From assembly GCF_002113885.1 (NCBI RefSeq), contig NW_018407065.1, forward strand, positions 1,068,436 through 1,132,435: 64,000 nucleotides of DNA, in the 5' to 3' direction. The stretch is from Mizuhopecten yessoensis. Its lineage: Eukaryota. Under the pieces are notes generated by a model, which saw only the letters and a list, made by a program, of their open reading frames with translations, had not been told where the DNA came from and did not search any database. The translations under genes were made by a program, and so were the position numbers. The stretch's first letter is position 1. Every line of letters begins with the position of its first letter. Below are positions 1-64,000 of the stretch, one piece after another.

Positions 1-1090
1 ATACACCTGTACATAGACACCTGCTGAATATAACTGTACATATACACCTGATGTATATCCCTGTATATAAACACCTGATGAATACACCTGTAAATAAACC
101 CCTGATGTATATACCTGTACATAAACCCCTGATGTATACACCTGCAAATAAACACCTGATTTATACACAGAAACATAAACACCTGATGTATACACACAGA
201 TACATAAACACCTGATGTATACCTTTACATAAACACCTGATGTATACACCTGTACATAAACACCTGTTGTATACCTTTACATAAACACATGAGTATACAC
301 CTGTGCATAAACACCTGATGTATATACCTGTACATAAACACCTGATGTATACACCTGTAAATAAACACCTGATTTATACACAGAAACATACACACCTGAT
401 GTAAATACCTTTACATAAACACCTGATGAATACACCTGTAAATAAACACCTGATGTATACACACAGATACATAAACACCTGATGTATACCTGTACATAAA
501 CACCTGATGTATACACCTGTACATAAACACCTGTTGTATACCTTTACATGAACACATGAGTATACACCTGTGCATAAACACCTGATGTATATACCTGTAC
601 ATAAACACCTGATGTATACACCTGTACATAAACACCTGCTGTATACCTTTACATAAACACATGAGTATACACCTGTGCATAAACACCTGATGTATATACC
701 TGTACATAAACACCTGATGTATACACCTGTAAATAAACACCTGATTTATACACAGAAACATACACACCTGATGTAAATACCTTTACATAAACACCTGATG
801 AATACACCTGTAAATAAACACCTGATGTATACACCTGTACATAAACACCTGTTGTATACCTTTACATAAACACATGAGTATACACCTGTGCATAAACACC
901 TGATGTATATACCTGTACATAAACACCTGATGTATACACCTGTAAATAAACACCTGATTTATACACAGAAACATACACACCTGATGTAAATACCTTTACA
1001 TAAACACCTGATGAATACACCTGTAAATAAACACCTGATGTATACACCTGTAAATAAACACCTGATGTATATACCTGTGCATATACAGGA
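1..1090. repeat. Minisatellite, ~27-bp monomer (ACATAAACACCTGATGTATACACCTGT) with a ~213-bp higher-order period; runs off the window start
   Basis: Tandem repetition read directly. The identical spurious ORFs 649..834 and 862..1047 are offset by 213 bp. Confidence 0.95.
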
Positions 1091-3934
1091 ATATTTGACT
1101 GTATTGATACACATGAACAGCTGATTTATTTCATATTAATAAAATTGATTAGAAAAATAAAGCAACGGAAAAATTGCTTAAAACATACAAATGGCTTCCT
1201 CTGATTTTTTTAATAAAAACAAAACAAACAAATGCATAGAGCGATATAAACATCCTAGGCCTTCTTTTCCATACCTAGCAAAATCAGAAACAGACTCCGT
1301 TTTATACTTTTGAATCGTTGCGGATGACATTTTTAGCTTGAGAACTGTTATACAATTAAGTGTGGAAACATTTCATCAATAAGCAGGAAATTTTATGTTC
1401 TTCAATTTCACAAAACTTTTAAAACCTGCAGGAAAATGTCGTTTATGAACTTGTATTACAAAATACTCGTTGAGAATTTAATCAAACCAAAACAAACTTC
1501 ATCGTCGAACCCTTGAAACTAGTCGAGCATGAAAAAGGTAAGTATTGCGGTTAGATTTGTTTAGTTCCTCAATCCAAATAACAGTAGTAAAACGATTAAT
1601 TGTGAGGAGCATTTGACATCTGAGATACACCTTTAGACCAGAGACATATACTCCAAACGGAGTTTTGTCCGACTCTTCATATGTATCACTGACAATCGTC
1701 CACCCGCTCGAGGTCTCTGGTCGGACAGGCTATCACAGTGGACACAGGCGTGATTTGTTTGCAATATGCGATGAATATGAAGAAAAAAGTAAAAAAATAA
1801 AATAAAACTTCAGTTGAAAAAATCCTTCGATTGTGATATCTATGAACACATAAACACCTAACGTTATTACCGTATACAACTCTTTTGACTGACACACATT
1901 TGGATTTGTGATTTTGAAATTAAATTAAAAAATATACTTAACATTTGAAGTTTTACATTACGTAAACAAGATAAGTGTATAAAAGTTGATGTTTACATTT
2001 CCGTGGCTGTCTGTTTTGTTATCTTATCTAGGTTAATCCCTTATTGATAACATTTAAATAGACTTTTTAAAACCCGTGATTCAATTTGCCAACCTATGGT
2101 TTCTACAGTTGTAAATCCTCAGACAGCCTCAACGACAACAACCAGTCCCCACTGCCTGGTATCCCTACCAAGACTTGTTCACGTGTCAAGATTAAACGAT
2201 TTGTATTGAATTGTGAACTGCAATTGAATCACATTATACGTTTAAATGTGTTTGGCAGGCTTAAAGAGTGCGAAGGTCGTCATTTAAATTCTGAATTTTG
2301 TCGATTCTGCAAGACGACAAACGGTCACGATCTGTTTTGAACAAAACACGATATCTAATTCATAGTCCTGCCAAGGACAGACTATAAAGGGGCCTGTTCA
2401 GCTTACGTTCACAACACTGCATTACCAATTCATTGGTTTTTACCAGGTTATACATACCAATATATTCTATTTTTTCTTTAATATTGAAACAAGATTATTC
2501 TTGACATACAGAAAAATATGGGTGTTTCTACGCGAACTTGCAACAGGACTCCCGAATTCACGTCACATATTATTGATGTTCAAAGTAAACTGAAACTATC
2601 TGCATGATCTAGGAGATCGTATAGACAGCACCTATGATCGGTGTTACACGTAATCTACTAACAAGCGTTATTCATTTTCTGAAAGCAAATTTTCATAAAA
2701 AGGTTACAGTTTCGATATTAACGTCCAAAACACCTCACTGGCACAAGGACAGTCATCAAAATAATAGTCCTTCACTCTCATAGAGTTCCTCGCTATATAC
2801 AAAACGTCTGCCACTATCACATGCTATCATATCATCAATTGCAGTAGTCGCCTACCCGCCAAACAACAGCTTTCTGCGGGTACTCTGCGAAAGCGGCTAT
2901 ATTTGCGGGTATTTTGCGCCTGGTTCGAAGTGAAGCGGTTGTTTTTGCGGGTACGCTGTGCCTGGTGCCATTGAAATCGATTTACCTCAAGACACGTAAC
3001 AACGACAAAACATACATGAAACGACGTCTTCCATGGCGCGTTTTTGCGTGTAGGATACTACAAAGTCACGTGGCTTCCGCACGTTGATCATGGAGTCCCT
3101 TATTGTTAAAGAATACATGAATCAAAAAGTACATCATTTAACCCCACTTTTGTTTATTTTGGGATTAAAGAAAGATTTTACGATCTCCAATGTCGACTTT
3201 CTGTATGTTTTTCAACAGTCAGAATATCTGACTCAAAGTTCACTTCCTGCATGTTTATTAGTAAATACAATGTATCTATTTTATCTCAGCCTGAAATTAT
3301 GGAGCCATCTTTTTATTTACACTTGAAGGAAAAAATTAATACGTGAGAGCAGTTCTGCTACACAATGTAAAATAGTTTTCATGTAAGAACATAAATCCCC
3401 CCCCACCCCTACCAAGATTATAAATTCCATATCCCTATACATTCGACAGACTCTGTTAATAATATTTTTAAATTACTTTTAAATAAACTGAAGTGAGCCC
3501 CACAAGTATAATCTTGTCCACCCTGGTATATAGTAGATTTCTACCAACTGAAAAATACAACAAAAAACAGATGACCACTTCTTGTATCTTTTATTGGCGA
3601 CGCTGTGTCCCAAGGGAGGTAACTTGTGAATTTCTACACAGCACCTACTAACGTTATCACATTAAATTACTGATAAATTGTTCATCTAAAAATAATTAAA
3701 AATCACAAGATGATGTTGAAGATACATATACGATATAAAATGTTTTGCTCAAGCTTTGCATACTGAATACAAGGTTATTTTCTGTGGCTGTATTATTTTG
3801 GTGGTACAATGAATCAATAAATTACACATGACTGTCAACATTTTAAGTAAACTTCAGTCTACACTTATGTTTCTGAAAACGGACAATTGTAAACTGTATA
3901 TTCAACACAGCACAAGCTTACAAAATAACGCTGT

Positions 3935-6435
3935 ATGCAATCAAAGTTGTATACATTGTACACAATAAAAAATGTTTACATTGTATACATCGTAGACATT
4001 GTACACAATCAAAATTGTATACATTGTACACAATCAAAGTTGCATACATTGTACACAATCAAAGTTGTATTCATTGTACACAATCAAAGCTGTATACATT
4101 GTACACAGTCAAAGTTGTATACATCGTACACAATCAAAGTCGTATACATTGTACACAATCAAAGTTGTATACAATGTACACAATCAAAGTTGTATACATT
4201 GCACACAATCAAAGTTGTATACATTGTACTCAATCAAAGTTGTATACATTGTACACAATAAAAAATGTTTACGTTGTATACATCGTAGACATTGTACACA
4301 ATCAAAATTGTATACATTGTACACAATCAAAGATGTATACATTGTACACAATCAAAGTTGCATACATTGTACACAATCAAAGTTGTATACATTGTACACA
4401 ATCAAAGTTGTATACATTGTACACATAATCAAAGTTGTAAACATTGTACACAATCAAAGTTGTATACATTGTACACAATCAAAGTTGTATACATTGTACA
4501 CAATCAAAGTTGTATACATTGTACACAATCAAAGTTGTATACATTGTACACAATCAAAGTTGTATACATTGTACACAATCAAAGTTGTATACATTGTACA
4601 CAATCAAAGTTGTATACATTGTACACAATCAAAGTTGTATACATTGTACACAATCAAAGTTGTATACATTGTACACAATCAAAGTTGTATACATTGTACA
4701 CAATCAAAGTTGTATACATTGTACACAATCAAAGTTGTATACATTGTACACAATCAAAGTTGTATACATTGTACACAATCAAAGTTGTATACATTGTACA
4801 CAATCAAAGTTGTATACATTGTACACAATCAAAGTTGTATACATTGTACACAATCAAAGTTGTATACATTGTACACAATCAAAGTTGTATACATTGTACA
4901 CAATCAAAGTTGTATACATTGTACACAATCAAAGTTGTATACATTGTACACAATCAAAGTTGTATACATTGTACACAATCAAAGTTGTATACATTGTACA
5001 CAATCAAAGTTGTATACATTGTACACAATCAAAGTTGTATACATTGTACACAATCAAAGTTGTATACATTGTACACAATCAAAGTTGTATACATTGTACA
5101 CAATCAAAGTTGTATACATTGTACACAATCAAAGTTGTATACATTGTACACAATCAAAGTTGTATACATTGTACACAATCAAAGTTGTATACATTGTACA
5201 CAATCAAAGTTGTATACATTGTACACAATCAAAGTTGTATACATTGTACACAATCAAAGTTGTATACATTGTACACAATCAAAGTTGTATACATTGTACA
5301 CAATCAAAGTTGTATACATTGTACACAATCAAAGTTGTATACATTGTACACAATCAAAGTTGTATACATTGTACACAATCAAAGTTGTATACATTGTACA
5401 CAATCAAAGTTGTATACATTGTACACAATCAAAGTTGTATACATTGTACACAATCAAAGTTGTATACATTGTACACAATCAAAGTTGTATACATTGTACA
5501 CAATCAAAGTTGTATACATTGTACACAATCAAAGTTGTATACATTGTACACAATCAAAGTTGTATACATTGTACACAATCAAAGTTGTATACATTGTACA
5601 CAATCAAAGTTGTATACATTGTACACAATCAAAGTTGTATACATTGTACACAATCAAAGTTGTATACATTGTACACAATCAAAGTTGTATACATTGTACA
5701 CAATCAAAGTTGTATACATTGTACACAATCAAAGTTGTATACATTGTACACAATCAAAGTTGTATACATTGTACACAATCAAAGTTGTATACATTGTACA
5801 CAATCAAAGTTGTATACATTGTACACAATCAAAGTTGTATACATTGTACACAATCAAAGTTGTATACATTGTACACAATCAAAGTTGTATACATTGTACA
5901 CAATCAAAGTTGTATACATTGTACACAATCAAAGTTGTATACATTGTACACAATCAAAGTTGTATACATTGTACACAATCAAAGTTGTATACATTGTACA
6001 CAATCAAAGTTGTATACATTGTACACAATCAAAGTTGTATACATTGTACACAATCAAAGTTGTATACATTGTACACAATCAAAGTTGTATACATTGTACA
6101 CAATCAAAGTTGTATACATTGTACACAATCAAAGTTGTATACATTGTACACAATCAAAGTTGTATACATTGTACACAATCAAAGTTGTATACATTGTACA
6201 CAATCAAAGTTGTATACATTGTACACAATCAAAGTTGTATACATTGTACACAATCAAAGTTGTATACATTGTACACAATCAAAGTTTTATACATTGTACA
6301 ATAAAAGTTGTATACATTGTACACAATCAAAGTTATATACATTGTACACAATCAAAGTTGTTTACATTGTACACAATCAAAGTTGTATACATTGTACACA
6401 ATCAAAGTTGTATACATTGTACACAATTAAAGTTG
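3935..6435. repeat. Highly homogeneous 25-bp tandem satellite (AAAGTTGTATACATTGTACACAATC), ~100 copies
   Basis: Apparently perfect monomers from ~4450 to ~6280 with degenerate edges. It accounts for the long ORFs in all three + frames. Confidence 0.98.
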
Positions 6436-7931
6436 TTTGTATCCATAATATAAATATGATTCTGAAAATTGAGACAGTTATAAGATTTATTTATATTTTT
6501 CAAGGGCATCACCAAAGAAAAACATCACCTCTTTAAAATACAGAGGAATGTCATTATATTGGACACTTTACATTTTGACAACCACTAAACATACTGGAAT
6601 GCATGTAAAATGTTTTATGCAGTTGTACCTCAGCTAGAAATTCGGTTTTACAGGCTGGATTGGAGCAGTAGCAGTGTTTCATTCTATCAGTATTTAGCCT
6701 TAGTGGTACAACAATGTACCTCAGTTTTAATTACAGCCAGTTCAAAACGAAGATGTTACATTCTATTACAGTACATATCTGTCTCAACACTATCCTTAAT
6801 CTACATGGCTATAGATCATACAGTAGATCACTTCCCAGATCATAGCCATCACACAAACTTCATTAGCACCAACATCAAAACCCTGACATATAATAGCTTC
6901 AAAAAAATAAAAATGAAAAAATAAGAAACTCATTCAAATTAGAAAATACATTCCTCTGGATTTGTGTCAGGAAAGTAAGCTATCCTAAACAAAAACTCCG
7001 GTCCTGTGCCTGTATTGATGAAACCATTCCCATATTCAAGCATGGATTCTACGCTCAAACCAACTTTCTTGTTATTCACTAAAATAATGTGACATTGTCA
7101 AAAAGTCAAGTGTTATCAATGTAGATGATACCCAGCTTTTTTTTTTTTTTTTTTTACAAATCCTCAACAAAATAGGATTTTTTAATAATTCTGGCAAGGA
7201 ATCTGACTGAGCATGAGAATGATGGCCCTAGATCTGTAAGATTCCATCTGTCACTAACAGAGATACAACAAAGGATCTACTGCCTCTAATAACTTTTTGT
7301 CAGGCTGACCAAGCCAATAATGATATAGTAATCTCTATTGATTCTGTTTGAACAGACATAAATGTTTCTGATCTTTCATCAGGTTGTTTCCCAAATTACA
7401 ACCACAAACTTCTCACAGAAAATTGATCAAATTTCACTTTCATATACTGGTACAATGTTTTGAAGGAAATATTTCCTCCAAACACATTATCTTTTTTATG
7501 TCTGATAATAATTTTAAATCACACACGAATGATTTACAATACATTTACAACAGCTAATGACATGTTCTGCTATCTAACAGTATGTCTTATATATAAAACA
7601 GCATATTTTGTAATTTCAGACACTGAATTAATCTATAATATTCATTCCTGTAATTAAATTCTACTTAAAGTTTGCCCTTTTTTTAAACTAAATACCTGAT
7701 GACAGTTTGCTTTTGTAATATTTTCAGGGCTCTATTTATTTTGTTTGTTGAGGATTATAAACTCAAGGGGAGATAAATCAAAAAGATTACTTCAACTTCA
7801 TGAACTCTGTTTACATCAACACATGACCTTTACTAATAATGGAGCCCAGTACAATCACCAACACAATCATATTGTCCAAGGATACAATGTTCTAAATATT
7901 CATATGTTATTCTCAGGACATTGAACTAAGG

Positions 7932-10900
7932 TCAAGCGTCTGCCTTCAGTTGTCGTTCACTCAGCATCACCTTCTCCCCTGGTTTAAACGCTGGCATTCC
8001 TAGGTAAGGACAGCTGGCACAACGGAAAGCATCTCCAAGGTAACACTGAAAAGTAAACGGCAAATCAATGTCATTAGATTCTGAAAAATGTATTTAAATT
8101 TTAAAGGATGTAAGCTGCCTTTTTGTCTCCTTCCCAAAAAGAGTTCCAAACTTAACCTGGATGATTTTATAAAGGATTACACATTTAACAGTACTCAGGA
8201 ATGCATGCTTTGATAAAACTATGGTAATCTGAATTATCTTATGAGATAAAATGAATTTTGAGAGAAATAATGTAAATCACAGGTAAAACGTGAAAGGCAT
8301 CATAAAACCTGAATTTGAACAGGAAACCGCAAGTACAATGTACAAAGTAACTAAAATTTGTGAGAAATATAACAGGAAATCACAGGTAAAATGTGTGAAG
8401 TAGTATAAAACCTGTCAGAAATCTAACAGGAAATCACAAGTAAAATGTGTGAAGTACTAAACTAGTATAAAACGTGTCAGAAACCTAACAGGAAATCACA
8501 GGTAAAAAGTGTAAAGTATTAAAGTAGTATAAAACGTGTCAGAAACCTAACAGGAAATCACAGGTAAATTGTGTAAGGTAGGATAAAACTTGTCAGAACT
8601 CTAACAGAAAATCACAAGTAAATGTGTGAAGTAGTATAAATCCTGTCAGAAATATAACAGGAAATCACAGGTAAAAAGTGTAAAGTATTAAAGTAGTATA
8701 AAACCTGTTAGAAATCTAACAGGAAATCACAGGAAAAATGTGTAAAGTACTAAAGAAGAATAAAACGTGTCAGAAATCTAACAGGAAATCATAGGTAAAC
8801 TGTGTTAAGTACTAAAGTAGTATAAAACCTGTCAGAGATCTAACAGGAAATCACAGGTCAAATGTGTGAAGTACTAAAGTAGTATAAAACCTGTCAGAAT
8901 TATAACAGGAAATCACAGGTAAATTGTGTAAGGTAGGATAAAACTTGTCAGAACTCTAACAGAAAATCGCAGGTAAATGTGTGAAGTAGTATAAATCCTG
9001 TCAGAAATATAACAGGAAATCACGGGTAAAATGTGTAAAGTATTAAAGTAGTATAAAACCTGTTAGAAATCTAACAGGAAATCACAGGAAAAATGTGTAA
9101 AGTACTAAAGTAGTATAAAACCTGTCAGAGATCTAACAGGAAATCACAGGTAAATTGTGTAAGGTAGGGTAAAACTTGTCAGAACTCTAACAGAAAATCA
9201 CAAGTAAATGTGTGAAGTAGTATAAAACGTGTCAAAAATCTAACAGGAAATCACAGGTCACATGTGTGAAGTATTAAAGTAGTATAAAACCTGTCAGAAT
9301 TATAACAGGAAATCACAGGTAAAAAGTGTAAAGTATTAAAGTAGTATAAAACGTGTCAGAAATCTAACAGAAAATCACAGGTAAATGTGTGAAGTAGTAT
9401 AAAACGTGTCAAAAATCTAACAGGAAATCACAGGTAAAATGTGTGAAGTAGTATAAAACCTGTCAGAAATATAACAGGAAATCACAGGTAAAATGTGTAA
9501 AGTATTAAAGTAGTATAAAACCTGTCAGAAATCTAACAGGAAATCATAGGTAAACTGTGTGAAGTAGTATAAAACCTGTCAGAAATCTAACAGGAAATCA
9601 CAGGTAAATTGTGTAAGGTAGGATAAAACTTGTCAGAACTCTAACAGGAAATCACAGGTAAAATGTGTAAAGGATTAAAGTAGTATAAAACCTGTCAGAA
9701 ATCTAACAGGAAATCATAGGTAAACTGTGTTAAGTACTAAAGTAGTATAAAACCTGTCAGAAATCTAACAGGAAATCACAGGTAAATTGTGTAAGGTAGG
9801 ATAAAACTTGTCAGAACTCTAACAGAAAATCACAGGTAAATGTGTGAAGTAGTATAAAACGTGTCAAAAATCTAACAGGAAATCATAGGTAAACTGTGTG
9901 AAGTAGTATAAAACCTGTCAGAAATCTAACAGGAAATCACAGGTAAAATGTGTAAGGTAGGATAAAACTTGTCAGAACTCTAACAGAAAATCACAGGTAA
10001 AATGTGTTAGGTAGGATAAAACTTGTCAGAACTCTAACAGGAAATCACAGGTAAAATGTGTAAAGTAGTATAAAACGTGTCAGAAATCTAACAGGAAATC
10101 ACAGGTAAAATGTGTTAGGTAGGATAAAACTTGTCAGAACTCTAACAGAAAATCACAGGTAAAATGTGTAAGGTAGGATATAACATGAACTCCAACAGGA
10201 AATCAAAGATAGAAAATGTAAGGAAGCAGATTTTACTATGAAGGCCATTTTGCCAGGTTTCACAATTTGATTTGGGATCATGCATCATATTAAAATGAAT
10301 CAATATATATTCACCATAGAGAATAATACATGCCTTTATCCATATCAAACCCAGTCTCAAAAAGACATGTTTTATTCTGTTTATTTCATATTAACTTATA
10401 TAATACGGATAGATCTACTATCTTATGATCTATTTTAACGAAAAAACCCATAAAAGGGGTGTGATGCGAGTTTTGCGGGCTGATACAGATTTTGGGGTGT
10501 GATACGTCGAGGGCTGATACAGATTTTGGGGTGTGATACATCGAGGGCTGATACGGGTTAGAGCAATTGTGTCGTATTGCATTTACAAAAACCACATATT
10601 TATTTGTCAGTATGTAATAAAGTGTTTTATCACTATCTTTGTTATAATATTTTGCTTTTTTATGATGTAATTCATTCATGATTTTATACCTTTTCATTAT
10701 GTACTTGCTGTTTAGGTTTTGTCTTTAGTATTCTGTGACATAGAATACACAAAGTGATATTGGTAGAAAAGTTGGGATGCAAAAGGTTATTACACTTTTC
10801 TCAATTCCTCAATATTTCTCAATTTCACCCAGAATTTACTGGAGACAAAATTTCTGATTTCCATCCTTGTTTGAATAAGTATTTACAATCAAATAATTTC

Positions 10901-13754
10901 TATACCTTGACTAAAATGGTTGGTTCCATTTTAGCTACAACAAGTAATTTATGAACTCACGCTTCCACAGGCGGAGGTGGCTGTTTTAGGTTTCGGTGCC
11001 TCGCCCGCCAGTTCCTCTGCCAGACCACAGGAGCAGTTCTTACATGCCTTCTTCTTAGCTTTTCCCCCACAGTCAGCTGGTTAAATGAAATAATGATTTA
11101 TCAGCAATACATGTACTACAAATCAAATGAAATTCACAAGAGTTAGTTGAGGAGCACCAAAACAAATATACAATGTATTGCAATTACTGAGAGTTTTTAA
11201 TTATCTTGCTAAATGAATTCTTAGGAGTAACTTTCTTTCTTTTGTGAGGTTTTGAAGTGATAACTAAAGTTGGGGATGAGGTAACTGACTCAAGCTATTT
11301 ATGAAAACTATCATCCTGCTCAGTTCAGTTAAAATAACATATGGACAATTATCATATATATTTATCCAGATCAATGGATGTAGATTTCATCTTACCTGGT
11401 TTAAACACATTGATGTATGCTCAGTTTGACATAAAGTAACAAGACTGGAAATTTCATACTTTTAGGTTAAACCTACCTACCTACACCTACAGTTGTTGAC
11501 AACATCAAACAAATGTATCTCCTTCATACAAACTTACTTAACTGCACCCACATGTACAATCTTGAGTTCAATGGTTTCATTATGAGATAATAACTCAGGT
11601 TTCCAGGAACAATTCTTGAATTTGAGTGTAAGACAGTATAGTGTAGATAATCATATTTTATATATTTATTTCCATATGTCCCTACTGTTATAAGACTGAC
11701 CATAAACTTGGACATTAAATATCTTTACCTTTCAGAGAAGCTGGGTCTGGCTTCTTCAAATCATCTGCGTCCAACAAGTCATCATCATTTACCATCTCCA
11801 TATCCTCATCCACCATGTCCATACTCGACAGTGTCCACACCTTTGCTACATTTTCATCCACTTTATGTTCAACTGTTGGGATAAATTGATTGATAACACA
11901 TGTATACGTGTTTGTAGTACAGAGGTTAAACTTAAAAAGTAGCGGTCATGTTGAGATGAAAATATATAACATTATGTCCCATTTCATAACTCAGAGTACA
12001 CACTTTTCACTGGATTACACACATTTACAAATTATGAGAGAAAATGCTCTTTCATAAGTACAGTACATGAATGTTTGGGTGAAAGCTAAGGAAATTTCTC
12101 TCTTACAGTTAATGAACTGGAGAAGTTTCACTGAGTATAATCACAGACAGAATGTGTGGAGTTCACCTCTCATCCACGTACATTAACAAGCTCATTAATA
12201 CTGTACAGGGGTATAATCCGTAGCTAGATTATCTTTCCCTTTGTCAACATTAATTGGTTTCTTTCAATTACTTCAGTTAATTACAACACATTTGGTTATT
12301 TAATGCAATCCCTATCTATACCTTTACCTTTCTTTTTTCCAAAAGAAATTTTAAGTTGTGAAGAGGAACCAACTTCATATCCAGGCTTGAAACATGTACA
12401 GTGTGTTATTGTGATGTTACTTTCAGGTAACTGTAAATTTGACTGCAGGCTCTGTTTGTCTTCATTCGTCAACTCTAAAGTCACTGGCTGAGAAACAAAA
12501 ACATTAACATATTCACAAACGTTTAAGCAAGAGAGATAAATGACAGTCATTTGAAACAACAATCAGTTAAATTTCATTTTCTATATGAAACTAGATGGCA
12601 ATCATGAGCCTGATTGCAAACACTTAATATAAAGGCTTACATATTCATCTAAACTGCAATGGTTATTGAAAGAAGATATGCATACCTACTTTTGAAGACC
12701 GAGTCTATTTGCTCTACATAAAATTACACTGTGAGAAATCTGATCTGTACAGAGTTTTGGAAATAGAAAATAAGTTGGTTGAGTTATTACTTACCTCTGA
12801 TATATTAACGAAGCCAGACAGTTTTAAGGCAGAACATAGCTTTTCAGTTGTTCGAACTTTAGAATCTGTTATTTCAGAGGAAACAGTTGGTTCAAAGATA
12901 AAAAATGTTCCTTTTGGCTTGAGGATGCGGCAGATCTCTCCCAGACTATTGGTGTCGTGTAGAGCACTGGATGGCTGTAGTAGTCCTGACACCACAACAT
13001 CAAACACAGAATCAGGGTGAGACGCTGGAACAGACAATACTTACATATATCAGATGACACTTCGTGGTGGGAAGGTGAAATTTGTGAAAAACATCATTAT
13101 GGCTACTTAGTCCATGGTACGTAATAACAGAAACAGACATTTGTTTGATGAGCTAACAAGTCTTCAATAACATTACAATTGATTCAGCTGATAAGATTTA
13201 CTTAATAATTTTTCAGAACCAAGATTGAGTCCAGATCCAAATCTATCTTCGGTATATAGTTTACTTGACTCAAATATTTAAAATATGGGGTTGAAGATTT
13301 TCCTTTATTTAATTTAAATTCAAGTTATAAAAAATTTCATTTTTTCACTTAAAGCACTAATGCTAAGGATAAGTGACCCAAAACACAAAATGCATTAGAA
13401 TGGCCATCACAAAATTTACCAGGGTAAGTGACTTTACACTATCACCAACATACTTCACGAAGACGGCTCACTCTAAGAAAATACATACGACATGAGGACA
13501 GCCTAATATAGAGAGCTCTGACTTATACTTTGTATATGTACCTAGATATTTATATAACATATACTTTACCATATCATGCTATTTGACTTACATATTGCCA
13601 ATCTTTCAATATGCTCTGGTTGTACTTTGCCAGCATCTCCTACAAGTGTATTAAGTGATTCAATAACATTTTTGAAACTTGAAGGTGGCTGGCTTCCTGA
13701 CCACAAAATCAGTACTTTCTGTCCATTTTTCACTTCAATCTTGTCCAGTGTCAT
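7932..13754 (-). CDS. CIAPIN1: Anamorsin / Fe-S cluster assembly protein DRE2 homolog, ~308 aa, 6 coding exons: 13592-13754, 12795-13024, 12328-12487, 11729-11872, 10961-11076, 7932-8045
   Basis: All introns are GT-AG with consistent phase. Translation shows an N-terminal methyltransferase-like domain ([16 protein letters not shown]), KPGYEVGSS, an acidic linker ([14 protein letters not shown]) and both Fe-S motifs ([16 protein letters not shown] and [31 protein letters not shown]). Confidence 0.96.
8270..10230. repeat. Minisatellite in the last CIAPIN1 intron, mixing ~53-bp and ~62-bp variants (AACAGGAAATCACAGGTAAAATGTGT[AAAGTATTA]AAGTAGTATAAAACCTGTCAGAAATCT)
   Basis: Roughly 30-35 tandem copies read directly; the variants differ by a 9-bp indel. 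Confidence 0.95.
10456..10557. repeat. Short GC-rich tandem repeat, ~34-bp unit (GGGCTGATACAGATTTTGGGGTGTGATACGTCGA), ~3 copies
   Basis: Direct repetition within an AT-rich intron. Confidence 0.8.
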
Positions 13755-16284
13755 GTTGCCTGGGAAAAAAACAAGACGAAAAGAAGAATTTCATTTAAAT
13801 GCAACTTGAAACACATGTACTGGTATAATGCTGAAATAAAACAAGGTACATTTAGTTATTCTGCTGGATAAAATCATAACCTTAACTGTCTTTCAAGATC
13901 AATGGTAAATCGACTTCAGCAACTTCTAGAAATTTAGTGAGTAATGTTGAATATTGTTTCGAAGTGTGTTTTCAGGAATTATGGCATTATGGCCACAGCC
14001 CTATTTCATCCAAACTTGATGTTATTTTGAACTTTTCTATTAAAGACTAATCAGGATATTCATAAAGTAATCACTAATTGACCAAATAAAAATAATAAAC
14101 TGCATTGCTTCTTCATAGCTTGTAAAAGAGAAATTAAACTCTGCATGAACAGAGACGTATAACGCCACTCTGTAGCATATAAGTCTCTGGCTAACCTAGG
14201 TATTGTATGAACTTTAGATAAAAATGTCATTTTGTAGCATTCAGCAAGGCTACAAAAGAGATTGACATGTCAGCAAAGCTGCTGGACAACATTTTTTTTT
14301 ATGAAAATGACCTACAACCAGGATCGAGGTAACGGATTCTGCATACTTGAATTTATTCAATTATTATTACAGAGAATGTATATCAATTGTTAATGACAAT
14401 AATTTTGTCATTCAGAATATTCTGTTCACACACAATGTCCTTACATTTTGCACTATTTCCACTCAATAATTTTCCAACAGCACCCAAATGTACATTTTTA
14501 ACTGCACATTTAAATGTAAGCGATTTGGTAATATGTCATCTTCTGAGAGAGAGAAAAGGGATATTAACATGATTTACATCAAATAACATTTAACCTTTTT
14601 GTCATTTTTTTTTTACAAATATTTCGTTTGACAATGTATCTTTGGATAAAATATCAACTGTCTTCTTGATTAAAGTGGCAAGCGTAGCCCCTTCCCCGCT
14701 TTGGTTAATAGTTATTACTTCTATTACAATTGAAATAAATATGTCGTATTGATTGATTTAAACAATTTTTTTCTTTGCATCTAATATACAAAAGGGATTG
14801 GGCACAAGTTGTCCAACTTATGTAAAGCCTTTTCCCAATAACATAATAAAATATGTATACTACACCATCTTAAGAATATCCAATAGTGTTTAAAAAATAA
14901 ACTGTAGGTAATGTTTCTGACTTTGTATCTTTTTTGGTTTTTAAGTCATAGAATCAATCACAACTGATGAAAAGCAGGTGGTACTAGATATTTATCTGTA
15001 ATTGTAAACCTGTTTTGCCTATGCAATGGCTTCTTAAGGACAGAATATAGAATACTTCTACACCTGAAGTACTAAAAAGCTGGGTACATACATACACAGC
15101 TATGTACATTGCTTTATTGTTACATCAGTAAAATGAATATAAATTTTAAGAAGATTAGCTTTCATTGTAATATATATGATATAAATGTATGTTGAAACGT
15201 CATCAATAGATTTAGATAGATTACTTTGTACCGCCATACACCACAATGTTTTGAGAACAGTCGTTCAAATACCCCTTTGTTGGCTCCTGATAACACTGCC
15301 ACGCTCCATCAAAGAAATTTACCTATTTCGTTGATTTCACAGTTGACTCATCCCTGGGGGTCAGTCTTAGATGTTGCAATTACATATAGTATGTGTTTCT
15401 AATCAATTTATTAATTTTACATCTGAATACAATTTACCATATTACCTCTATCGGTTATTTATTCATTCACTCATATCATATGGCTTCTCAAAAAAAGGAA
15501 ACAGGTTGTGAAGATATTCAATTCATTTTACAATTAAACGTCGAACTGTGGATGATAAATTGGACCAACAAATCGAAATTGATTTGATGATGTCGATGGG
15601 ACATCGCCATTGTGCTCATCCTGCGAATACTGTATTGTTTTGCCACGTGACTGTGACGTACCGCATCTGGCTTTCACAGATAAAGGTGCGGATGCAGATT
15701 TCAGCGATCGCCGTGTTACAACAAGTCCAAGTGGACTTGATCTCGATCTCGATTTATGTTTGACTAATAAAATTGAGACAGTTTATTAAAATGATCAGAT
15801 GCTTGCAACCCACTCAGGTATTATTGGACAATGACATTCTTGATGTAAAAAAATCCCGACGAGGCAGACTCTTTACGATATCCGCCTGGGTTGTAAGGCA
15901 GAGAAACAGGATATTGAGACAGTTCTTTATTTAGTCGAACACTTACACTTGACTGCAAGTCTGACATACAGAAATGATGGCATTTGCAGTAAAGAAATGT
16001 GAATATTGACACCGCTATGCAGACATTACTTGACGATTATAAGTAATCTGTAAATACAGGTACGTAAAACTGACACTCTCGCCGCGGTACTCGTAAAGTG
16101 TATATCTTGCATGTGACTCACTGATCGTAATACCAGATCTAAATCAATATTTCTGTACTAATTATTCTTTCAAAAACGGTGGGTACATTAAAAAATGCAT
16201 ATATACATGTATATTTGAGTTTTCATTGGTAAGTGTTGAATATGTGCCCCAAAACAAACTAGTGTTCATCCACCTGTCATTTAA

Positions 16285-17973
16285 CAGGTTGGGCACAACA
16301 GCGCATATGGGTAATAATCCTGCATTTGGGTAACATCTTTGTATGTTATGGTATAGTCAATAGTACGTGAAAGTACGTTATACTATTAAGTAGAGAAGAA
16401 GATACATCTATACAAGCCCCGGCTTACCATTGATGTCAACTGAGCGAAACTGAGCGAAATAGTATCCTATATAAAAAATCAAAAATTTGTACTTCCAGGG
16501 TTCTCCCCAGGCCATTTAGCTGATACGGCTCCGTATCAGCTTCAGTTTGAAATCCTCCCTGCCGTATCAGCTTAATTGACCCGTATCACCTTAGACTGTG
16601 AACCGTATCACCTTGTTATTTGTACTGAAGGTGGTCTTTTTACGCAAGAAATTGACACTGATTAAATCACACGGCTGACCCAAGTCCAGCAATGACCCCA
16701 CTGGTCATGATCAGTTGCACGATAGGCGTATTGCCACAGGGGGGCTGTAATTAGTGGGGAGGGGGACCGGACGACAAGCCCACAGGTGTCCGGCAAGCGT
16801 GCTCACTGGAGCCTAAAGCAATTACCACCGGATCCTTTTAGCATGGTCAACAGGTGATTAATTGAGGTACCTACTGTTGGATTAACAAAACAAACACTTA
16901 TTACATCTATTATAAATTAATTTACTCACATATGATTGCATTTGACAACGCTGAAATAGCGTGTGTATTGAGTTAGTGATGGTCGCCATCTTGGATTGTG
17001 TAAAGTACAAACCGGAAAGGGAAATGAAAATCCGGATTTGTTGTTTTTAATGAAGAAGAGCTCAAATAAAAATGCTGTTTTAATCTTTGATCACATTTAC
17101 TGACAGCAGTATTTAATACAGTTTTGGAGGAAATAAAAACAATGTACATTTTATTTAAACATTTTCTCTTACAATAATAAGAACTATGATATAAACGTTT
17201 TCATGTGAGTGTTTCCCCCTATAGCACAAACAGCTTTTAAATATTTCTTCTTTAAATTATTTTTAATGGGGATTAAGTAAAGGATACAAATGTAAAGATA
17301 AGAGACAAATGTCACAAATGTCATATCTATTATTCAATGTACAAAACTCATACACCTTTCTATAAATTGTTTTTTTTTTTAGAATATTAAAAACAATAAT
17401 ATTGCTGGAAATTCAGACATAAAAAACACTTATTTATTTCCTTGGTTTTAATGTTCACCAAAAGAAGTTTGGTTAATAAAAGTAACCTTTTAAACATAAT
17501 ATTACCCCCCCTCCCCCCGCCTTAGGTTTGATAAGGTATAATAAGGTATTATATTAGCGTGTCCGTCTTGAATTTTCGTTGCAGATGAAACATATCAGCT
17601 TAAAAAAATTCTGGGGAGTACCCTGTTCACTATCTTAATTAAAAATCGCTATTTATATGGTTATTATAAACAAATTTTGGTTGAACGTTTTTTCGTGTTT
17701 TGACATTTTCGTGATTTTAGATGTCCACACATTTCTAAGGCTTCAAAGGTCATGAAATACTTTCAAAACCGAAAACTGTTCAACCAAAAGTTGTTTGTAA
17801 TAACCAATAGATATGGCGATTTTCAATAACGTAAGTGAAGTACGAAATTTTGATTTTTTTTTATATAGGATACGGGATAGTGAAAGTAGATTCGAAGTGC
17901 ATTCAACCATAACATACAAAGATGTTACCCAAATGCAGGATTATTACCCATATGCGCCGTTGTGCCCAACCTG
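16285..17973. mobile_element. Foldback/MITE-like element with long inverted arms, interrupted by a second transposon
   Basis: 16285-16352 (CAGGTTGGGCACAACAGCGCATATGGGTAATAATCC...) is the near-exact reverse complement of 17906-17973. Further pairing between 16463-16495 and 17837-17871, and between ~17645-17690 and ~17770-17820. Confidence 0.85.
16496..17625. mobile_element. Non-autonomous DNA transposon (~1.13 kb) with 15-bp TIRs and an apparent 3-bp TSD (TTC), nested in the foldback
   Basis: TIRs are CAGGGTTCTCCCCAG and CTGGGGAGTACCCTG (1 mismatch), with TTC on both flanks and subterminal CCGTATCAGCTT/CCGTATCACCTT repeats. No transposase ORF. Confidence 0.8.
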
Positions 17974-18461
17974 TTTAACAGGGAGAACTCGTTGTACCGC
18001 CAAAATGTCTTTGAACAGAAGGTGGCGGTATATCGGGGTTATACTGTATGTTCAATTGTCTCTTAGTAATGTGTGCAGTTCTAGGTTCGCCCTAGGTTAT
18101 TTCGCGGTAGGCTGTTTTTCCGTAAAACAAAAATATTAGGGCGAAACATTGTTTGGTATTTTCTTTCAATTTTAGTAGTTTTAAGTCACAAATTAAGTCT
18201 TCTTAGTATTTACAACTTATCATTAAAATCAATTTCATAAAAAATGTGTTTGTCTTATTTTTAAGCGAGAGCTGTGAAAATACTATTTTTCTAGTAACGT
18301 TAACGTTTCTCGCGAGTAGAAAAAGACTGAAAAAGGGGAACGGTCAACGGGTTGTGTCAATACTATTTCAGTCGTTGTTCCGGTATATCATATTGATGAA
18401 TAAAGTGCCTATTATGTTTCATCACAATAAAAGTTAAATTGTGAATCATGACATTACATAC

Positions 18462-18560
18462 CGGCAAAGACTTCTGGCAGGGTTCTGGCAACTTCTGTTT
18501 TACGTTGTACACAATTTTTCTATGTCATAAAAACGTTTGTAAATTCGAACTCACACTTTA
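18462..18560 (-). other. CIAPIN1: Probable non-coding first exon of CIAPIN1 (5' boundary uncertain)
   Basis: Donor-like CCG|GTATGT on the - strand at 18461/18460. The ATG exon has an acceptor (TTTCCCAG) only 5 nt upstream of the ATG, so an upstream UTR exon is likely. Confidence 0.5.
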
Positions 18561-18902
18561 ACAGATAAAACATTAACAAGACGCCGAGTTTAAACCGGAA
18601 CTGTTGAACTATTGACTGTGGAAAATATTTCTTTTCTTAATTTTCATTAAATAAAGCAAAATATCTCAGTAAATAACTTATTTTTAATAAATACAAAGTT
18701 TACAGGAAGAACAGGCGTATTTACAACTTAACCATTTCCATAAATTCGCCAATCAAAATTGTTCTAGATCCGTTCGCCTGTTACGGTGGTTTTGATTGGT
18801 CAAATTTTAAAGTGCGGCAAGATCAAATTCGGACTCTGAACACCCTGAAAGTCACTGTTATTTTTCATTTTTTTCGAATCTATGTGATAGCAATTGCATA
18901 AC
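18560..18902. promoter_or_regulatory. Probable bidirectional promoter for CIAPIN1 and TPX2, with two opposed CCAAT boxes and a CHR-like TTTAAA
   Basis: CCAAT at 18749-18753, ATTGG at 18795-18799 and TTTAAA at ~18806-18811, about 90 bp upstream of the TPX2 ATG. This is the usual layout of G2/M gene promoters. Confidence 0.55.
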
Positions 18903-21900
18903 ATGGGGAGCGTAGAAAGGGACAATGAGTGGGAATATGTCGCACCACAATTTGTAGATTTTACAACAAATCCACTGGAAGATGCAGATAATCCAGATGA
19001 CTGGTTCGGTAAGTGCGCGGCGGCACAAACGGAATATTTTTAGTTTTTCGCTGGACTTTCATGACTTTTCTCAAATGTTATCAACTAACCGCTGTTAAAA
19101 AACTAACTAAAGGAAAGGGAGGCTGATCTTTGTATTTTTCAAATCGACAGTAACTAAAATCGAGTCAGATTCGCTTCAGCAATATATTGAAGTGTACTGT
19201 ACCGAATCGAGTTAGCTCCAGCTAAAGACGGGAGGGTAAGAGGGTCATCCCTTCTTCTTTGGGTTATCAGTAGTTCTTCAATGATCTGAAGATTATTTAC
19301 TTTCTTTCGGACAAGTTTGTTGAATTTGGTTCTAGAATAATAATAATGTTTATTCAATGTTTGTACAATCAAACAAACATACACAATTTACAAACTAGAT
19401 TATATCACAGCAGTAGTCACAGTTATAATTAGTTAAATTACACTGTTGGAATTTTTACCTTGGATAATATAACAGTTTAAACATAACTTATTTCCAACGG
19501 GGTCCATAAAAGAGCATGTCAGTTTGGTTGAGACAGCCAGATATTTAATAAATCTATCAAAATATGCCGCTATGCTGGTACAACTATAAGGGTGGGTAGG
19601 TGTTTCAGTATGGACGTGCAAATATAGAAGCAATTTCGGTGTGACGAATCACCGAAACGGACCGAATCGGACCGAAACGGACCGAAACTAAACCGAAACG
19701 GAGTCGAAACTAAACCGAAACGGAGTCGAAATGGAAACCATAAGCTATTTTAAGGGAATTCAATACAGTTTAGATTGTGTGTGAACAAAACGGACCCCGA
19801 TCGGAACCGAAACGAAATTGTAAATGTGGTTTTTTTTGGTAAATTTGAGCTGTGTTTCTTTATTTGTCGTGTAGGCCTATATATTGTGTATATTATATAT
19901 GCCAAATACATACAATAATGCATGTATCTATGTTATATAAATACAAGCACATGACTAGATCTTCATACATTAGAAAGGCAATTATATCATAATGCAGTGA
20001 CGAGACATCGCATTTTTTTATACGTTACGTTAATTTCCCCCTTTTATTAATTTTTTCTCCGTTGGATTTCTTGGCTCATTTTGATATTATTTTCAATTTA
20101 TTAAACGCTTAAAATATTGATAAAGTTGTCCATTTAAATGAGCAATCCATACTTATCACAGCATAAAAAATACTTGTGGCGGTATAGACACACTGTTAAA
20201 TTTTGTGTAAATGGTTCTAAGATTTATAAATGGATAANGATGGCTCATTTAAATGGACAACTTTATCAATATTTTAAGCGTTAAATAAATTGAAAATATA
20301 ATCAAAATGAGCCAAGAACTTCAACGGAGAAAAAATAAATAAAAGAGGGAATTTAACGTAACGTTTCAAGACAAGTGATGTCTCGTCACTCCATTCAATA
20401 TAATTGCCTTTCTTATAATTGGGTATCTAGTCATGTGCTTGTATTTATATAACATAGATACATGCCATTATTGTATGTATTTGGCTTATATAATATACAC
20501 AATATATGCACGACAAATAAAGATTTACCAAAAAAAAACCATTAACACTTCCTTTGCGGTTCCGATCGGGGTCAGTTTTGTTCAAAAACAATCTAAACTG
20601 TATTGAAGTCCCTTTAAATAGCTTATGGTTTCCATTTCGACTCCGTTTCGGTTTAGTTTCGGTCCGTTTCGGTTCCGTTTCGGTTCCGTTTCGGTCCGTT
20701 TCGGTGATTCGTCGCACCCCTTAAATTGCCTTCATTTTAATGAAGATAGATCTGTCCAAGACTGGAACAACCTCCCACGAGACCTGTGACCCCAACTGTA
20801 ACTTTGGAAACCTTTAAAAGTGGTCTCCTCTCTACACAGTTAGCTCTGTACATGTTCTTGCATTCTTTTCCTGTACATTAGCACACTCCAAACATCAACA
20901 TGATTTTCAATATGATGAATTAGGTCGATTAACAAGTAAGAGTAGAAATTGGCAAGAGAAAATGAGATACAAAGGGAAGTTTTCAAAACGTCTCTATACC
21001 AAATCCACTGTGAACTGTATGAAACGGATGTACCCTTCATGTTCATTCCCATCCTTTCAGCTGTCAAACATTTTTCATGAGATAATATGGTTGTCAAACA
21101 GTTATCTCGCACACACAGATATATATATATATGAGCCATTGTGTTTGGACAATTGTTTTACCATTCCAATAAGTGTGATGTGCTCACAAAAGTGGCTGAA
21201 AACTGAAGCGAAGCATATTATAGTCCTCTTGTCTCCATATTTTTCAACCATTTTTAGTTCTCAGTTTCTCTTTTTACAGTGTTGATGGATCGTTATAAAA
21301 CAATAAAAAAAAACCTAACAAGCAAAAACTGCTTGCCTGGAATGAAAAACTCATCATATGAAGTAGGGTTTAAAAACTTAATCTTCCTGCATTATCCTAT
21401 AGGAACATGTGTTCTGACATGGTGAGAGTTACATAAGAATTATCAGTTGGGTATATATGATCAGGAAAATTGCACGGTGATAAAATTAAGGTCAGAGGTG
21501 GGCACTTAACATGGGGAGAGAGGAAATTTCACGATTTTTTCCCACCAAGAGTAAATTCAACATCTAGAAGAATCCCTTTTACTGTCAAGTGCAAGAGGTG
21601 CACATATTATATATATTATATCTGCCCCAAATGTCAACCTTTTCATAAATAGTATAGGTTTATAGATATTGGGTAACATCCCCTAGGAGTCCAACTATGG
21701 ACCTCTGGTGGCTAGTCTTAATGCTTTACCTTATGAGCTAAAGATCTAGGGAAAGTTTCTCTAACAGAGTTTGTAGGAAGCAGCTGGTATGTTACCAGGG
21801 TGACATACTCTCCCTCCAGGTGTCATAAGTGATTCTTGTGAAAGTATCATTAGGTATATATATTTGTCATGTTTTCTTGGGTTTAATTTAAATCCTCTGT

Positions 21901-23497
21901 ATATTTCTGCTGCAGATGCTCCCTCTATTGGCGGGATAGAGGAGGAATATTTGGAAGAAGATGAAGACTATAATGTCTGTAATGGCATTGATGTAATCGA
22001 AGATGCTGATCAAGTAATAGAAAAAGCTGCTACCCCTACAACAGAAACCAGAAGGCTGACCAGATCCTTTGCTTCTACACCTGTCAATGATAAAGGACTG
22101 CCTGATGCATCTGGTAATTTTAGCTTTGCTATATCATTTTTACCACGTGGAAAGAGACTCTGAATTTTAAGAATATGTCGTTATTTAAATTGCAGAATGA
22201 CATTTTCCTGATGTTGCTATGTTTCTGGCATGAGGAGGCCAAATAAAAAAAAATCTTGTATTTCCGCTAACCTAGATTTTTGTGCCTAACCTGAAGTTTT
22301 TACTTGCATTAAAGTCAGAACTCCTGCTCTATATAAACATAGTAAAAATATTTTCCAAAAGAAAGAAAATTGCCTGCCTACCTACCTACCATATTTTTTC
22401 TGAGGATGATGGCTGAAACACAAGTAATTTCTTTTTGTCCTGATGACTGCCCATTTTATGCAGTAAATTTTTATTGTACAGTATTTGTAACTTGTAACTT
22501 TTGAATTCATTACATGCATGGTTATCCAGGGATCAGTAGGTATGCCTGTGCGAACACTGCATTTCAATATTACTCTTTCAGATGCTAAGAAGACACCAGC
22601 AAGACAAAGTACACCTGCTAGGTCCACACCAAGAAGAACACCAGCCAGTAGTAAAGTAGCTACGAGCCCTGAACTTTCTGCCAGTGACGGTACTGAAACA
22701 AAAGGTATAAAATACAGATGAAGTCAGCTTTACATGATTTGTACATTTAGGACATATTCTGGTTGAAGATCACTACGTACTACATGTATTATTATTAATT
22801 GACATCAACATTTCCCCCGTAACTGCTTTTTAGGTGTCATCACTATCACTCACTCCACACATATATTATATTTTCGATTTATTTTCTGTGTGAAATAATA
22901 ACATGCGGCTCGAGTCTAGAACTGAAATGAACTTTTGAATGTCTGATAGCCAAATTTTCAAATGGAGAAATAGTATTCAGACTTCAGTATGGCAAAACCT
23001 CACCTGCACCATTTCTCCTCAAAAATGAACAAATGTACCATTTTCAGTTACAAAATAAAAATACAGAAGCTCTGTTTGATAATGAAGTGTATTTTACATG
23101 ACTTACAATCTATATGACGTGCAAATTCTTGCATCCTTGCAGCGCCTTCAAATCTGAAATACTGATATCAATTTTTAGCTTACCTGGTCCAAAGGATCTG
23201 TGAGCTTTTGCCATGGCACAGCGTCCTCCGCCTGTCATCCAACTTTTCCTTTAAAACGCTACTTTTCCTGAATGGCTCAGTGGACTATGACTAAATTTGG
23301 TCCAGAGCATCCTTGAGCAATTATGTATAAACAGAGTGTTTGGCCCCCCTGGGGGCAGAATGGTGGGTCCCAATAGGGGAAATGTGGTTAAATCTTTAAA
23401 ATCATTTTCCTTCAGTACAACTGGGTGGAATTTTCAACACAAGTTTGTGGAGAGAAATCTTGGGCAAAAGGAACTCGATTTGTATGAAGATAGAGTA

Positions 23498-23530
<33 letters not shown>

Positions 23531-26500
23531 NTGTACTAGCTTTGCTTTAATTCTATTCAAAACGTCGTATGTTTTAGTGTCATACAAGGCATTCTGACAG
23601 TAACATTAATTCTGTATTTCATAAATCAGATGGACCTGTAGTTACCACAAATATATGCACTGATCTGGCCCAGTGGAGGACAAAAAGCAAGAAGGAACCA
23701 CCAAAGACTGCAAAGAACAACACCAAATCTCAACCAGCCAGAGTTAAGAAACCGCCAACTAAAGGGTAGGCAAATGCTTTATCAGTACATTAAACAATTT
23801 GGCTTCCAGCTCTTAATTCTTAAACAGAAACGCATTTGTATACGCCTGTCGAAAGACATTATGCGAGCAAGTGGCCATGGGTGGGCTTCATAGGAAGGTT
23901 GATAACCATTATCTGACTGTAATTTACCGGGTTTTGCCCCCAACATCAGTGGAGTGGGTGTAACCACAATTGTCTTACCATAATTAATACACTCATCCCC
24001 TTGGTTTCATTAATGCAATACCACATGCATTCAATGATGTTTTATTTTACTCATTGATCTATCGGGTATGTTGAATTATTTCTCCTTTAACATCAGTTAC
24101 AAACACTAGATATTTCAGCAATACAAACAACTGCTCATTCATCGTGTGACAGGCGTAGTATGTACCACTTTGTGGTTACCTTGTAAACATAGATTTGACA
24201 GCTATTTGTCAAAATTAAAGAAATGTTTTGTGGTACAAAAGACTTAACTCAAGTGTGTGTGTCGTACATATTATCAGCTTTGTTGTTCACTATTTTTTGT
24301 TACAACTTTTGCAGTTTTTATTCTAGTCATACATACATTTATATATAGGACAGGACTAAATAGACCTAGTCTGATGATTGACCCCTCAAATTGTTTAAAA
24401 TGGAAAGCAAATATTAAGTCACAGTAATAAACTACCAAAGTCCACCTTCTATTAAAATAAGGTTGTTTCATGCAAATGGTTTGAGTCTTACAAATAGTTG
24501 AAAGTAACTGCTAATTCGCCGAATTGTCTTGTTGTTTTTGTTTTTCTCCAATATCTGTATTATTGTCTGAAGACATACTATTTTATACCTTCTTGATAGA
24601 TAAACTTGACATACATATGTGTACTTTTGGTTGTTGCAGGATTGCTCCTTCATATTTAGCTAGTATTGCTAATTTATAAATGTTTAACTAGTACTTCAGA
24701 CAGTTCCACAAGTTTCTTTACATTTCAGACCTGACAGTGAAAAGTCTGTCCAAAACCCAGAGCAGAGGGGGAGATCAACTACACTGAAGCGATCAAGTTC
24801 TTTTAGGCGATCCGCAGAGACCACTAATCTCTCCAGTTCACTGGATGGAAAGTCACACACCAGTTTGAAAAGAACAAATTCCATGACGAGATCTACCAGT
24901 CAAAAACTTAATAATGTGTCAAGTTCATCTTCAGACACTGGTAAAAACATGAAACGTAATCATTCACGCGGGCTGTCAGCAGGGCGCGCCACCTCCTCAG
25001 ACAGACAAACACGCCCGAGGTTGAACTCAAATAGCTCTGATACAAAGGAGGACAGTTCAGCTCCAGCTTCCAAGATGCCAAAGCTTACCATCCCCAACAC
25101 ACCAACCTTCATGAAGTAAGTGCAGATCTAATAAAAACACAATATGCCATTTTGTAATTTTAAGAACCCATTTTTAGCGTTTTTGTTAATGCTTTCTAGA
25201 AACAGGGGGAGACAATAAGGATAGCCTGCTAGTCTGAGACAAGTGAAATATCCAGGTTGGACTAGTGTTTCTAAAAACTGCTAGCCTGATTGACTAGTCA
25301 AAATTTGATATTACTTACAACCCTCCCCCCCAAAAACCCCCCATCCCAGGGTCATTTCTGAACGTAATGAATAATATTACACAAAAATTGTCATAAAGGG
25401 TTTGAAGAACTGACACTTACATCTTTTTCATGATTAGTAAAAGTGTTGTTAGCTGGACAGTGTTTATACTGAAAATGAGATTGACATTGTAACTGAACTA
25501 ATCATAAGTGAAAGTGAAACATGGGTCAGTACAGGATATAAAGCAAAGATACATGTACAGTTGATAATATAGGTTGTGACAATGACCCAGTTAAATGTGA
25601 TCAAGAACCCAGTGCATTCCTCTCAATCCAGGGTTACCTTCAGATATGTTGGAGAACATTCCCGTTACCCAAGCTGACTTGATTATTTAAACACTTGCAT
25701 GTTGAACATTCAGTGACTAAGTCAGTGGTCCTTGGCTAACAGCATGTACTTATATAGAATTTGGGCTTATGCATTGTACAACAGTGTTCCATGAGTAAAA
25801 ACTGTCAAAACAACAACACCTTTTCCCATTTAACATAGACAAATTTATGACTTTCCAAAGTTAAGGACAGGGTAGACTATACAAAGGTCGGGTAAGAGAA
25901 TAACTTTGTTTCAGGGTTCCAAGGTCAAGGCCAAAGTCACCATAACTATTCCGGAAAATCATTGACCAATTCAGTGTCATCCATCTAGGATATTGTGTTT
26001 TGGGGGATTCATCAAACTTAATACAAAGGTCAATAGGGAAAAACTTCAGATCAATCTATGTTTGTGTTTTAAGGATGTACACCTCTGAGAAGTCAAAAAT
26101 TTCCTGTATTAAACTTTTTTTCTTATATGGATTTTTGGAAAAAGGAGTTAATGGCATAGTAGAAAATGCAAAAAAAACTGTGTCGGTGTGTTCGTTTTTG
26201 TGCTATGATCGGTCAAAGATACCAATTTAACAAAACCCATGATTTTAGGTGAATTTTTGGGTTTGACCATTTGCAGAACAAATTCATATAATTTCTTCCA
26301 AGTGTGTTATCAGATATGTATGAATGTTTGTTGAATTGATGAAAATATTGTTTTCTTTTAAATTGTGGAAGGAAAATTTCCTAATCTTATTCTTTTAACT
26401 CAGAAAGCCGATTTTAGTTACCCCTACCCCCTATTTTTTAATGAAAAAATACTCATCAAGATTAAACCCTTGATATAAAAAGTTCTGGTAATAAACTTTT

Positions 26501-29500
26501 TTTAACATTAAATGAATTAAATAAAAATGTGTTTCTCTTTCTAAAACATCTACAAAAATGGGGGGTCAGTGTTTTTCTTTTTTTGTCCCATTATCATTTG
26601 TGTATTTTTTTTACCTTTTTCGGAGTCAAAAATCAAAAGTGCTTCAGTTACATTAAATACGTAAATTTTTTATAAATAATGTATAATTTTCCAGTTTTTT
26701 GCATACTAATTTTATCATATTGAACATTATAAAGTTGTACAGCAAAATTGACCCTGCTACAATTAAAAATGGCAACACAATGACAATTTAAGTGATCAAT
26801 CTAGTGTCAAAAAGGTGAAATTTTGGCCTTTTTTGAAGCGCAAGAAATACACATTTTCAAAATGGCCGCCAAATTGGTAATTTTTTTAAATTCTTGTAAA
26901 ATAAGTTCTACAAACAACAGGCATCTAGTTTTTTGTCATATTTCTCAGATGCGTGTTTGCTAATAAACCTATCATAATTTGTTAAATATTACAAAAATCC
27001 ATTACACCAGATCAAAACGAGACTTGAATGTGATTGAAACCTCAGACGAGTACATCCTTAAGGTGCCAAGGTTTTTATAGAAGAGTGTCAAATTATAAAA
27101 CAACATTTTCTTTTTTCCCTCTTTTACAAGTGTTATCATTAAATGTAATCATTGATAAAATCTATTTATCTTGTCTTTTAATTGAAGGAGGAAGCCTGGT
27201 CCAAAAACAAATGCAGAACAATACAAGAAAGCTGAAGAGAGAGAAATGGAAACAATTGCTATGATGAGAAAAGAGTTGGTTAAAAAACGTAAACTAGCCC
27301 AAGAGTCATACAAGAAAGCTATGACTGGCTCAGCCTGCCAACCTGTTCATGCTCATAAATTGCCAACGATGCCGCAGGGTTTCCAGTTCCAGACTGACAG
27401 TCGTATTAAGTCTCATGGGATGGAGACCCGCAGTGAGAGTAGAGAGAGGGACTTCGTGGAAACCCTTCGTTCCAGCACTGCAACTAAGACGTCTGTTAGT
27501 ACTTGTTCCTGTCGTTTGTGTACTGGTATCTGAGAAACTTTTCAACAACATTGATAAGTAATAACGGAAGTCTCATTTTTTTTTTCAGATATCAATTATA
27601 AATGTGTAAAAAATATATTTTTATATCATAGTTCATGATTATAGTTATGGTCAAAGAGCTATGTGTTGTTTATAGTTGCTCACATTGTCACAGTATTGAT
27701 TGATGGATTAATTGAAATTAATCTTAAGCCCAAACAGGTAGCAAACCAAAAGGGCCCAACCATCCCTAAACCATTCAAACTGACCGACTGTAAGAAGCAT
27801 AAGATGGGCAGTATGGATGACCTGTCTAAGGCTGATACCTTCCAGAGTATGGCTGAAAAGGTGAAGGCCTTCCACAGGCAGACACCAGAACGCTTCAAAT
27901 CCAGGGGTCGTATGTGCAGTGCCAACAAAGGTAGGACAAAATCTAGCTCCTGGGGTATTATTGGCAGTGCCGACAGAGGTAGGAAAAAATCTAGATCCTG
28001 GGGGATTATTGGCAGTGCCGACAGAAGTAGGATAAAATCTAGCTCCCGGGGTATTATTGGCAGTGCCGCCAGAGGTAGGATAAAATCTAGCTACTGGGGT
28101 ATTATTGGCAGTGACGACAGAGGTAGGATAAAATCTACCTCCTGGGGTATTATTGGCAGGGCAGACAGAGGTAGGATAAAATCTAGCTCCTGGGGTATTA
28201 TTGGCAGTGCCGACAGAGGTAGGATAGAATCTAGCTCCTGCGGTATTATTGGCAGTGCCTGTAGATGTATGACTAAAACTAATTGGCATTTTCAATTAAG
28301 ACTTTGCAATAGAGCACCCCTTCAGACAACATTTTTGTCAGGAGACAAAAGCCTGTTTAAAAAAATAATTAGTGGAATATTCTCGGTTTCCTATATTTTT
28401 CCATGCATATGTTGTCCACTTAGTCTTGTGCAAAATATCAAAATATTCACCCTCCTTGTGAACTATAACAGTTTTTCATCAAATTAGCATAGGTATCCTC
28501 AATTTAGTTTTTTTATCCTCCCCAAAATACTTTCTGTTACTTTAGAAATGAAGAATTACGGTAATAAGTCAAAAGAATAAAAGTGCATTTTTGAATTACA
28601 GAAACCATATTTTGCTAATGCTCATAAACAGACACTGTAGACAGGTTTTAACTTACTTCTTTTGAATGACTGTATTATAGCAGGGCACAGGCTAACCAGC
28701 CATCCATTCGTCCTGACCAGGTGAAAATTGAAAAGGAAGAGTGGAAATTACAACCACACTAAGGACTTGTCCCGATGCATAGTGAAAAATAATATAAATC
28801 TACACTATTTCTATCACTTAAACATTGTGATGAATACTAAATGGATCTCTTTTACTAAGTTACTTTGGTTACACAGAGAGAGCATATTTCTACACTTCAT
28901 AATGCTCTGTAACTAACTGATATGAATCATGGAACAGAAGTTGTGAAAATGTGTCTTTTTCGCAAAGGGTATCAACAATAATAATACGACATGTTTGATG
29001 GAGGTAATCAAACATGCATGTTGCTACTTTCGATACGTAGGAAGTTTATGCATGATAAATACAAGCGGGAGTTTTCAGAAAAAAATGAGGGCTACGATAT
29101 GTCAGTTAGAATTTTTGAATAATTTATGCACGCTTGTTTTGTGTATGGGATGTCATCACAAGTTGTAATAATAATAATTTGAGGTTGTTGTATACCCCTT
29201 TATCACAACCTAGTTCATAGGTCGTCTCAAAGCGGTTCACAAATTATTATTCGTGGTTATAGGGCCTTTGCAACCAGCCATTACCTTTTTCAATTCCTGC
29301 GAGAGCATACAGCCGGAGCTGCCATTTCGGCGCTAACCGCTAGCATTCAACAATTCTAGCACTGCCTAAACCACATACTCATTTACAGCTGAGTAGACTG
29401 GAACAAGCGGAGTAAAGTATCTTGCTCAAAGATATAACACAGTGCCGTGCCGTGACTCGTAACATGCAACCCTTCGGTCACAAGCCCGGCATCCTACCAC

Positions 29501-32500
29501 TAGACTAGCTACCGTGCCTCCATTCATAAGTTGTATTGATGGTAAATAAAGATTTATAGGAAATGCACAATCTGTAAATATAACTGAACAAAAAAGATAG
29601 CAAATAGAGCATGAAATAGGGCATGGCAAATTGACCATCATTTTATTAATAAATTTCTCATAAAAACATGACATGGTCGTTATAAAAAGCGACACAAGTA
29701 GTAAATTAAAATGCCTTCAAATCGCCCTGCATCTGTGGTCCGTGGTCCTTGGTCTGTCCTTAAACAATTCTTCATATCGCTATTTCTCAGGAAGTACCAG
29801 AGGGGTCTTTCTCAAATTTGATATGCAGGTTTTCCTTGCTCCCTCGTTGTGCAGGTTAAATTTTGAGACTGATCAGATAAATAAAAAGGCCGACAGGCAG
29901 CCATCTTGGTTTTTGACAGTGAAGGTTTGTTATGGCTATTACTCAGGAAGTACTGGCCATGGAGAGATCTCTTGTTCATAATCTCAGGTGCACAATAACA
30001 TTTCCTGAGTGGAATTTTTCTTACACTAGGCACAGTGCCTAGTTGTTTAAAATATTAAACCTGAACCCTGAATTGGCACTGTAAAGTTTTCACCTTTGGA
30101 CTAACCAATGCAGAAACCAGATTTTGTTTTTGTTTTTTGAGTGTGTCTATTTATAATTTTCTTTTGTGACAAAACAAACTACCAGTTTTTTAAGGGAATA
30201 TATTTTTAATCAAATCCATTGAATTTGATTCCTTATCAGGTGAAGGTGTCCGAGGAAGATCAAGATCACCAAACAAGGTATTGACTGTTCCAAAAACTCC
30301 ACAGTTTGAGACTCGAGGCAGAACCCGGTCTTATCACATACCAACTCACCAAGAAAGGGAGGAAGAGGAAGTTCAGGAAATGGTCAAGTACGTTTCAATG
30401 AATATAAGAGTCATTGAGGACCGTTTCAAAAACTATAACGGATAGGAGAGAAGGGGGAAGTGCTTCAAGCAAAAATGAGATCCCCTTTGGGATCATTGTG
30501 CAAACATTGAACCATCTTGAAAGGTTCTATGTATTATTTGCTCACCTGGAGGACAATAGTGAGCTTATATTATGCCGTGGCGCAGCGTCCGTCGTCAACT
30601 TTTTCTTTAAAACCTATCTCCTCCTTAACGCCAAAGAGGATTTCAACCAAATTTAGTCTGAAGCATCACTAGGGGAGGGCAATCATACTTAAATAAATGG
30701 GGTTGTTTCGACCCCTGAGGCCATGGGGGCGCGCTCTGAAGGGGAACTTAGCTAAATTTGCTTTAAAACGCATCTCCTCCTAAACGCCAGAGAGAATTTC
30801 AACCAAATTTAGTCTGAAGCATCAGTAGGGGGAGGGCAATCATTTCCTAAATAAATGAGACTGGTTCGACACCTGGGGCTAGAAAGACCGGGCCCCAAAC
30901 AGGAAAATTATCTAATATTTTGCTTTGAGACGCTGATACTGCTAATTGCTTGAGTGGATTGTACAAAATTTGGTCAAAAGCATTATTGAGGAAGAACAAA
31001 CATTTCTTAAATGAATCAGGTTGATTTGACCCATGCGGTCCTAAGAAATGGTACAGCCAGATTATATTCTATGGCGTAGTTTTCATAAATTGTTAAAAAT
31101 TGGTTTCTAGGTTTATGAAAGCTTATAGTTGAATGAAAATTAAAGTATTGTCTAATTACACCCTGTAATATGACATATTACTTATTTCAAAATCTGTTAA
31201 CATGACAACTCAATGGAGGGCCCTGATTAGTTGAAAGTCAGATATTGTGGTCCCAGTTGGGTTAGAACATAGATCGTATCTGGTTTTGAGGAAATTTCAT
31301 AGAAAGATGTACTAATGCATTCAGTTGCAATGACTTAAATATAAAACCAGGTGAGCGATACAGGTCCAATGGACCTCTTGTTGAATTTTTCTCTTCTTTT
31401 ATTTGTATGATTGCATTTTTGAGTCATGTTAAAGTAAATGCACCTTGTGCAATTTTTTTAACTTTTGATATTTTTGCAAATGCATTGGAGCATTCTCTTG
31501 TCTATATTTTAATATGGTTGAGTCTTTTGAACTGATTGCGGTTCTCTTAGCCTGTCCTGCTGAAGTCTTTAAGTAAACAAGCTTCGTCTGATTTTAATTT
31601 AGTTTTGTCAAATGATGACCTGGTATTCTGGCCCTAATTTCAATTACAATAGTTGTTGATAGGTCACCAAACTTAAACAAACCACGAATTGTGGTTTTGA
31701 TAATATATTTAGGCCAATGAGTTTTATAAAAGAAAATTCTAAGGAATGATTTTGTCATTTAAAATAACAATTGATTCATTCTGTTGACTAGGAATCAATT
31801 CAAAGCTCATCCTGTGAATGAGAGGATTTTGACCAACCCTAACACCGGTGTGAGGAAGGTGCCATCCAAACCTATAACAACGCCAGAGGAGTTCCACCTT
31901 ACTGCCCCAGACAGGCGGGCACAGGACAGTTCTACTGAGGAAGAGAAATTTGAGTTCCACGCCAAACCATTGCCTATAAAGATACTGGAAGGCCCAGTGG
32001 TAAGAGCGTACAAAAGATTTTACAATGATAAGTGGATTCAGTTTTGCTCTGTTAATTTTTATGAATTTATCATTGCATTATACAAATAAAATTAACGCCT
32101 TAGGTCAAACTTGGAATATCCCGCCCTTGACACATTGCATTCTGTTGGCAGTCTTAAGCTTATATAAATCGGAGTGTTTGACCAGATGTATCAAACCGCA
32201 TTGAGTTAAATAACCATCATAACTTTGATGGGTTCAATTGGACAAGACTCTATATATATGTGAATCCTGTAAATTTCATTCTACTTAGCTTCATTAAATT
32301 TTAAATTACCTTGTTGAAATGTGTTATCCTGAATCTGGAGTTGCAGTGTGCTACATTCTGCCTCATTGTTCGACTGTGCAGTCTATCCATGCTGTAATGG
32401 ATTTTTACTTACAGACATAAAGTTAATTATCCAAAGTCAGTTTTCTCTTGTCACTCCATGCCAGTTTCCCTCACACATGAGAACCTTTGTATGCTTCCAT

Positions 32501-35444
32501 CCAAGCAAACTAGAGTTATTTATTTGTTCATACACACAGTATCTCGATGAGCACACCAACAAAGCATGTCTTGACTTAACCCACTTCTAGCTAGGATTCT
32601 GCAAAGCTAGCTGACTATCTGTATCTGTTATTTATGATAATGTTACACATTCAAAATTCATAAGTTTTCATGATTGTGTACAACAGGGAGTAAAACCAGC
32701 GAAACAAGTGGCCCCAACAGTTCCTAAATCACCTGCATTTGCTTTGAAGAATCGAGTACGGATGCCTGCTGAAATGGAGGATTTTAAGGTACCAACTCTT
32801 TGATTATAAAATCACATTTTATTTGTGTGTAAAAGAAAGAAAAAAATAGTTAACACTGTCAGACTTACTATTCACATGTTTCCTGGTTAAGATTTGTTGA
32901 ATAGAACATGTTATTATTTAATTTCTGCAGATATAAAAGACAGTTTTGTACATCAGTCTACATTTATCAGTTCTAGATCTGCCACCAGATTTTTACAGAC
33001 CTATGAATCTGTACTTATATTCTGTTCTGCAGTCATGTTTAAAGACAAAATCATATGTTTTGTGTGTGATCAGGTGTTCTATGTTGATTTTTCGTTTCAG
33101 AATGAATCCCAGGTGAAGGTCACGGCTAACCCAGTACCTCATGCTGGAGTGCCATTCCAGCCAAAGCTAGGTCACAAGTGCACTGTTCCAGAGCCTTTTA
33201 CCTTTGAGGAAAGGGATCAAGATGTCAGGGCAAAGAAGGAAGAAAAAATCAAGGAAATTTTGGAAGAAGAGAAAAGAGTAAAAAAAATATTCTGATGTTT
33301 TCTTTTGTAACTTCAGTGAATATTTGTGCTATTATGACATTTGGGCAAATGCCTATCAAATTTTAAGCGTTGTAAATTCAGCGCAAAATTACTTTAATTT
33401 GAGGAATTTAGTACACGTAAAAATTGTCCAGATGAATTCACTCATTTCAAATATAATATTCTTCCAATTCAGGCTAGGGAATTCCAGGCTCAGAATTGTC
33501 CGAGCCCGACCTCCGACACACTGCCTCAAAAACAACCAAAACCAGCCACTCAGCCACAACCCTTCAACTTTGACATAGACAATCGAGGAGCCAAGCGAGC
33601 AGAGGAGTGGAGTCGTAAGGTACAAGTACATCACTTTGTCCTTGTGTTGATTGTTACACCACTTTGTCCTTGTGTTGATTGTTACACCACTCTGTCCTTG
33701 TGTTCATTGTGACATTACTTTGTCCTTGTGTTCATTGTGACATTACTTTGTCCTTGTGTTCATTGTGACATTACTTTGTCCTTGTGTTCATTGTTACACC
33801 ACTTTGTCCTTGTGTTCATTGTGACATTACTTTGTCCTTGTGTTCATTGTGACATTACTTTGTCCTTGTGTTCATTGTGACATTACTTTGTCCTCCTGTT
33901 CATTGTGACATTACTTTGTCCTTGTGTATATTGTGACATTACTTTGTCCTTTTGGTTACTGTTATTTCTTTTTGTCCTTGTATTCATCTTTTTATACTTT
34001 AAGATTAAGTGACATGTATTTTAAAATTAGGTTTTAGTTACAGTAACGACTACAATATATGAATTTAAGGTTTACACATTTACATTGCTATTAAATGTTC
34101 TCCTCTCACCTTTACAAGTGTGTAAAAAAGGATAATGACATATTTTACAGATAGGGCTGATGATAACTGCTATACAATAATCATGGTTGTAAGGTTACTA
34201 GGCTTATGGTTTACAGATTGAGGAGGAGCTACGACAGCAGAGACAACAGGCCACGTTCAAGGCGACCAACAGTGATGTTCTCATTAAGAAGCCATTTGTA
34301 CCAGCAAAGTCACTCAAACCACTAACAGGTGATCACAGAACTATATAGTCAAATGTACTTGATTAGAATGGAACTCTGCAACATTTTGCTGAACTAGTGT
34401 GTTGATTTTCTCCTGAACAATGACTGGTCACAATTTCTTAGAATAAAATTAAGCTAAGACTGAAGTGTTACCTGAACTTGGTCTTTGCTTTATACTTTTA
34501 TTATTGCAAATTATATAAATAAATTTTTAAGAAAAAAAACCCCAATATTCCAAAACCTTGCTCCAACTTCATTTTTTACAGAAACTTAAAATTTCTTAGT
34601 CATTGTATGAACTTAAGACTTGCAAATTATGTTGCAATAAAGAATTATGGGGCTATATATAATCCATGTACAATGTATATCTCAGATTTGAAATAATTTC
34701 ATTATTAACTGAACACAATTCACCATCCTCAACACATTTGGTCAGCTGACCATTTGCCTATGGAAATATGCTATTGAAAAGTGGAACAAGAAATTGATTA
34801 CATTGTAATATACTCTACTTATTAGAAGTGCAATGAACAAAGAAGTCTTAGCAAGTATTATATAATTATATACATTGCAATGGAAGAATTGAAATGGTAA
34901 TTGTCAATGCTATTGACATTGATTGTCAGACAGTGAAAGTGACTTATGTCAGGTGTGTGTCTGTCTATATTGACCATATCTCCAGTGTTGAGATATCTAT
35001 TATTTTGTATGTTTTATCAGACGAGAATGTAGCCAAACATCAGTTTCTGTTTATCACTCGGGGTGCAATCTCGCGTCAAGTTTCTGATTCACATGTCATA
35101 TCTTCTGTCTACATGAAAGTTAATTTCCTTGTTAATTCTGCTTTACAGATGTAAATGACTTTGAACTAAACACAGACAAGAGATCCAAATCACGGGAAGT
35201 GTATGAACAAAGGAGGAAAGCCCACGAGGCTGAGGCAGAAGCTTTGAAACGCCAAAGGGAAAAACATCAGGAGGAACAAGAAAAACTGGCCATTGCAAAA
35301 CTAAGAGCAGAAATGGTACCCAAACCTCAACCAGTGAAACGATTTAAGACCGTGGAAGTTTTACCAAGTGAAAGACAACCCACAGTTCCAATGTCACCTA
35401 AATTCTCAACAGACAATCGCCTGCGTAGCAATGTTCGTGTGTGA
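18903..35444 (+). CDS. TPX2: Targeting protein for Xklp2 (TPX2), ~879 aa, 14 coding exons: 18903-19008, 21916-22113, 22582-22704, 23630-23765, 24729-25115, 27188-27494, 27738(or 27729)-27930, 30240-30387, 31792-31999, 32687-32788, 33101-33277, 33473-33619, 34217-34328, 35149-35444
   Basis: Phase-consistent GT-AG chain. N-terminal Aurora-A-binding motif (WEYVAPQFVDF...DDWF), KLTIPNTPTF, FHRQTPERF, LTVPKTPQF, FKAHPVNERIL, FEFHAKPLPIKILEG, PKSPAFALKNR, and C-terminal FELNTDKR...LRAEMVPK...TVPMSPKF. Confidence 0.95.
19638..20720. mobile_element. Foldback element in TPX2 intron 1: ~500-bp imperfect inverted arms with subterminal ACCGAAACGG tandem repeats
   Basis: 19638-~20150 is the reverse complement of ~20239-20718, with scattered mismatches. 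The short spacer contains one N at 20238. Confidence 0.85.
23172..23531 (+). mobile_element. Truncated HINE/Helentron-type non-autonomous element, ending in poly-C and an N
   Basis: The 5' end TTTTTAGCTTACCTG...GTGAGCTTTTGCCATGGC and internal motifs resemble the complete element at 30534-31382. Confidence 0.65.
26073..27057. mobile_element. Non-autonomous DNA transposon, 985 bp, TTAA TSD, 17-bp TIRs starting GG (Kolobok-like)
   Basis: TTAA|GGATGTACACCTCTGAG ... CTCAGACGAGTACATCC|TTAA; TIRs match at 15/17. Confidence 0.85.
27914..28262 (+). repeat. 48-bp tandem array made of the TPX2 exon-7 end plus its 5' splice donor; 7 donor copies
   Basis: Unit GTAGGATAAAATCTAGCTCCTGGGGTATTATTGGCAGTGCCGACAGAG; GT at 27931, 27979, 28027, 28075, 28123, 28171 and 28219. 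Confidence 0.95.
29166..29520 (-). mobile_element. tRNA-derived SINE with a conserved-type central domain and (ATT)n tail
   Basis: On the - strand: tRNA-like head with A-box-like (GGTAGCTAGTCTAGTGG) and B-box-like (GTTACGAGTC) motifs, then TCTTTGAGCAAGATACTTTAC...CCAGTCTACTCAGCTGTAAATGAGTA, ending in ATTATTATT. Confidence 0.75.
30534..31382 (+). mobile_element. Complete HINE/Helentron-type non-autonomous element
   Basis: Subterminal inverted repeats GCTCACCTGG (30540) and CCAGGTGAGC (31347), 5' IR GCTCAC...GTGAGC, a short CGTCCGTCGTC tract, degenerate internal repeats, and a 3' hairpin AGGTCC-AAT-GGACCT followed by CTTGTT. Confidence 0.8.
33632..33985. repeat. 28-bp minisatellite (ACTTTGTCCTTGTGTTCATTGTGACATT), ~12 copies, starting ~12 nt after the TPX2 exon-12 donor
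   Basis: Direct tandem repetition. Confidence 0.93.
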
Positions 35445-36216
35445 TCACCACAATGGTCCTCTTGTAAATTTGTATCAAAGTTTGTGTATATCAGTAAATT
35501 TTTATGAAGGAGCAATGATTATTGGAGTTCTGTGAAAGCCATTATGATTGGACTTGGCCTCATCAAATATGATTTCCTTTGAAATGAATGTGGTATAAAT
35601 TTAAAAAGCAGTTGGAATTTTAATTATAAGTTAGACTCCTTCTAAACAGCTTTATAACAGTAAAGCTTGTTAGTATGAATTAATTTTTTTCAAGAAGGTT
35701 TGCTGTTAATGAAGATCTATTGTAAAGAGACAGAAAAAACTCATAGGTTTGCTTACGTAAAAACAAAATTAACAGGGGGGGGGAGGAGCTCCTATTTCAG
35801 GAAAAGATAAAAACTGTATGAGACCTGATTAAATTGTTTTTGTACCAACTTCTTTAACAACATCAGTTCTCAGAATACACATTTTCTTCTTTGCAACATC
35901 TGTATCTCGATTTTCCTGGTATAGTCGACAACAGCAATAAACAGCATTTACTTATCTTGAATATTTATTTATTACATATAATTTCCCGAGAATGAGTTTA
36001 GGACACAAGATAGACAGTAGCTTTGTTGCATGCACCCCTCCTTTATAGCATGTGAAATAGACAGGAAGTGTACCTGCGACAAGACTACTATTTTACCTGC
36101 TGTAAAGAAAGTTCTTTTATAGCACGGAAACCAGCATTACCTTTAAATAAAATCATTGTAATTTAGTTTTTAATGAAGAATTTAAGATAACCCAGTCTAA
36201 GACAATTCAAGCTAGT

Positions 36217-36420
36217 GATCATTTCGAGATACATGTAAATGTGAATTGATCATTTCGAGATACAGTACATATAAATGTGAATACATTTGAGCATTTCGAG
36301 ATACAGTACATTAAAATGTGCACATATTTGATCTTTTCAAGATACAGTACATGTAAATGTGCACATATTTGATCATTTCGAGATATATCGGCATGTAAAT
36401 TTGCATTGTTTTAATCATTT
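36217..36420. repeat. Degenerate ~41-bp tandem repeat (TGATCATTTCGAGATACAGTACAT...), ~5 copies, in the probable TPX2 3' UTR
   Basis: Direct repetition. Candidate AATAAA signals at ~35936 and ~37558, so UTR membership is uncertain. Confidence 0.75.
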
Positions 36421-37795
36421 TTAGAAGCATATTAATGTGTGTCAGTTTCGTACGTTCGAGATAGAAATATTTTCTTTTATAGAAGATTATTAGGCTTGAA
36501 AATGTCTACTGCAGTTGCATTCATCCCGTTTCATTACATTGATAGCTGGTATAATGAAGCTGCCTGCTGTGAAAGTGGGCCACAGCGCTAGCTTTGTAAC
36601 AGAACTACCTGTTTGTCTTTCCTTTATCTTGTGAAAAGACAAATCTGATTTTCGAAAAGTACCTTTCACAATAGTGTTAATAATTATCATAGTTATGGCA
36701 TGCACTGTTATACTAGGATAACATAACCAGTGACATTATATACAAGGTATGACAGTTAAATTTGAATGAGATGAGTGTGAGTGAATGGAAGTTCGAGATA
36801 TAAATGTAGTTGTAATATAGTGTTTACAATTTTGCACTGATTTGTATTAACACATAATCATGCCAGCACTTAGGAAATGTTATCATTATTTTAGATTTTG
36901 TATCTTATTTTTATGTATCTGATTTCCATATTTCCTTACTTCTACTCTGTTTCCTTGCTATTCTCGTGACTCATTTCTTCATATCGATGGCTATGTGTGA
37001 CTTCTGTTGAATACAATCGGTACCAAACCAAATCATTAGCTCGACTTGTATAAAGTTTGTACAACATTTATTGTCTATATATAGGTATGAGTACATAACA
37101 ATACTAAAAAAATAATTAATTCCTATCTCTAGCGTATGCTGCGAGATTGTTATTTTTTTCAGGGTTTGAAGTAAAATAGTTTGATGAAAACACAAACTTT
37201 TAAAAGTGATATATATATATGAAGTTTGGATTGTAAGATTAATTAACAACGTTATCAGTGGTAAATGCCAGGTCCCAGGAACATCAGAGTAACATCTATA
37301 AACAGAAATTAAAGTCTTTATAATATTAATGTGATATTTCTGTTAAATTTGGATTGAGAGATTGTCTCCCTTTATGTATGCTCCAAATCCATTATTATCA
37401 CACAAAGTGTGATTTAACATCTTTTATAAGTTCATGATTTTATTCCTGGGATCATAATTAATTTTAAGGTTTTGACTATCTGAGAACAACAGATGATTGT
37501 CGTGGGTGTCAACTTTTAAAAAATGACAACAATATGTTATTGTGATAAATGAATGGAAATAAACATTTTACATCATACAATTCTATCTGAATCTTTATTT
37601 ATACCTAAAATCTTAACAATGATCGTCCAAACCAAATATTGTAAATGTACTTATATAAGTAGTGTTTTTAATTGAGCATCTTTGCCTCCATCTCTGATGT
37701 ACTGATTTAAGTACAGCACTAAGGCCAAAATTTTTTATTACTTTGTTCTCAGGCCAATTTTTTTCAAAAGAGATGCGACAGGGAGGTATTTTTTA

Positions 37796-39310
37796 TTTAG
37801 GTCACCTAGGACAAAGTCTCAAGTGACCTATTGCAATCGCCTTTTGTCCGTCGTCGTCCGTCGTGCGTCCGTAAACAATTAACATTTTCAACTTCTTCTC
37901 CAAAACCCCTGAACCAATTAAAATGAAATTTTGCAGAAACCTTCCATGGCCAAAGGTCAACAAAAATAGTTGCCGGTTTGGTCCCCGGCCCCCAGGGGCC
38001 TGAGGGGCGGGGCCAAATAGGGTCAAATTGACTATAATTTCAAAAATATTTTTCTCAAGACCCAGATATGGTAGAATCAAACCCTCTTCATAGATGGAAG
38101 GGTCTTAAGGTGCTCTACCAAAATTGTGAATTTTTTGACCCTGGGGTCTCACGTTTCCCCCTGGGGAGGGGTCAACTTTACAATAGTTTATATAGGGAAA
38201 TCGCATTTTGGACTAACATTTGTTTAATTTCCTTTGCAATTAATTCAATTTGGGTTATCATTATCAGTATTGGGTAGCAGTTTGATAGTATGCACATATG
38301 AGCCCTGACTGACCCCCCGGGGCTGATGGGAGGGGCCAAAAAGGGTTGAATTGACTGAAATTTCAAAAATCTTCTTCTCAAGACCCAGATATGGTAGAAT
38401 CAAACACTCTTCATAGATGGAAGGGTCTTAAGGTGCTCTACCAAAATTGTGAATTTTATGACCCTGGAGTCTCACGTTTACCCCTGGGGAGGGGGTAAAC
38501 TTTACTATAGTTTATATAGGGAAATCACATTTTGGACCAACATTTGTTTAATTTCCTTTGCAATTAATTCAATTTGGGTTATCATTATCAGTATTGGGTA
38601 GCAGTTTGATGGTATGCACATATGAGCCCTGACTGACCCCCCGGGGCTGATGGGAGGGGCCAAAAAGGGTTGAATTGACTGAAATTTCAAAAATCTTCTT
38701 CTCAAGACCCAGATATGGTAGAATCAAACACTCTTCATAGATGGAAGGGTCTTAAGGTGCTCTACCAAAATTGTGAATTTTATGACCCTGGAGTCTCACG
38801 TTTACCCCTGGGGAGGGGGTAAACTTTACTATAGTTTATATAGGGAAATCACATTTTGGACCAACATTTGTTTAATTTCCTTTGCAATTAATTCAATTTG
38901 GGTTATCATTATCAGTATTGGGTAGCAGTTTGATGGTATGCACATATGAGCCCTGACTGACCCCCCGGGGCTGATGGGAGGGGCCAAAAAGGGTTGAATT
39001 GACTGAAATTTCAAAAAAAAATCTTCTCAAAGACCCAGATATGGTAGAATCAAACACTCTTCATAGCATAGATGGAAGGGTCTTAAGGTTTATGACCCTA
39101 GTGTCTCACGTTTACCCCCTGGGAAGGAGAGGAGGGGGGGGGGCAAAATTTATTATGTTTTATAATGGCAAATGATACTTTGAATATAACATTTTAATAA
39201 CTTAATTGGAATTCTAACCCTGAGTTGACAGTTTGATACTTTGAAAATTTTGAGCCAGCCCTACCCCGAAGGGCTGTAGTGTGGAGCCCAAAGGAGTCGG
39301 TGTGCTAAAA
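37796..39310 (+). mobile_element. HINE/Helentron-type element carrying a near-identical 324-bp tandem repeat (~3.3 copies); 3' end degraded
   Basis: 5' TTTAGGTCACCT...AAGTGACCTA IR and a (CGTC)-rich microsatellite, then repeats. Duplicated spurious ORFs ending at 38381 and 38705 are offset by 324 bp. Confidence 0.8.
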
Positions 39311-40849
39311 TTTCTTCATTTGTCTTGTTTAGAATCAGAGGTGCTAGTTTCAAATACTTTTTAGTCTTAAATCTGTATGCTAGATATTGAATAAGGTGGT
39401 TTTATTGTTTTTTGTCACTGAATAATATTTGTACATGAGACTAATAACTTTTTTTATAAGTCATAATAGTTTTAATGCTTGCCTGTATATCAATTTCTTT
39501 ATCTTTATTCAAACGTTTTCGGGACTTGGGAATTTTCCGGATTATTTTTGATGACGGTGGCTGGCGCATTCACGTTGTTTTTTTTATTACTTTCACGATA
39601 AAATCGGCAATGTGTTGCCCTAAAATACGTCATAGCAAAATTGAAGGCAGACTAGGCTGATACATGTCCTTTGAAGATTACAAAGGAGCGACACCCAACT
39701 TCAAAACCAGTCAATTTTTACCATTACGCGACCGCGAGATTCTTTTGATGTATATCGAAGGATCAAACTAGTCTGCTTGTCACTTCAACAAGGAAGCACA
39801 CACTGAGCCTTCAGTTTTCCTATGACATATTCCAGGGTGCCAAGATCAAAAGTGAGAGTTACCCCTGGAGTATCGAGGATGTGGTTTAGGGTTCTAGTGA
39901 TATATCTCAATCCATGACATTCTTATTTCCTGTAAAATATCCCAATGGCAGACTAGTAGATTTAAACACACAAGTTGAAGAAAATCATTAACTTTTAAAA
40001 AGATTTATTGCAAACTTACATTTAGTGCACATTTTCACATTCAAACGCATGCATGTCTCCAAACTAATATTTCATCTGATATTTACTACAGACCAGAAAG
40101 AACATGGATTCCATCGGTCAATCAGTCTGCTATGATTTTCTATTTGTTCTATTGATCCATAAAGGATGATCCTTGCTTCTTGATCATTACCAGTTTTAAT
40201 ATTTTATCCAGCTACAAAATATGAGCAATAGATATGAAAACTACTGGAACTGGAATTCATCAAAAAACAAACAATGGTCTATTTCTAACAGGGCACAATG
40301 TTACTCAGACTATTGCCATTAAAATAGTACTACTGAATAGACAGAACTGCCAGCAGTATGTTGAACAAAGTTTCATAACTGTTACTCTGCTATTTATAAT
40401 TGAAACAGTATAAAGGTGTTGGGGGTCTCAAAAAATGTTTAATAATGTATGAATAGTGGGCCCAGGAATAATATAAAACAAGGTTATATTCAAACTAAAG
40501 AATATCAACTTAACCTTTCGGTTTCTTTTCTTTCATCAGATTTTTCTTGTAAAAATGTTTTATTGCATGTAAATTACTATTTCAAAAACTCATTACATAG
40601 TGTAATGCTTATTAACAATGGGAATCTGTCTTGAATTCAGCACCTCCCAAACATTAGTTCTTCACCACAGTACATTTGGAGGTACAAATGTATATAAAAA
40701 CAGATTTAGACAAAACACCAGTTTTTTCACATGTGTGACTTGGTCTAAATAGAAAAAAGTCCACTTATGGCAATATGACTTGTAGCTAGGTGATAACAGA
40801 AATTTGATGCAGCAAGTCAGCCCTTTTATCAGCCCCTTAACCAGTCATA

Positions 40850-41805
40850 TCAATGAAACAACGTCTGATCCACCCGAGCACCAAATAAGTGTCGCCATGA
40901 CAATGGAATCTTCCATCCTGGCAGTGGTTTAATGATTTGTCCATCTTCTCTTTTCTTTGGCTGAAATATAACAAATGATTACTCTATTACTCAAAAGTTT
41001 AAATGAGATTTTTCAACACTGGATAAGTATCGACATATATAGTCTCAGTCTAAGAAATAATGCGCTATAGCCAAAATTCATTGTACAATTTTTAAGTTTA
41101 TGAGATTATTTTTTGCCCAGGGAATAATATGAAAAACAAGAATGTTCAATAAGTGTATTTACATTCTGTTTAACTGTATGTAACAGGTAGGTGGTAGCTA
41201 TAGACAGGCGATAGTTTTAGATGGGAGGTAGCTATAGACGGGTGAAAACTAGAACTGTAAGCCAAAGGCTAACTTATACCCCCGCTGCTATATACACCAG
41301 AACTGTAAGTTAAAGGCTTACTAAGGCAAAGCATTGCAAAGCAATCCATAGTCTCCCATCAGTAACAAGTATTCCACACAAAGGGGCATACCTCCATCAA
41401 AAAAGGTTGAAATCTCAAATTAAAATGCTGGTGCACAACTACATAAGATACCGATCATTTATGCAAAGTTTCAATGAAATCCACCTGTTAGTAAAGAAGG
41501 AGTGGAACAGACAGGTTTTTCACACAAAGGGGCACAACTCCATCAAAAAGGGTCGTAATCCCAAATTAAATTGCCGGTGCACAACTACTGATCATTCATG
41601 CAAAGTTTTCATGAAATCCATTTGTTAATTTTAATTAAGGAGGAGTTTTCCGGACAAGTATTTGGCAAAGGGGGCATAACTCCATCAAAAAGGGTCGAAA
41701 TCCCAAATTAAATTGCCGGTGCACAACTACTGATCATTCATGCAAAGTTTAAACGAAATCCACCTGTTAATTAAGGAGGAGTTTTCCGGACAAGTTACTG
41801 CGGGC

Positions 41806-41837
<32 letters not shown>

Positions 41838-44800
41838 GGTTAATTCTAGTAGAACCCCCTAACTTCGTTGCGGGGGTATAACTACAGATATGTCTGGTAG
41901 GTAGCTATACACAGGTGATAGTTTTAGATTGGAGGTAGCAGTAGACAAGTGATAGTTTTAGATGGGAGGCAAGTGGTATTTTTAGATGGGAGGTAGCTGT
42001 AGACAGTTGGTATTTTTAGATGGGAGGCAGCTATAGATAGGTGGTAGTTTTAAACGGGAGGTAGCTATAGACTGATGATATTTTTAGATGGGAGGTAGCT
42101 ATAGACAGGTGGTATTTTTAGATGGGAGGCAGGTGGTATTTTTAGATGGGAGGTAGCTGTAGACAGTTGGTATTTTCAGATGGGAGGCAGCTATAGATAG
42201 GTGGTAGTATTAAACGGGAGGTAGCTATAGACTGATGATATTTTTAGATGGGAGGTAGCTATAGACAGGTGGTAATTTTAGATGGGAGGCAGCTGTAGAC
42301 AGATAGTAGTTTTAAATGGGAGGTAGCTATAGACAGGGGGTATTTTCAGAAGGGAGGCAGCTGTAGACAGGTGGTAGTTTTAAATGGCAGGTAGCTATAG
42401 ACAGATGGTAGTTTTAAATGGGAGGCAGCTGTAGACAGGTGGTAGTTTTAGATGGGAGGTAGCTGTAAACAGGTGGTAGTTTTAAACGGGGGGGTAGCTA
42501 TAGATAGGTGGTAGTTTTAGATGGGAGGCAGCTGTAGACAGGTGGAATTTTTAGATGGGGGGCAGCTTTAGATAGGTGGTAGTTTTAAACGGGAGGTAGC
42601 TATAGTCTGATGATATTTTTAGATGGGAGGTAGCTGTTTACAGATGGGAGGCAGCTGTAGACAGGTGGAATTTTTAGATGGGGGGCAGCTTTAGATAGGT
42701 GGTAGTTTTAAACGGGAGGTAGCTATAGTCTGATGATATTTTTAGATGGGAGGTAGCTGTAGACAGGTGGTAGTTTTAGATGGTTGGCAGCTGTAGACAG
42801 GTGGTATTTTTAGATGGGAGGTAGCTATAGACAGATGGGAGGCAGCTGTAGACAGGTGGTATTTTTAGATGGGAGGCAGCTTTAGATAGGTGGTAGTTTT
42901 AAACGGGAGGTAGCTATAGACAGGGGGTATTTTCAGAAGGGAGAGGCAGCTGTAGACAGGTGGTAGTTTTAAATGGCAGGTAGCTATAGACAGATGGTAG
43001 TTTTAAATGGGAGGCAGCTGTAGACAGGTGGTAGTTTTAGATGGGAGGCAGCTGTAGACAGGTGGTATTTTTAGATGGGAGGCAGCTTTAGATGGGTGGT
43101 AGTTTTAAACGGGAGGTAGCTATAGACAGGGGGTATTTTCAGAAGGGAGAGGCAGCTGTAGACAGGTGGTAGTTTTAAATGGCAGGTAGCTATAGACAGA
43201 TGGTAGTTTTAAATGGGAGGCAGCTGTAGACAGGTGGTAGTTTTAGATGGGAGGCAGCTGTAGACAGGTGGGAGGCAGCTGTAGACAGATGGGAGGTAGC
43301 TGTAGACAGATGGGAGGCAGTTGTAGACACATGGGAGGCAGCTGTAGACAGGTGGTAGTTTTAGATGGTTGGCAGCTGTAGACAGGTGGGATTTTTAGAT
43401 GGGAGGAAGCTGTAGACAGATGGGAGGTAGCTGTAGACAGATGGTAGCTATAGACTGATGATATTTTTAGATGGGAGGTAGCTATAGACAGGTGGTATTT
43501 TTAGATGGGAGGCAGGTGGTATTTTTAGATGGGAGGTAGCTGTAGACAGATGGGAGGCAGCTTTAGACAGGTGGTATTTTAAGATGGGAGGTAGCTGGAG
43601 ACAGATGGGAGGCAGCTGTAGACAGATGGGATGCTGTTGTAGACATATTGGAGTCAGCTAAAGACAGATAGGAGGTAGCTGTAGACAGATGGGAGGCAGC
43701 TGTAGACGGATGGGAGGCAGCTGAAGACAGGTGGTATTTTTAGGAGGGAGGAAGCTGTAGACAGATGGGAGGCAGCTGTAGACAGATGGGATGCTGTTGT
43801 AGACATATTGGAGTCAGCTGTAGACAGATAGGAGGTAGCTGTAGACAGATGGGAGGCAGCTGTAGACAGATGGGAGGTAGCTGTAGACAGATGGGAGGCA
43901 GCTGTGACAGATGGGAGGTAGCTGTAGACAGGTGGTAGTTTTAAATAGGACTTAGCTATAGACAGGTGGTAGTTTTAAACGGGAGGTAGCTATAGACTGA
44001 TGATATTTTTAGATGGGAGGTAGCTATAGACAGGTGGTAATTTTAGATGGGAGGCAGCTGTAGACAGATGGTAGTTTTAAATGGGAGGCAGCTGTAGACA
44101 GGTGGTAGTTTTAGGAGGGAGGTAGCTGTAAACAGGTGGTAGTTTTAAACGGGAGGTAGCTATAGATAGGTGGTAGTTTTAGATGGGAGGCAGCTGTAGA
44201 CAGGTGGTATTTTTATATGGGAAGCAACTGAAGACAGGTGGTATTTTCAAATTGGAGGTAGCTGTAGACAGGTGGTAGTTTTAGATGGGAGGTAGCTGTA
44301 GACAGGTGGTAGTTTTAGATGGTTGGCAGCTGTAGACAGGTGGTATTTTTAGATGGGAGGAAGCTGTAGACAGATGGGATGCTGTTGTAGACCTATGGGA
44401 GTAAGCTGTAGACAGATGGGAGGTAGCTGTAGACAGGTGGTAGTTTTAGATGGGAGGCAGCTGTAGACTGGTGGTATTTTTATATGGGAAGCAACTGAAG
44501 ACAGGTGGTATTTTCAAATGGGAGGTAGCTGTAGACAGGTGGTAGTTTTAGATGGGAGGCAGCTATAGATAGGTGGTAGTTTTAGATGGGAGGCAGCTGT
44601 AGACAGATGGGAGGCAGCTGTAGACGGATGGGAGGCAGCTGAAGACAGGTGGTATTTTTAGATGGGAGGCAGCTGTAGACAGGTGATATTTTTAGATGGG
44701 AGGCAGCTGAAGACAGGGGGTATTTTTAGATGGGAGGAAGCTGTAGACAGATGGATGCTGTTGTAGACATATGGGAGTCAGCTGTAGCCAGATGGGAGGT

Positions 44801-47800
44801 AGCTGTAGACAGATGGGAGGCAGCTGTAGACAGATGGGATGCTGTTGTAGACATATGGGAGTCAGCTGTAGACAGATGGGAGGCAGCTGTAGACAGATGG
44901 GATGCTGTTGTAGACATATGGGAGTCAGCTGTAGCCAGATGGGAGGTAGCTGTAGACAGATGGGAGGCAGCTGTAGACAGGTGATAGTTTTAGATGGGAG
45001 GCAGCTGTAGACAGGTGGGATTTTTATATGGGAAGCAACTGTAGACAGGTGGTATTTTTAAATTGGAGGTAGCTGTAGACAGGTGGTAGTTTTAGATGGG
45101 AGGTAGCTGTAAACAGGTGGTAGTTTTAAACGGGAGGTAGCTATAGATAGGTGGTAGTTTTAGATGGGAGGCAGCTGTAGACTGGTGGTATTTTTATATG
45201 GGAAGCAACTGAAGACAGGTGGTATTTTCAAATGGGAGGTAGCTGTAGACAGGTGGTAGTTTTAGATGGGAGGCAGCTGTAGACAGATGGGAGGTAGCTG
45301 TAGACAGATGGGAGGCAGCTGTAGACAGGTGATATTTTTAGATGGGAGGCAGCTGAAGACAGGTGGTATTTTTAGATGGGAGGAAGCTGTAGACAGATGG
45401 GATGCTGTTGTAGACATATGGGAGTCAGCTGTAGACAGATGGGAGGTAGCTGTAGACAGATGGGAGGCAGCTGTAGACAGATGGGAGGCAGCTGTAGACA
45501 GATGGGAGGTAGCTGTAGACAGATGGGAGGCAGCTGTAGACAGATGGGAGGTAGCTGTAGACAGGTGGTAGTTTTAAATAGGACTCAGCTATAGACAGGT
45601 GGTAGTTTTAAACGGGAGGTAGCTATAGACAGGTGGTATGTTTAGATGGGAGGCATCTGTAGACAGGTGGTATTTTTAGACAGGAAGCAGCTGTAGACTG
45701 CCTTTATTTATAGACAGACATGTAATAGATGTTTTCCTTGAGTAATGATTGTCAATCTCGATACAGTTTTCTCCTTGTGAGTACTAACCTTCATGTCCAC
45801 CAGGTCGAGCCACTGATTTAGACGAGAAGCCAGGAATATAGCGTCCTGGGAATTGTCTCCTTCTGAACAGAACATCAGCAGAACTACGACTGGCATATCT
45901 TTCCCACTGTAACAGACAGGTATAAAAAATACTTACTTGTAGTCAAGTGTTTTTATACACACATTTTTTCTTTATACACACATCAATGATGAAGGTCATT
46001 CAAGGTTGATTCTTTCAATCTGATTGACTGATGGTCTCCATCTTACTTGCAAAAAATGTTCACTTATTTTTTTTAGAAAACTCATAAAGTTGTTATATTT
46101 GTTTTAAGTTGCTATAATTGGTAAGAGGTACACACTAATAACTTTTGGGTCATTCTATCAGAAGTCCTTGTTTGGGTCATTCTATCAGAAGTCCTTGTTT
46201 GGGTCATTCTATCAGAAGTCCTTGTTTGGGTCATTCTATCAGAAGTCCTTGTCATTCCAAGTTAATTCCTACGCAAAATATCTTATGAGATGTGCACACA
46301 TTCAACAATTGTGGGCATATGAGTGTACCGTTCACAGTAATCTTGTTAAGTAAGAGAGGCCTAATGTATTAACTCTGGCTTACCATTCCTCCAGTAACCA
46401 CTGGCCCTGCCCCTCTTCATCTAGTTAGATAATTTTGTATTAACTCTGGCTTACCATTCCTCCAGTAATGACTTGGCTATGCCCCTCTTCATCTAGTTAG
46501 ATAATTTTGCATTAACTCTGGCTTACCATTCCTTCAGTAATGACTTGGCTATGCCCCTTTTCATCTAGTTAGATAATTTTGTATTAACTCTGGCTAACCA
46601 TTCCTGCAGTAATGACTTGGCTATGCCCTTCTTCATCTAGTTAGATAATTTTGTATTAACTCTGGCTTACCATTCCTCCAGTAATGACTTGGCTATGCCC
46701 CTCTTCATCTAGTTAGATAATTTTGTATTAACTCTGGCTTACCATTCCTCCAGTAGAGACTTGGCTATGCCCCTCTTCATCTTGTTAGATAATTTTGTAA
46801 AACTCTGGCTTACCATTCCTCCAGTAATGACTTGGCTATGCCCCCTCCTGGTACGTAGATATAATTAGGTTTTTCAGATCCATTCTGAAGCTCTTCTGGA
46901 GTGTTTCTACGTTCTAGATCCAACCAATTCAGCGGAGCACTCCGTAACATCTGGCAAGTCTTGGTCTCCTCCATACATTGGGAAGCAAGGAAACGAAGCT
47001 GATCTCTTTAAACAGATTCAGTAAGTTATCAATTTAGAAGAAAAATTAACGTTTATCATCTAAAGCTACTACAAAGTAATTATGACAAATAACTGAGACT
47101 ATTTTATATAAAAGATATTCATAACAATTTTTTATGTTGTCCTTTCACCATCATACAATACATGTTTGTTCCCTATACATATTGAGCATTGAGTATACAT
47201 GGGTCAAAGTCGTTCATTTAAACAAACCGTGTAGCCCTAACTCAAGCATGCTACAGACAAAATATGAACATTGTATACGGAAGAAACAGTTGGTAAAGAC
47301 AATTGTTTTGCTCTCTGAAATGTACACTCAGCATGTGATTCCTATTATTGATGGGGAAGTTTAATATAAATTGACTGTTAAGATAAAACCTACCCCTGAA
47401 GCTGTATGTTTTCTGTTAAGATAAAACCTACCCATGAAGCTGTTAGATTACTGCTAAAATAAAACTTACCCCTGAAGCTGTATGTCTACTACTAAGATAA
47501 ACATACCCCTGAAGCTGTATGTTTATTGTTAAGATCAAACTTTCCCCTGAAGCTGTAAGTTTACTGTAAAGATAAAACTTATCCCTGAAGCTGTATGTTT
47601 ATTGTTAGATCAAACTTTCCCCTGAAGCTGTAAGTTTACTGTAAAGATAAAACTTATCCCTGAAGCTGTATGTTTATTGTTAGATCAAACTTTCCCCTGA
47701 AGCTGTAAGTTTACTGTAAAGATAAAACCTGTCCCTGAAGCTGTATGTTTACTGTAAAGATAAAACTTACCCCTGAAGCTGTATGTTAACTGTAAAGATA

Positions 47801-50800
47801 AAACCTACCCCTGAAGCTGTATGTCTATTGTTAAGATAAAACTTACCCATGAAGCTGTTAGTTTACTGTTACGATAAAACCTACCCCTGAAGCTGTATAT
47901 CTACTTTTAAGATAAAACCTACCCATGAAGCTGTCAGTTTACAGTAAAGATAAAACCTACCCCTGAAGCTGTATATTTGTTGTTAAGATAAAACTTACCC
48001 CTGAAGCTGTATGTCTACTGTTAAGATAAAACCTGTCCCTGAAGCTGTATGTTTTCTGTTAAGATAAAACTTACCCATGAAGCTGTTAGTTTACTGTTAA
48101 GATAAAACCTACCCCTGAAGCTGTATGTCTACTGTTAAGATAAAACCTACCCCTGAAGCTGTATGTTTTCTGTTAAGATAAAACTTACCAATGCAGGTGT
48201 TAGTTTACTGTTAAGATAAAACCTACCCCTGAAGCTGTATGTCTACTGTTAAGATAAAACCTACCCCTGAAGCTGTATGTTTTCTGTTAAGATAAAACTT
48301 TCCCCTTAAGCTGTATGTTTACTGTTAAGATAAAACCTACCCCTGAAGCTGTATGTTTTCTGTTGAGATAAAACTTACCCCTGAAGCTGTATGTTTTCTG
48401 TTAAGATAAAACTTACCCATGCAGGTGTTAGTTTACTGTTAAGATAAAACCTACCCCTGAAGCTGTATGTTTACTGTTAAGATAAAACTTACCCCTGAAG
48501 CTGTATATTTACTGTTAAGATAAAACTTACCCCTGAATCTGTATGTCCAGTCGTTCCTCACTGCGACTGCTTGTCAGGATAACTAGTTTTTTGAAGGACT
48601 TATTAATTATCCATTCCTTCAACCACTTTCTAAACAGAGCCATTTTCCCCTGTGTAATAAATAGAAAATCATATTACACCTTTTAAAGTGCATATAGGCC
48701 CTATGTATAATAATTTATTTAACATTTCATTTTTTCCGGAGAGTTAAGGATTTTAAAATTCTCAAATAAACAAGCATTTGTTCTGAAACTGTTAGCTAAT
48801 GATGTAGTTTTGAAAAGTACAGAATTGGAAAAATGTTTGTATAATACACTGTATTAAGTGCGTCTTAATAGAACATAAGCTATATTGCATGTTAATTACT
48901 AATTTCGGAAGAAATAAAACAATATACTCTTGGCAGTAATGTTGAATAGAATTATCTTTTTCAACTGGTCCATCAGGCAAATAGACACTAACTTTTGCTT
49001 CCCGACAAACCAAATTTATTGACCCCAGCCTTTTAACTGGGATATTTGCTTGTTCTGATGTTGAACATGTATATTTACAGCATGACAATAAAAAGTTATT
49101 GTTTCATAAATTTAATCTCCCTCAATAAATTTGTAACAAGATGGTCACTACTGTGGCAAGTAACAGTTAAAAAATCATTTATTCAGAAGTATATGTGTAC
49201 AGACCTTTGGCCTTTAACAATGACCTTGACCTTTATTATGTGCAAAAGTACATGACAGTAATATTATCATGTCAAGTGATGCCACAAATTATCTAATGTA
49301 ACAAGTTCTAACAATATCAATTTTGTTGTCAGAATTAGGCCAAACAGACACGTGGTACTGTTGTGGCATTGTGCTGTCACAATGAAGACATTTGACATGT
49401 TTAAGCAAACATTCACATACACTAATCTTAATGGGATCAAAAAAATCTTAGACTATGCTTCCATTTCATATAAGATTCATGAAGCTTGTCCTGAAGTTTT
49501 CTTTTCAGAAAAAAAACAACTAGATTTGTTTTCATTCAATATCATCTGAGAGGAAAATCACTTAAGATCCTTTATATACAGTTGTATATATAACCCAAAA
49601 TAGTTCCATGCATAGACAAAAAAAAAGCAAATCGGTACCAGTACTTATAATACCATACCCGGACAAATGGAGCCCTCTGTTGTATCACCACCACTTTGTG
49701 TTCAATACTCTCATACACTGAAAAACAAAAACAGGGCAAACTTTGATATAACCCATCAATCATCAGCTGGCAACACAAATATAATACCTTGTTCTGTCTG
49801 TTAACTGTATGTTCGCTAAATTACTAGGGGCATGGACTATGACAAATTTATGTTACAAGGAGCATGGACTAGGAAATATTTATGTTACAAGGAGCATGGA
49901 CTAGGAAAAAAATATGTTACGAGAAGCATGGACTAGGAAATATTTATGTTACAAGGAGCATGGACTAGGACAAATTTATGTTACAAGGAGCATGGACTAG
50001 GAAAAAATGATGTTACAAGGAGCATGGACTAGTAAATATTTATGTTACAAGGAGCATGGACTAGGAAATATTTATGTTACAAGGAGCATGGACTAGGACA
50101 AATTTATGTTACAAGGAGCACATGGACTAGGACAAATTTATGTTACAAGGAGCATGGACTAGTAAATATTTATGTTACAAGGAGCCTGGACTAGCAAGAA
50201 TTTATGTTACAAGAAGCATGGACTAGGACAAATTTATGTTACAAGGAGCCTGGACTAGCAAGAATTTATGTTACAAGAAGCATGGACTAGGAAATATTTA
50301 TGTTACAAGAAGCATGGACAAGTAAGTACCAGATAGTTGTTACTAGCGTTTAATTATATCAAAAGTAGATTTGAAAGATTGCTGGAAGATTTTTTTTCTA
50401 ATCCAGTGAATTATGGATGGAATTATAAACACTATTGTTCGCAATTAGAAGATAATTCTATTATTGATCACTATACAATTTAATCCATAAACATCCATAA
50501 ACTGGTTTATTTGGATAACCAATCTTCCGGCTAATATTATAAATAACATAAAATAAATCTTATGATATAAAAGTCTCTGAGCTTACTGGTATTTTTGACA
50601 GAAAACATGATAAATGGAGGTATCTAATTGAAATCAACCAACCATCACAGCTTGTTACAAGTTTGCAGTCATTGAAGTCTTCGTGGGCGAATGGATCATT
50701 GCCGACCAGAGGGAGGATGCTTTCGTGGTGGATGTGACCAACCCTTTCCATCCATAGTGTGGAGATGAGTAGATCTACTGCTAGCTGTCCAACATTACCC

Positions 50801-53021
50801 ACAGACACTGCTGGCTGCAAAACACAGAATAAAACTTTTCTTTCTTTCTTATTTAATTTCTTATTTACCGATCCAAATCAATTTGGTTTCAAAATTAAAA
50901 TTCAAACATTTACAATTGCACCACAGTACATTTCTTTTAATGTCATGCCACAGACAAAATGATAGCAAACATGACATTAAAAGCAGTATGGTTTTCCTAT
51001 GAATATACAGTTAGTCAGTATAAACAGCACACGTAACATAGGGAAAGTACATACCAATGATCCTAACCAAGTTAGCTAAGTTAAGACAACTCTTCAACTA
51101 TTGTCTCACACCAACTCAAGGGCTTGGTGAAAATATATAGTTACCATTGTTTTCACAGGTTAACCCTTTCACCCCTATGTAACTTTAGTAGACTCTACCA
51201 TGCATTGAAATAGAGGGGTCCATTATGGTCTACAGTGGTGAAAGGGTTAAAGCCTGAATTTGTAAATTTTAAATGTCAAGAAAACAGAACCTGATGTAAT
51301 GAGGAGTTCACGCTGAATCACATGATAAACAAGAGACCAAGGTCTCACATGATTGTAACTTACATTGAATTCAATGATATGATGCATGCATATCAAGAAA
51401 GCAAAATAAGTATTGTACAAGCTAAGCAGTCTTAACTCATTCACCTCTGAATACACATTTGAACTACAATTCAAAGGTTAGAATAGTTCATTACAAAATG
51501 TCAGGGGTGAATGAGTTAATTTTAACAAATTCTTATAAAATTTGGCCTACATTAGGCTTCATATCATGTGCTGACTATGAATATTATCATAATATTTCTA
51601 TAGCTACTATAAGGCCCCCTATCTCTCTTATAAGTCTGCACAGTCTGCCCACCTAGCCCACTTGAGCCAATGCAAGTAAGCTTTAAAAATCATTCTCTAT
51701 ACCAAATTGATTAAAATCCCTTCATTTTTAGTTATAGAGTTTTCTTTCAAAATTTTCAACATGTACTCCTGTCATGTAACCAATTTGCAGTACACTATTA
51801 ATTGAGTGATATCATTTGTTAAAAATCCTTCAAGAATCACCATACTTAAGCTTTACCACCATATCCCACATTGAACCTCTCTCCCCTCTGCCCTAAAGGT
51901 GGAAAAGGGATCATAAAACACTTCATTTACAAACTGAGTTCCCTTTACACGGTACCCTCTATAGCAAATCAGGTCACATACCTTAGAAGTAGTCTTTTAA
52001 AGATTCCCCTTGTTACTTCTATTTGACTCACTCCTCTGCTGCTAAAATACCTTCATATACTTAGCTTTGAGTTTTCTTGATTTTGTTTTTATACCAAATC
52101 AAGTTATAATCCCTTCGTCTTTACTGAAGACGTAGTCATTTTAAAGTTTCAACACCTAATATCCCCTAATGGGCCTTGTCCTTGTACCACATGCTAGCGT
52201 TCTACAAAATTGAGTCTCCTTGGTCGAGAGATCCTTAATTCAAACCAGATCACAAAAAGTCTTTTCTTTCCCAAAGATTTACTAGTCCCACAACTCAAAT
52301 CCGAGTAACATACATTATGTTTGTACAAAGGAATAAGGTAACAGGCAAAACTTATGAATGCCTTCTCCTGACAATAGCCATTCCATTACACATAAGCTGG
52401 TCGCCAGCATAGACAAATTGACCATCTGTTATAACCGTTTACCATTGCAACACATCAATTTTATGTAACATCATGTAATACATGATAGGCCTAATGACTA
52501 AGTTTATTTCTTTATTATTTATTTTAGATTTGAGCTCCATTATTTAAAAGATTATTACTTTTTTACAATATCATAATTATAGCTCTGGTTCTATTTATGA
52601 CTTCATTGTCTCTTTTTAATTCACACTATATTAGTGTATATCCTGTACATTTTTACACTTTGCTACATTAGCATATATGTTTATTACATTACACTATGAT
52701 AGTATAGTGTCTTAACTTGTCTTTCGTAACACGTGTGAATTCCAAGTGTGATATCATATGCTCTACTGTATAATTTTAGCATATCTAATTTGAATTGTTG
52801 TCCTGTTTTTATATTTATTCATAAGTACTGTGATCCTTGTTAAATTTTATATATGTTTTGTCGCAAGAATAGCACTACAGTGCTGATGTTATTATGTTAC
52901 ATGTATATGCGACGTTAAATAAAGCAGCAAATCATTTGTAAACAATAGACAATATTACCATAATCAGGGTGTAGTCTTGCCATTCTCTTAATTTCCTTTT
53001 TGGATCAGATTGAATAAACAT
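40850..53021 (-). CDS. PSMG2: Proteasome assembly chaperone 2 (PAC2), ~277 aa, 7 coding exons: 52959-53021, 50643-50814, 49659-49717, 48531-48649, 46814-47005, 45789-45906, 40850-40960
   Basis: Phase-consistent GT-AG chain with PAC2 signatures: YTLIMPAVSVGNVGQLAVDLLIST, PLVGNDP, VIQQRAP, LVILTSS, PGGGIAKSL, LLMFCSEGDN, WKIPLSWRHLFG. Confidence 0.96.
41185..45700. repeat. Large G-rich composite minisatellite in the last PSMG2 intron: 34-bp (TTTTAGATGGGAGGCAGCTGTAGACAGGTGGTAG) and 21-bp (GATGGGAGGCAGCTGTAGACA) units
   Basis: Direct repetition over ~3.8 kb, with additional units left of the inserted element at 41247-41881. Confidence 0.97.
41247..41881 (-). mobile_element. Pearl/HINE-like non-autonomous element with (GACA)n and three ~140-bp internal repeats, inserted into a minisatellite
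   Basis: Subterminal inverted repeats TATACCCCCGC (~41275) and GCGGGGGTATA (~41870), terminal hairpin CCCCC-TAACTTCGTTGC-GGGGG, (GACA)n at ~41807-41837, and repeats of AAAGGGGCATAACTCCATCAAAAAGG... Confidence 0.8.
46144..46251. repeat. 27-bp perfect tandem repeat x4 (TTTGGGTCATTCTATCAGAAGTCCTTG)
   Basis: Direct repetition. Confidence 0.95.
46364..46845 (-). repeat. 71-72-bp tandem array made of the PSMG2 exon-5 end plus its 5' splice donor; 7 donor copies
   Basis: Minus-strand unit GGGGCATAGCCAAGTCATTACTGGAGGAATG|GTAAGCCAGAGTTAATACAAAATTATCTAACTAGATGAAGA; donor G at 46813, 46742, 46670, 46598, 46526, 46454 and 46383. Confidence 0.95.
47374..48545 (-). repeat. 38-bp tandem array made of the PSMG2 exon-4 end plus its 5' splice donor; ~30 copies
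   Basis: Minus-strand unit ATACAGCTTCAGGG|GTAAGTTTTATCTTAACAGTAAAC. The real exon end is ATACAGATTCAGGG|GTAAG at 48531/48530. Confidence 0.95.
49829..50321. repeat. 32-bp minisatellite (CATGGACTAGGAAATATTTATGTTACAAGGAG), ~15 copies, in PSMG2 intron 2
   Basis: Direct repetition. Confidence 0.95.
51164..51246. mobile_element. Tiny piggyBac-like MITE (83 bp) with TTAA TSD
   Basis: TTAA|CCCTTTCACC ... GGTGAAAGGG|TTAA. Confidence 0.75.
51436..51515. mobile_element. Tiny piggyBac-like MITE (80 bp) with TTAA TSD
   Basis: TTAA|CTCATTCACCTCTGA ... TCAGGGGTGAATGAG|TTAA. Confidence 0.75.
51610..52430 (-). mobile_element. Probable decayed HINE-like element; boundaries approximate
   Basis: Degenerate motifs (CTGCCCACCTAG, TATACCAAATT, CCCTCTGCCCTAAAGG...GGGATCATAAAA) resemble the reverse complement of the other HINE copies. 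Confidence 0.35.
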
Positions 53022-53346
53022 GGCTCAGTCAATAGCATGCACTTTTAATCGATATAAACGCTTTGTAAACAAACGCATTGTCATGCACCCAAATTACACA
53101 TGGAGGCCGCCATTGTTGTATTACTTGGCACGAGAATGAATATCTGTTGTCATCCGAATTCACTTACATTTTATCATTTAAAACAATCATGTAAAAAGAC
53201 TTGTTAAGATACAATGTTTTTAATGAAGTTCCTCTAAATGAAATAAATTTAAATCAAATATATATAAATTTATAATAGATGAAATCAACGGCTGTTGCAA
53301 TACTCTCAATGATGTTACTTTTACCAAGTAAGCGAACCGATCTCAG
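53022..53346. promoter_or_regulatory. Probable bidirectional promoter for PSMG2 and the FMO, with a YY1-like GCCGCCATT; probable FMO non-coding exon 1 ending at the donor CAG|GTAAGG (53346/53347)
   Basis: Lies immediately upstream of the PSMG2 ATG. The FMO ATG exon has an acceptor (TTTTCTGTATAG, 54746) 33 nt before its ATG, which implies an upstream UTR exon. Confidence 0.5.
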
Positions 53347-53558
53347 GTAAGGTCACTAATTTGTTCATAGTTTCACCATTAAAAACGAAATGAAATAGTT
53401 CTAGTGATTGAGTTTATGAAACGTTGCTGACTACATATTTGGTCATGTATGAACAAATAGAAACATACATTTACCTAGTCTAGATATGATGACAAGAAGT
53501 TAAACCCCCCTAATAAATTTCAAAAGGTGTAAATAAGTTTTCATTAAAAAAGAAAAAA

Positions 53559-53707
53559 GATCCACAACAGACGAAAGGTACATAACACATACTTGGGTGA
53601 TTTGTATGTTAGAGATTCATCTCTAACATTCAATGTTTAAAAATAACTTTATCCAGTCACCCAAATCACCCAAGTATGTGTTATGTACCTTTCGTCTGTT
53701 GTGGATC
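53559..53707. repeat. Perfect 46-bp inverted repeat with a 57-bp spacer
   Basis: 53559-53604 (GATCCACAACAGACGAAAGGTACATAACACATACTTGGGTGATTTG) is the exact reverse complement of 53662-53707. Confidence 0.92.
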
Positions 53708-54779
53708 GTCTGTCATCCGTAAGCAGAGATACTTGTATGAAGTTAATGAAGCGGGCTAAGGGACAGGGTGAGTCTTTGGTGGGCCCAGTACAGATTTTGT
53801 GTACACATATTTAATGCCTTTATACACAGTATATCTAAAATTGTCACTCAAAGTGAAAAAACACTTGACCATAACATCACCATACGTATATTATAGTGAA
53901 CAAGTATGCGCGGCCAAATATGTCAATAAACGTGTAACGTTATGATTATGAATGTGTGACTCTTAACACCCACAGTAAGATCGACTTTCCAGCTGATGTA
54001 TGTCTACTGTCTATAGCATTATTCTGGTATCATATCTGTCCATATTTGTATGCCTTACTATATTCATAACTGTCACTGTAGGAATACTATTTTTTCATGT
54101 TTTATTTATAAAGCGCCTAAGTATAGAGTAATTTTGCAAATTATATAGGGCGCTATAAAAATGTTGTACATTGATGTTGTTGTGGTATTGTTACATGGCT
54201 CCGCCTGAACAGCCATGTAACAGATGATTTTAATCAGATTGGTATTAATGAATACTGCTTCTGTACGTTACCCCTCGTGCAATAATAGCAAATAGATGCA
54301 ACTAAGGAGATGCTGTGTTAAAGTGATGGCTTTAGCTATTATAAGTAATTAAGTGCTAATCAACGATCAGTAAGTCAGATTAATATTCTCTACAGACCCA
54401 ACACTTAGAAAACTGGGTGGATGAAATGAGTATGGTTAACATGAAATGTGTATGGAATGTTTAGGATGAGTGTACTGTGAAGTATATTATAGTCTCCAAA
54501 AAAATTGTCATGTGTATGTGCTTTGAAAAACTGAATCAAAATATATATATTTTTTTTTTAATAAGTGCTAATCATTTGGTGTATTTTGACTATAAATGAC
54601 ACCTACGAGGCCATTGGAAATTTGGTCAATATATTATCCGTCAAGTCAACCTTTTTATAATGTTGTAGTATTTAACCAAGGTTTTGCACGGATTCTTTTC
54701 AACTTTTCTTGTGTCAAGTGAATTTCTCAATTTATTTTCTGTATAGAGGGAACCACTGTGAGATCTGCCAGTAGTAGAG

Positions 54780-57700
54780 ATGACGATCCGCGTGGCTGTG
54801 ATAGGAGCGGGAGCGGCAGGACTCTGTGCTCTGCGGCACCTCACCACCAGACAATACAAGTTCCGGGCCGTCTGCTTTGAACAGAACAGTCGTCTTGGTG
54901 GAACATGGATTTACACTGATAAGACTGGCGTGGATGACCACGGTCTCCCCATACACTCCAGTATGTATAAAAACCTCACGTAAGTACAAAATTACTGGGA
55001 ACAATGTGTAAGATATAATCCAGAGAACGTACTATAAAATACACTGAACCTTGGGGGATCATAAAATTAGTTCCGTACGAAGTTATAGAATATCAAGTGT
55101 ATGAGACAATACTTCAGCCATCTTTACTTAGGATTACGTTGATCCAATACCTTCAAGAAATATGGATATTGGTTTGAAATAATTTGGTTAACAAGATATG
55201 ACTTCTACATAAGCAAGATTACATAATAAGAATATAAATGTAGTAAGTATACTGTACTACCTAAACTCTGCATTACTCTGGACCAGAGATCGTGAAAGGA
55301 CCATAAATCTAAAGTTTTCTGAAGTTTTGGCTTAATTAACCAATTACACAGAACGTCTTGAAAAGTGACTTCACACGTTTTTGGCTTAGCAAAAACTGAA
55401 GTCTATGATTGTTTCATGATCCCGGGCCAGGATATAGAGATATATTTTGGCCGAACTAAATGATGCTTTGACATTGAATGTCAACGTAAATCGCTCTGAC
55501 AAGCCTCTCCAATGCATGATCAGTTATTACTGAAAATAATTCGTTTATAATCCCTTTTCAAATAAGAACAAATTTATTATAAAATCACTCAATTGACAGC
55601 CAGCTAAGTTGCAATGTTGCCTAGGTGGTTTTATTTCAGTTCATCGAAGTGTGATCTGACGAACCAATCTCCAATACAGATTACTAATTATCTTTCAACA
55701 GTAATTTTGCAGACATTTTATTTATGAACAAAACGTATGGACTATTCTTTGTCCAACAGGACGAACCTTCCTAAGGAGTTGATGGCTTTCCCCGATTTCC
55801 CATTCCGAGGGGATCTTCCGTCCTATGTGAGACATGGAGACGTGTTGGAATACCTAGAGAGCTATGCAGATCAGTTTGATTTATTTAAGTATATCAAGGT
55901 TAGTATACTATAGTCTTTATTGACATTATTTGTTGAACGATCTCCCTCATAATTTATCTTCAATTAATTTTTAGATCGGTAATACAGTTAAAATACTATT
56001 AAAATCAAAGAAAATATGAATGATGCGTAATATAAAAAAGTCTTTTCCTTTCCTATAAAAAATAACAGCCATGAAAGCATCCGAATACCACTATGAACAT
56101 ACTACACTGACCTTGGACCCGTACAGTATTACTGTTGGTACCTAGCCCGAGTTTCCTCTGGCCCTGCCACCAGACTTCGACATTTTGACAGATAGGTCCC
56201 ACACCAGACATCTATCTGTCAAAATGTCTACGTCTTGTGTCAGTGTCAGATGAAGCTCGGGCTACTGGGTACCATGCAAGCAATACGATGTCCGTAGTAG
56301 TGAGATGTAACATTGTAATTCATATATTATGCTTCTGTTGAAGCAGTTTGTTGCATAGTAATGAGCATAATGAGGATATGAGGTCTACAGTCAAATACGT
56401 TTTTAGTTGTCTAAGCCATTATATCGAAACGTCTAAAGACAACAGTACCCACTTGTATAAAACATCTCAAAGTTAAGGAAAATCTCAAGCAATGTATTGT
56501 CTATGGGAAATCTTAGACTTGAGAAAATCTCAAGAGTTGAGATGCTTTATACAAGTGGGCCCAGAACTTATAAGTATCATTTAAGGTCATGAAGAGGTCA
56601 AAACGAAGACACACATCATGTTTCATGTAAAGAGTCGAGGTCTTCGACCCTAATTATGGTTTACATGGATCTACAACAAGTTGTTGCTTAAAATAACAAG
56701 TTTACCCACTAACAGATACCACATTTCAAGTAATTATCCTGTTGGCTATTTGACACATTTTCTATTCAAATCTGTTTTTTCGCATATAAAACATGTTTTC
56801 AATTTTTGTAACAAACTTCTTATTTTTTTCATGTTATTTTTCTTTCACGAAAAATTGTTTCTGTGAGAGTTTTTATCCCTTAATGATTTGTGATAACTAC
56901 TGGAAGAAGACAGATGTTTATTGAATTCACAATAAGTATGTGTAATTTCAGTTCTCCACTACAGTGATTTGGGTTGAGCCCCTGACCTCCCCCGACAAGG
57001 TAACGTGGCAGGTGACGTACAAGGCTTTATCAGACTCTGTTGTAACTCCTGTCACAGAAAACTTTGATGCTGTCATGGTTTGCAATGGGTACGTTGGTCT
57101 TGTCTAACTATTTACTGCATGTTCAAACGCCTCAAAGTATCGAATGTACATACATGTATAATGAAGGTTTTGATTTAGCTTTATTGCTTCTATGAAAAAT
57201 ATTTTTTTAACTCGCTTAATAAGAGCGGGGAATTTGTTAACACTCCAACAGATCGTTTTGATAGAGTGGACTAGGCCAATGTCACTAGACACATTCACTA
57301 ACTATACCATCTTTGTAGCCCCTTCATAAAAGGATGTCAAAAACGAGTACGCGTTGAGGTATTCCTGGTCTTTTCGAAATTTCCAAATGTGGAAGAGCAA
57401 TGCCCTGAACTTATTATTGATTATGAGACAATACAAAATAGAAAGGAGGTCAATGGATCTTAAAGGTCATCCGAGTGAAATTTTATATTTCTGATGTTAT
57501 AAATTTATATCTCTGCTACCAGCATTGACCCGAACCCTCAGCCTCTTCTTGAACTTAAATTATAATTCTCATTGTCTAAGAACTATTTCATGAATATTTG
57601 TTTTATATGCACTTGTATCTTTCAAATGAAATGTCGTTTGACAGTTTTTTTAACACTTATTGACCCGTCATGAGTTCCCATGGGTGAGTCTCTTCTAGAA

Positions 57701-59195
57701 TAGCAGTGCTGGTGCTCATAAGCTAAGGAGCATTTCATGGAATATTGGTGAAACCTACCAGTATGTTTCAGAGGAGATGTTTTTCGAAAGTTTTCTATCT
57801 CGTTATCCCTAATGTTCCCGCTCCACATCAATAGGAGGTGTGTGGTTGGGTTCAGTCCATTCTTGAGTTTATAAATTTGTTCCTTAGCACAGGCTGATCA
57901 GTACAACCACGTTTCATCAAAATATAGCTCAACAAGTAACCTTACAATACTTCAATATCTTACGTGTTGTAGTCATTTCGCTGTTCCAATCTTACCCGCC
58001 ATTCCCGGACTGGATCTGTTCCAAGGTAAAGCAATACACAGCCATAACTACCGTTATCCGGCCGAGTTTGAGGGGAAGCTTGTGGTGTGTTTGGGTGCTG
58101 GCGCATCTGGGATTAGCATCAGTGTGGACGTATCAACTACTGCCAAACAGGTAGAGTTTCTACTTTATCACGTACGTCACTGTAAAATAATTAAAGGGAA
58201 AGTATAACTCTGAGTTATAGAAGAAGGAGAAAAGTCAGCAAAAGTAGGAAAATCAGACAAAGAAACGCTTACGATTTTCATTGACTGAATTCGGTCACAG
58301 GTCTTACTTAATCCGAAGGTTGAGATCTCCTTCTCTACGCCATAGAGGGTGGATTGTCATTATCTTTCCCTAACTTAAGGGTATGGGTAGGAAATCAACC
58401 TTAGAAGTGAGGTTTTGAATGTTCGAAAACAATGGTTTCCGTGGGCATGATATTGTAACAATCGTCTGACATTTGCATTGCATGTCAAACTCTTTTACTT
58501 CAAGTAACGAACAGTTTAAATCCTTTGTAGACCGATTTAATATAATTATGTTTCAGGTTTACATGTGTCACAGGAAGCCAAGCCTACCGACGTGTCTACC
58601 TGATAACGTAGAACAAAAACCTGGAGTTAAGAATGTCACAGAACACACAGTGGTGTTTGAAAATGGTGAGGAAGTGACGGTTGATGCTCTACTGTTCTGT
58701 ACGGGTTATAGATTCAGTTTTCCTTTCCTGTCTCCAGAGTGTCATTTGACAACTGAAAATGAACGTATAGTTCCCCTTTACAAGCACCTCATTCACACTG
58801 AATATCCATCTCTGTCATTAATTGGAATCACAAAGATCATTTGTCCGTTTCTAAACTTTCACCATCAGGTGCTCTTTGTGATTGCTACCCTAGACGGTAC
58901 TATAACGCTACCAAGTCGTAAAAACATGGATGAAGATACAGCTAAAGACTTCAGCAATAGGTTGAAAGGAGGCATGCCAGAACGCTACGCCCATACTATG
59001 GGCCCCCTTCAGTGGCGCTATTATGATGAGATCGCAGACCTTGTAGGATCTAAGCGAATTCCTCCTGTCTTTAAAGAGTTATATGAAACTGTAATGCAAA
59101 TGAGGAACAAGGATTTTGTAAACCTCAAGTCTTTTAACTATAAGATATCAGGGCCAAACACTTATGTAACTAGTAATGACAATCTAGCAACATAA
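54780..59195 (+). CDS. Flavin-containing monooxygenase (class B; FMO GS-OX / senecionine N-oxygenase-like), ~430 aa, 5 coding exons: 54780-54979, 55760-55898, 56952-57088, 57973-58150, 58557-59195
   Basis: FAD motif VAVIGAGAAG, GGTW, HSSMYKNLTTNLPKELMAFPDF, DAVMVCNGH, FMO fingerprint FQGKAIHSHNY, NADPH motif GAGASG, and DALLFCTGY. Splicing is phase-consistent. Confidence 0.95.
56143..56264. mobile_element. Palindromic MITE-like hairpin with TAG...CTA termini, in FMO intron 2
   Basis: TAGCCCGAG...CTCGGGCTA with inner arms GACATTTTGACAGATAG / CTATCTGTCAAAATGTC. Confidence 0.7.
56447..56562. mobile_element. Palindromic MITE-like hairpin in FMO intron 2
   Basis: CCCACTTGTATAAAACATCTCAA ... TTGAGATGCTTTATACAAGTGGG. 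Confidence 0.7.
57435..57945 (-). mobile_element. Probable decayed HINE-like element in FMO intron 3
   Basis: GAGGTCAATGGATCTTAAAGGTCATCCGAG resembles a reversed HINE 3' hairpin and subterminal repeat; the internal repeats are degenerate. Confidence 0.35.
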
Positions 59196-62189
59196 ACTGC
59201 TATTAAGAAAAGTCTCGCTCACGGCAACTTGGCCTACTTTTTTCAAGGGGTGATATTTTAAGTGTGTCTTTAAGCAGGTGTGTTTTAACAAACATTGCTC
59301 TGAACTGTATAAAATATTTGAAATCTAACAAACGGAAACCAGATATTCACCAGTGATTGAGTATTTCAGTCCATCTTCAGCATCCACTAACTTTAATGTT
59401 GTATCAGTTTGATGATATATTTTGTCACTTGACTTCAAAATGATGGGATGATTTTTACACCGATCATTTTCCAACACTTTAAAATAAAATTTACCTCACA
59501 TTTTATTCTCATCTATTTCCCCTCTTGTCCTTGTATTATTTTACATACTATTTACAGTGGCAGCTTTATAATATTGACATTAAACAATTGAAACATATAA
59601 ATATATAATTAAAACATTTGCAGAAGCAATTAAAATTACTTTCAAATATATTCTATATATAATATAATGGTTCTAGGACGTCCCCCGCTGTCAGTTAAGA
59701 TATTATTTCTTCCTTTTTTGCTGTAAACGCTGTAATATAGAAGTATGTAATATATCTTTTAGAAATATATGTAAGTCTATAAACTTATATGAACCATTAT
59801 CGATTTCTTCTTGAAAAAAGGTAACTCTGTGATATACTCACGTTGCTTGTAACCATCTTTGTCACTACCTTGATCCGTTTGACTTGGGATACGCGAGGTG
59901 AAAGCTTTACTGTGTATACGGTAACAATTATGTTTCTTACTCAGTACTTTGTTTTAATAACAAACAGTTAAACAAAAATTAATCACTTACATTGCTGGTT
60001 TGTCATGTTATCAAACTGTTTTCACCCTTTGACATTTCGAGGTGTTTCATCCCATGAGAATCAATCAATCAATCAATCGATTTATTTTCTTCCTTGTTTA
60101 TTTGCCTGCACGTGTGTATGTGTGCCGGAGGCAGGGTATGTTGTTGTATTTAATAAAACGATGAATACTCAGAACATATATACAATGTTCTACTTTTCGT
60201 GGAACTATTCAGACATTATATCTGTCCGTTATATCGTCTTTGTGTTCGTGGATTAATCCACTTGCAGGATTGTAAGTATCCACAGGATCAGAAAGGGACA
60301 TTATTATTTGATTTGACAGCGTGCATTGAAATATAAGATAAAAGCTTACTTAAGGAATTGAACATCGCCTATTAAAAACGTAGGATATATAAATTTGTCT
60401 TCAAAATTGTTCAAGATATGAGGCGGTAGTGGTTTTCCCCCAAAAAACTTGTGAAACCCAATAACCCTCTCAGAAATTCCTCGTGTTGCAGGAATTATCC
60501 AAATATTACCGTAAAGATTGATGTGCATCACCAAAAACGGTACAGATAAACTTCATGACTTGATTGACCCAGATCATATCGTTTAGGCTGCACCCTCGGC
60601 TCATTTGGTTTAATAGGAAGGTATAACAAGTTCAGTGTCGTTACTTGATTTCTATGTTATACATGCATCAGCGTATGGCATTTAAAACGAGCAATGGAGA
60701 CATTTGTAATTATCAAAAAGATGATGAAATTATTTGAGAGACGAGAATGGAGAAGGTAGGAAGAGGTGATCTAATCTCTCCCTACGCTGTATCATTACAC
60801 TAGTATGGACCTAAATAAAAAGCCTGTAATAAATGAAGCACTCATCCAATTACAGAACATCGCCAACAGAAGAGTACATCTAAAGTTAAACAGTTACCAA
60901 ACTCTAAAGAATTCTTATACACGATGCTACCATGAAATGCAGTTTTGACAAATAGTCGCTTTTAATAATATTTGTTTAGAATTGTTCTGCTTGGTTTCGT
61001 GTAGGATATCTGAATTACTAACTACATGTATGTCATTATATATGTAATTAAATACATTTAATTTTGTCAGTATCTCTTATAACTATCCATTAAAATATAA
61101 GGTCAGATTCTGTAGGATTTCATACATAGTGTCGATTACAAGCCCTGTATACATACATTTCTCGAATCTTTTCCAGTAGTGGATATACTGACATATTGTC
61201 CCGGCATTGGTTTTCGAGCAGTATGTGTTTCGAAGCTGTTATTCTGTCCCTGACCATGTGAACGTCTTGCACGAAGACATTTTAAGATTTCGGCACATCA
61301 TCTGTACACTCACAAAAATGTTTATTAAGTTAGTTCGGAAACGATTTTTCCTATGAGTATAAATTGAAAATCGATTTAGAAACATGCATAACGTTACATG
61401 TACATATGTGCCGTAAAATTGTTTTATCTTGCTAAATATGAGCAACAAACTAAGGATTTACTCCTCATCCAGTCTGTGTTATTGTCTATGTTTTTAAGCA
61501 TTTTTGTTTGTTTTTGTTGTTGTATTCTAATGAATGAATCAAATAAAGGTAAATTAATAACACACATAAAATATAAGCTACAATATATTTCAATCGATTA
61601 TTATGCGTGTATTCGAGTTGTCTTTCTTGGAACACTTGATCACATGTACAGTTACAGCTTGATCAGAAATCAATCTGTCCGTTTCGAATTAGGTAAGCGA
61701 CTGTTTGTTATTATTCTTTAAATGCTGTTTTCATTTGTCAATTTTCCGTTTCTATATGTGTTCTCACTAAATACAACAGGTCCAGCCGATATGAGAATGA
61801 AATGCGGAGTTGTTTTTAAGGGCCCCGAAACCGATAGAACAAGTATACCTGCTACTGTGCTAGTCCAAAATACCGGCACATTTATTTGGCTGTCTTATTG
61901 GTTGGTTACATTTAAAAGAAGATAGTTCGGTTTTTTTGGACTATAGGATACCATGCCGACGCTACTACATTTCATAGGCACCTGCCAGCATATGGTTATT
62001 GCCAATTTAAAGTGAATTTTACTGTTTCGTGCGAAAATTATACCGTAGCGTAATAATTCAGTGTATGTGTACCGGTATGATATTGAGCGAACAATCCAAC
62101 GCATATTTATCAAAGATGATAAGTAGAAGATATAGTCTTTTCATTTCCTAAATATTTCGTTTGATTTGATTGTATAAACATTATAAGTC

Positions 62190-62545
62190 ATTAACTTGCA
62201 ATCTTTATCAAGGTACACAAACGCATTATGGCATGGAGGCCGCCATTGAAAATATTACTGAACACAAGAAATTTTTCAAATTTGTCAACCGAATTTAGTT
62301 AAATGTAGTGACCAATCTTTGACTTTAATAGACATGGTCTGCTAATTCAATCCTAGCTCTCTTGTTTATGCATCAAATTAAATGTATTCAAAATATCAAA
62401 CGTATTTCTTGCAGCGATAATATTAATTGTATTTGATTCAGTAGAAATATTACTGGTACCGAGTATTTGAACCTGTTACACAATACCGGAAAAGTAATTT
62501 ATGGGTAAGGTCAGTTCTATTTTCATTATTATCATTCAAAGTTTC
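62190..62545 (+). promoter_or_regulatory. Diverged duplicate of the PSMG2/FMO promoter and FMO non-coding exon 1
   Basis: Collinear shared blocks with 53040-53390: ACAAACGCATT, CATGGAGGCCGCCATTG, TTGTCA.CCGAATT and the donor GGTAAGGTCA, with similar spacing. Confidence 0.6.
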
Positions 62546-64000
62546 TGCCCTTGACTGCATTTTTACAACGCTGTCATTCACACTTTGTCATTTTATCTAC
62601 TAGCCTCGTCTGTCAATAACGTTTCACCTGTGATATATTAATAGGTATTGTGAACTCACTGGTCATAATTTGGGTCACGGTAGAGTCTAACCACCGGGTC
62701 TTGAGAATCTATAACATAATGCATGCTTGTGCCTATCCTGATGAGAAGGAAATAATCATTATATGCTGAAGGTTTTGTAAATTAACACTGGGTAAAATGT
62801 CACCGTGACCCTAAGTAGTGTTAGTATATATATACTCACTCTGTAGATACAATGAGGGATTCGACACTCAATAAGGACAGATTTTCTTTTTTTTTTTACT
62901 TCAAAAAAATAAATATATCTTTTAATCAAATATTGTTTATAATACTAATCGATATGCCCTAATTTTTAGCTCACAATTTCTTTTGTTACAATAAAATAAA
63001 ATAAAAAGTAAAGTATCCTTCGCCCCGGCCGCAGTGGTGAATGGAGAGTATAAAGCGGTCGTGGACATTAGGCTTACGAACATTGTGTGTGCTTGGAATT
63101 GATTTTGGTATTGGTAAAAAGAAAACATAAAAAGGAAGAATATATTCGTCCCTGCGGATTGTCGAACCCCATAGACGTAATTGAGTCCCATGCTCATGTA
63201 CTCCATGTTACAAATTCTTGCACCCTGCACAGGGTTGACCTGAACCACGGGCTAGTACCTTAAACATCTCGGGGATTTTTTTCTATAAGTGAAGACTTAA
63301 ATCATAGGGTTATTGTAAGCAACAACAAAAGTTTGGAATTAATAATGACCTGATCATGCGTGAACACGTGATAACTAATAACATTGACATAACCCATTGT
63401 CAGCTATACGGACAGGCGCATCTGAAAGTTTACATTATTAAGGATTTATTCCAATTCAATATGAAATATGCAACATTAGTTATAATCTGGTTGGCCACAG
63501 ACACTAACAATTACACCGTGTAACTGACTTACTTATTCGCGTAAAAACGTGGTTTGAGACCTAAGACAATTTTACGGAAGGATTATATATTAAACCCGAG
63601 AAAAAAGGAGTTCAGCCTACGTTAAGGGGCTGTCACATCTCTGTATACTTGATTGATAAGGAGTTATCTTTACCCTTCACAACCGTTACCTCTATCTCAA
63701 CAAGAGGGTCTAAACAAAGCTAAGGCAAGACACGGCTTGACTTCAGCTGTGGCTTTTGGTGCTTCTGGGCGTGTTCTGACTGTCTCAACCCTCGTTTAAT
63801 ACGCCCGACTTTGTAAGGTCTGCGTCTGAATTCTGGGCTGTTGTAGTCAACACGGAACGAAGAGAGTTGGCCCTGTGATAGATGTATGTGATTGATTTAA
63901 TGACCTTTCTGTAGAAACAAGACTTTCTGGTGATATGGAGCTATCATCACGCGAACTGCAGCTAGACAACGTAACAGAGCGAAGTTACTTGTTATAAAGT

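What the first reader, a model, noticed from the sequence alone, without database searches (positions are those of the whole stretch)
27914..48545. Recurrent splice-donor tandem arrays: three unrelated minisatellites each built from an exon end plus its 5' splice site
Seen: within ~21 kb, three arrays of unrelated sequence share one architecture (TPX2 exon 7, 48 bp x7; PSMG2 exon 5, 72 bp x7; PSMG2 exon 4, 38 bp x~30). The first copy in transcription order is the real coding exon end and donor. The unit spans the exon|GT junction and is amplified into the intron, and most copies keep GTAAG/GTAGG. That is 3 of the 28 coding-region donors in this window, and no equivalent acceptor-spanning array was seen. 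Inference: this looks like a systematic process. Either tandem duplication is seeded at 5' splice sites, or donor-spanning duplications are tolerated because the upstream donor is used first. Either way it creates banks of competing donors or U1 sites, so copy number could tune splicing, NMD or protection from premature polyadenylation. It is also raw material for exon extension or intron gain by tandem duplication of AG|GT sites.
Basis: partly seen in the sequence, partly recalled or inferred. Interest (0 to 1): 0.9.

Follow-up and report, generated by a model that had tools for sequence, protein, structure and literature searches.

The report
Splice-donor minisatellites in scallop genes
Three tandem-repeat arrays in two scallop genes each start with the real end of an exon plus its splice donor; human genes have the same known architecture, and related scallops carry it at the same two PSMG2 donors while still splicing at the first copy.

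Summary
The window is Mizuhopecten yessoensis DNA. TRF finds the three arrays: 48 bp x7.2, 72 bp x6.7 and 38 bp x31. In each, the first unit is the true exon end plus GT. This holds for PSMG2 exons 4 and 5, shown by the species' own 277-aa protein and nine orthologues, and for a TPX2 exon.

The architecture is not new. Minisatellites whose first monomer spans an exon-intron boundary are described for human F7, IFI6 (6-16), CBS, LMNB2 and PDGF, where the upstream-most donor is used.

New here: Argopecten irradians has a 54-bp array of about 114 copies at the same PSMG2 exon-5 donor. Three RNA-seq contigs splice from its first copy across an 18-kb intron. Pecten maximus has decayed junction-derived arrays at both donors. 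Ylistrum balloti and four non-scallop bivalves have none.

The pseudo-donor GT is no better conserved than other columns, so nothing suggests selection for donor banks.

Random seeding in these two genes predicts 0.37 donor-spanning arrays against 3 seen (P=0.004, post hoc). Tandem repeats cover 21.5% of the window.

Best reading: tolerated, long-lived, donor-anchored minisatellites. A donor-specific mutational process is untested.

The parts
27738..27930 (+). It ends ...TGCAGTGCCAACAAAG|GTAGGA, phase 1.
   Evidence: PDB phmmer hits to Xenopus and human TPX2, E=2.8e-4 and 8.4e-3. The annotated 887-aa gene carries TPX2_importin and TPX2 Pfam domains.
27916..28259 (+). 48-bp x7.2 minisatellite. 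Unit 1 is the last 15 nt of the exon plus 33 nt of intron. All 7 copies keep GTAGGA, and a diverged 8th partial copy runs to about 28275. The exon frame stays open through the array (16 aa per unit).
30240..30387 (+). Next TPX2 exon, with an acceptor in matching phase. The 3' end is approximate.
33473..33619 (+). TPX2 exon conserved in Y. balloti. Its donor is AAG|GTACAA.
33628..33951 (+). 28-bp x11.6 array beginning 7-9 nt inside the intron. It abuts the donor but does not span it. Orthologous arrays exist in Y. balloti and P. maximus.
48531..48649 (-). PSMG2 exon 4. It ends ...ACATACAGATTCAGGG|GTAAGT.
47374..48546 (-). 38-bp x31 minisatellite. Unit 1 is the last 16 nt of exon 4 plus 22 nt of intron. 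23 of 31 copies keep GT. The units keep the ancestral Leu codon CTT where the exon now has ATT.
46814..47005 (-). PSMG2 exon 5. It ends ...GGAGGAATG|GTAAGC.
46365..46844 (-). 72-bp x6.7 minisatellite. Unit 1 is the last ~31 nt of exon 5 plus 41 nt of intron. 6 copies have GTAAGC and 1 has GTTAGC.
41895..45698 (-). 3.8-kb 34/21-bp array in PSMG2 intron 6, starting 91 nt after the exon-6 donor. It is context for the repeat load and is not exon-derived.

Best explanation
These are donor-anchored intronic minisatellites of the kind known from human F7 intron 7.

Origin (inferred): a short segment of 38-72 bp straddling the exon|GT junction was duplicated in tandem and then amplified by slippage or unequal exchange.

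Consequence: the spliceosome takes the 5'-most donor, so every further unit lies inside the intron and is harmless. This is shown for the A. irradians orthologue and for the annotated M. yessoensis PSMG2 protein. It is inferred for TPX2.

Asymmetry (inferred from published duplicated-splice-site experiments, not tested here): the mirror-image array over an acceptor would be pulled into the mRNA and removed by selection. That would give a donor-only pattern without any donor-specific mutation process.

Evolution: the extra donors evolve neutrally. The first unit cannot decay because it is coding sequence plus the splice site. It therefore anchors the array, and such arrays can persist or re-expand for a very long time in scallops, whose genomes are very rich in tandem repeats.
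For: - Anatomy.
- First-donor use in M. yessoensis: P0001 joins exons at the first copies, with no indel against orthologues. Use of any later copy in the 72- and 38-bp arrays puts TAA one codon after the junction.
- TPX2 products are 887, 886, 885 and 878 aa in four scallops, so the model carries no extra 16-aa units.
- Direct transcript evidence in A. irradians: cDNA contigs L009-L011 end exon 5 at L008 21032 and resume at 39103. About 114 units follow, 94% of them with GT.
- Derived state: Y. balloti and four other bivalves have single-copy donors whose intron starts are homologous to the intron part of the units.
- Units keep ancestral exon codons.
- Neutrality of the pseudo-donor GT against the unit mean: 83% vs 92% (M. 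yessoensis, 38 bp), 94-100% vs 93% (A. irradians), 95% vs 96% (P. maximus).
- Persistence: the TPX2 28-bp array is shared by three genera.
- Junction-derived arrays sit at the same PSMG2 donors in A. irradians and P. maximus.
- Repeat load: 21.5% of the window; 21.7% and 11.3% in published scallop genomes (PMC10225492, PMC5700196).
- Precedent and the first-donor rule: PMC1557585.
Against: - The in-window excess (3 seen, 0.37 expected, P=0.004) is larger than simple uniform seeding predicts.
- Five of 8 genic arrays start within about 100 nt of a donor, and none ends within 100 nt of an acceptor.
- Unit boundaries at the exon-5 donor differ between species: 72, 54 and 34 bp. This fits repeated independent seeding at one site as well as remodelling of one old array.
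- There are no transcript data for M. yessoensis itself.
- The TPX2 donor choice rests only on annotated protein lengths.
- Copy numbers for M. yessoensis come from a single assembly that I could not check against reads.
Confidence: 0.68

Rival explanations
1. Mutational seeding: 5' splice sites, or their DNA or transcription context, are hot spots for tandem duplication. Arrays would then arise at donors more often than elsewhere, independently in different lineages.
For: - Nominal excess in the window.
- The same two PSMG2 donors carry junction-derived arrays with different unit boundaries in M. yessoensis, A. irradians and P. maximus.
- M. yessoensis units share lineage-specific bases with the M. 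yessoensis exon copy.
- Several further arrays start just after donors.
Against: - The window was picked post hoc from a genome scan.
- The 28-bp TPX2 array shows that scallop arrays can simply be inherited for very long periods. One ancient origin per donor plus concerted evolution therefore explains the sharing.
- Other arrays in these loci are not enriched for donor-like motifs: 4 of 18 at >=7/9 matches against about 2.2 expected.
- 24 PSMG2 donors in four non-scallop bivalves and 6 in Y. balloti show none.
Confidence: 0.15
2. Functional donor banks: the reiterated 5' splice sites are kept by selection as U1-binding or decoy sites. They would tune splicing efficiency, NMD or premature polyadenylation of PSMG2 and TPX2.
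For: - Presence at the same donors in three scallop genera.
- Most copies keep GT.
- Downstream use would give a premature stop in PSMG2, so a regulatory unproductive isoform is conceivable.
Against: - GT columns are no better conserved than the rest of the unit, and worse in the 38-bp array.
- The P. maximus 69-bp array has lost GT altogether.
- Y. balloti and A. irradians lack one or both arrays with the same protein.
- Unit lengths and copy numbers differ wildly, from 3 to about 114 copies.
- Assembled A. irradians cDNAs use only the first site.
Confidence: 0.07
3. Assembly artefact: the arrays, or their copy numbers, are products of assembling repeats in M. yessoensis.
For: I could not inspect reads. 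From my own knowledge, not checked here, the M. yessoensis assembly is short-read based, so copy numbers may be inexact.
Against: - Units carry many private and nested variants and irregular higher-order patterns.
- There are no gaps inside the arrays; the window has only two single N, both elsewhere.
- Homologous arrays at the same donors exist in independent chromosome-level assemblies of two other genera.
- The A. irradians exon-5 to exon-6 junction that skips that species' array is confirmed by RNA-seq contigs.
Confidence: 0.04

Closest known systems
Human F7 intron-7 37-bp VNTR. The same paper lists IFI6 (6-16) intron 2, CBS intron 13, LMNB2 and PDGF intron 4 as further cases (PMC1557585).
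   Same: Each is a minisatellite whose first monomer spans the exon-intron boundary, so the donor is reiterated into the intron. Unit sizes are similar. Only, or mainly, the upstream-most site is used. The pseudo-sites are intact in sequence.
   Different: Here the hosts are bivalve genes. Three such arrays lie within 21 kb. Arrays at orthologous donors are seen in several genera. Copy number reaches about 114 (A. irradians). Polymorphism and splicing behaviour have not been measured in M. yessoensis.
Internal tandem repeats at exon-intron boundaries of human segmental-duplication genes (PMC2812944), and introns born from tandem arrays (Zhuo et al. 2007, known to me only through citations).
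   Same: Tandem repeats overlap splice junctions and offer alternative splice sites.
   Different: Those cases create new introns or alternative exon ends. Here intron positions are ancient and unchanged in all bivalves examined, and no new intron is involved.
Ordinary intronic minisatellites of scallop genomes. Tandem repeats are the largest repeat class: 11-22% of published scallop genomes (PMC5700196, PMC10225492).
   Same: Same unit sizes, identities and turnover. The window has at least 10 other arrays, and more than half of the PSMG2 gene is tandem repeat.
   Different: These three include coding sequence and a functional splice site in their first unit. That unit is under purifying selection and anchors the array.

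Membership tests
Donor-spanning (F7-type) intronic minisatellite | Head-to-tail array of several units of roughly 10-100 bp. | tested here: met
   TRF gives 48 bp x7.2, 72 bp x6.7 and 38 bp x30.9.
Donor-spanning (F7-type) intronic minisatellite | The first monomer contains the last bases of a genuine coding exon and its 5' splice site. | tested here: met
   PSMG2 exons 4 and 5: P0001 mapping and the orthologue alignment. TPX2 exon: PDB homology and phase match to the next exon. The TPX2 donor choice itself is inferred.
Donor-spanning (F7-type) intronic minisatellite | Downstream monomers repeat the donor sequence as pseudo-sites. | tested here: met
   GT is kept in 7/7, 7/7 and 23/31 copies.
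Donor-spanning (F7-type) intronic minisatellite | The upstream-most site is the one used in mRNA. | tested here: inconclusive
   Met for the orthologous A. irradians array by three RNA-seq contigs. Met for the annotated M. yessoensis PSMG2 protein. No M. yessoensis transcripts were available, and the TPX2 case rests on product lengths.
Donor-spanning (F7-type) intronic minisatellite | Copy-number polymorphism (VNTR behaviour). | not testable with these tools
   Only one M. yessoensis assembly is on record.
Intron gain by tandem duplication of an AG|GT-containing exon segment | A new intron, absent in relatives, lying between the duplicated copies. | tested here: not met
   All six PSMG2 intron positions are shared by scallops, oysters, pearl oyster, mussel and clam.
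Transposon-borne or foreign satellite inserted next to an exon | Unit sequence unrelated to the host single-copy sequence. | tested here: not met
   The units align to the exon end and to the orthologous single-copy intron start of Y. balloti, P. maximus and A. irradians.

The most novel reading that the evidence does not exclude
Scallops may carry a systematic class of donor-anchored minisatellites. The first unit (exon end plus 5' splice site) is held by selection, so it would act as an undying seed. Arrays would then persist or re-grow at the same donors for more than 100 million years. Genome-wide they would be enriched at donors over acceptors, and they would be a main driver of intron length differences (PSMG2 spans 4.6 kb in Y. 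balloti and 30 kb in A. irradians). A stronger version, with 5' splice sites as true mutational hot spots or pseudo-donor banks under selection, is not excluded either.
Probability: 0.3. Interest if true: 0.6.

Novelty: new member of a known kind. Interest (0 to 1): 0.38.

Why it matters
The finding does not reveal a new kind of element. Minisatellites that begin with an exon end and its donor have been known in human genes for decades and were used to establish the 'first donor wins' rule.

The scallop data add a natural experiment on a larger scale:
- About 100 intact copies of the authentic donor are spread over an 18-kb intron in A. irradians, yet the assembled transcripts use the first one.
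- Arrays built from the same two junctions occur in three genera.
- The units preserve older versions of the exon end.

If a genome-wide survey showed a donor-over-acceptor excess, it would give a simple selective explanation for where minisatellites can live inside genes. It would also help explain why scallop introns differ so much in length. As it stands, the result is a well-documented example, not a surprise.

Tried and rejected
- Pfam on single exons gave nothing for the PSMG2 and TPX2 exons. Identity came instead from PDB sequence searches and the one representative search.
- PSMG2 exon 4 alone found nothing meaningful in PDB.
- Searching the open frame that runs through the TPX2 array for transcript fragments or other assemblies found nothing.
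- I tried to sample more M. yessoensis genes through FMO paralogues, to estimate the genome rate of donor-spanning arrays. No M. yessoensis protein was returned, so no genome-level estimate was possible.
- P. maximus isoform X2 was not indexed. Isoform X1 and the A. irradians protein were reached through the Y. balloti cluster.
- The TPX2 'exon 7' orthologue lies just outside every fetched locus. That array therefore has no cross-species comparison.
- Hypothesis that scallop minisatellites in general carry donor-like motifs: 4 of 18 non-junction arrays reach 7/9 matches against about 2.2 expected, not significant.
- A second, 69-nt-period copy next to the P. maximus exon-5 donor, which would tie it to the 72-bp M. 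yessoensis unit, is only marginal (P about 0.06).
- The PSMG2 protein tree does not resolve the four scallops, so gains and losses cannot be polarised.
- Rfam and tRNA scans of the window were empty.
- The open frame through the 48-bp array is not evidence of coding. My rough estimate, not computed by a tool, is that a 16-codon unit is stop-free by chance in about 30-45% of cases at this base composition.
- Operator rules: spliced models were never joined for a search; exons were searched one by one by reference. The two single N (20238, 23531) were left as they are. No contig taken for human was met.
Full report
**What the window is.** A 63-aa translation of the putative PSMG2 exon 5 found one full-length protein at 100% identity (P0001, 277 aa). 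Its source calls it proteasome assembly chaperone 2-like of Mizuhopecten yessoensis. The locus fetched for that protein, from GCA_002113885.2, is identical to window 30850-63021. The same annotation places an 887-aa gene with TPX2_importin and TPX2 Pfam domains on the + strand ending near 35444. It also places a 430-aa FMO-like gene at 54780-59195. The window has two single N (20238, 23531), which I left alone. No contig I would take for human came up. Spliced models were never joined for a search; exons were searched one at a time by reference.

**The observation.**
- 27916-28259: 48 bp x7.2, 91% matches.
- 46365-46844: 72 bp x6.7, 94% matches.
- 47374-48546: 38 bp x30.9, 85% matches.

Written out in register in transcription order, unit 1 of each is the end of a coding exon followed by GT:
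- 48-bp array: 15 nt of exon plus 33 nt of intron.
- 72-bp array: about 31 plus 41 nt.
- 38-bp array: 16 plus 22 nt.

**PSMG2 junctions.** P0001 maps to seven coding exons on the minus strand. The protein reads ...LDIQIQG|DQLRF... and ...AKSLLEE|CGKD..., that is, from the first copies. An alignment with eight orthologues has no indel at either junction. Use of any later copy would place TAA one codon after the junction in both PSMG2 arrays.

**TPX2 exon.** The exon at 27738-27930 matches Xenopus and human TPX2 chains (E=2.8e-4; human residues 299-348). The next exon, at 30240, continues colinearly (human 359-396) and has the matching phase. All seven TPX2 donor copies keep the phase and the frame stays open, so sequence alone cannot say which copy is used. 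Annotated TPX2 products are 887, 886, 885 and 878 aa in four scallops, so the model does not contain extra 16-aa units.

**Donor retention.** GT is kept in 7/7, 7/7 (one GTTAG) and 23/31 copies.

**Acceptors and counts.** None of the 14 acceptors I could map carries an array. I mapped 13 donors, not 28.

**Is it more than chance?** I collapsed each of the eight arrays inside PSMG2 and the mapped part of TPX2 to one unit. I then dropped units of those lengths at random into the collapsed genes.
- The simulation gives 0.37 donor-spanning arrays on average, and three or more in 0.4% of trials.
- That is nominally significant. However, the window was chosen after reading, from a genome scan of unknown size.
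- Three donors against no acceptors is not significant on its own.
- Tandem repeats cover 21.5% of the window. Published scallop genomes report tandem repeats as the largest repeat class: 21.7% in Amusium pleuronectes (PMC10225492) and 11.3% in Chlamys farreri (PMC5700196).
- With that load, a few percent of donors would be hit by uniform seeding alone.
- I tried to sample more M. yessoensis genes to measure the real rate, but the search returned no M. yessoensis proteins.

**Where the arrays came from.** Ylistrum balloti has the same gene order (FMO, PSMG2, TPX2) and a 4.6-kb PSMG2 gene with single-copy donors at exons 4 and 5. Its intron starts align with the intron parts of the M. yessoensis units. 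The units are therefore amplified copies of the ancestral junction and not foreign satellite. Ostrea edulis, Pinctada imbricata, Mytilus edulis and Mya arenaria share all intron positions. They have some intronic arrays, but none at a junction.

The 38-bp units read CAG CTT CAG GG (Gln-Leu-Gln-Gly). Leu is the residue in seven of nine orthologues, while the present exon has ATT (Ile). That is its only difference from the unit consensus. The array is thus older than that substitution and keeps a fossil of the exon end.

**The same donors in other scallops.** The Y. balloti protein cluster held the Argopecten irradians and Pecten maximus proteins, and their loci were fetched.

*A. irradians.* Exon 5 ends ...CTGCAGGAATG|GTAAGACAGG. 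It is followed at once by 54-bp units made of about 30 nt of exon end and 24 nt of intron start.
- About 114 units lie in three blocks across an 18-kb intron.
- About 94% of the units scored at those columns keep GT.
- Three cDNA contigs assembled from separate RNA-seq runs encode the protein exactly. They align with exon 5 ending at the first copy (21032) and resuming at 39103.
- The units keep GAG where the exon now has CAG.

*P. maximus.*
- Exon 4 is followed by two degenerate further copies of exon end plus donor.
- A 69-bp x16 array follows. Its unit contains a segment matching the junction but without GT (P about 0.008).
- Intron 5 holds a 34-bp x63 array starting about 40 nt after the donor. 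Its unit aligns across the exon-5 junction and keeps GTAAG (P about 0.005 or less).

*TPX2 28-bp array.* This array starts 7-9 nt after another TPX2 donor in the window. It is present with the same period and clearly homologous sequence in the orthologous intron of Y. balloti and P. maximus. Scallop minisatellites can therefore be inherited across genera. One paper dates the Pecten-Amusium split to about 130 million years ago (PMC10225492).

*One origin or several?* The PSMG2 tree does not resolve the four scallops. Unit boundaries differ between species (72, 54, 34 bp). I cannot decide between one ancient array per donor, later remodelled, and repeated seeding. I lean to inheritance with turnover.

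**Do the extra donors matter?** Percent of copies matching the unit consensus:

| Array | GT columns | Unit mean |
|---|---|---|
| M. yessoensis 38 bp | 83% | 92% |
| A. irradians 54 bp | 94% and 100% | 93% |
| P. maximus 34 bp | 95% | 96% |

The P. maximus 69-bp array has lost GT. Nothing here indicates selection to keep pseudo-donors, or strong selection against them. Other arrays in these loci are not enriched for donor-like motifs.

**What is already known.** Borensztajn et al. 2006 (PMC1557585) state that several human genes contain minisatellites whose first monomer spans an exon-intron boundary, so that the donor is reiterated in the intron. They cite:
- IFI6 (6-16): 25 pseudo-sites.
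- CBS intron 13.
- LMNB2.
- PDGF intron 4.
- F7 intron 7: 37-bp units, 5-9 copies.

They show with 50 constructs that the pseudo-sites are functional, but the most upstream site is chosen. They also recall experiments in which duplicated donors or acceptors were both spliced at the proximal copy.

A donor-side array stays in the intron. An acceptor-side array would be included in the mRNA and lost to selection. Tandem repeats at exon-intron boundaries have also been surveyed in human duplicated genes (PMC2812944).

**Verdict.** The architecture is a known kind, now documented in bivalves. The best explanation is tolerated, neutrally evolving, donor-anchored minisatellites in a repeat-rich genome. 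'Seeded at splice sites' remains open. 'Tunes splicing' has no support.

The added value is the cross-genus recurrence at the same two donors and direct transcript evidence in A. irradians. A genome-wide donor-versus-acceptor count and M. yessoensis transcript data are the decisive missing pieces.

Noticed in passing
window 33628-33951; L002 21669-21846; L007 27093-27796: A 28-bp x11.6 array begins 7-9 nt after the TPX2 donor at 33619|33620. The same 28-bp unit (my hand alignment of the consensus units: about 86% identical to P. maximus) fills the orthologous intron in Y. balloti (decayed) and P. maximus (25+ copies, cut by the locus end). It is an orthologous minisatellite conserved across scallop genera.
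   Followed up: partly
window 41895-45698: A 3.8-kb array of 34/21-bp units fills most of PSMG2 intron 6 and starts 91 nt after the donor. It gives a strong GC skew (+0.5 to +0.6 on the + strand). More than half of the 12-kb PSMG2 gene is tandem repeat. The gene spans 4.6 kb in Y. balloti, 7.8 kb in P. maximus and 30 kb in A. irradians.
   Followed up: partly
window 48538 (exon) vs units 47374-48508; L008 21025 vs units: Array units preserve older exon states. M. yessoensis exon 4 has ATT (Ile) and its units have CTT (Leu, the common orthologue residue). A. irradians exon 5 has CAG (Gln) and its units have GAG (Glu).
   Followed up: yes
L008 38993-39099: In A. irradians, a 53-bp x2 duplication of the 3' end of PSMG2 intron 5 stops 5 nt before the exon-6 acceptor. 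It is the closest thing to an acceptor-side repeat seen. It does not include the AG|exon junction.
   Followed up: partly
window 19638-20718: A foldback element of about 1.08 kb. It has nested inverted arms at 86-100% complementarity and (ACCGAAACGG)n-like terminal subrepeats. It probably lies in a TPX2 intron or upstream region. The single N at 20238 lies inside it and was not filled.
   Followed up: partly
L002 7808-8686: The annotated 292-aa Y. balloti 'gene' with no Pfam hit coincides with a 30-bp x31.8 tandem array. It is probably a spurious ORF.
   Followed up: no
window 1-1087, 3938-6436, 8352-10184: Three large satellites (27 bp x41, 25 bp x98, 54-62 bp x32) lie upstream. The 845-aa and similar ORFs at 3999-6536 are read-through of the 25-bp satellite and are not genes.
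   Followed up: no
L007 12276-13362 and 14277-16378: The P. maximus intron-4 (69 bp x16) and intron-5 (34 bp x63) arrays each contain a segment aligning across the corresponding exon|intron junction. The 69-bp units have lost GT (AT or GC instead). The 34-bp units keep GGG|GTAAGG.
   Followed up: yes
window 23502-23531: A run of 29 C sits directly next to the single N at 23531. It was left as is.
   Followed up: no
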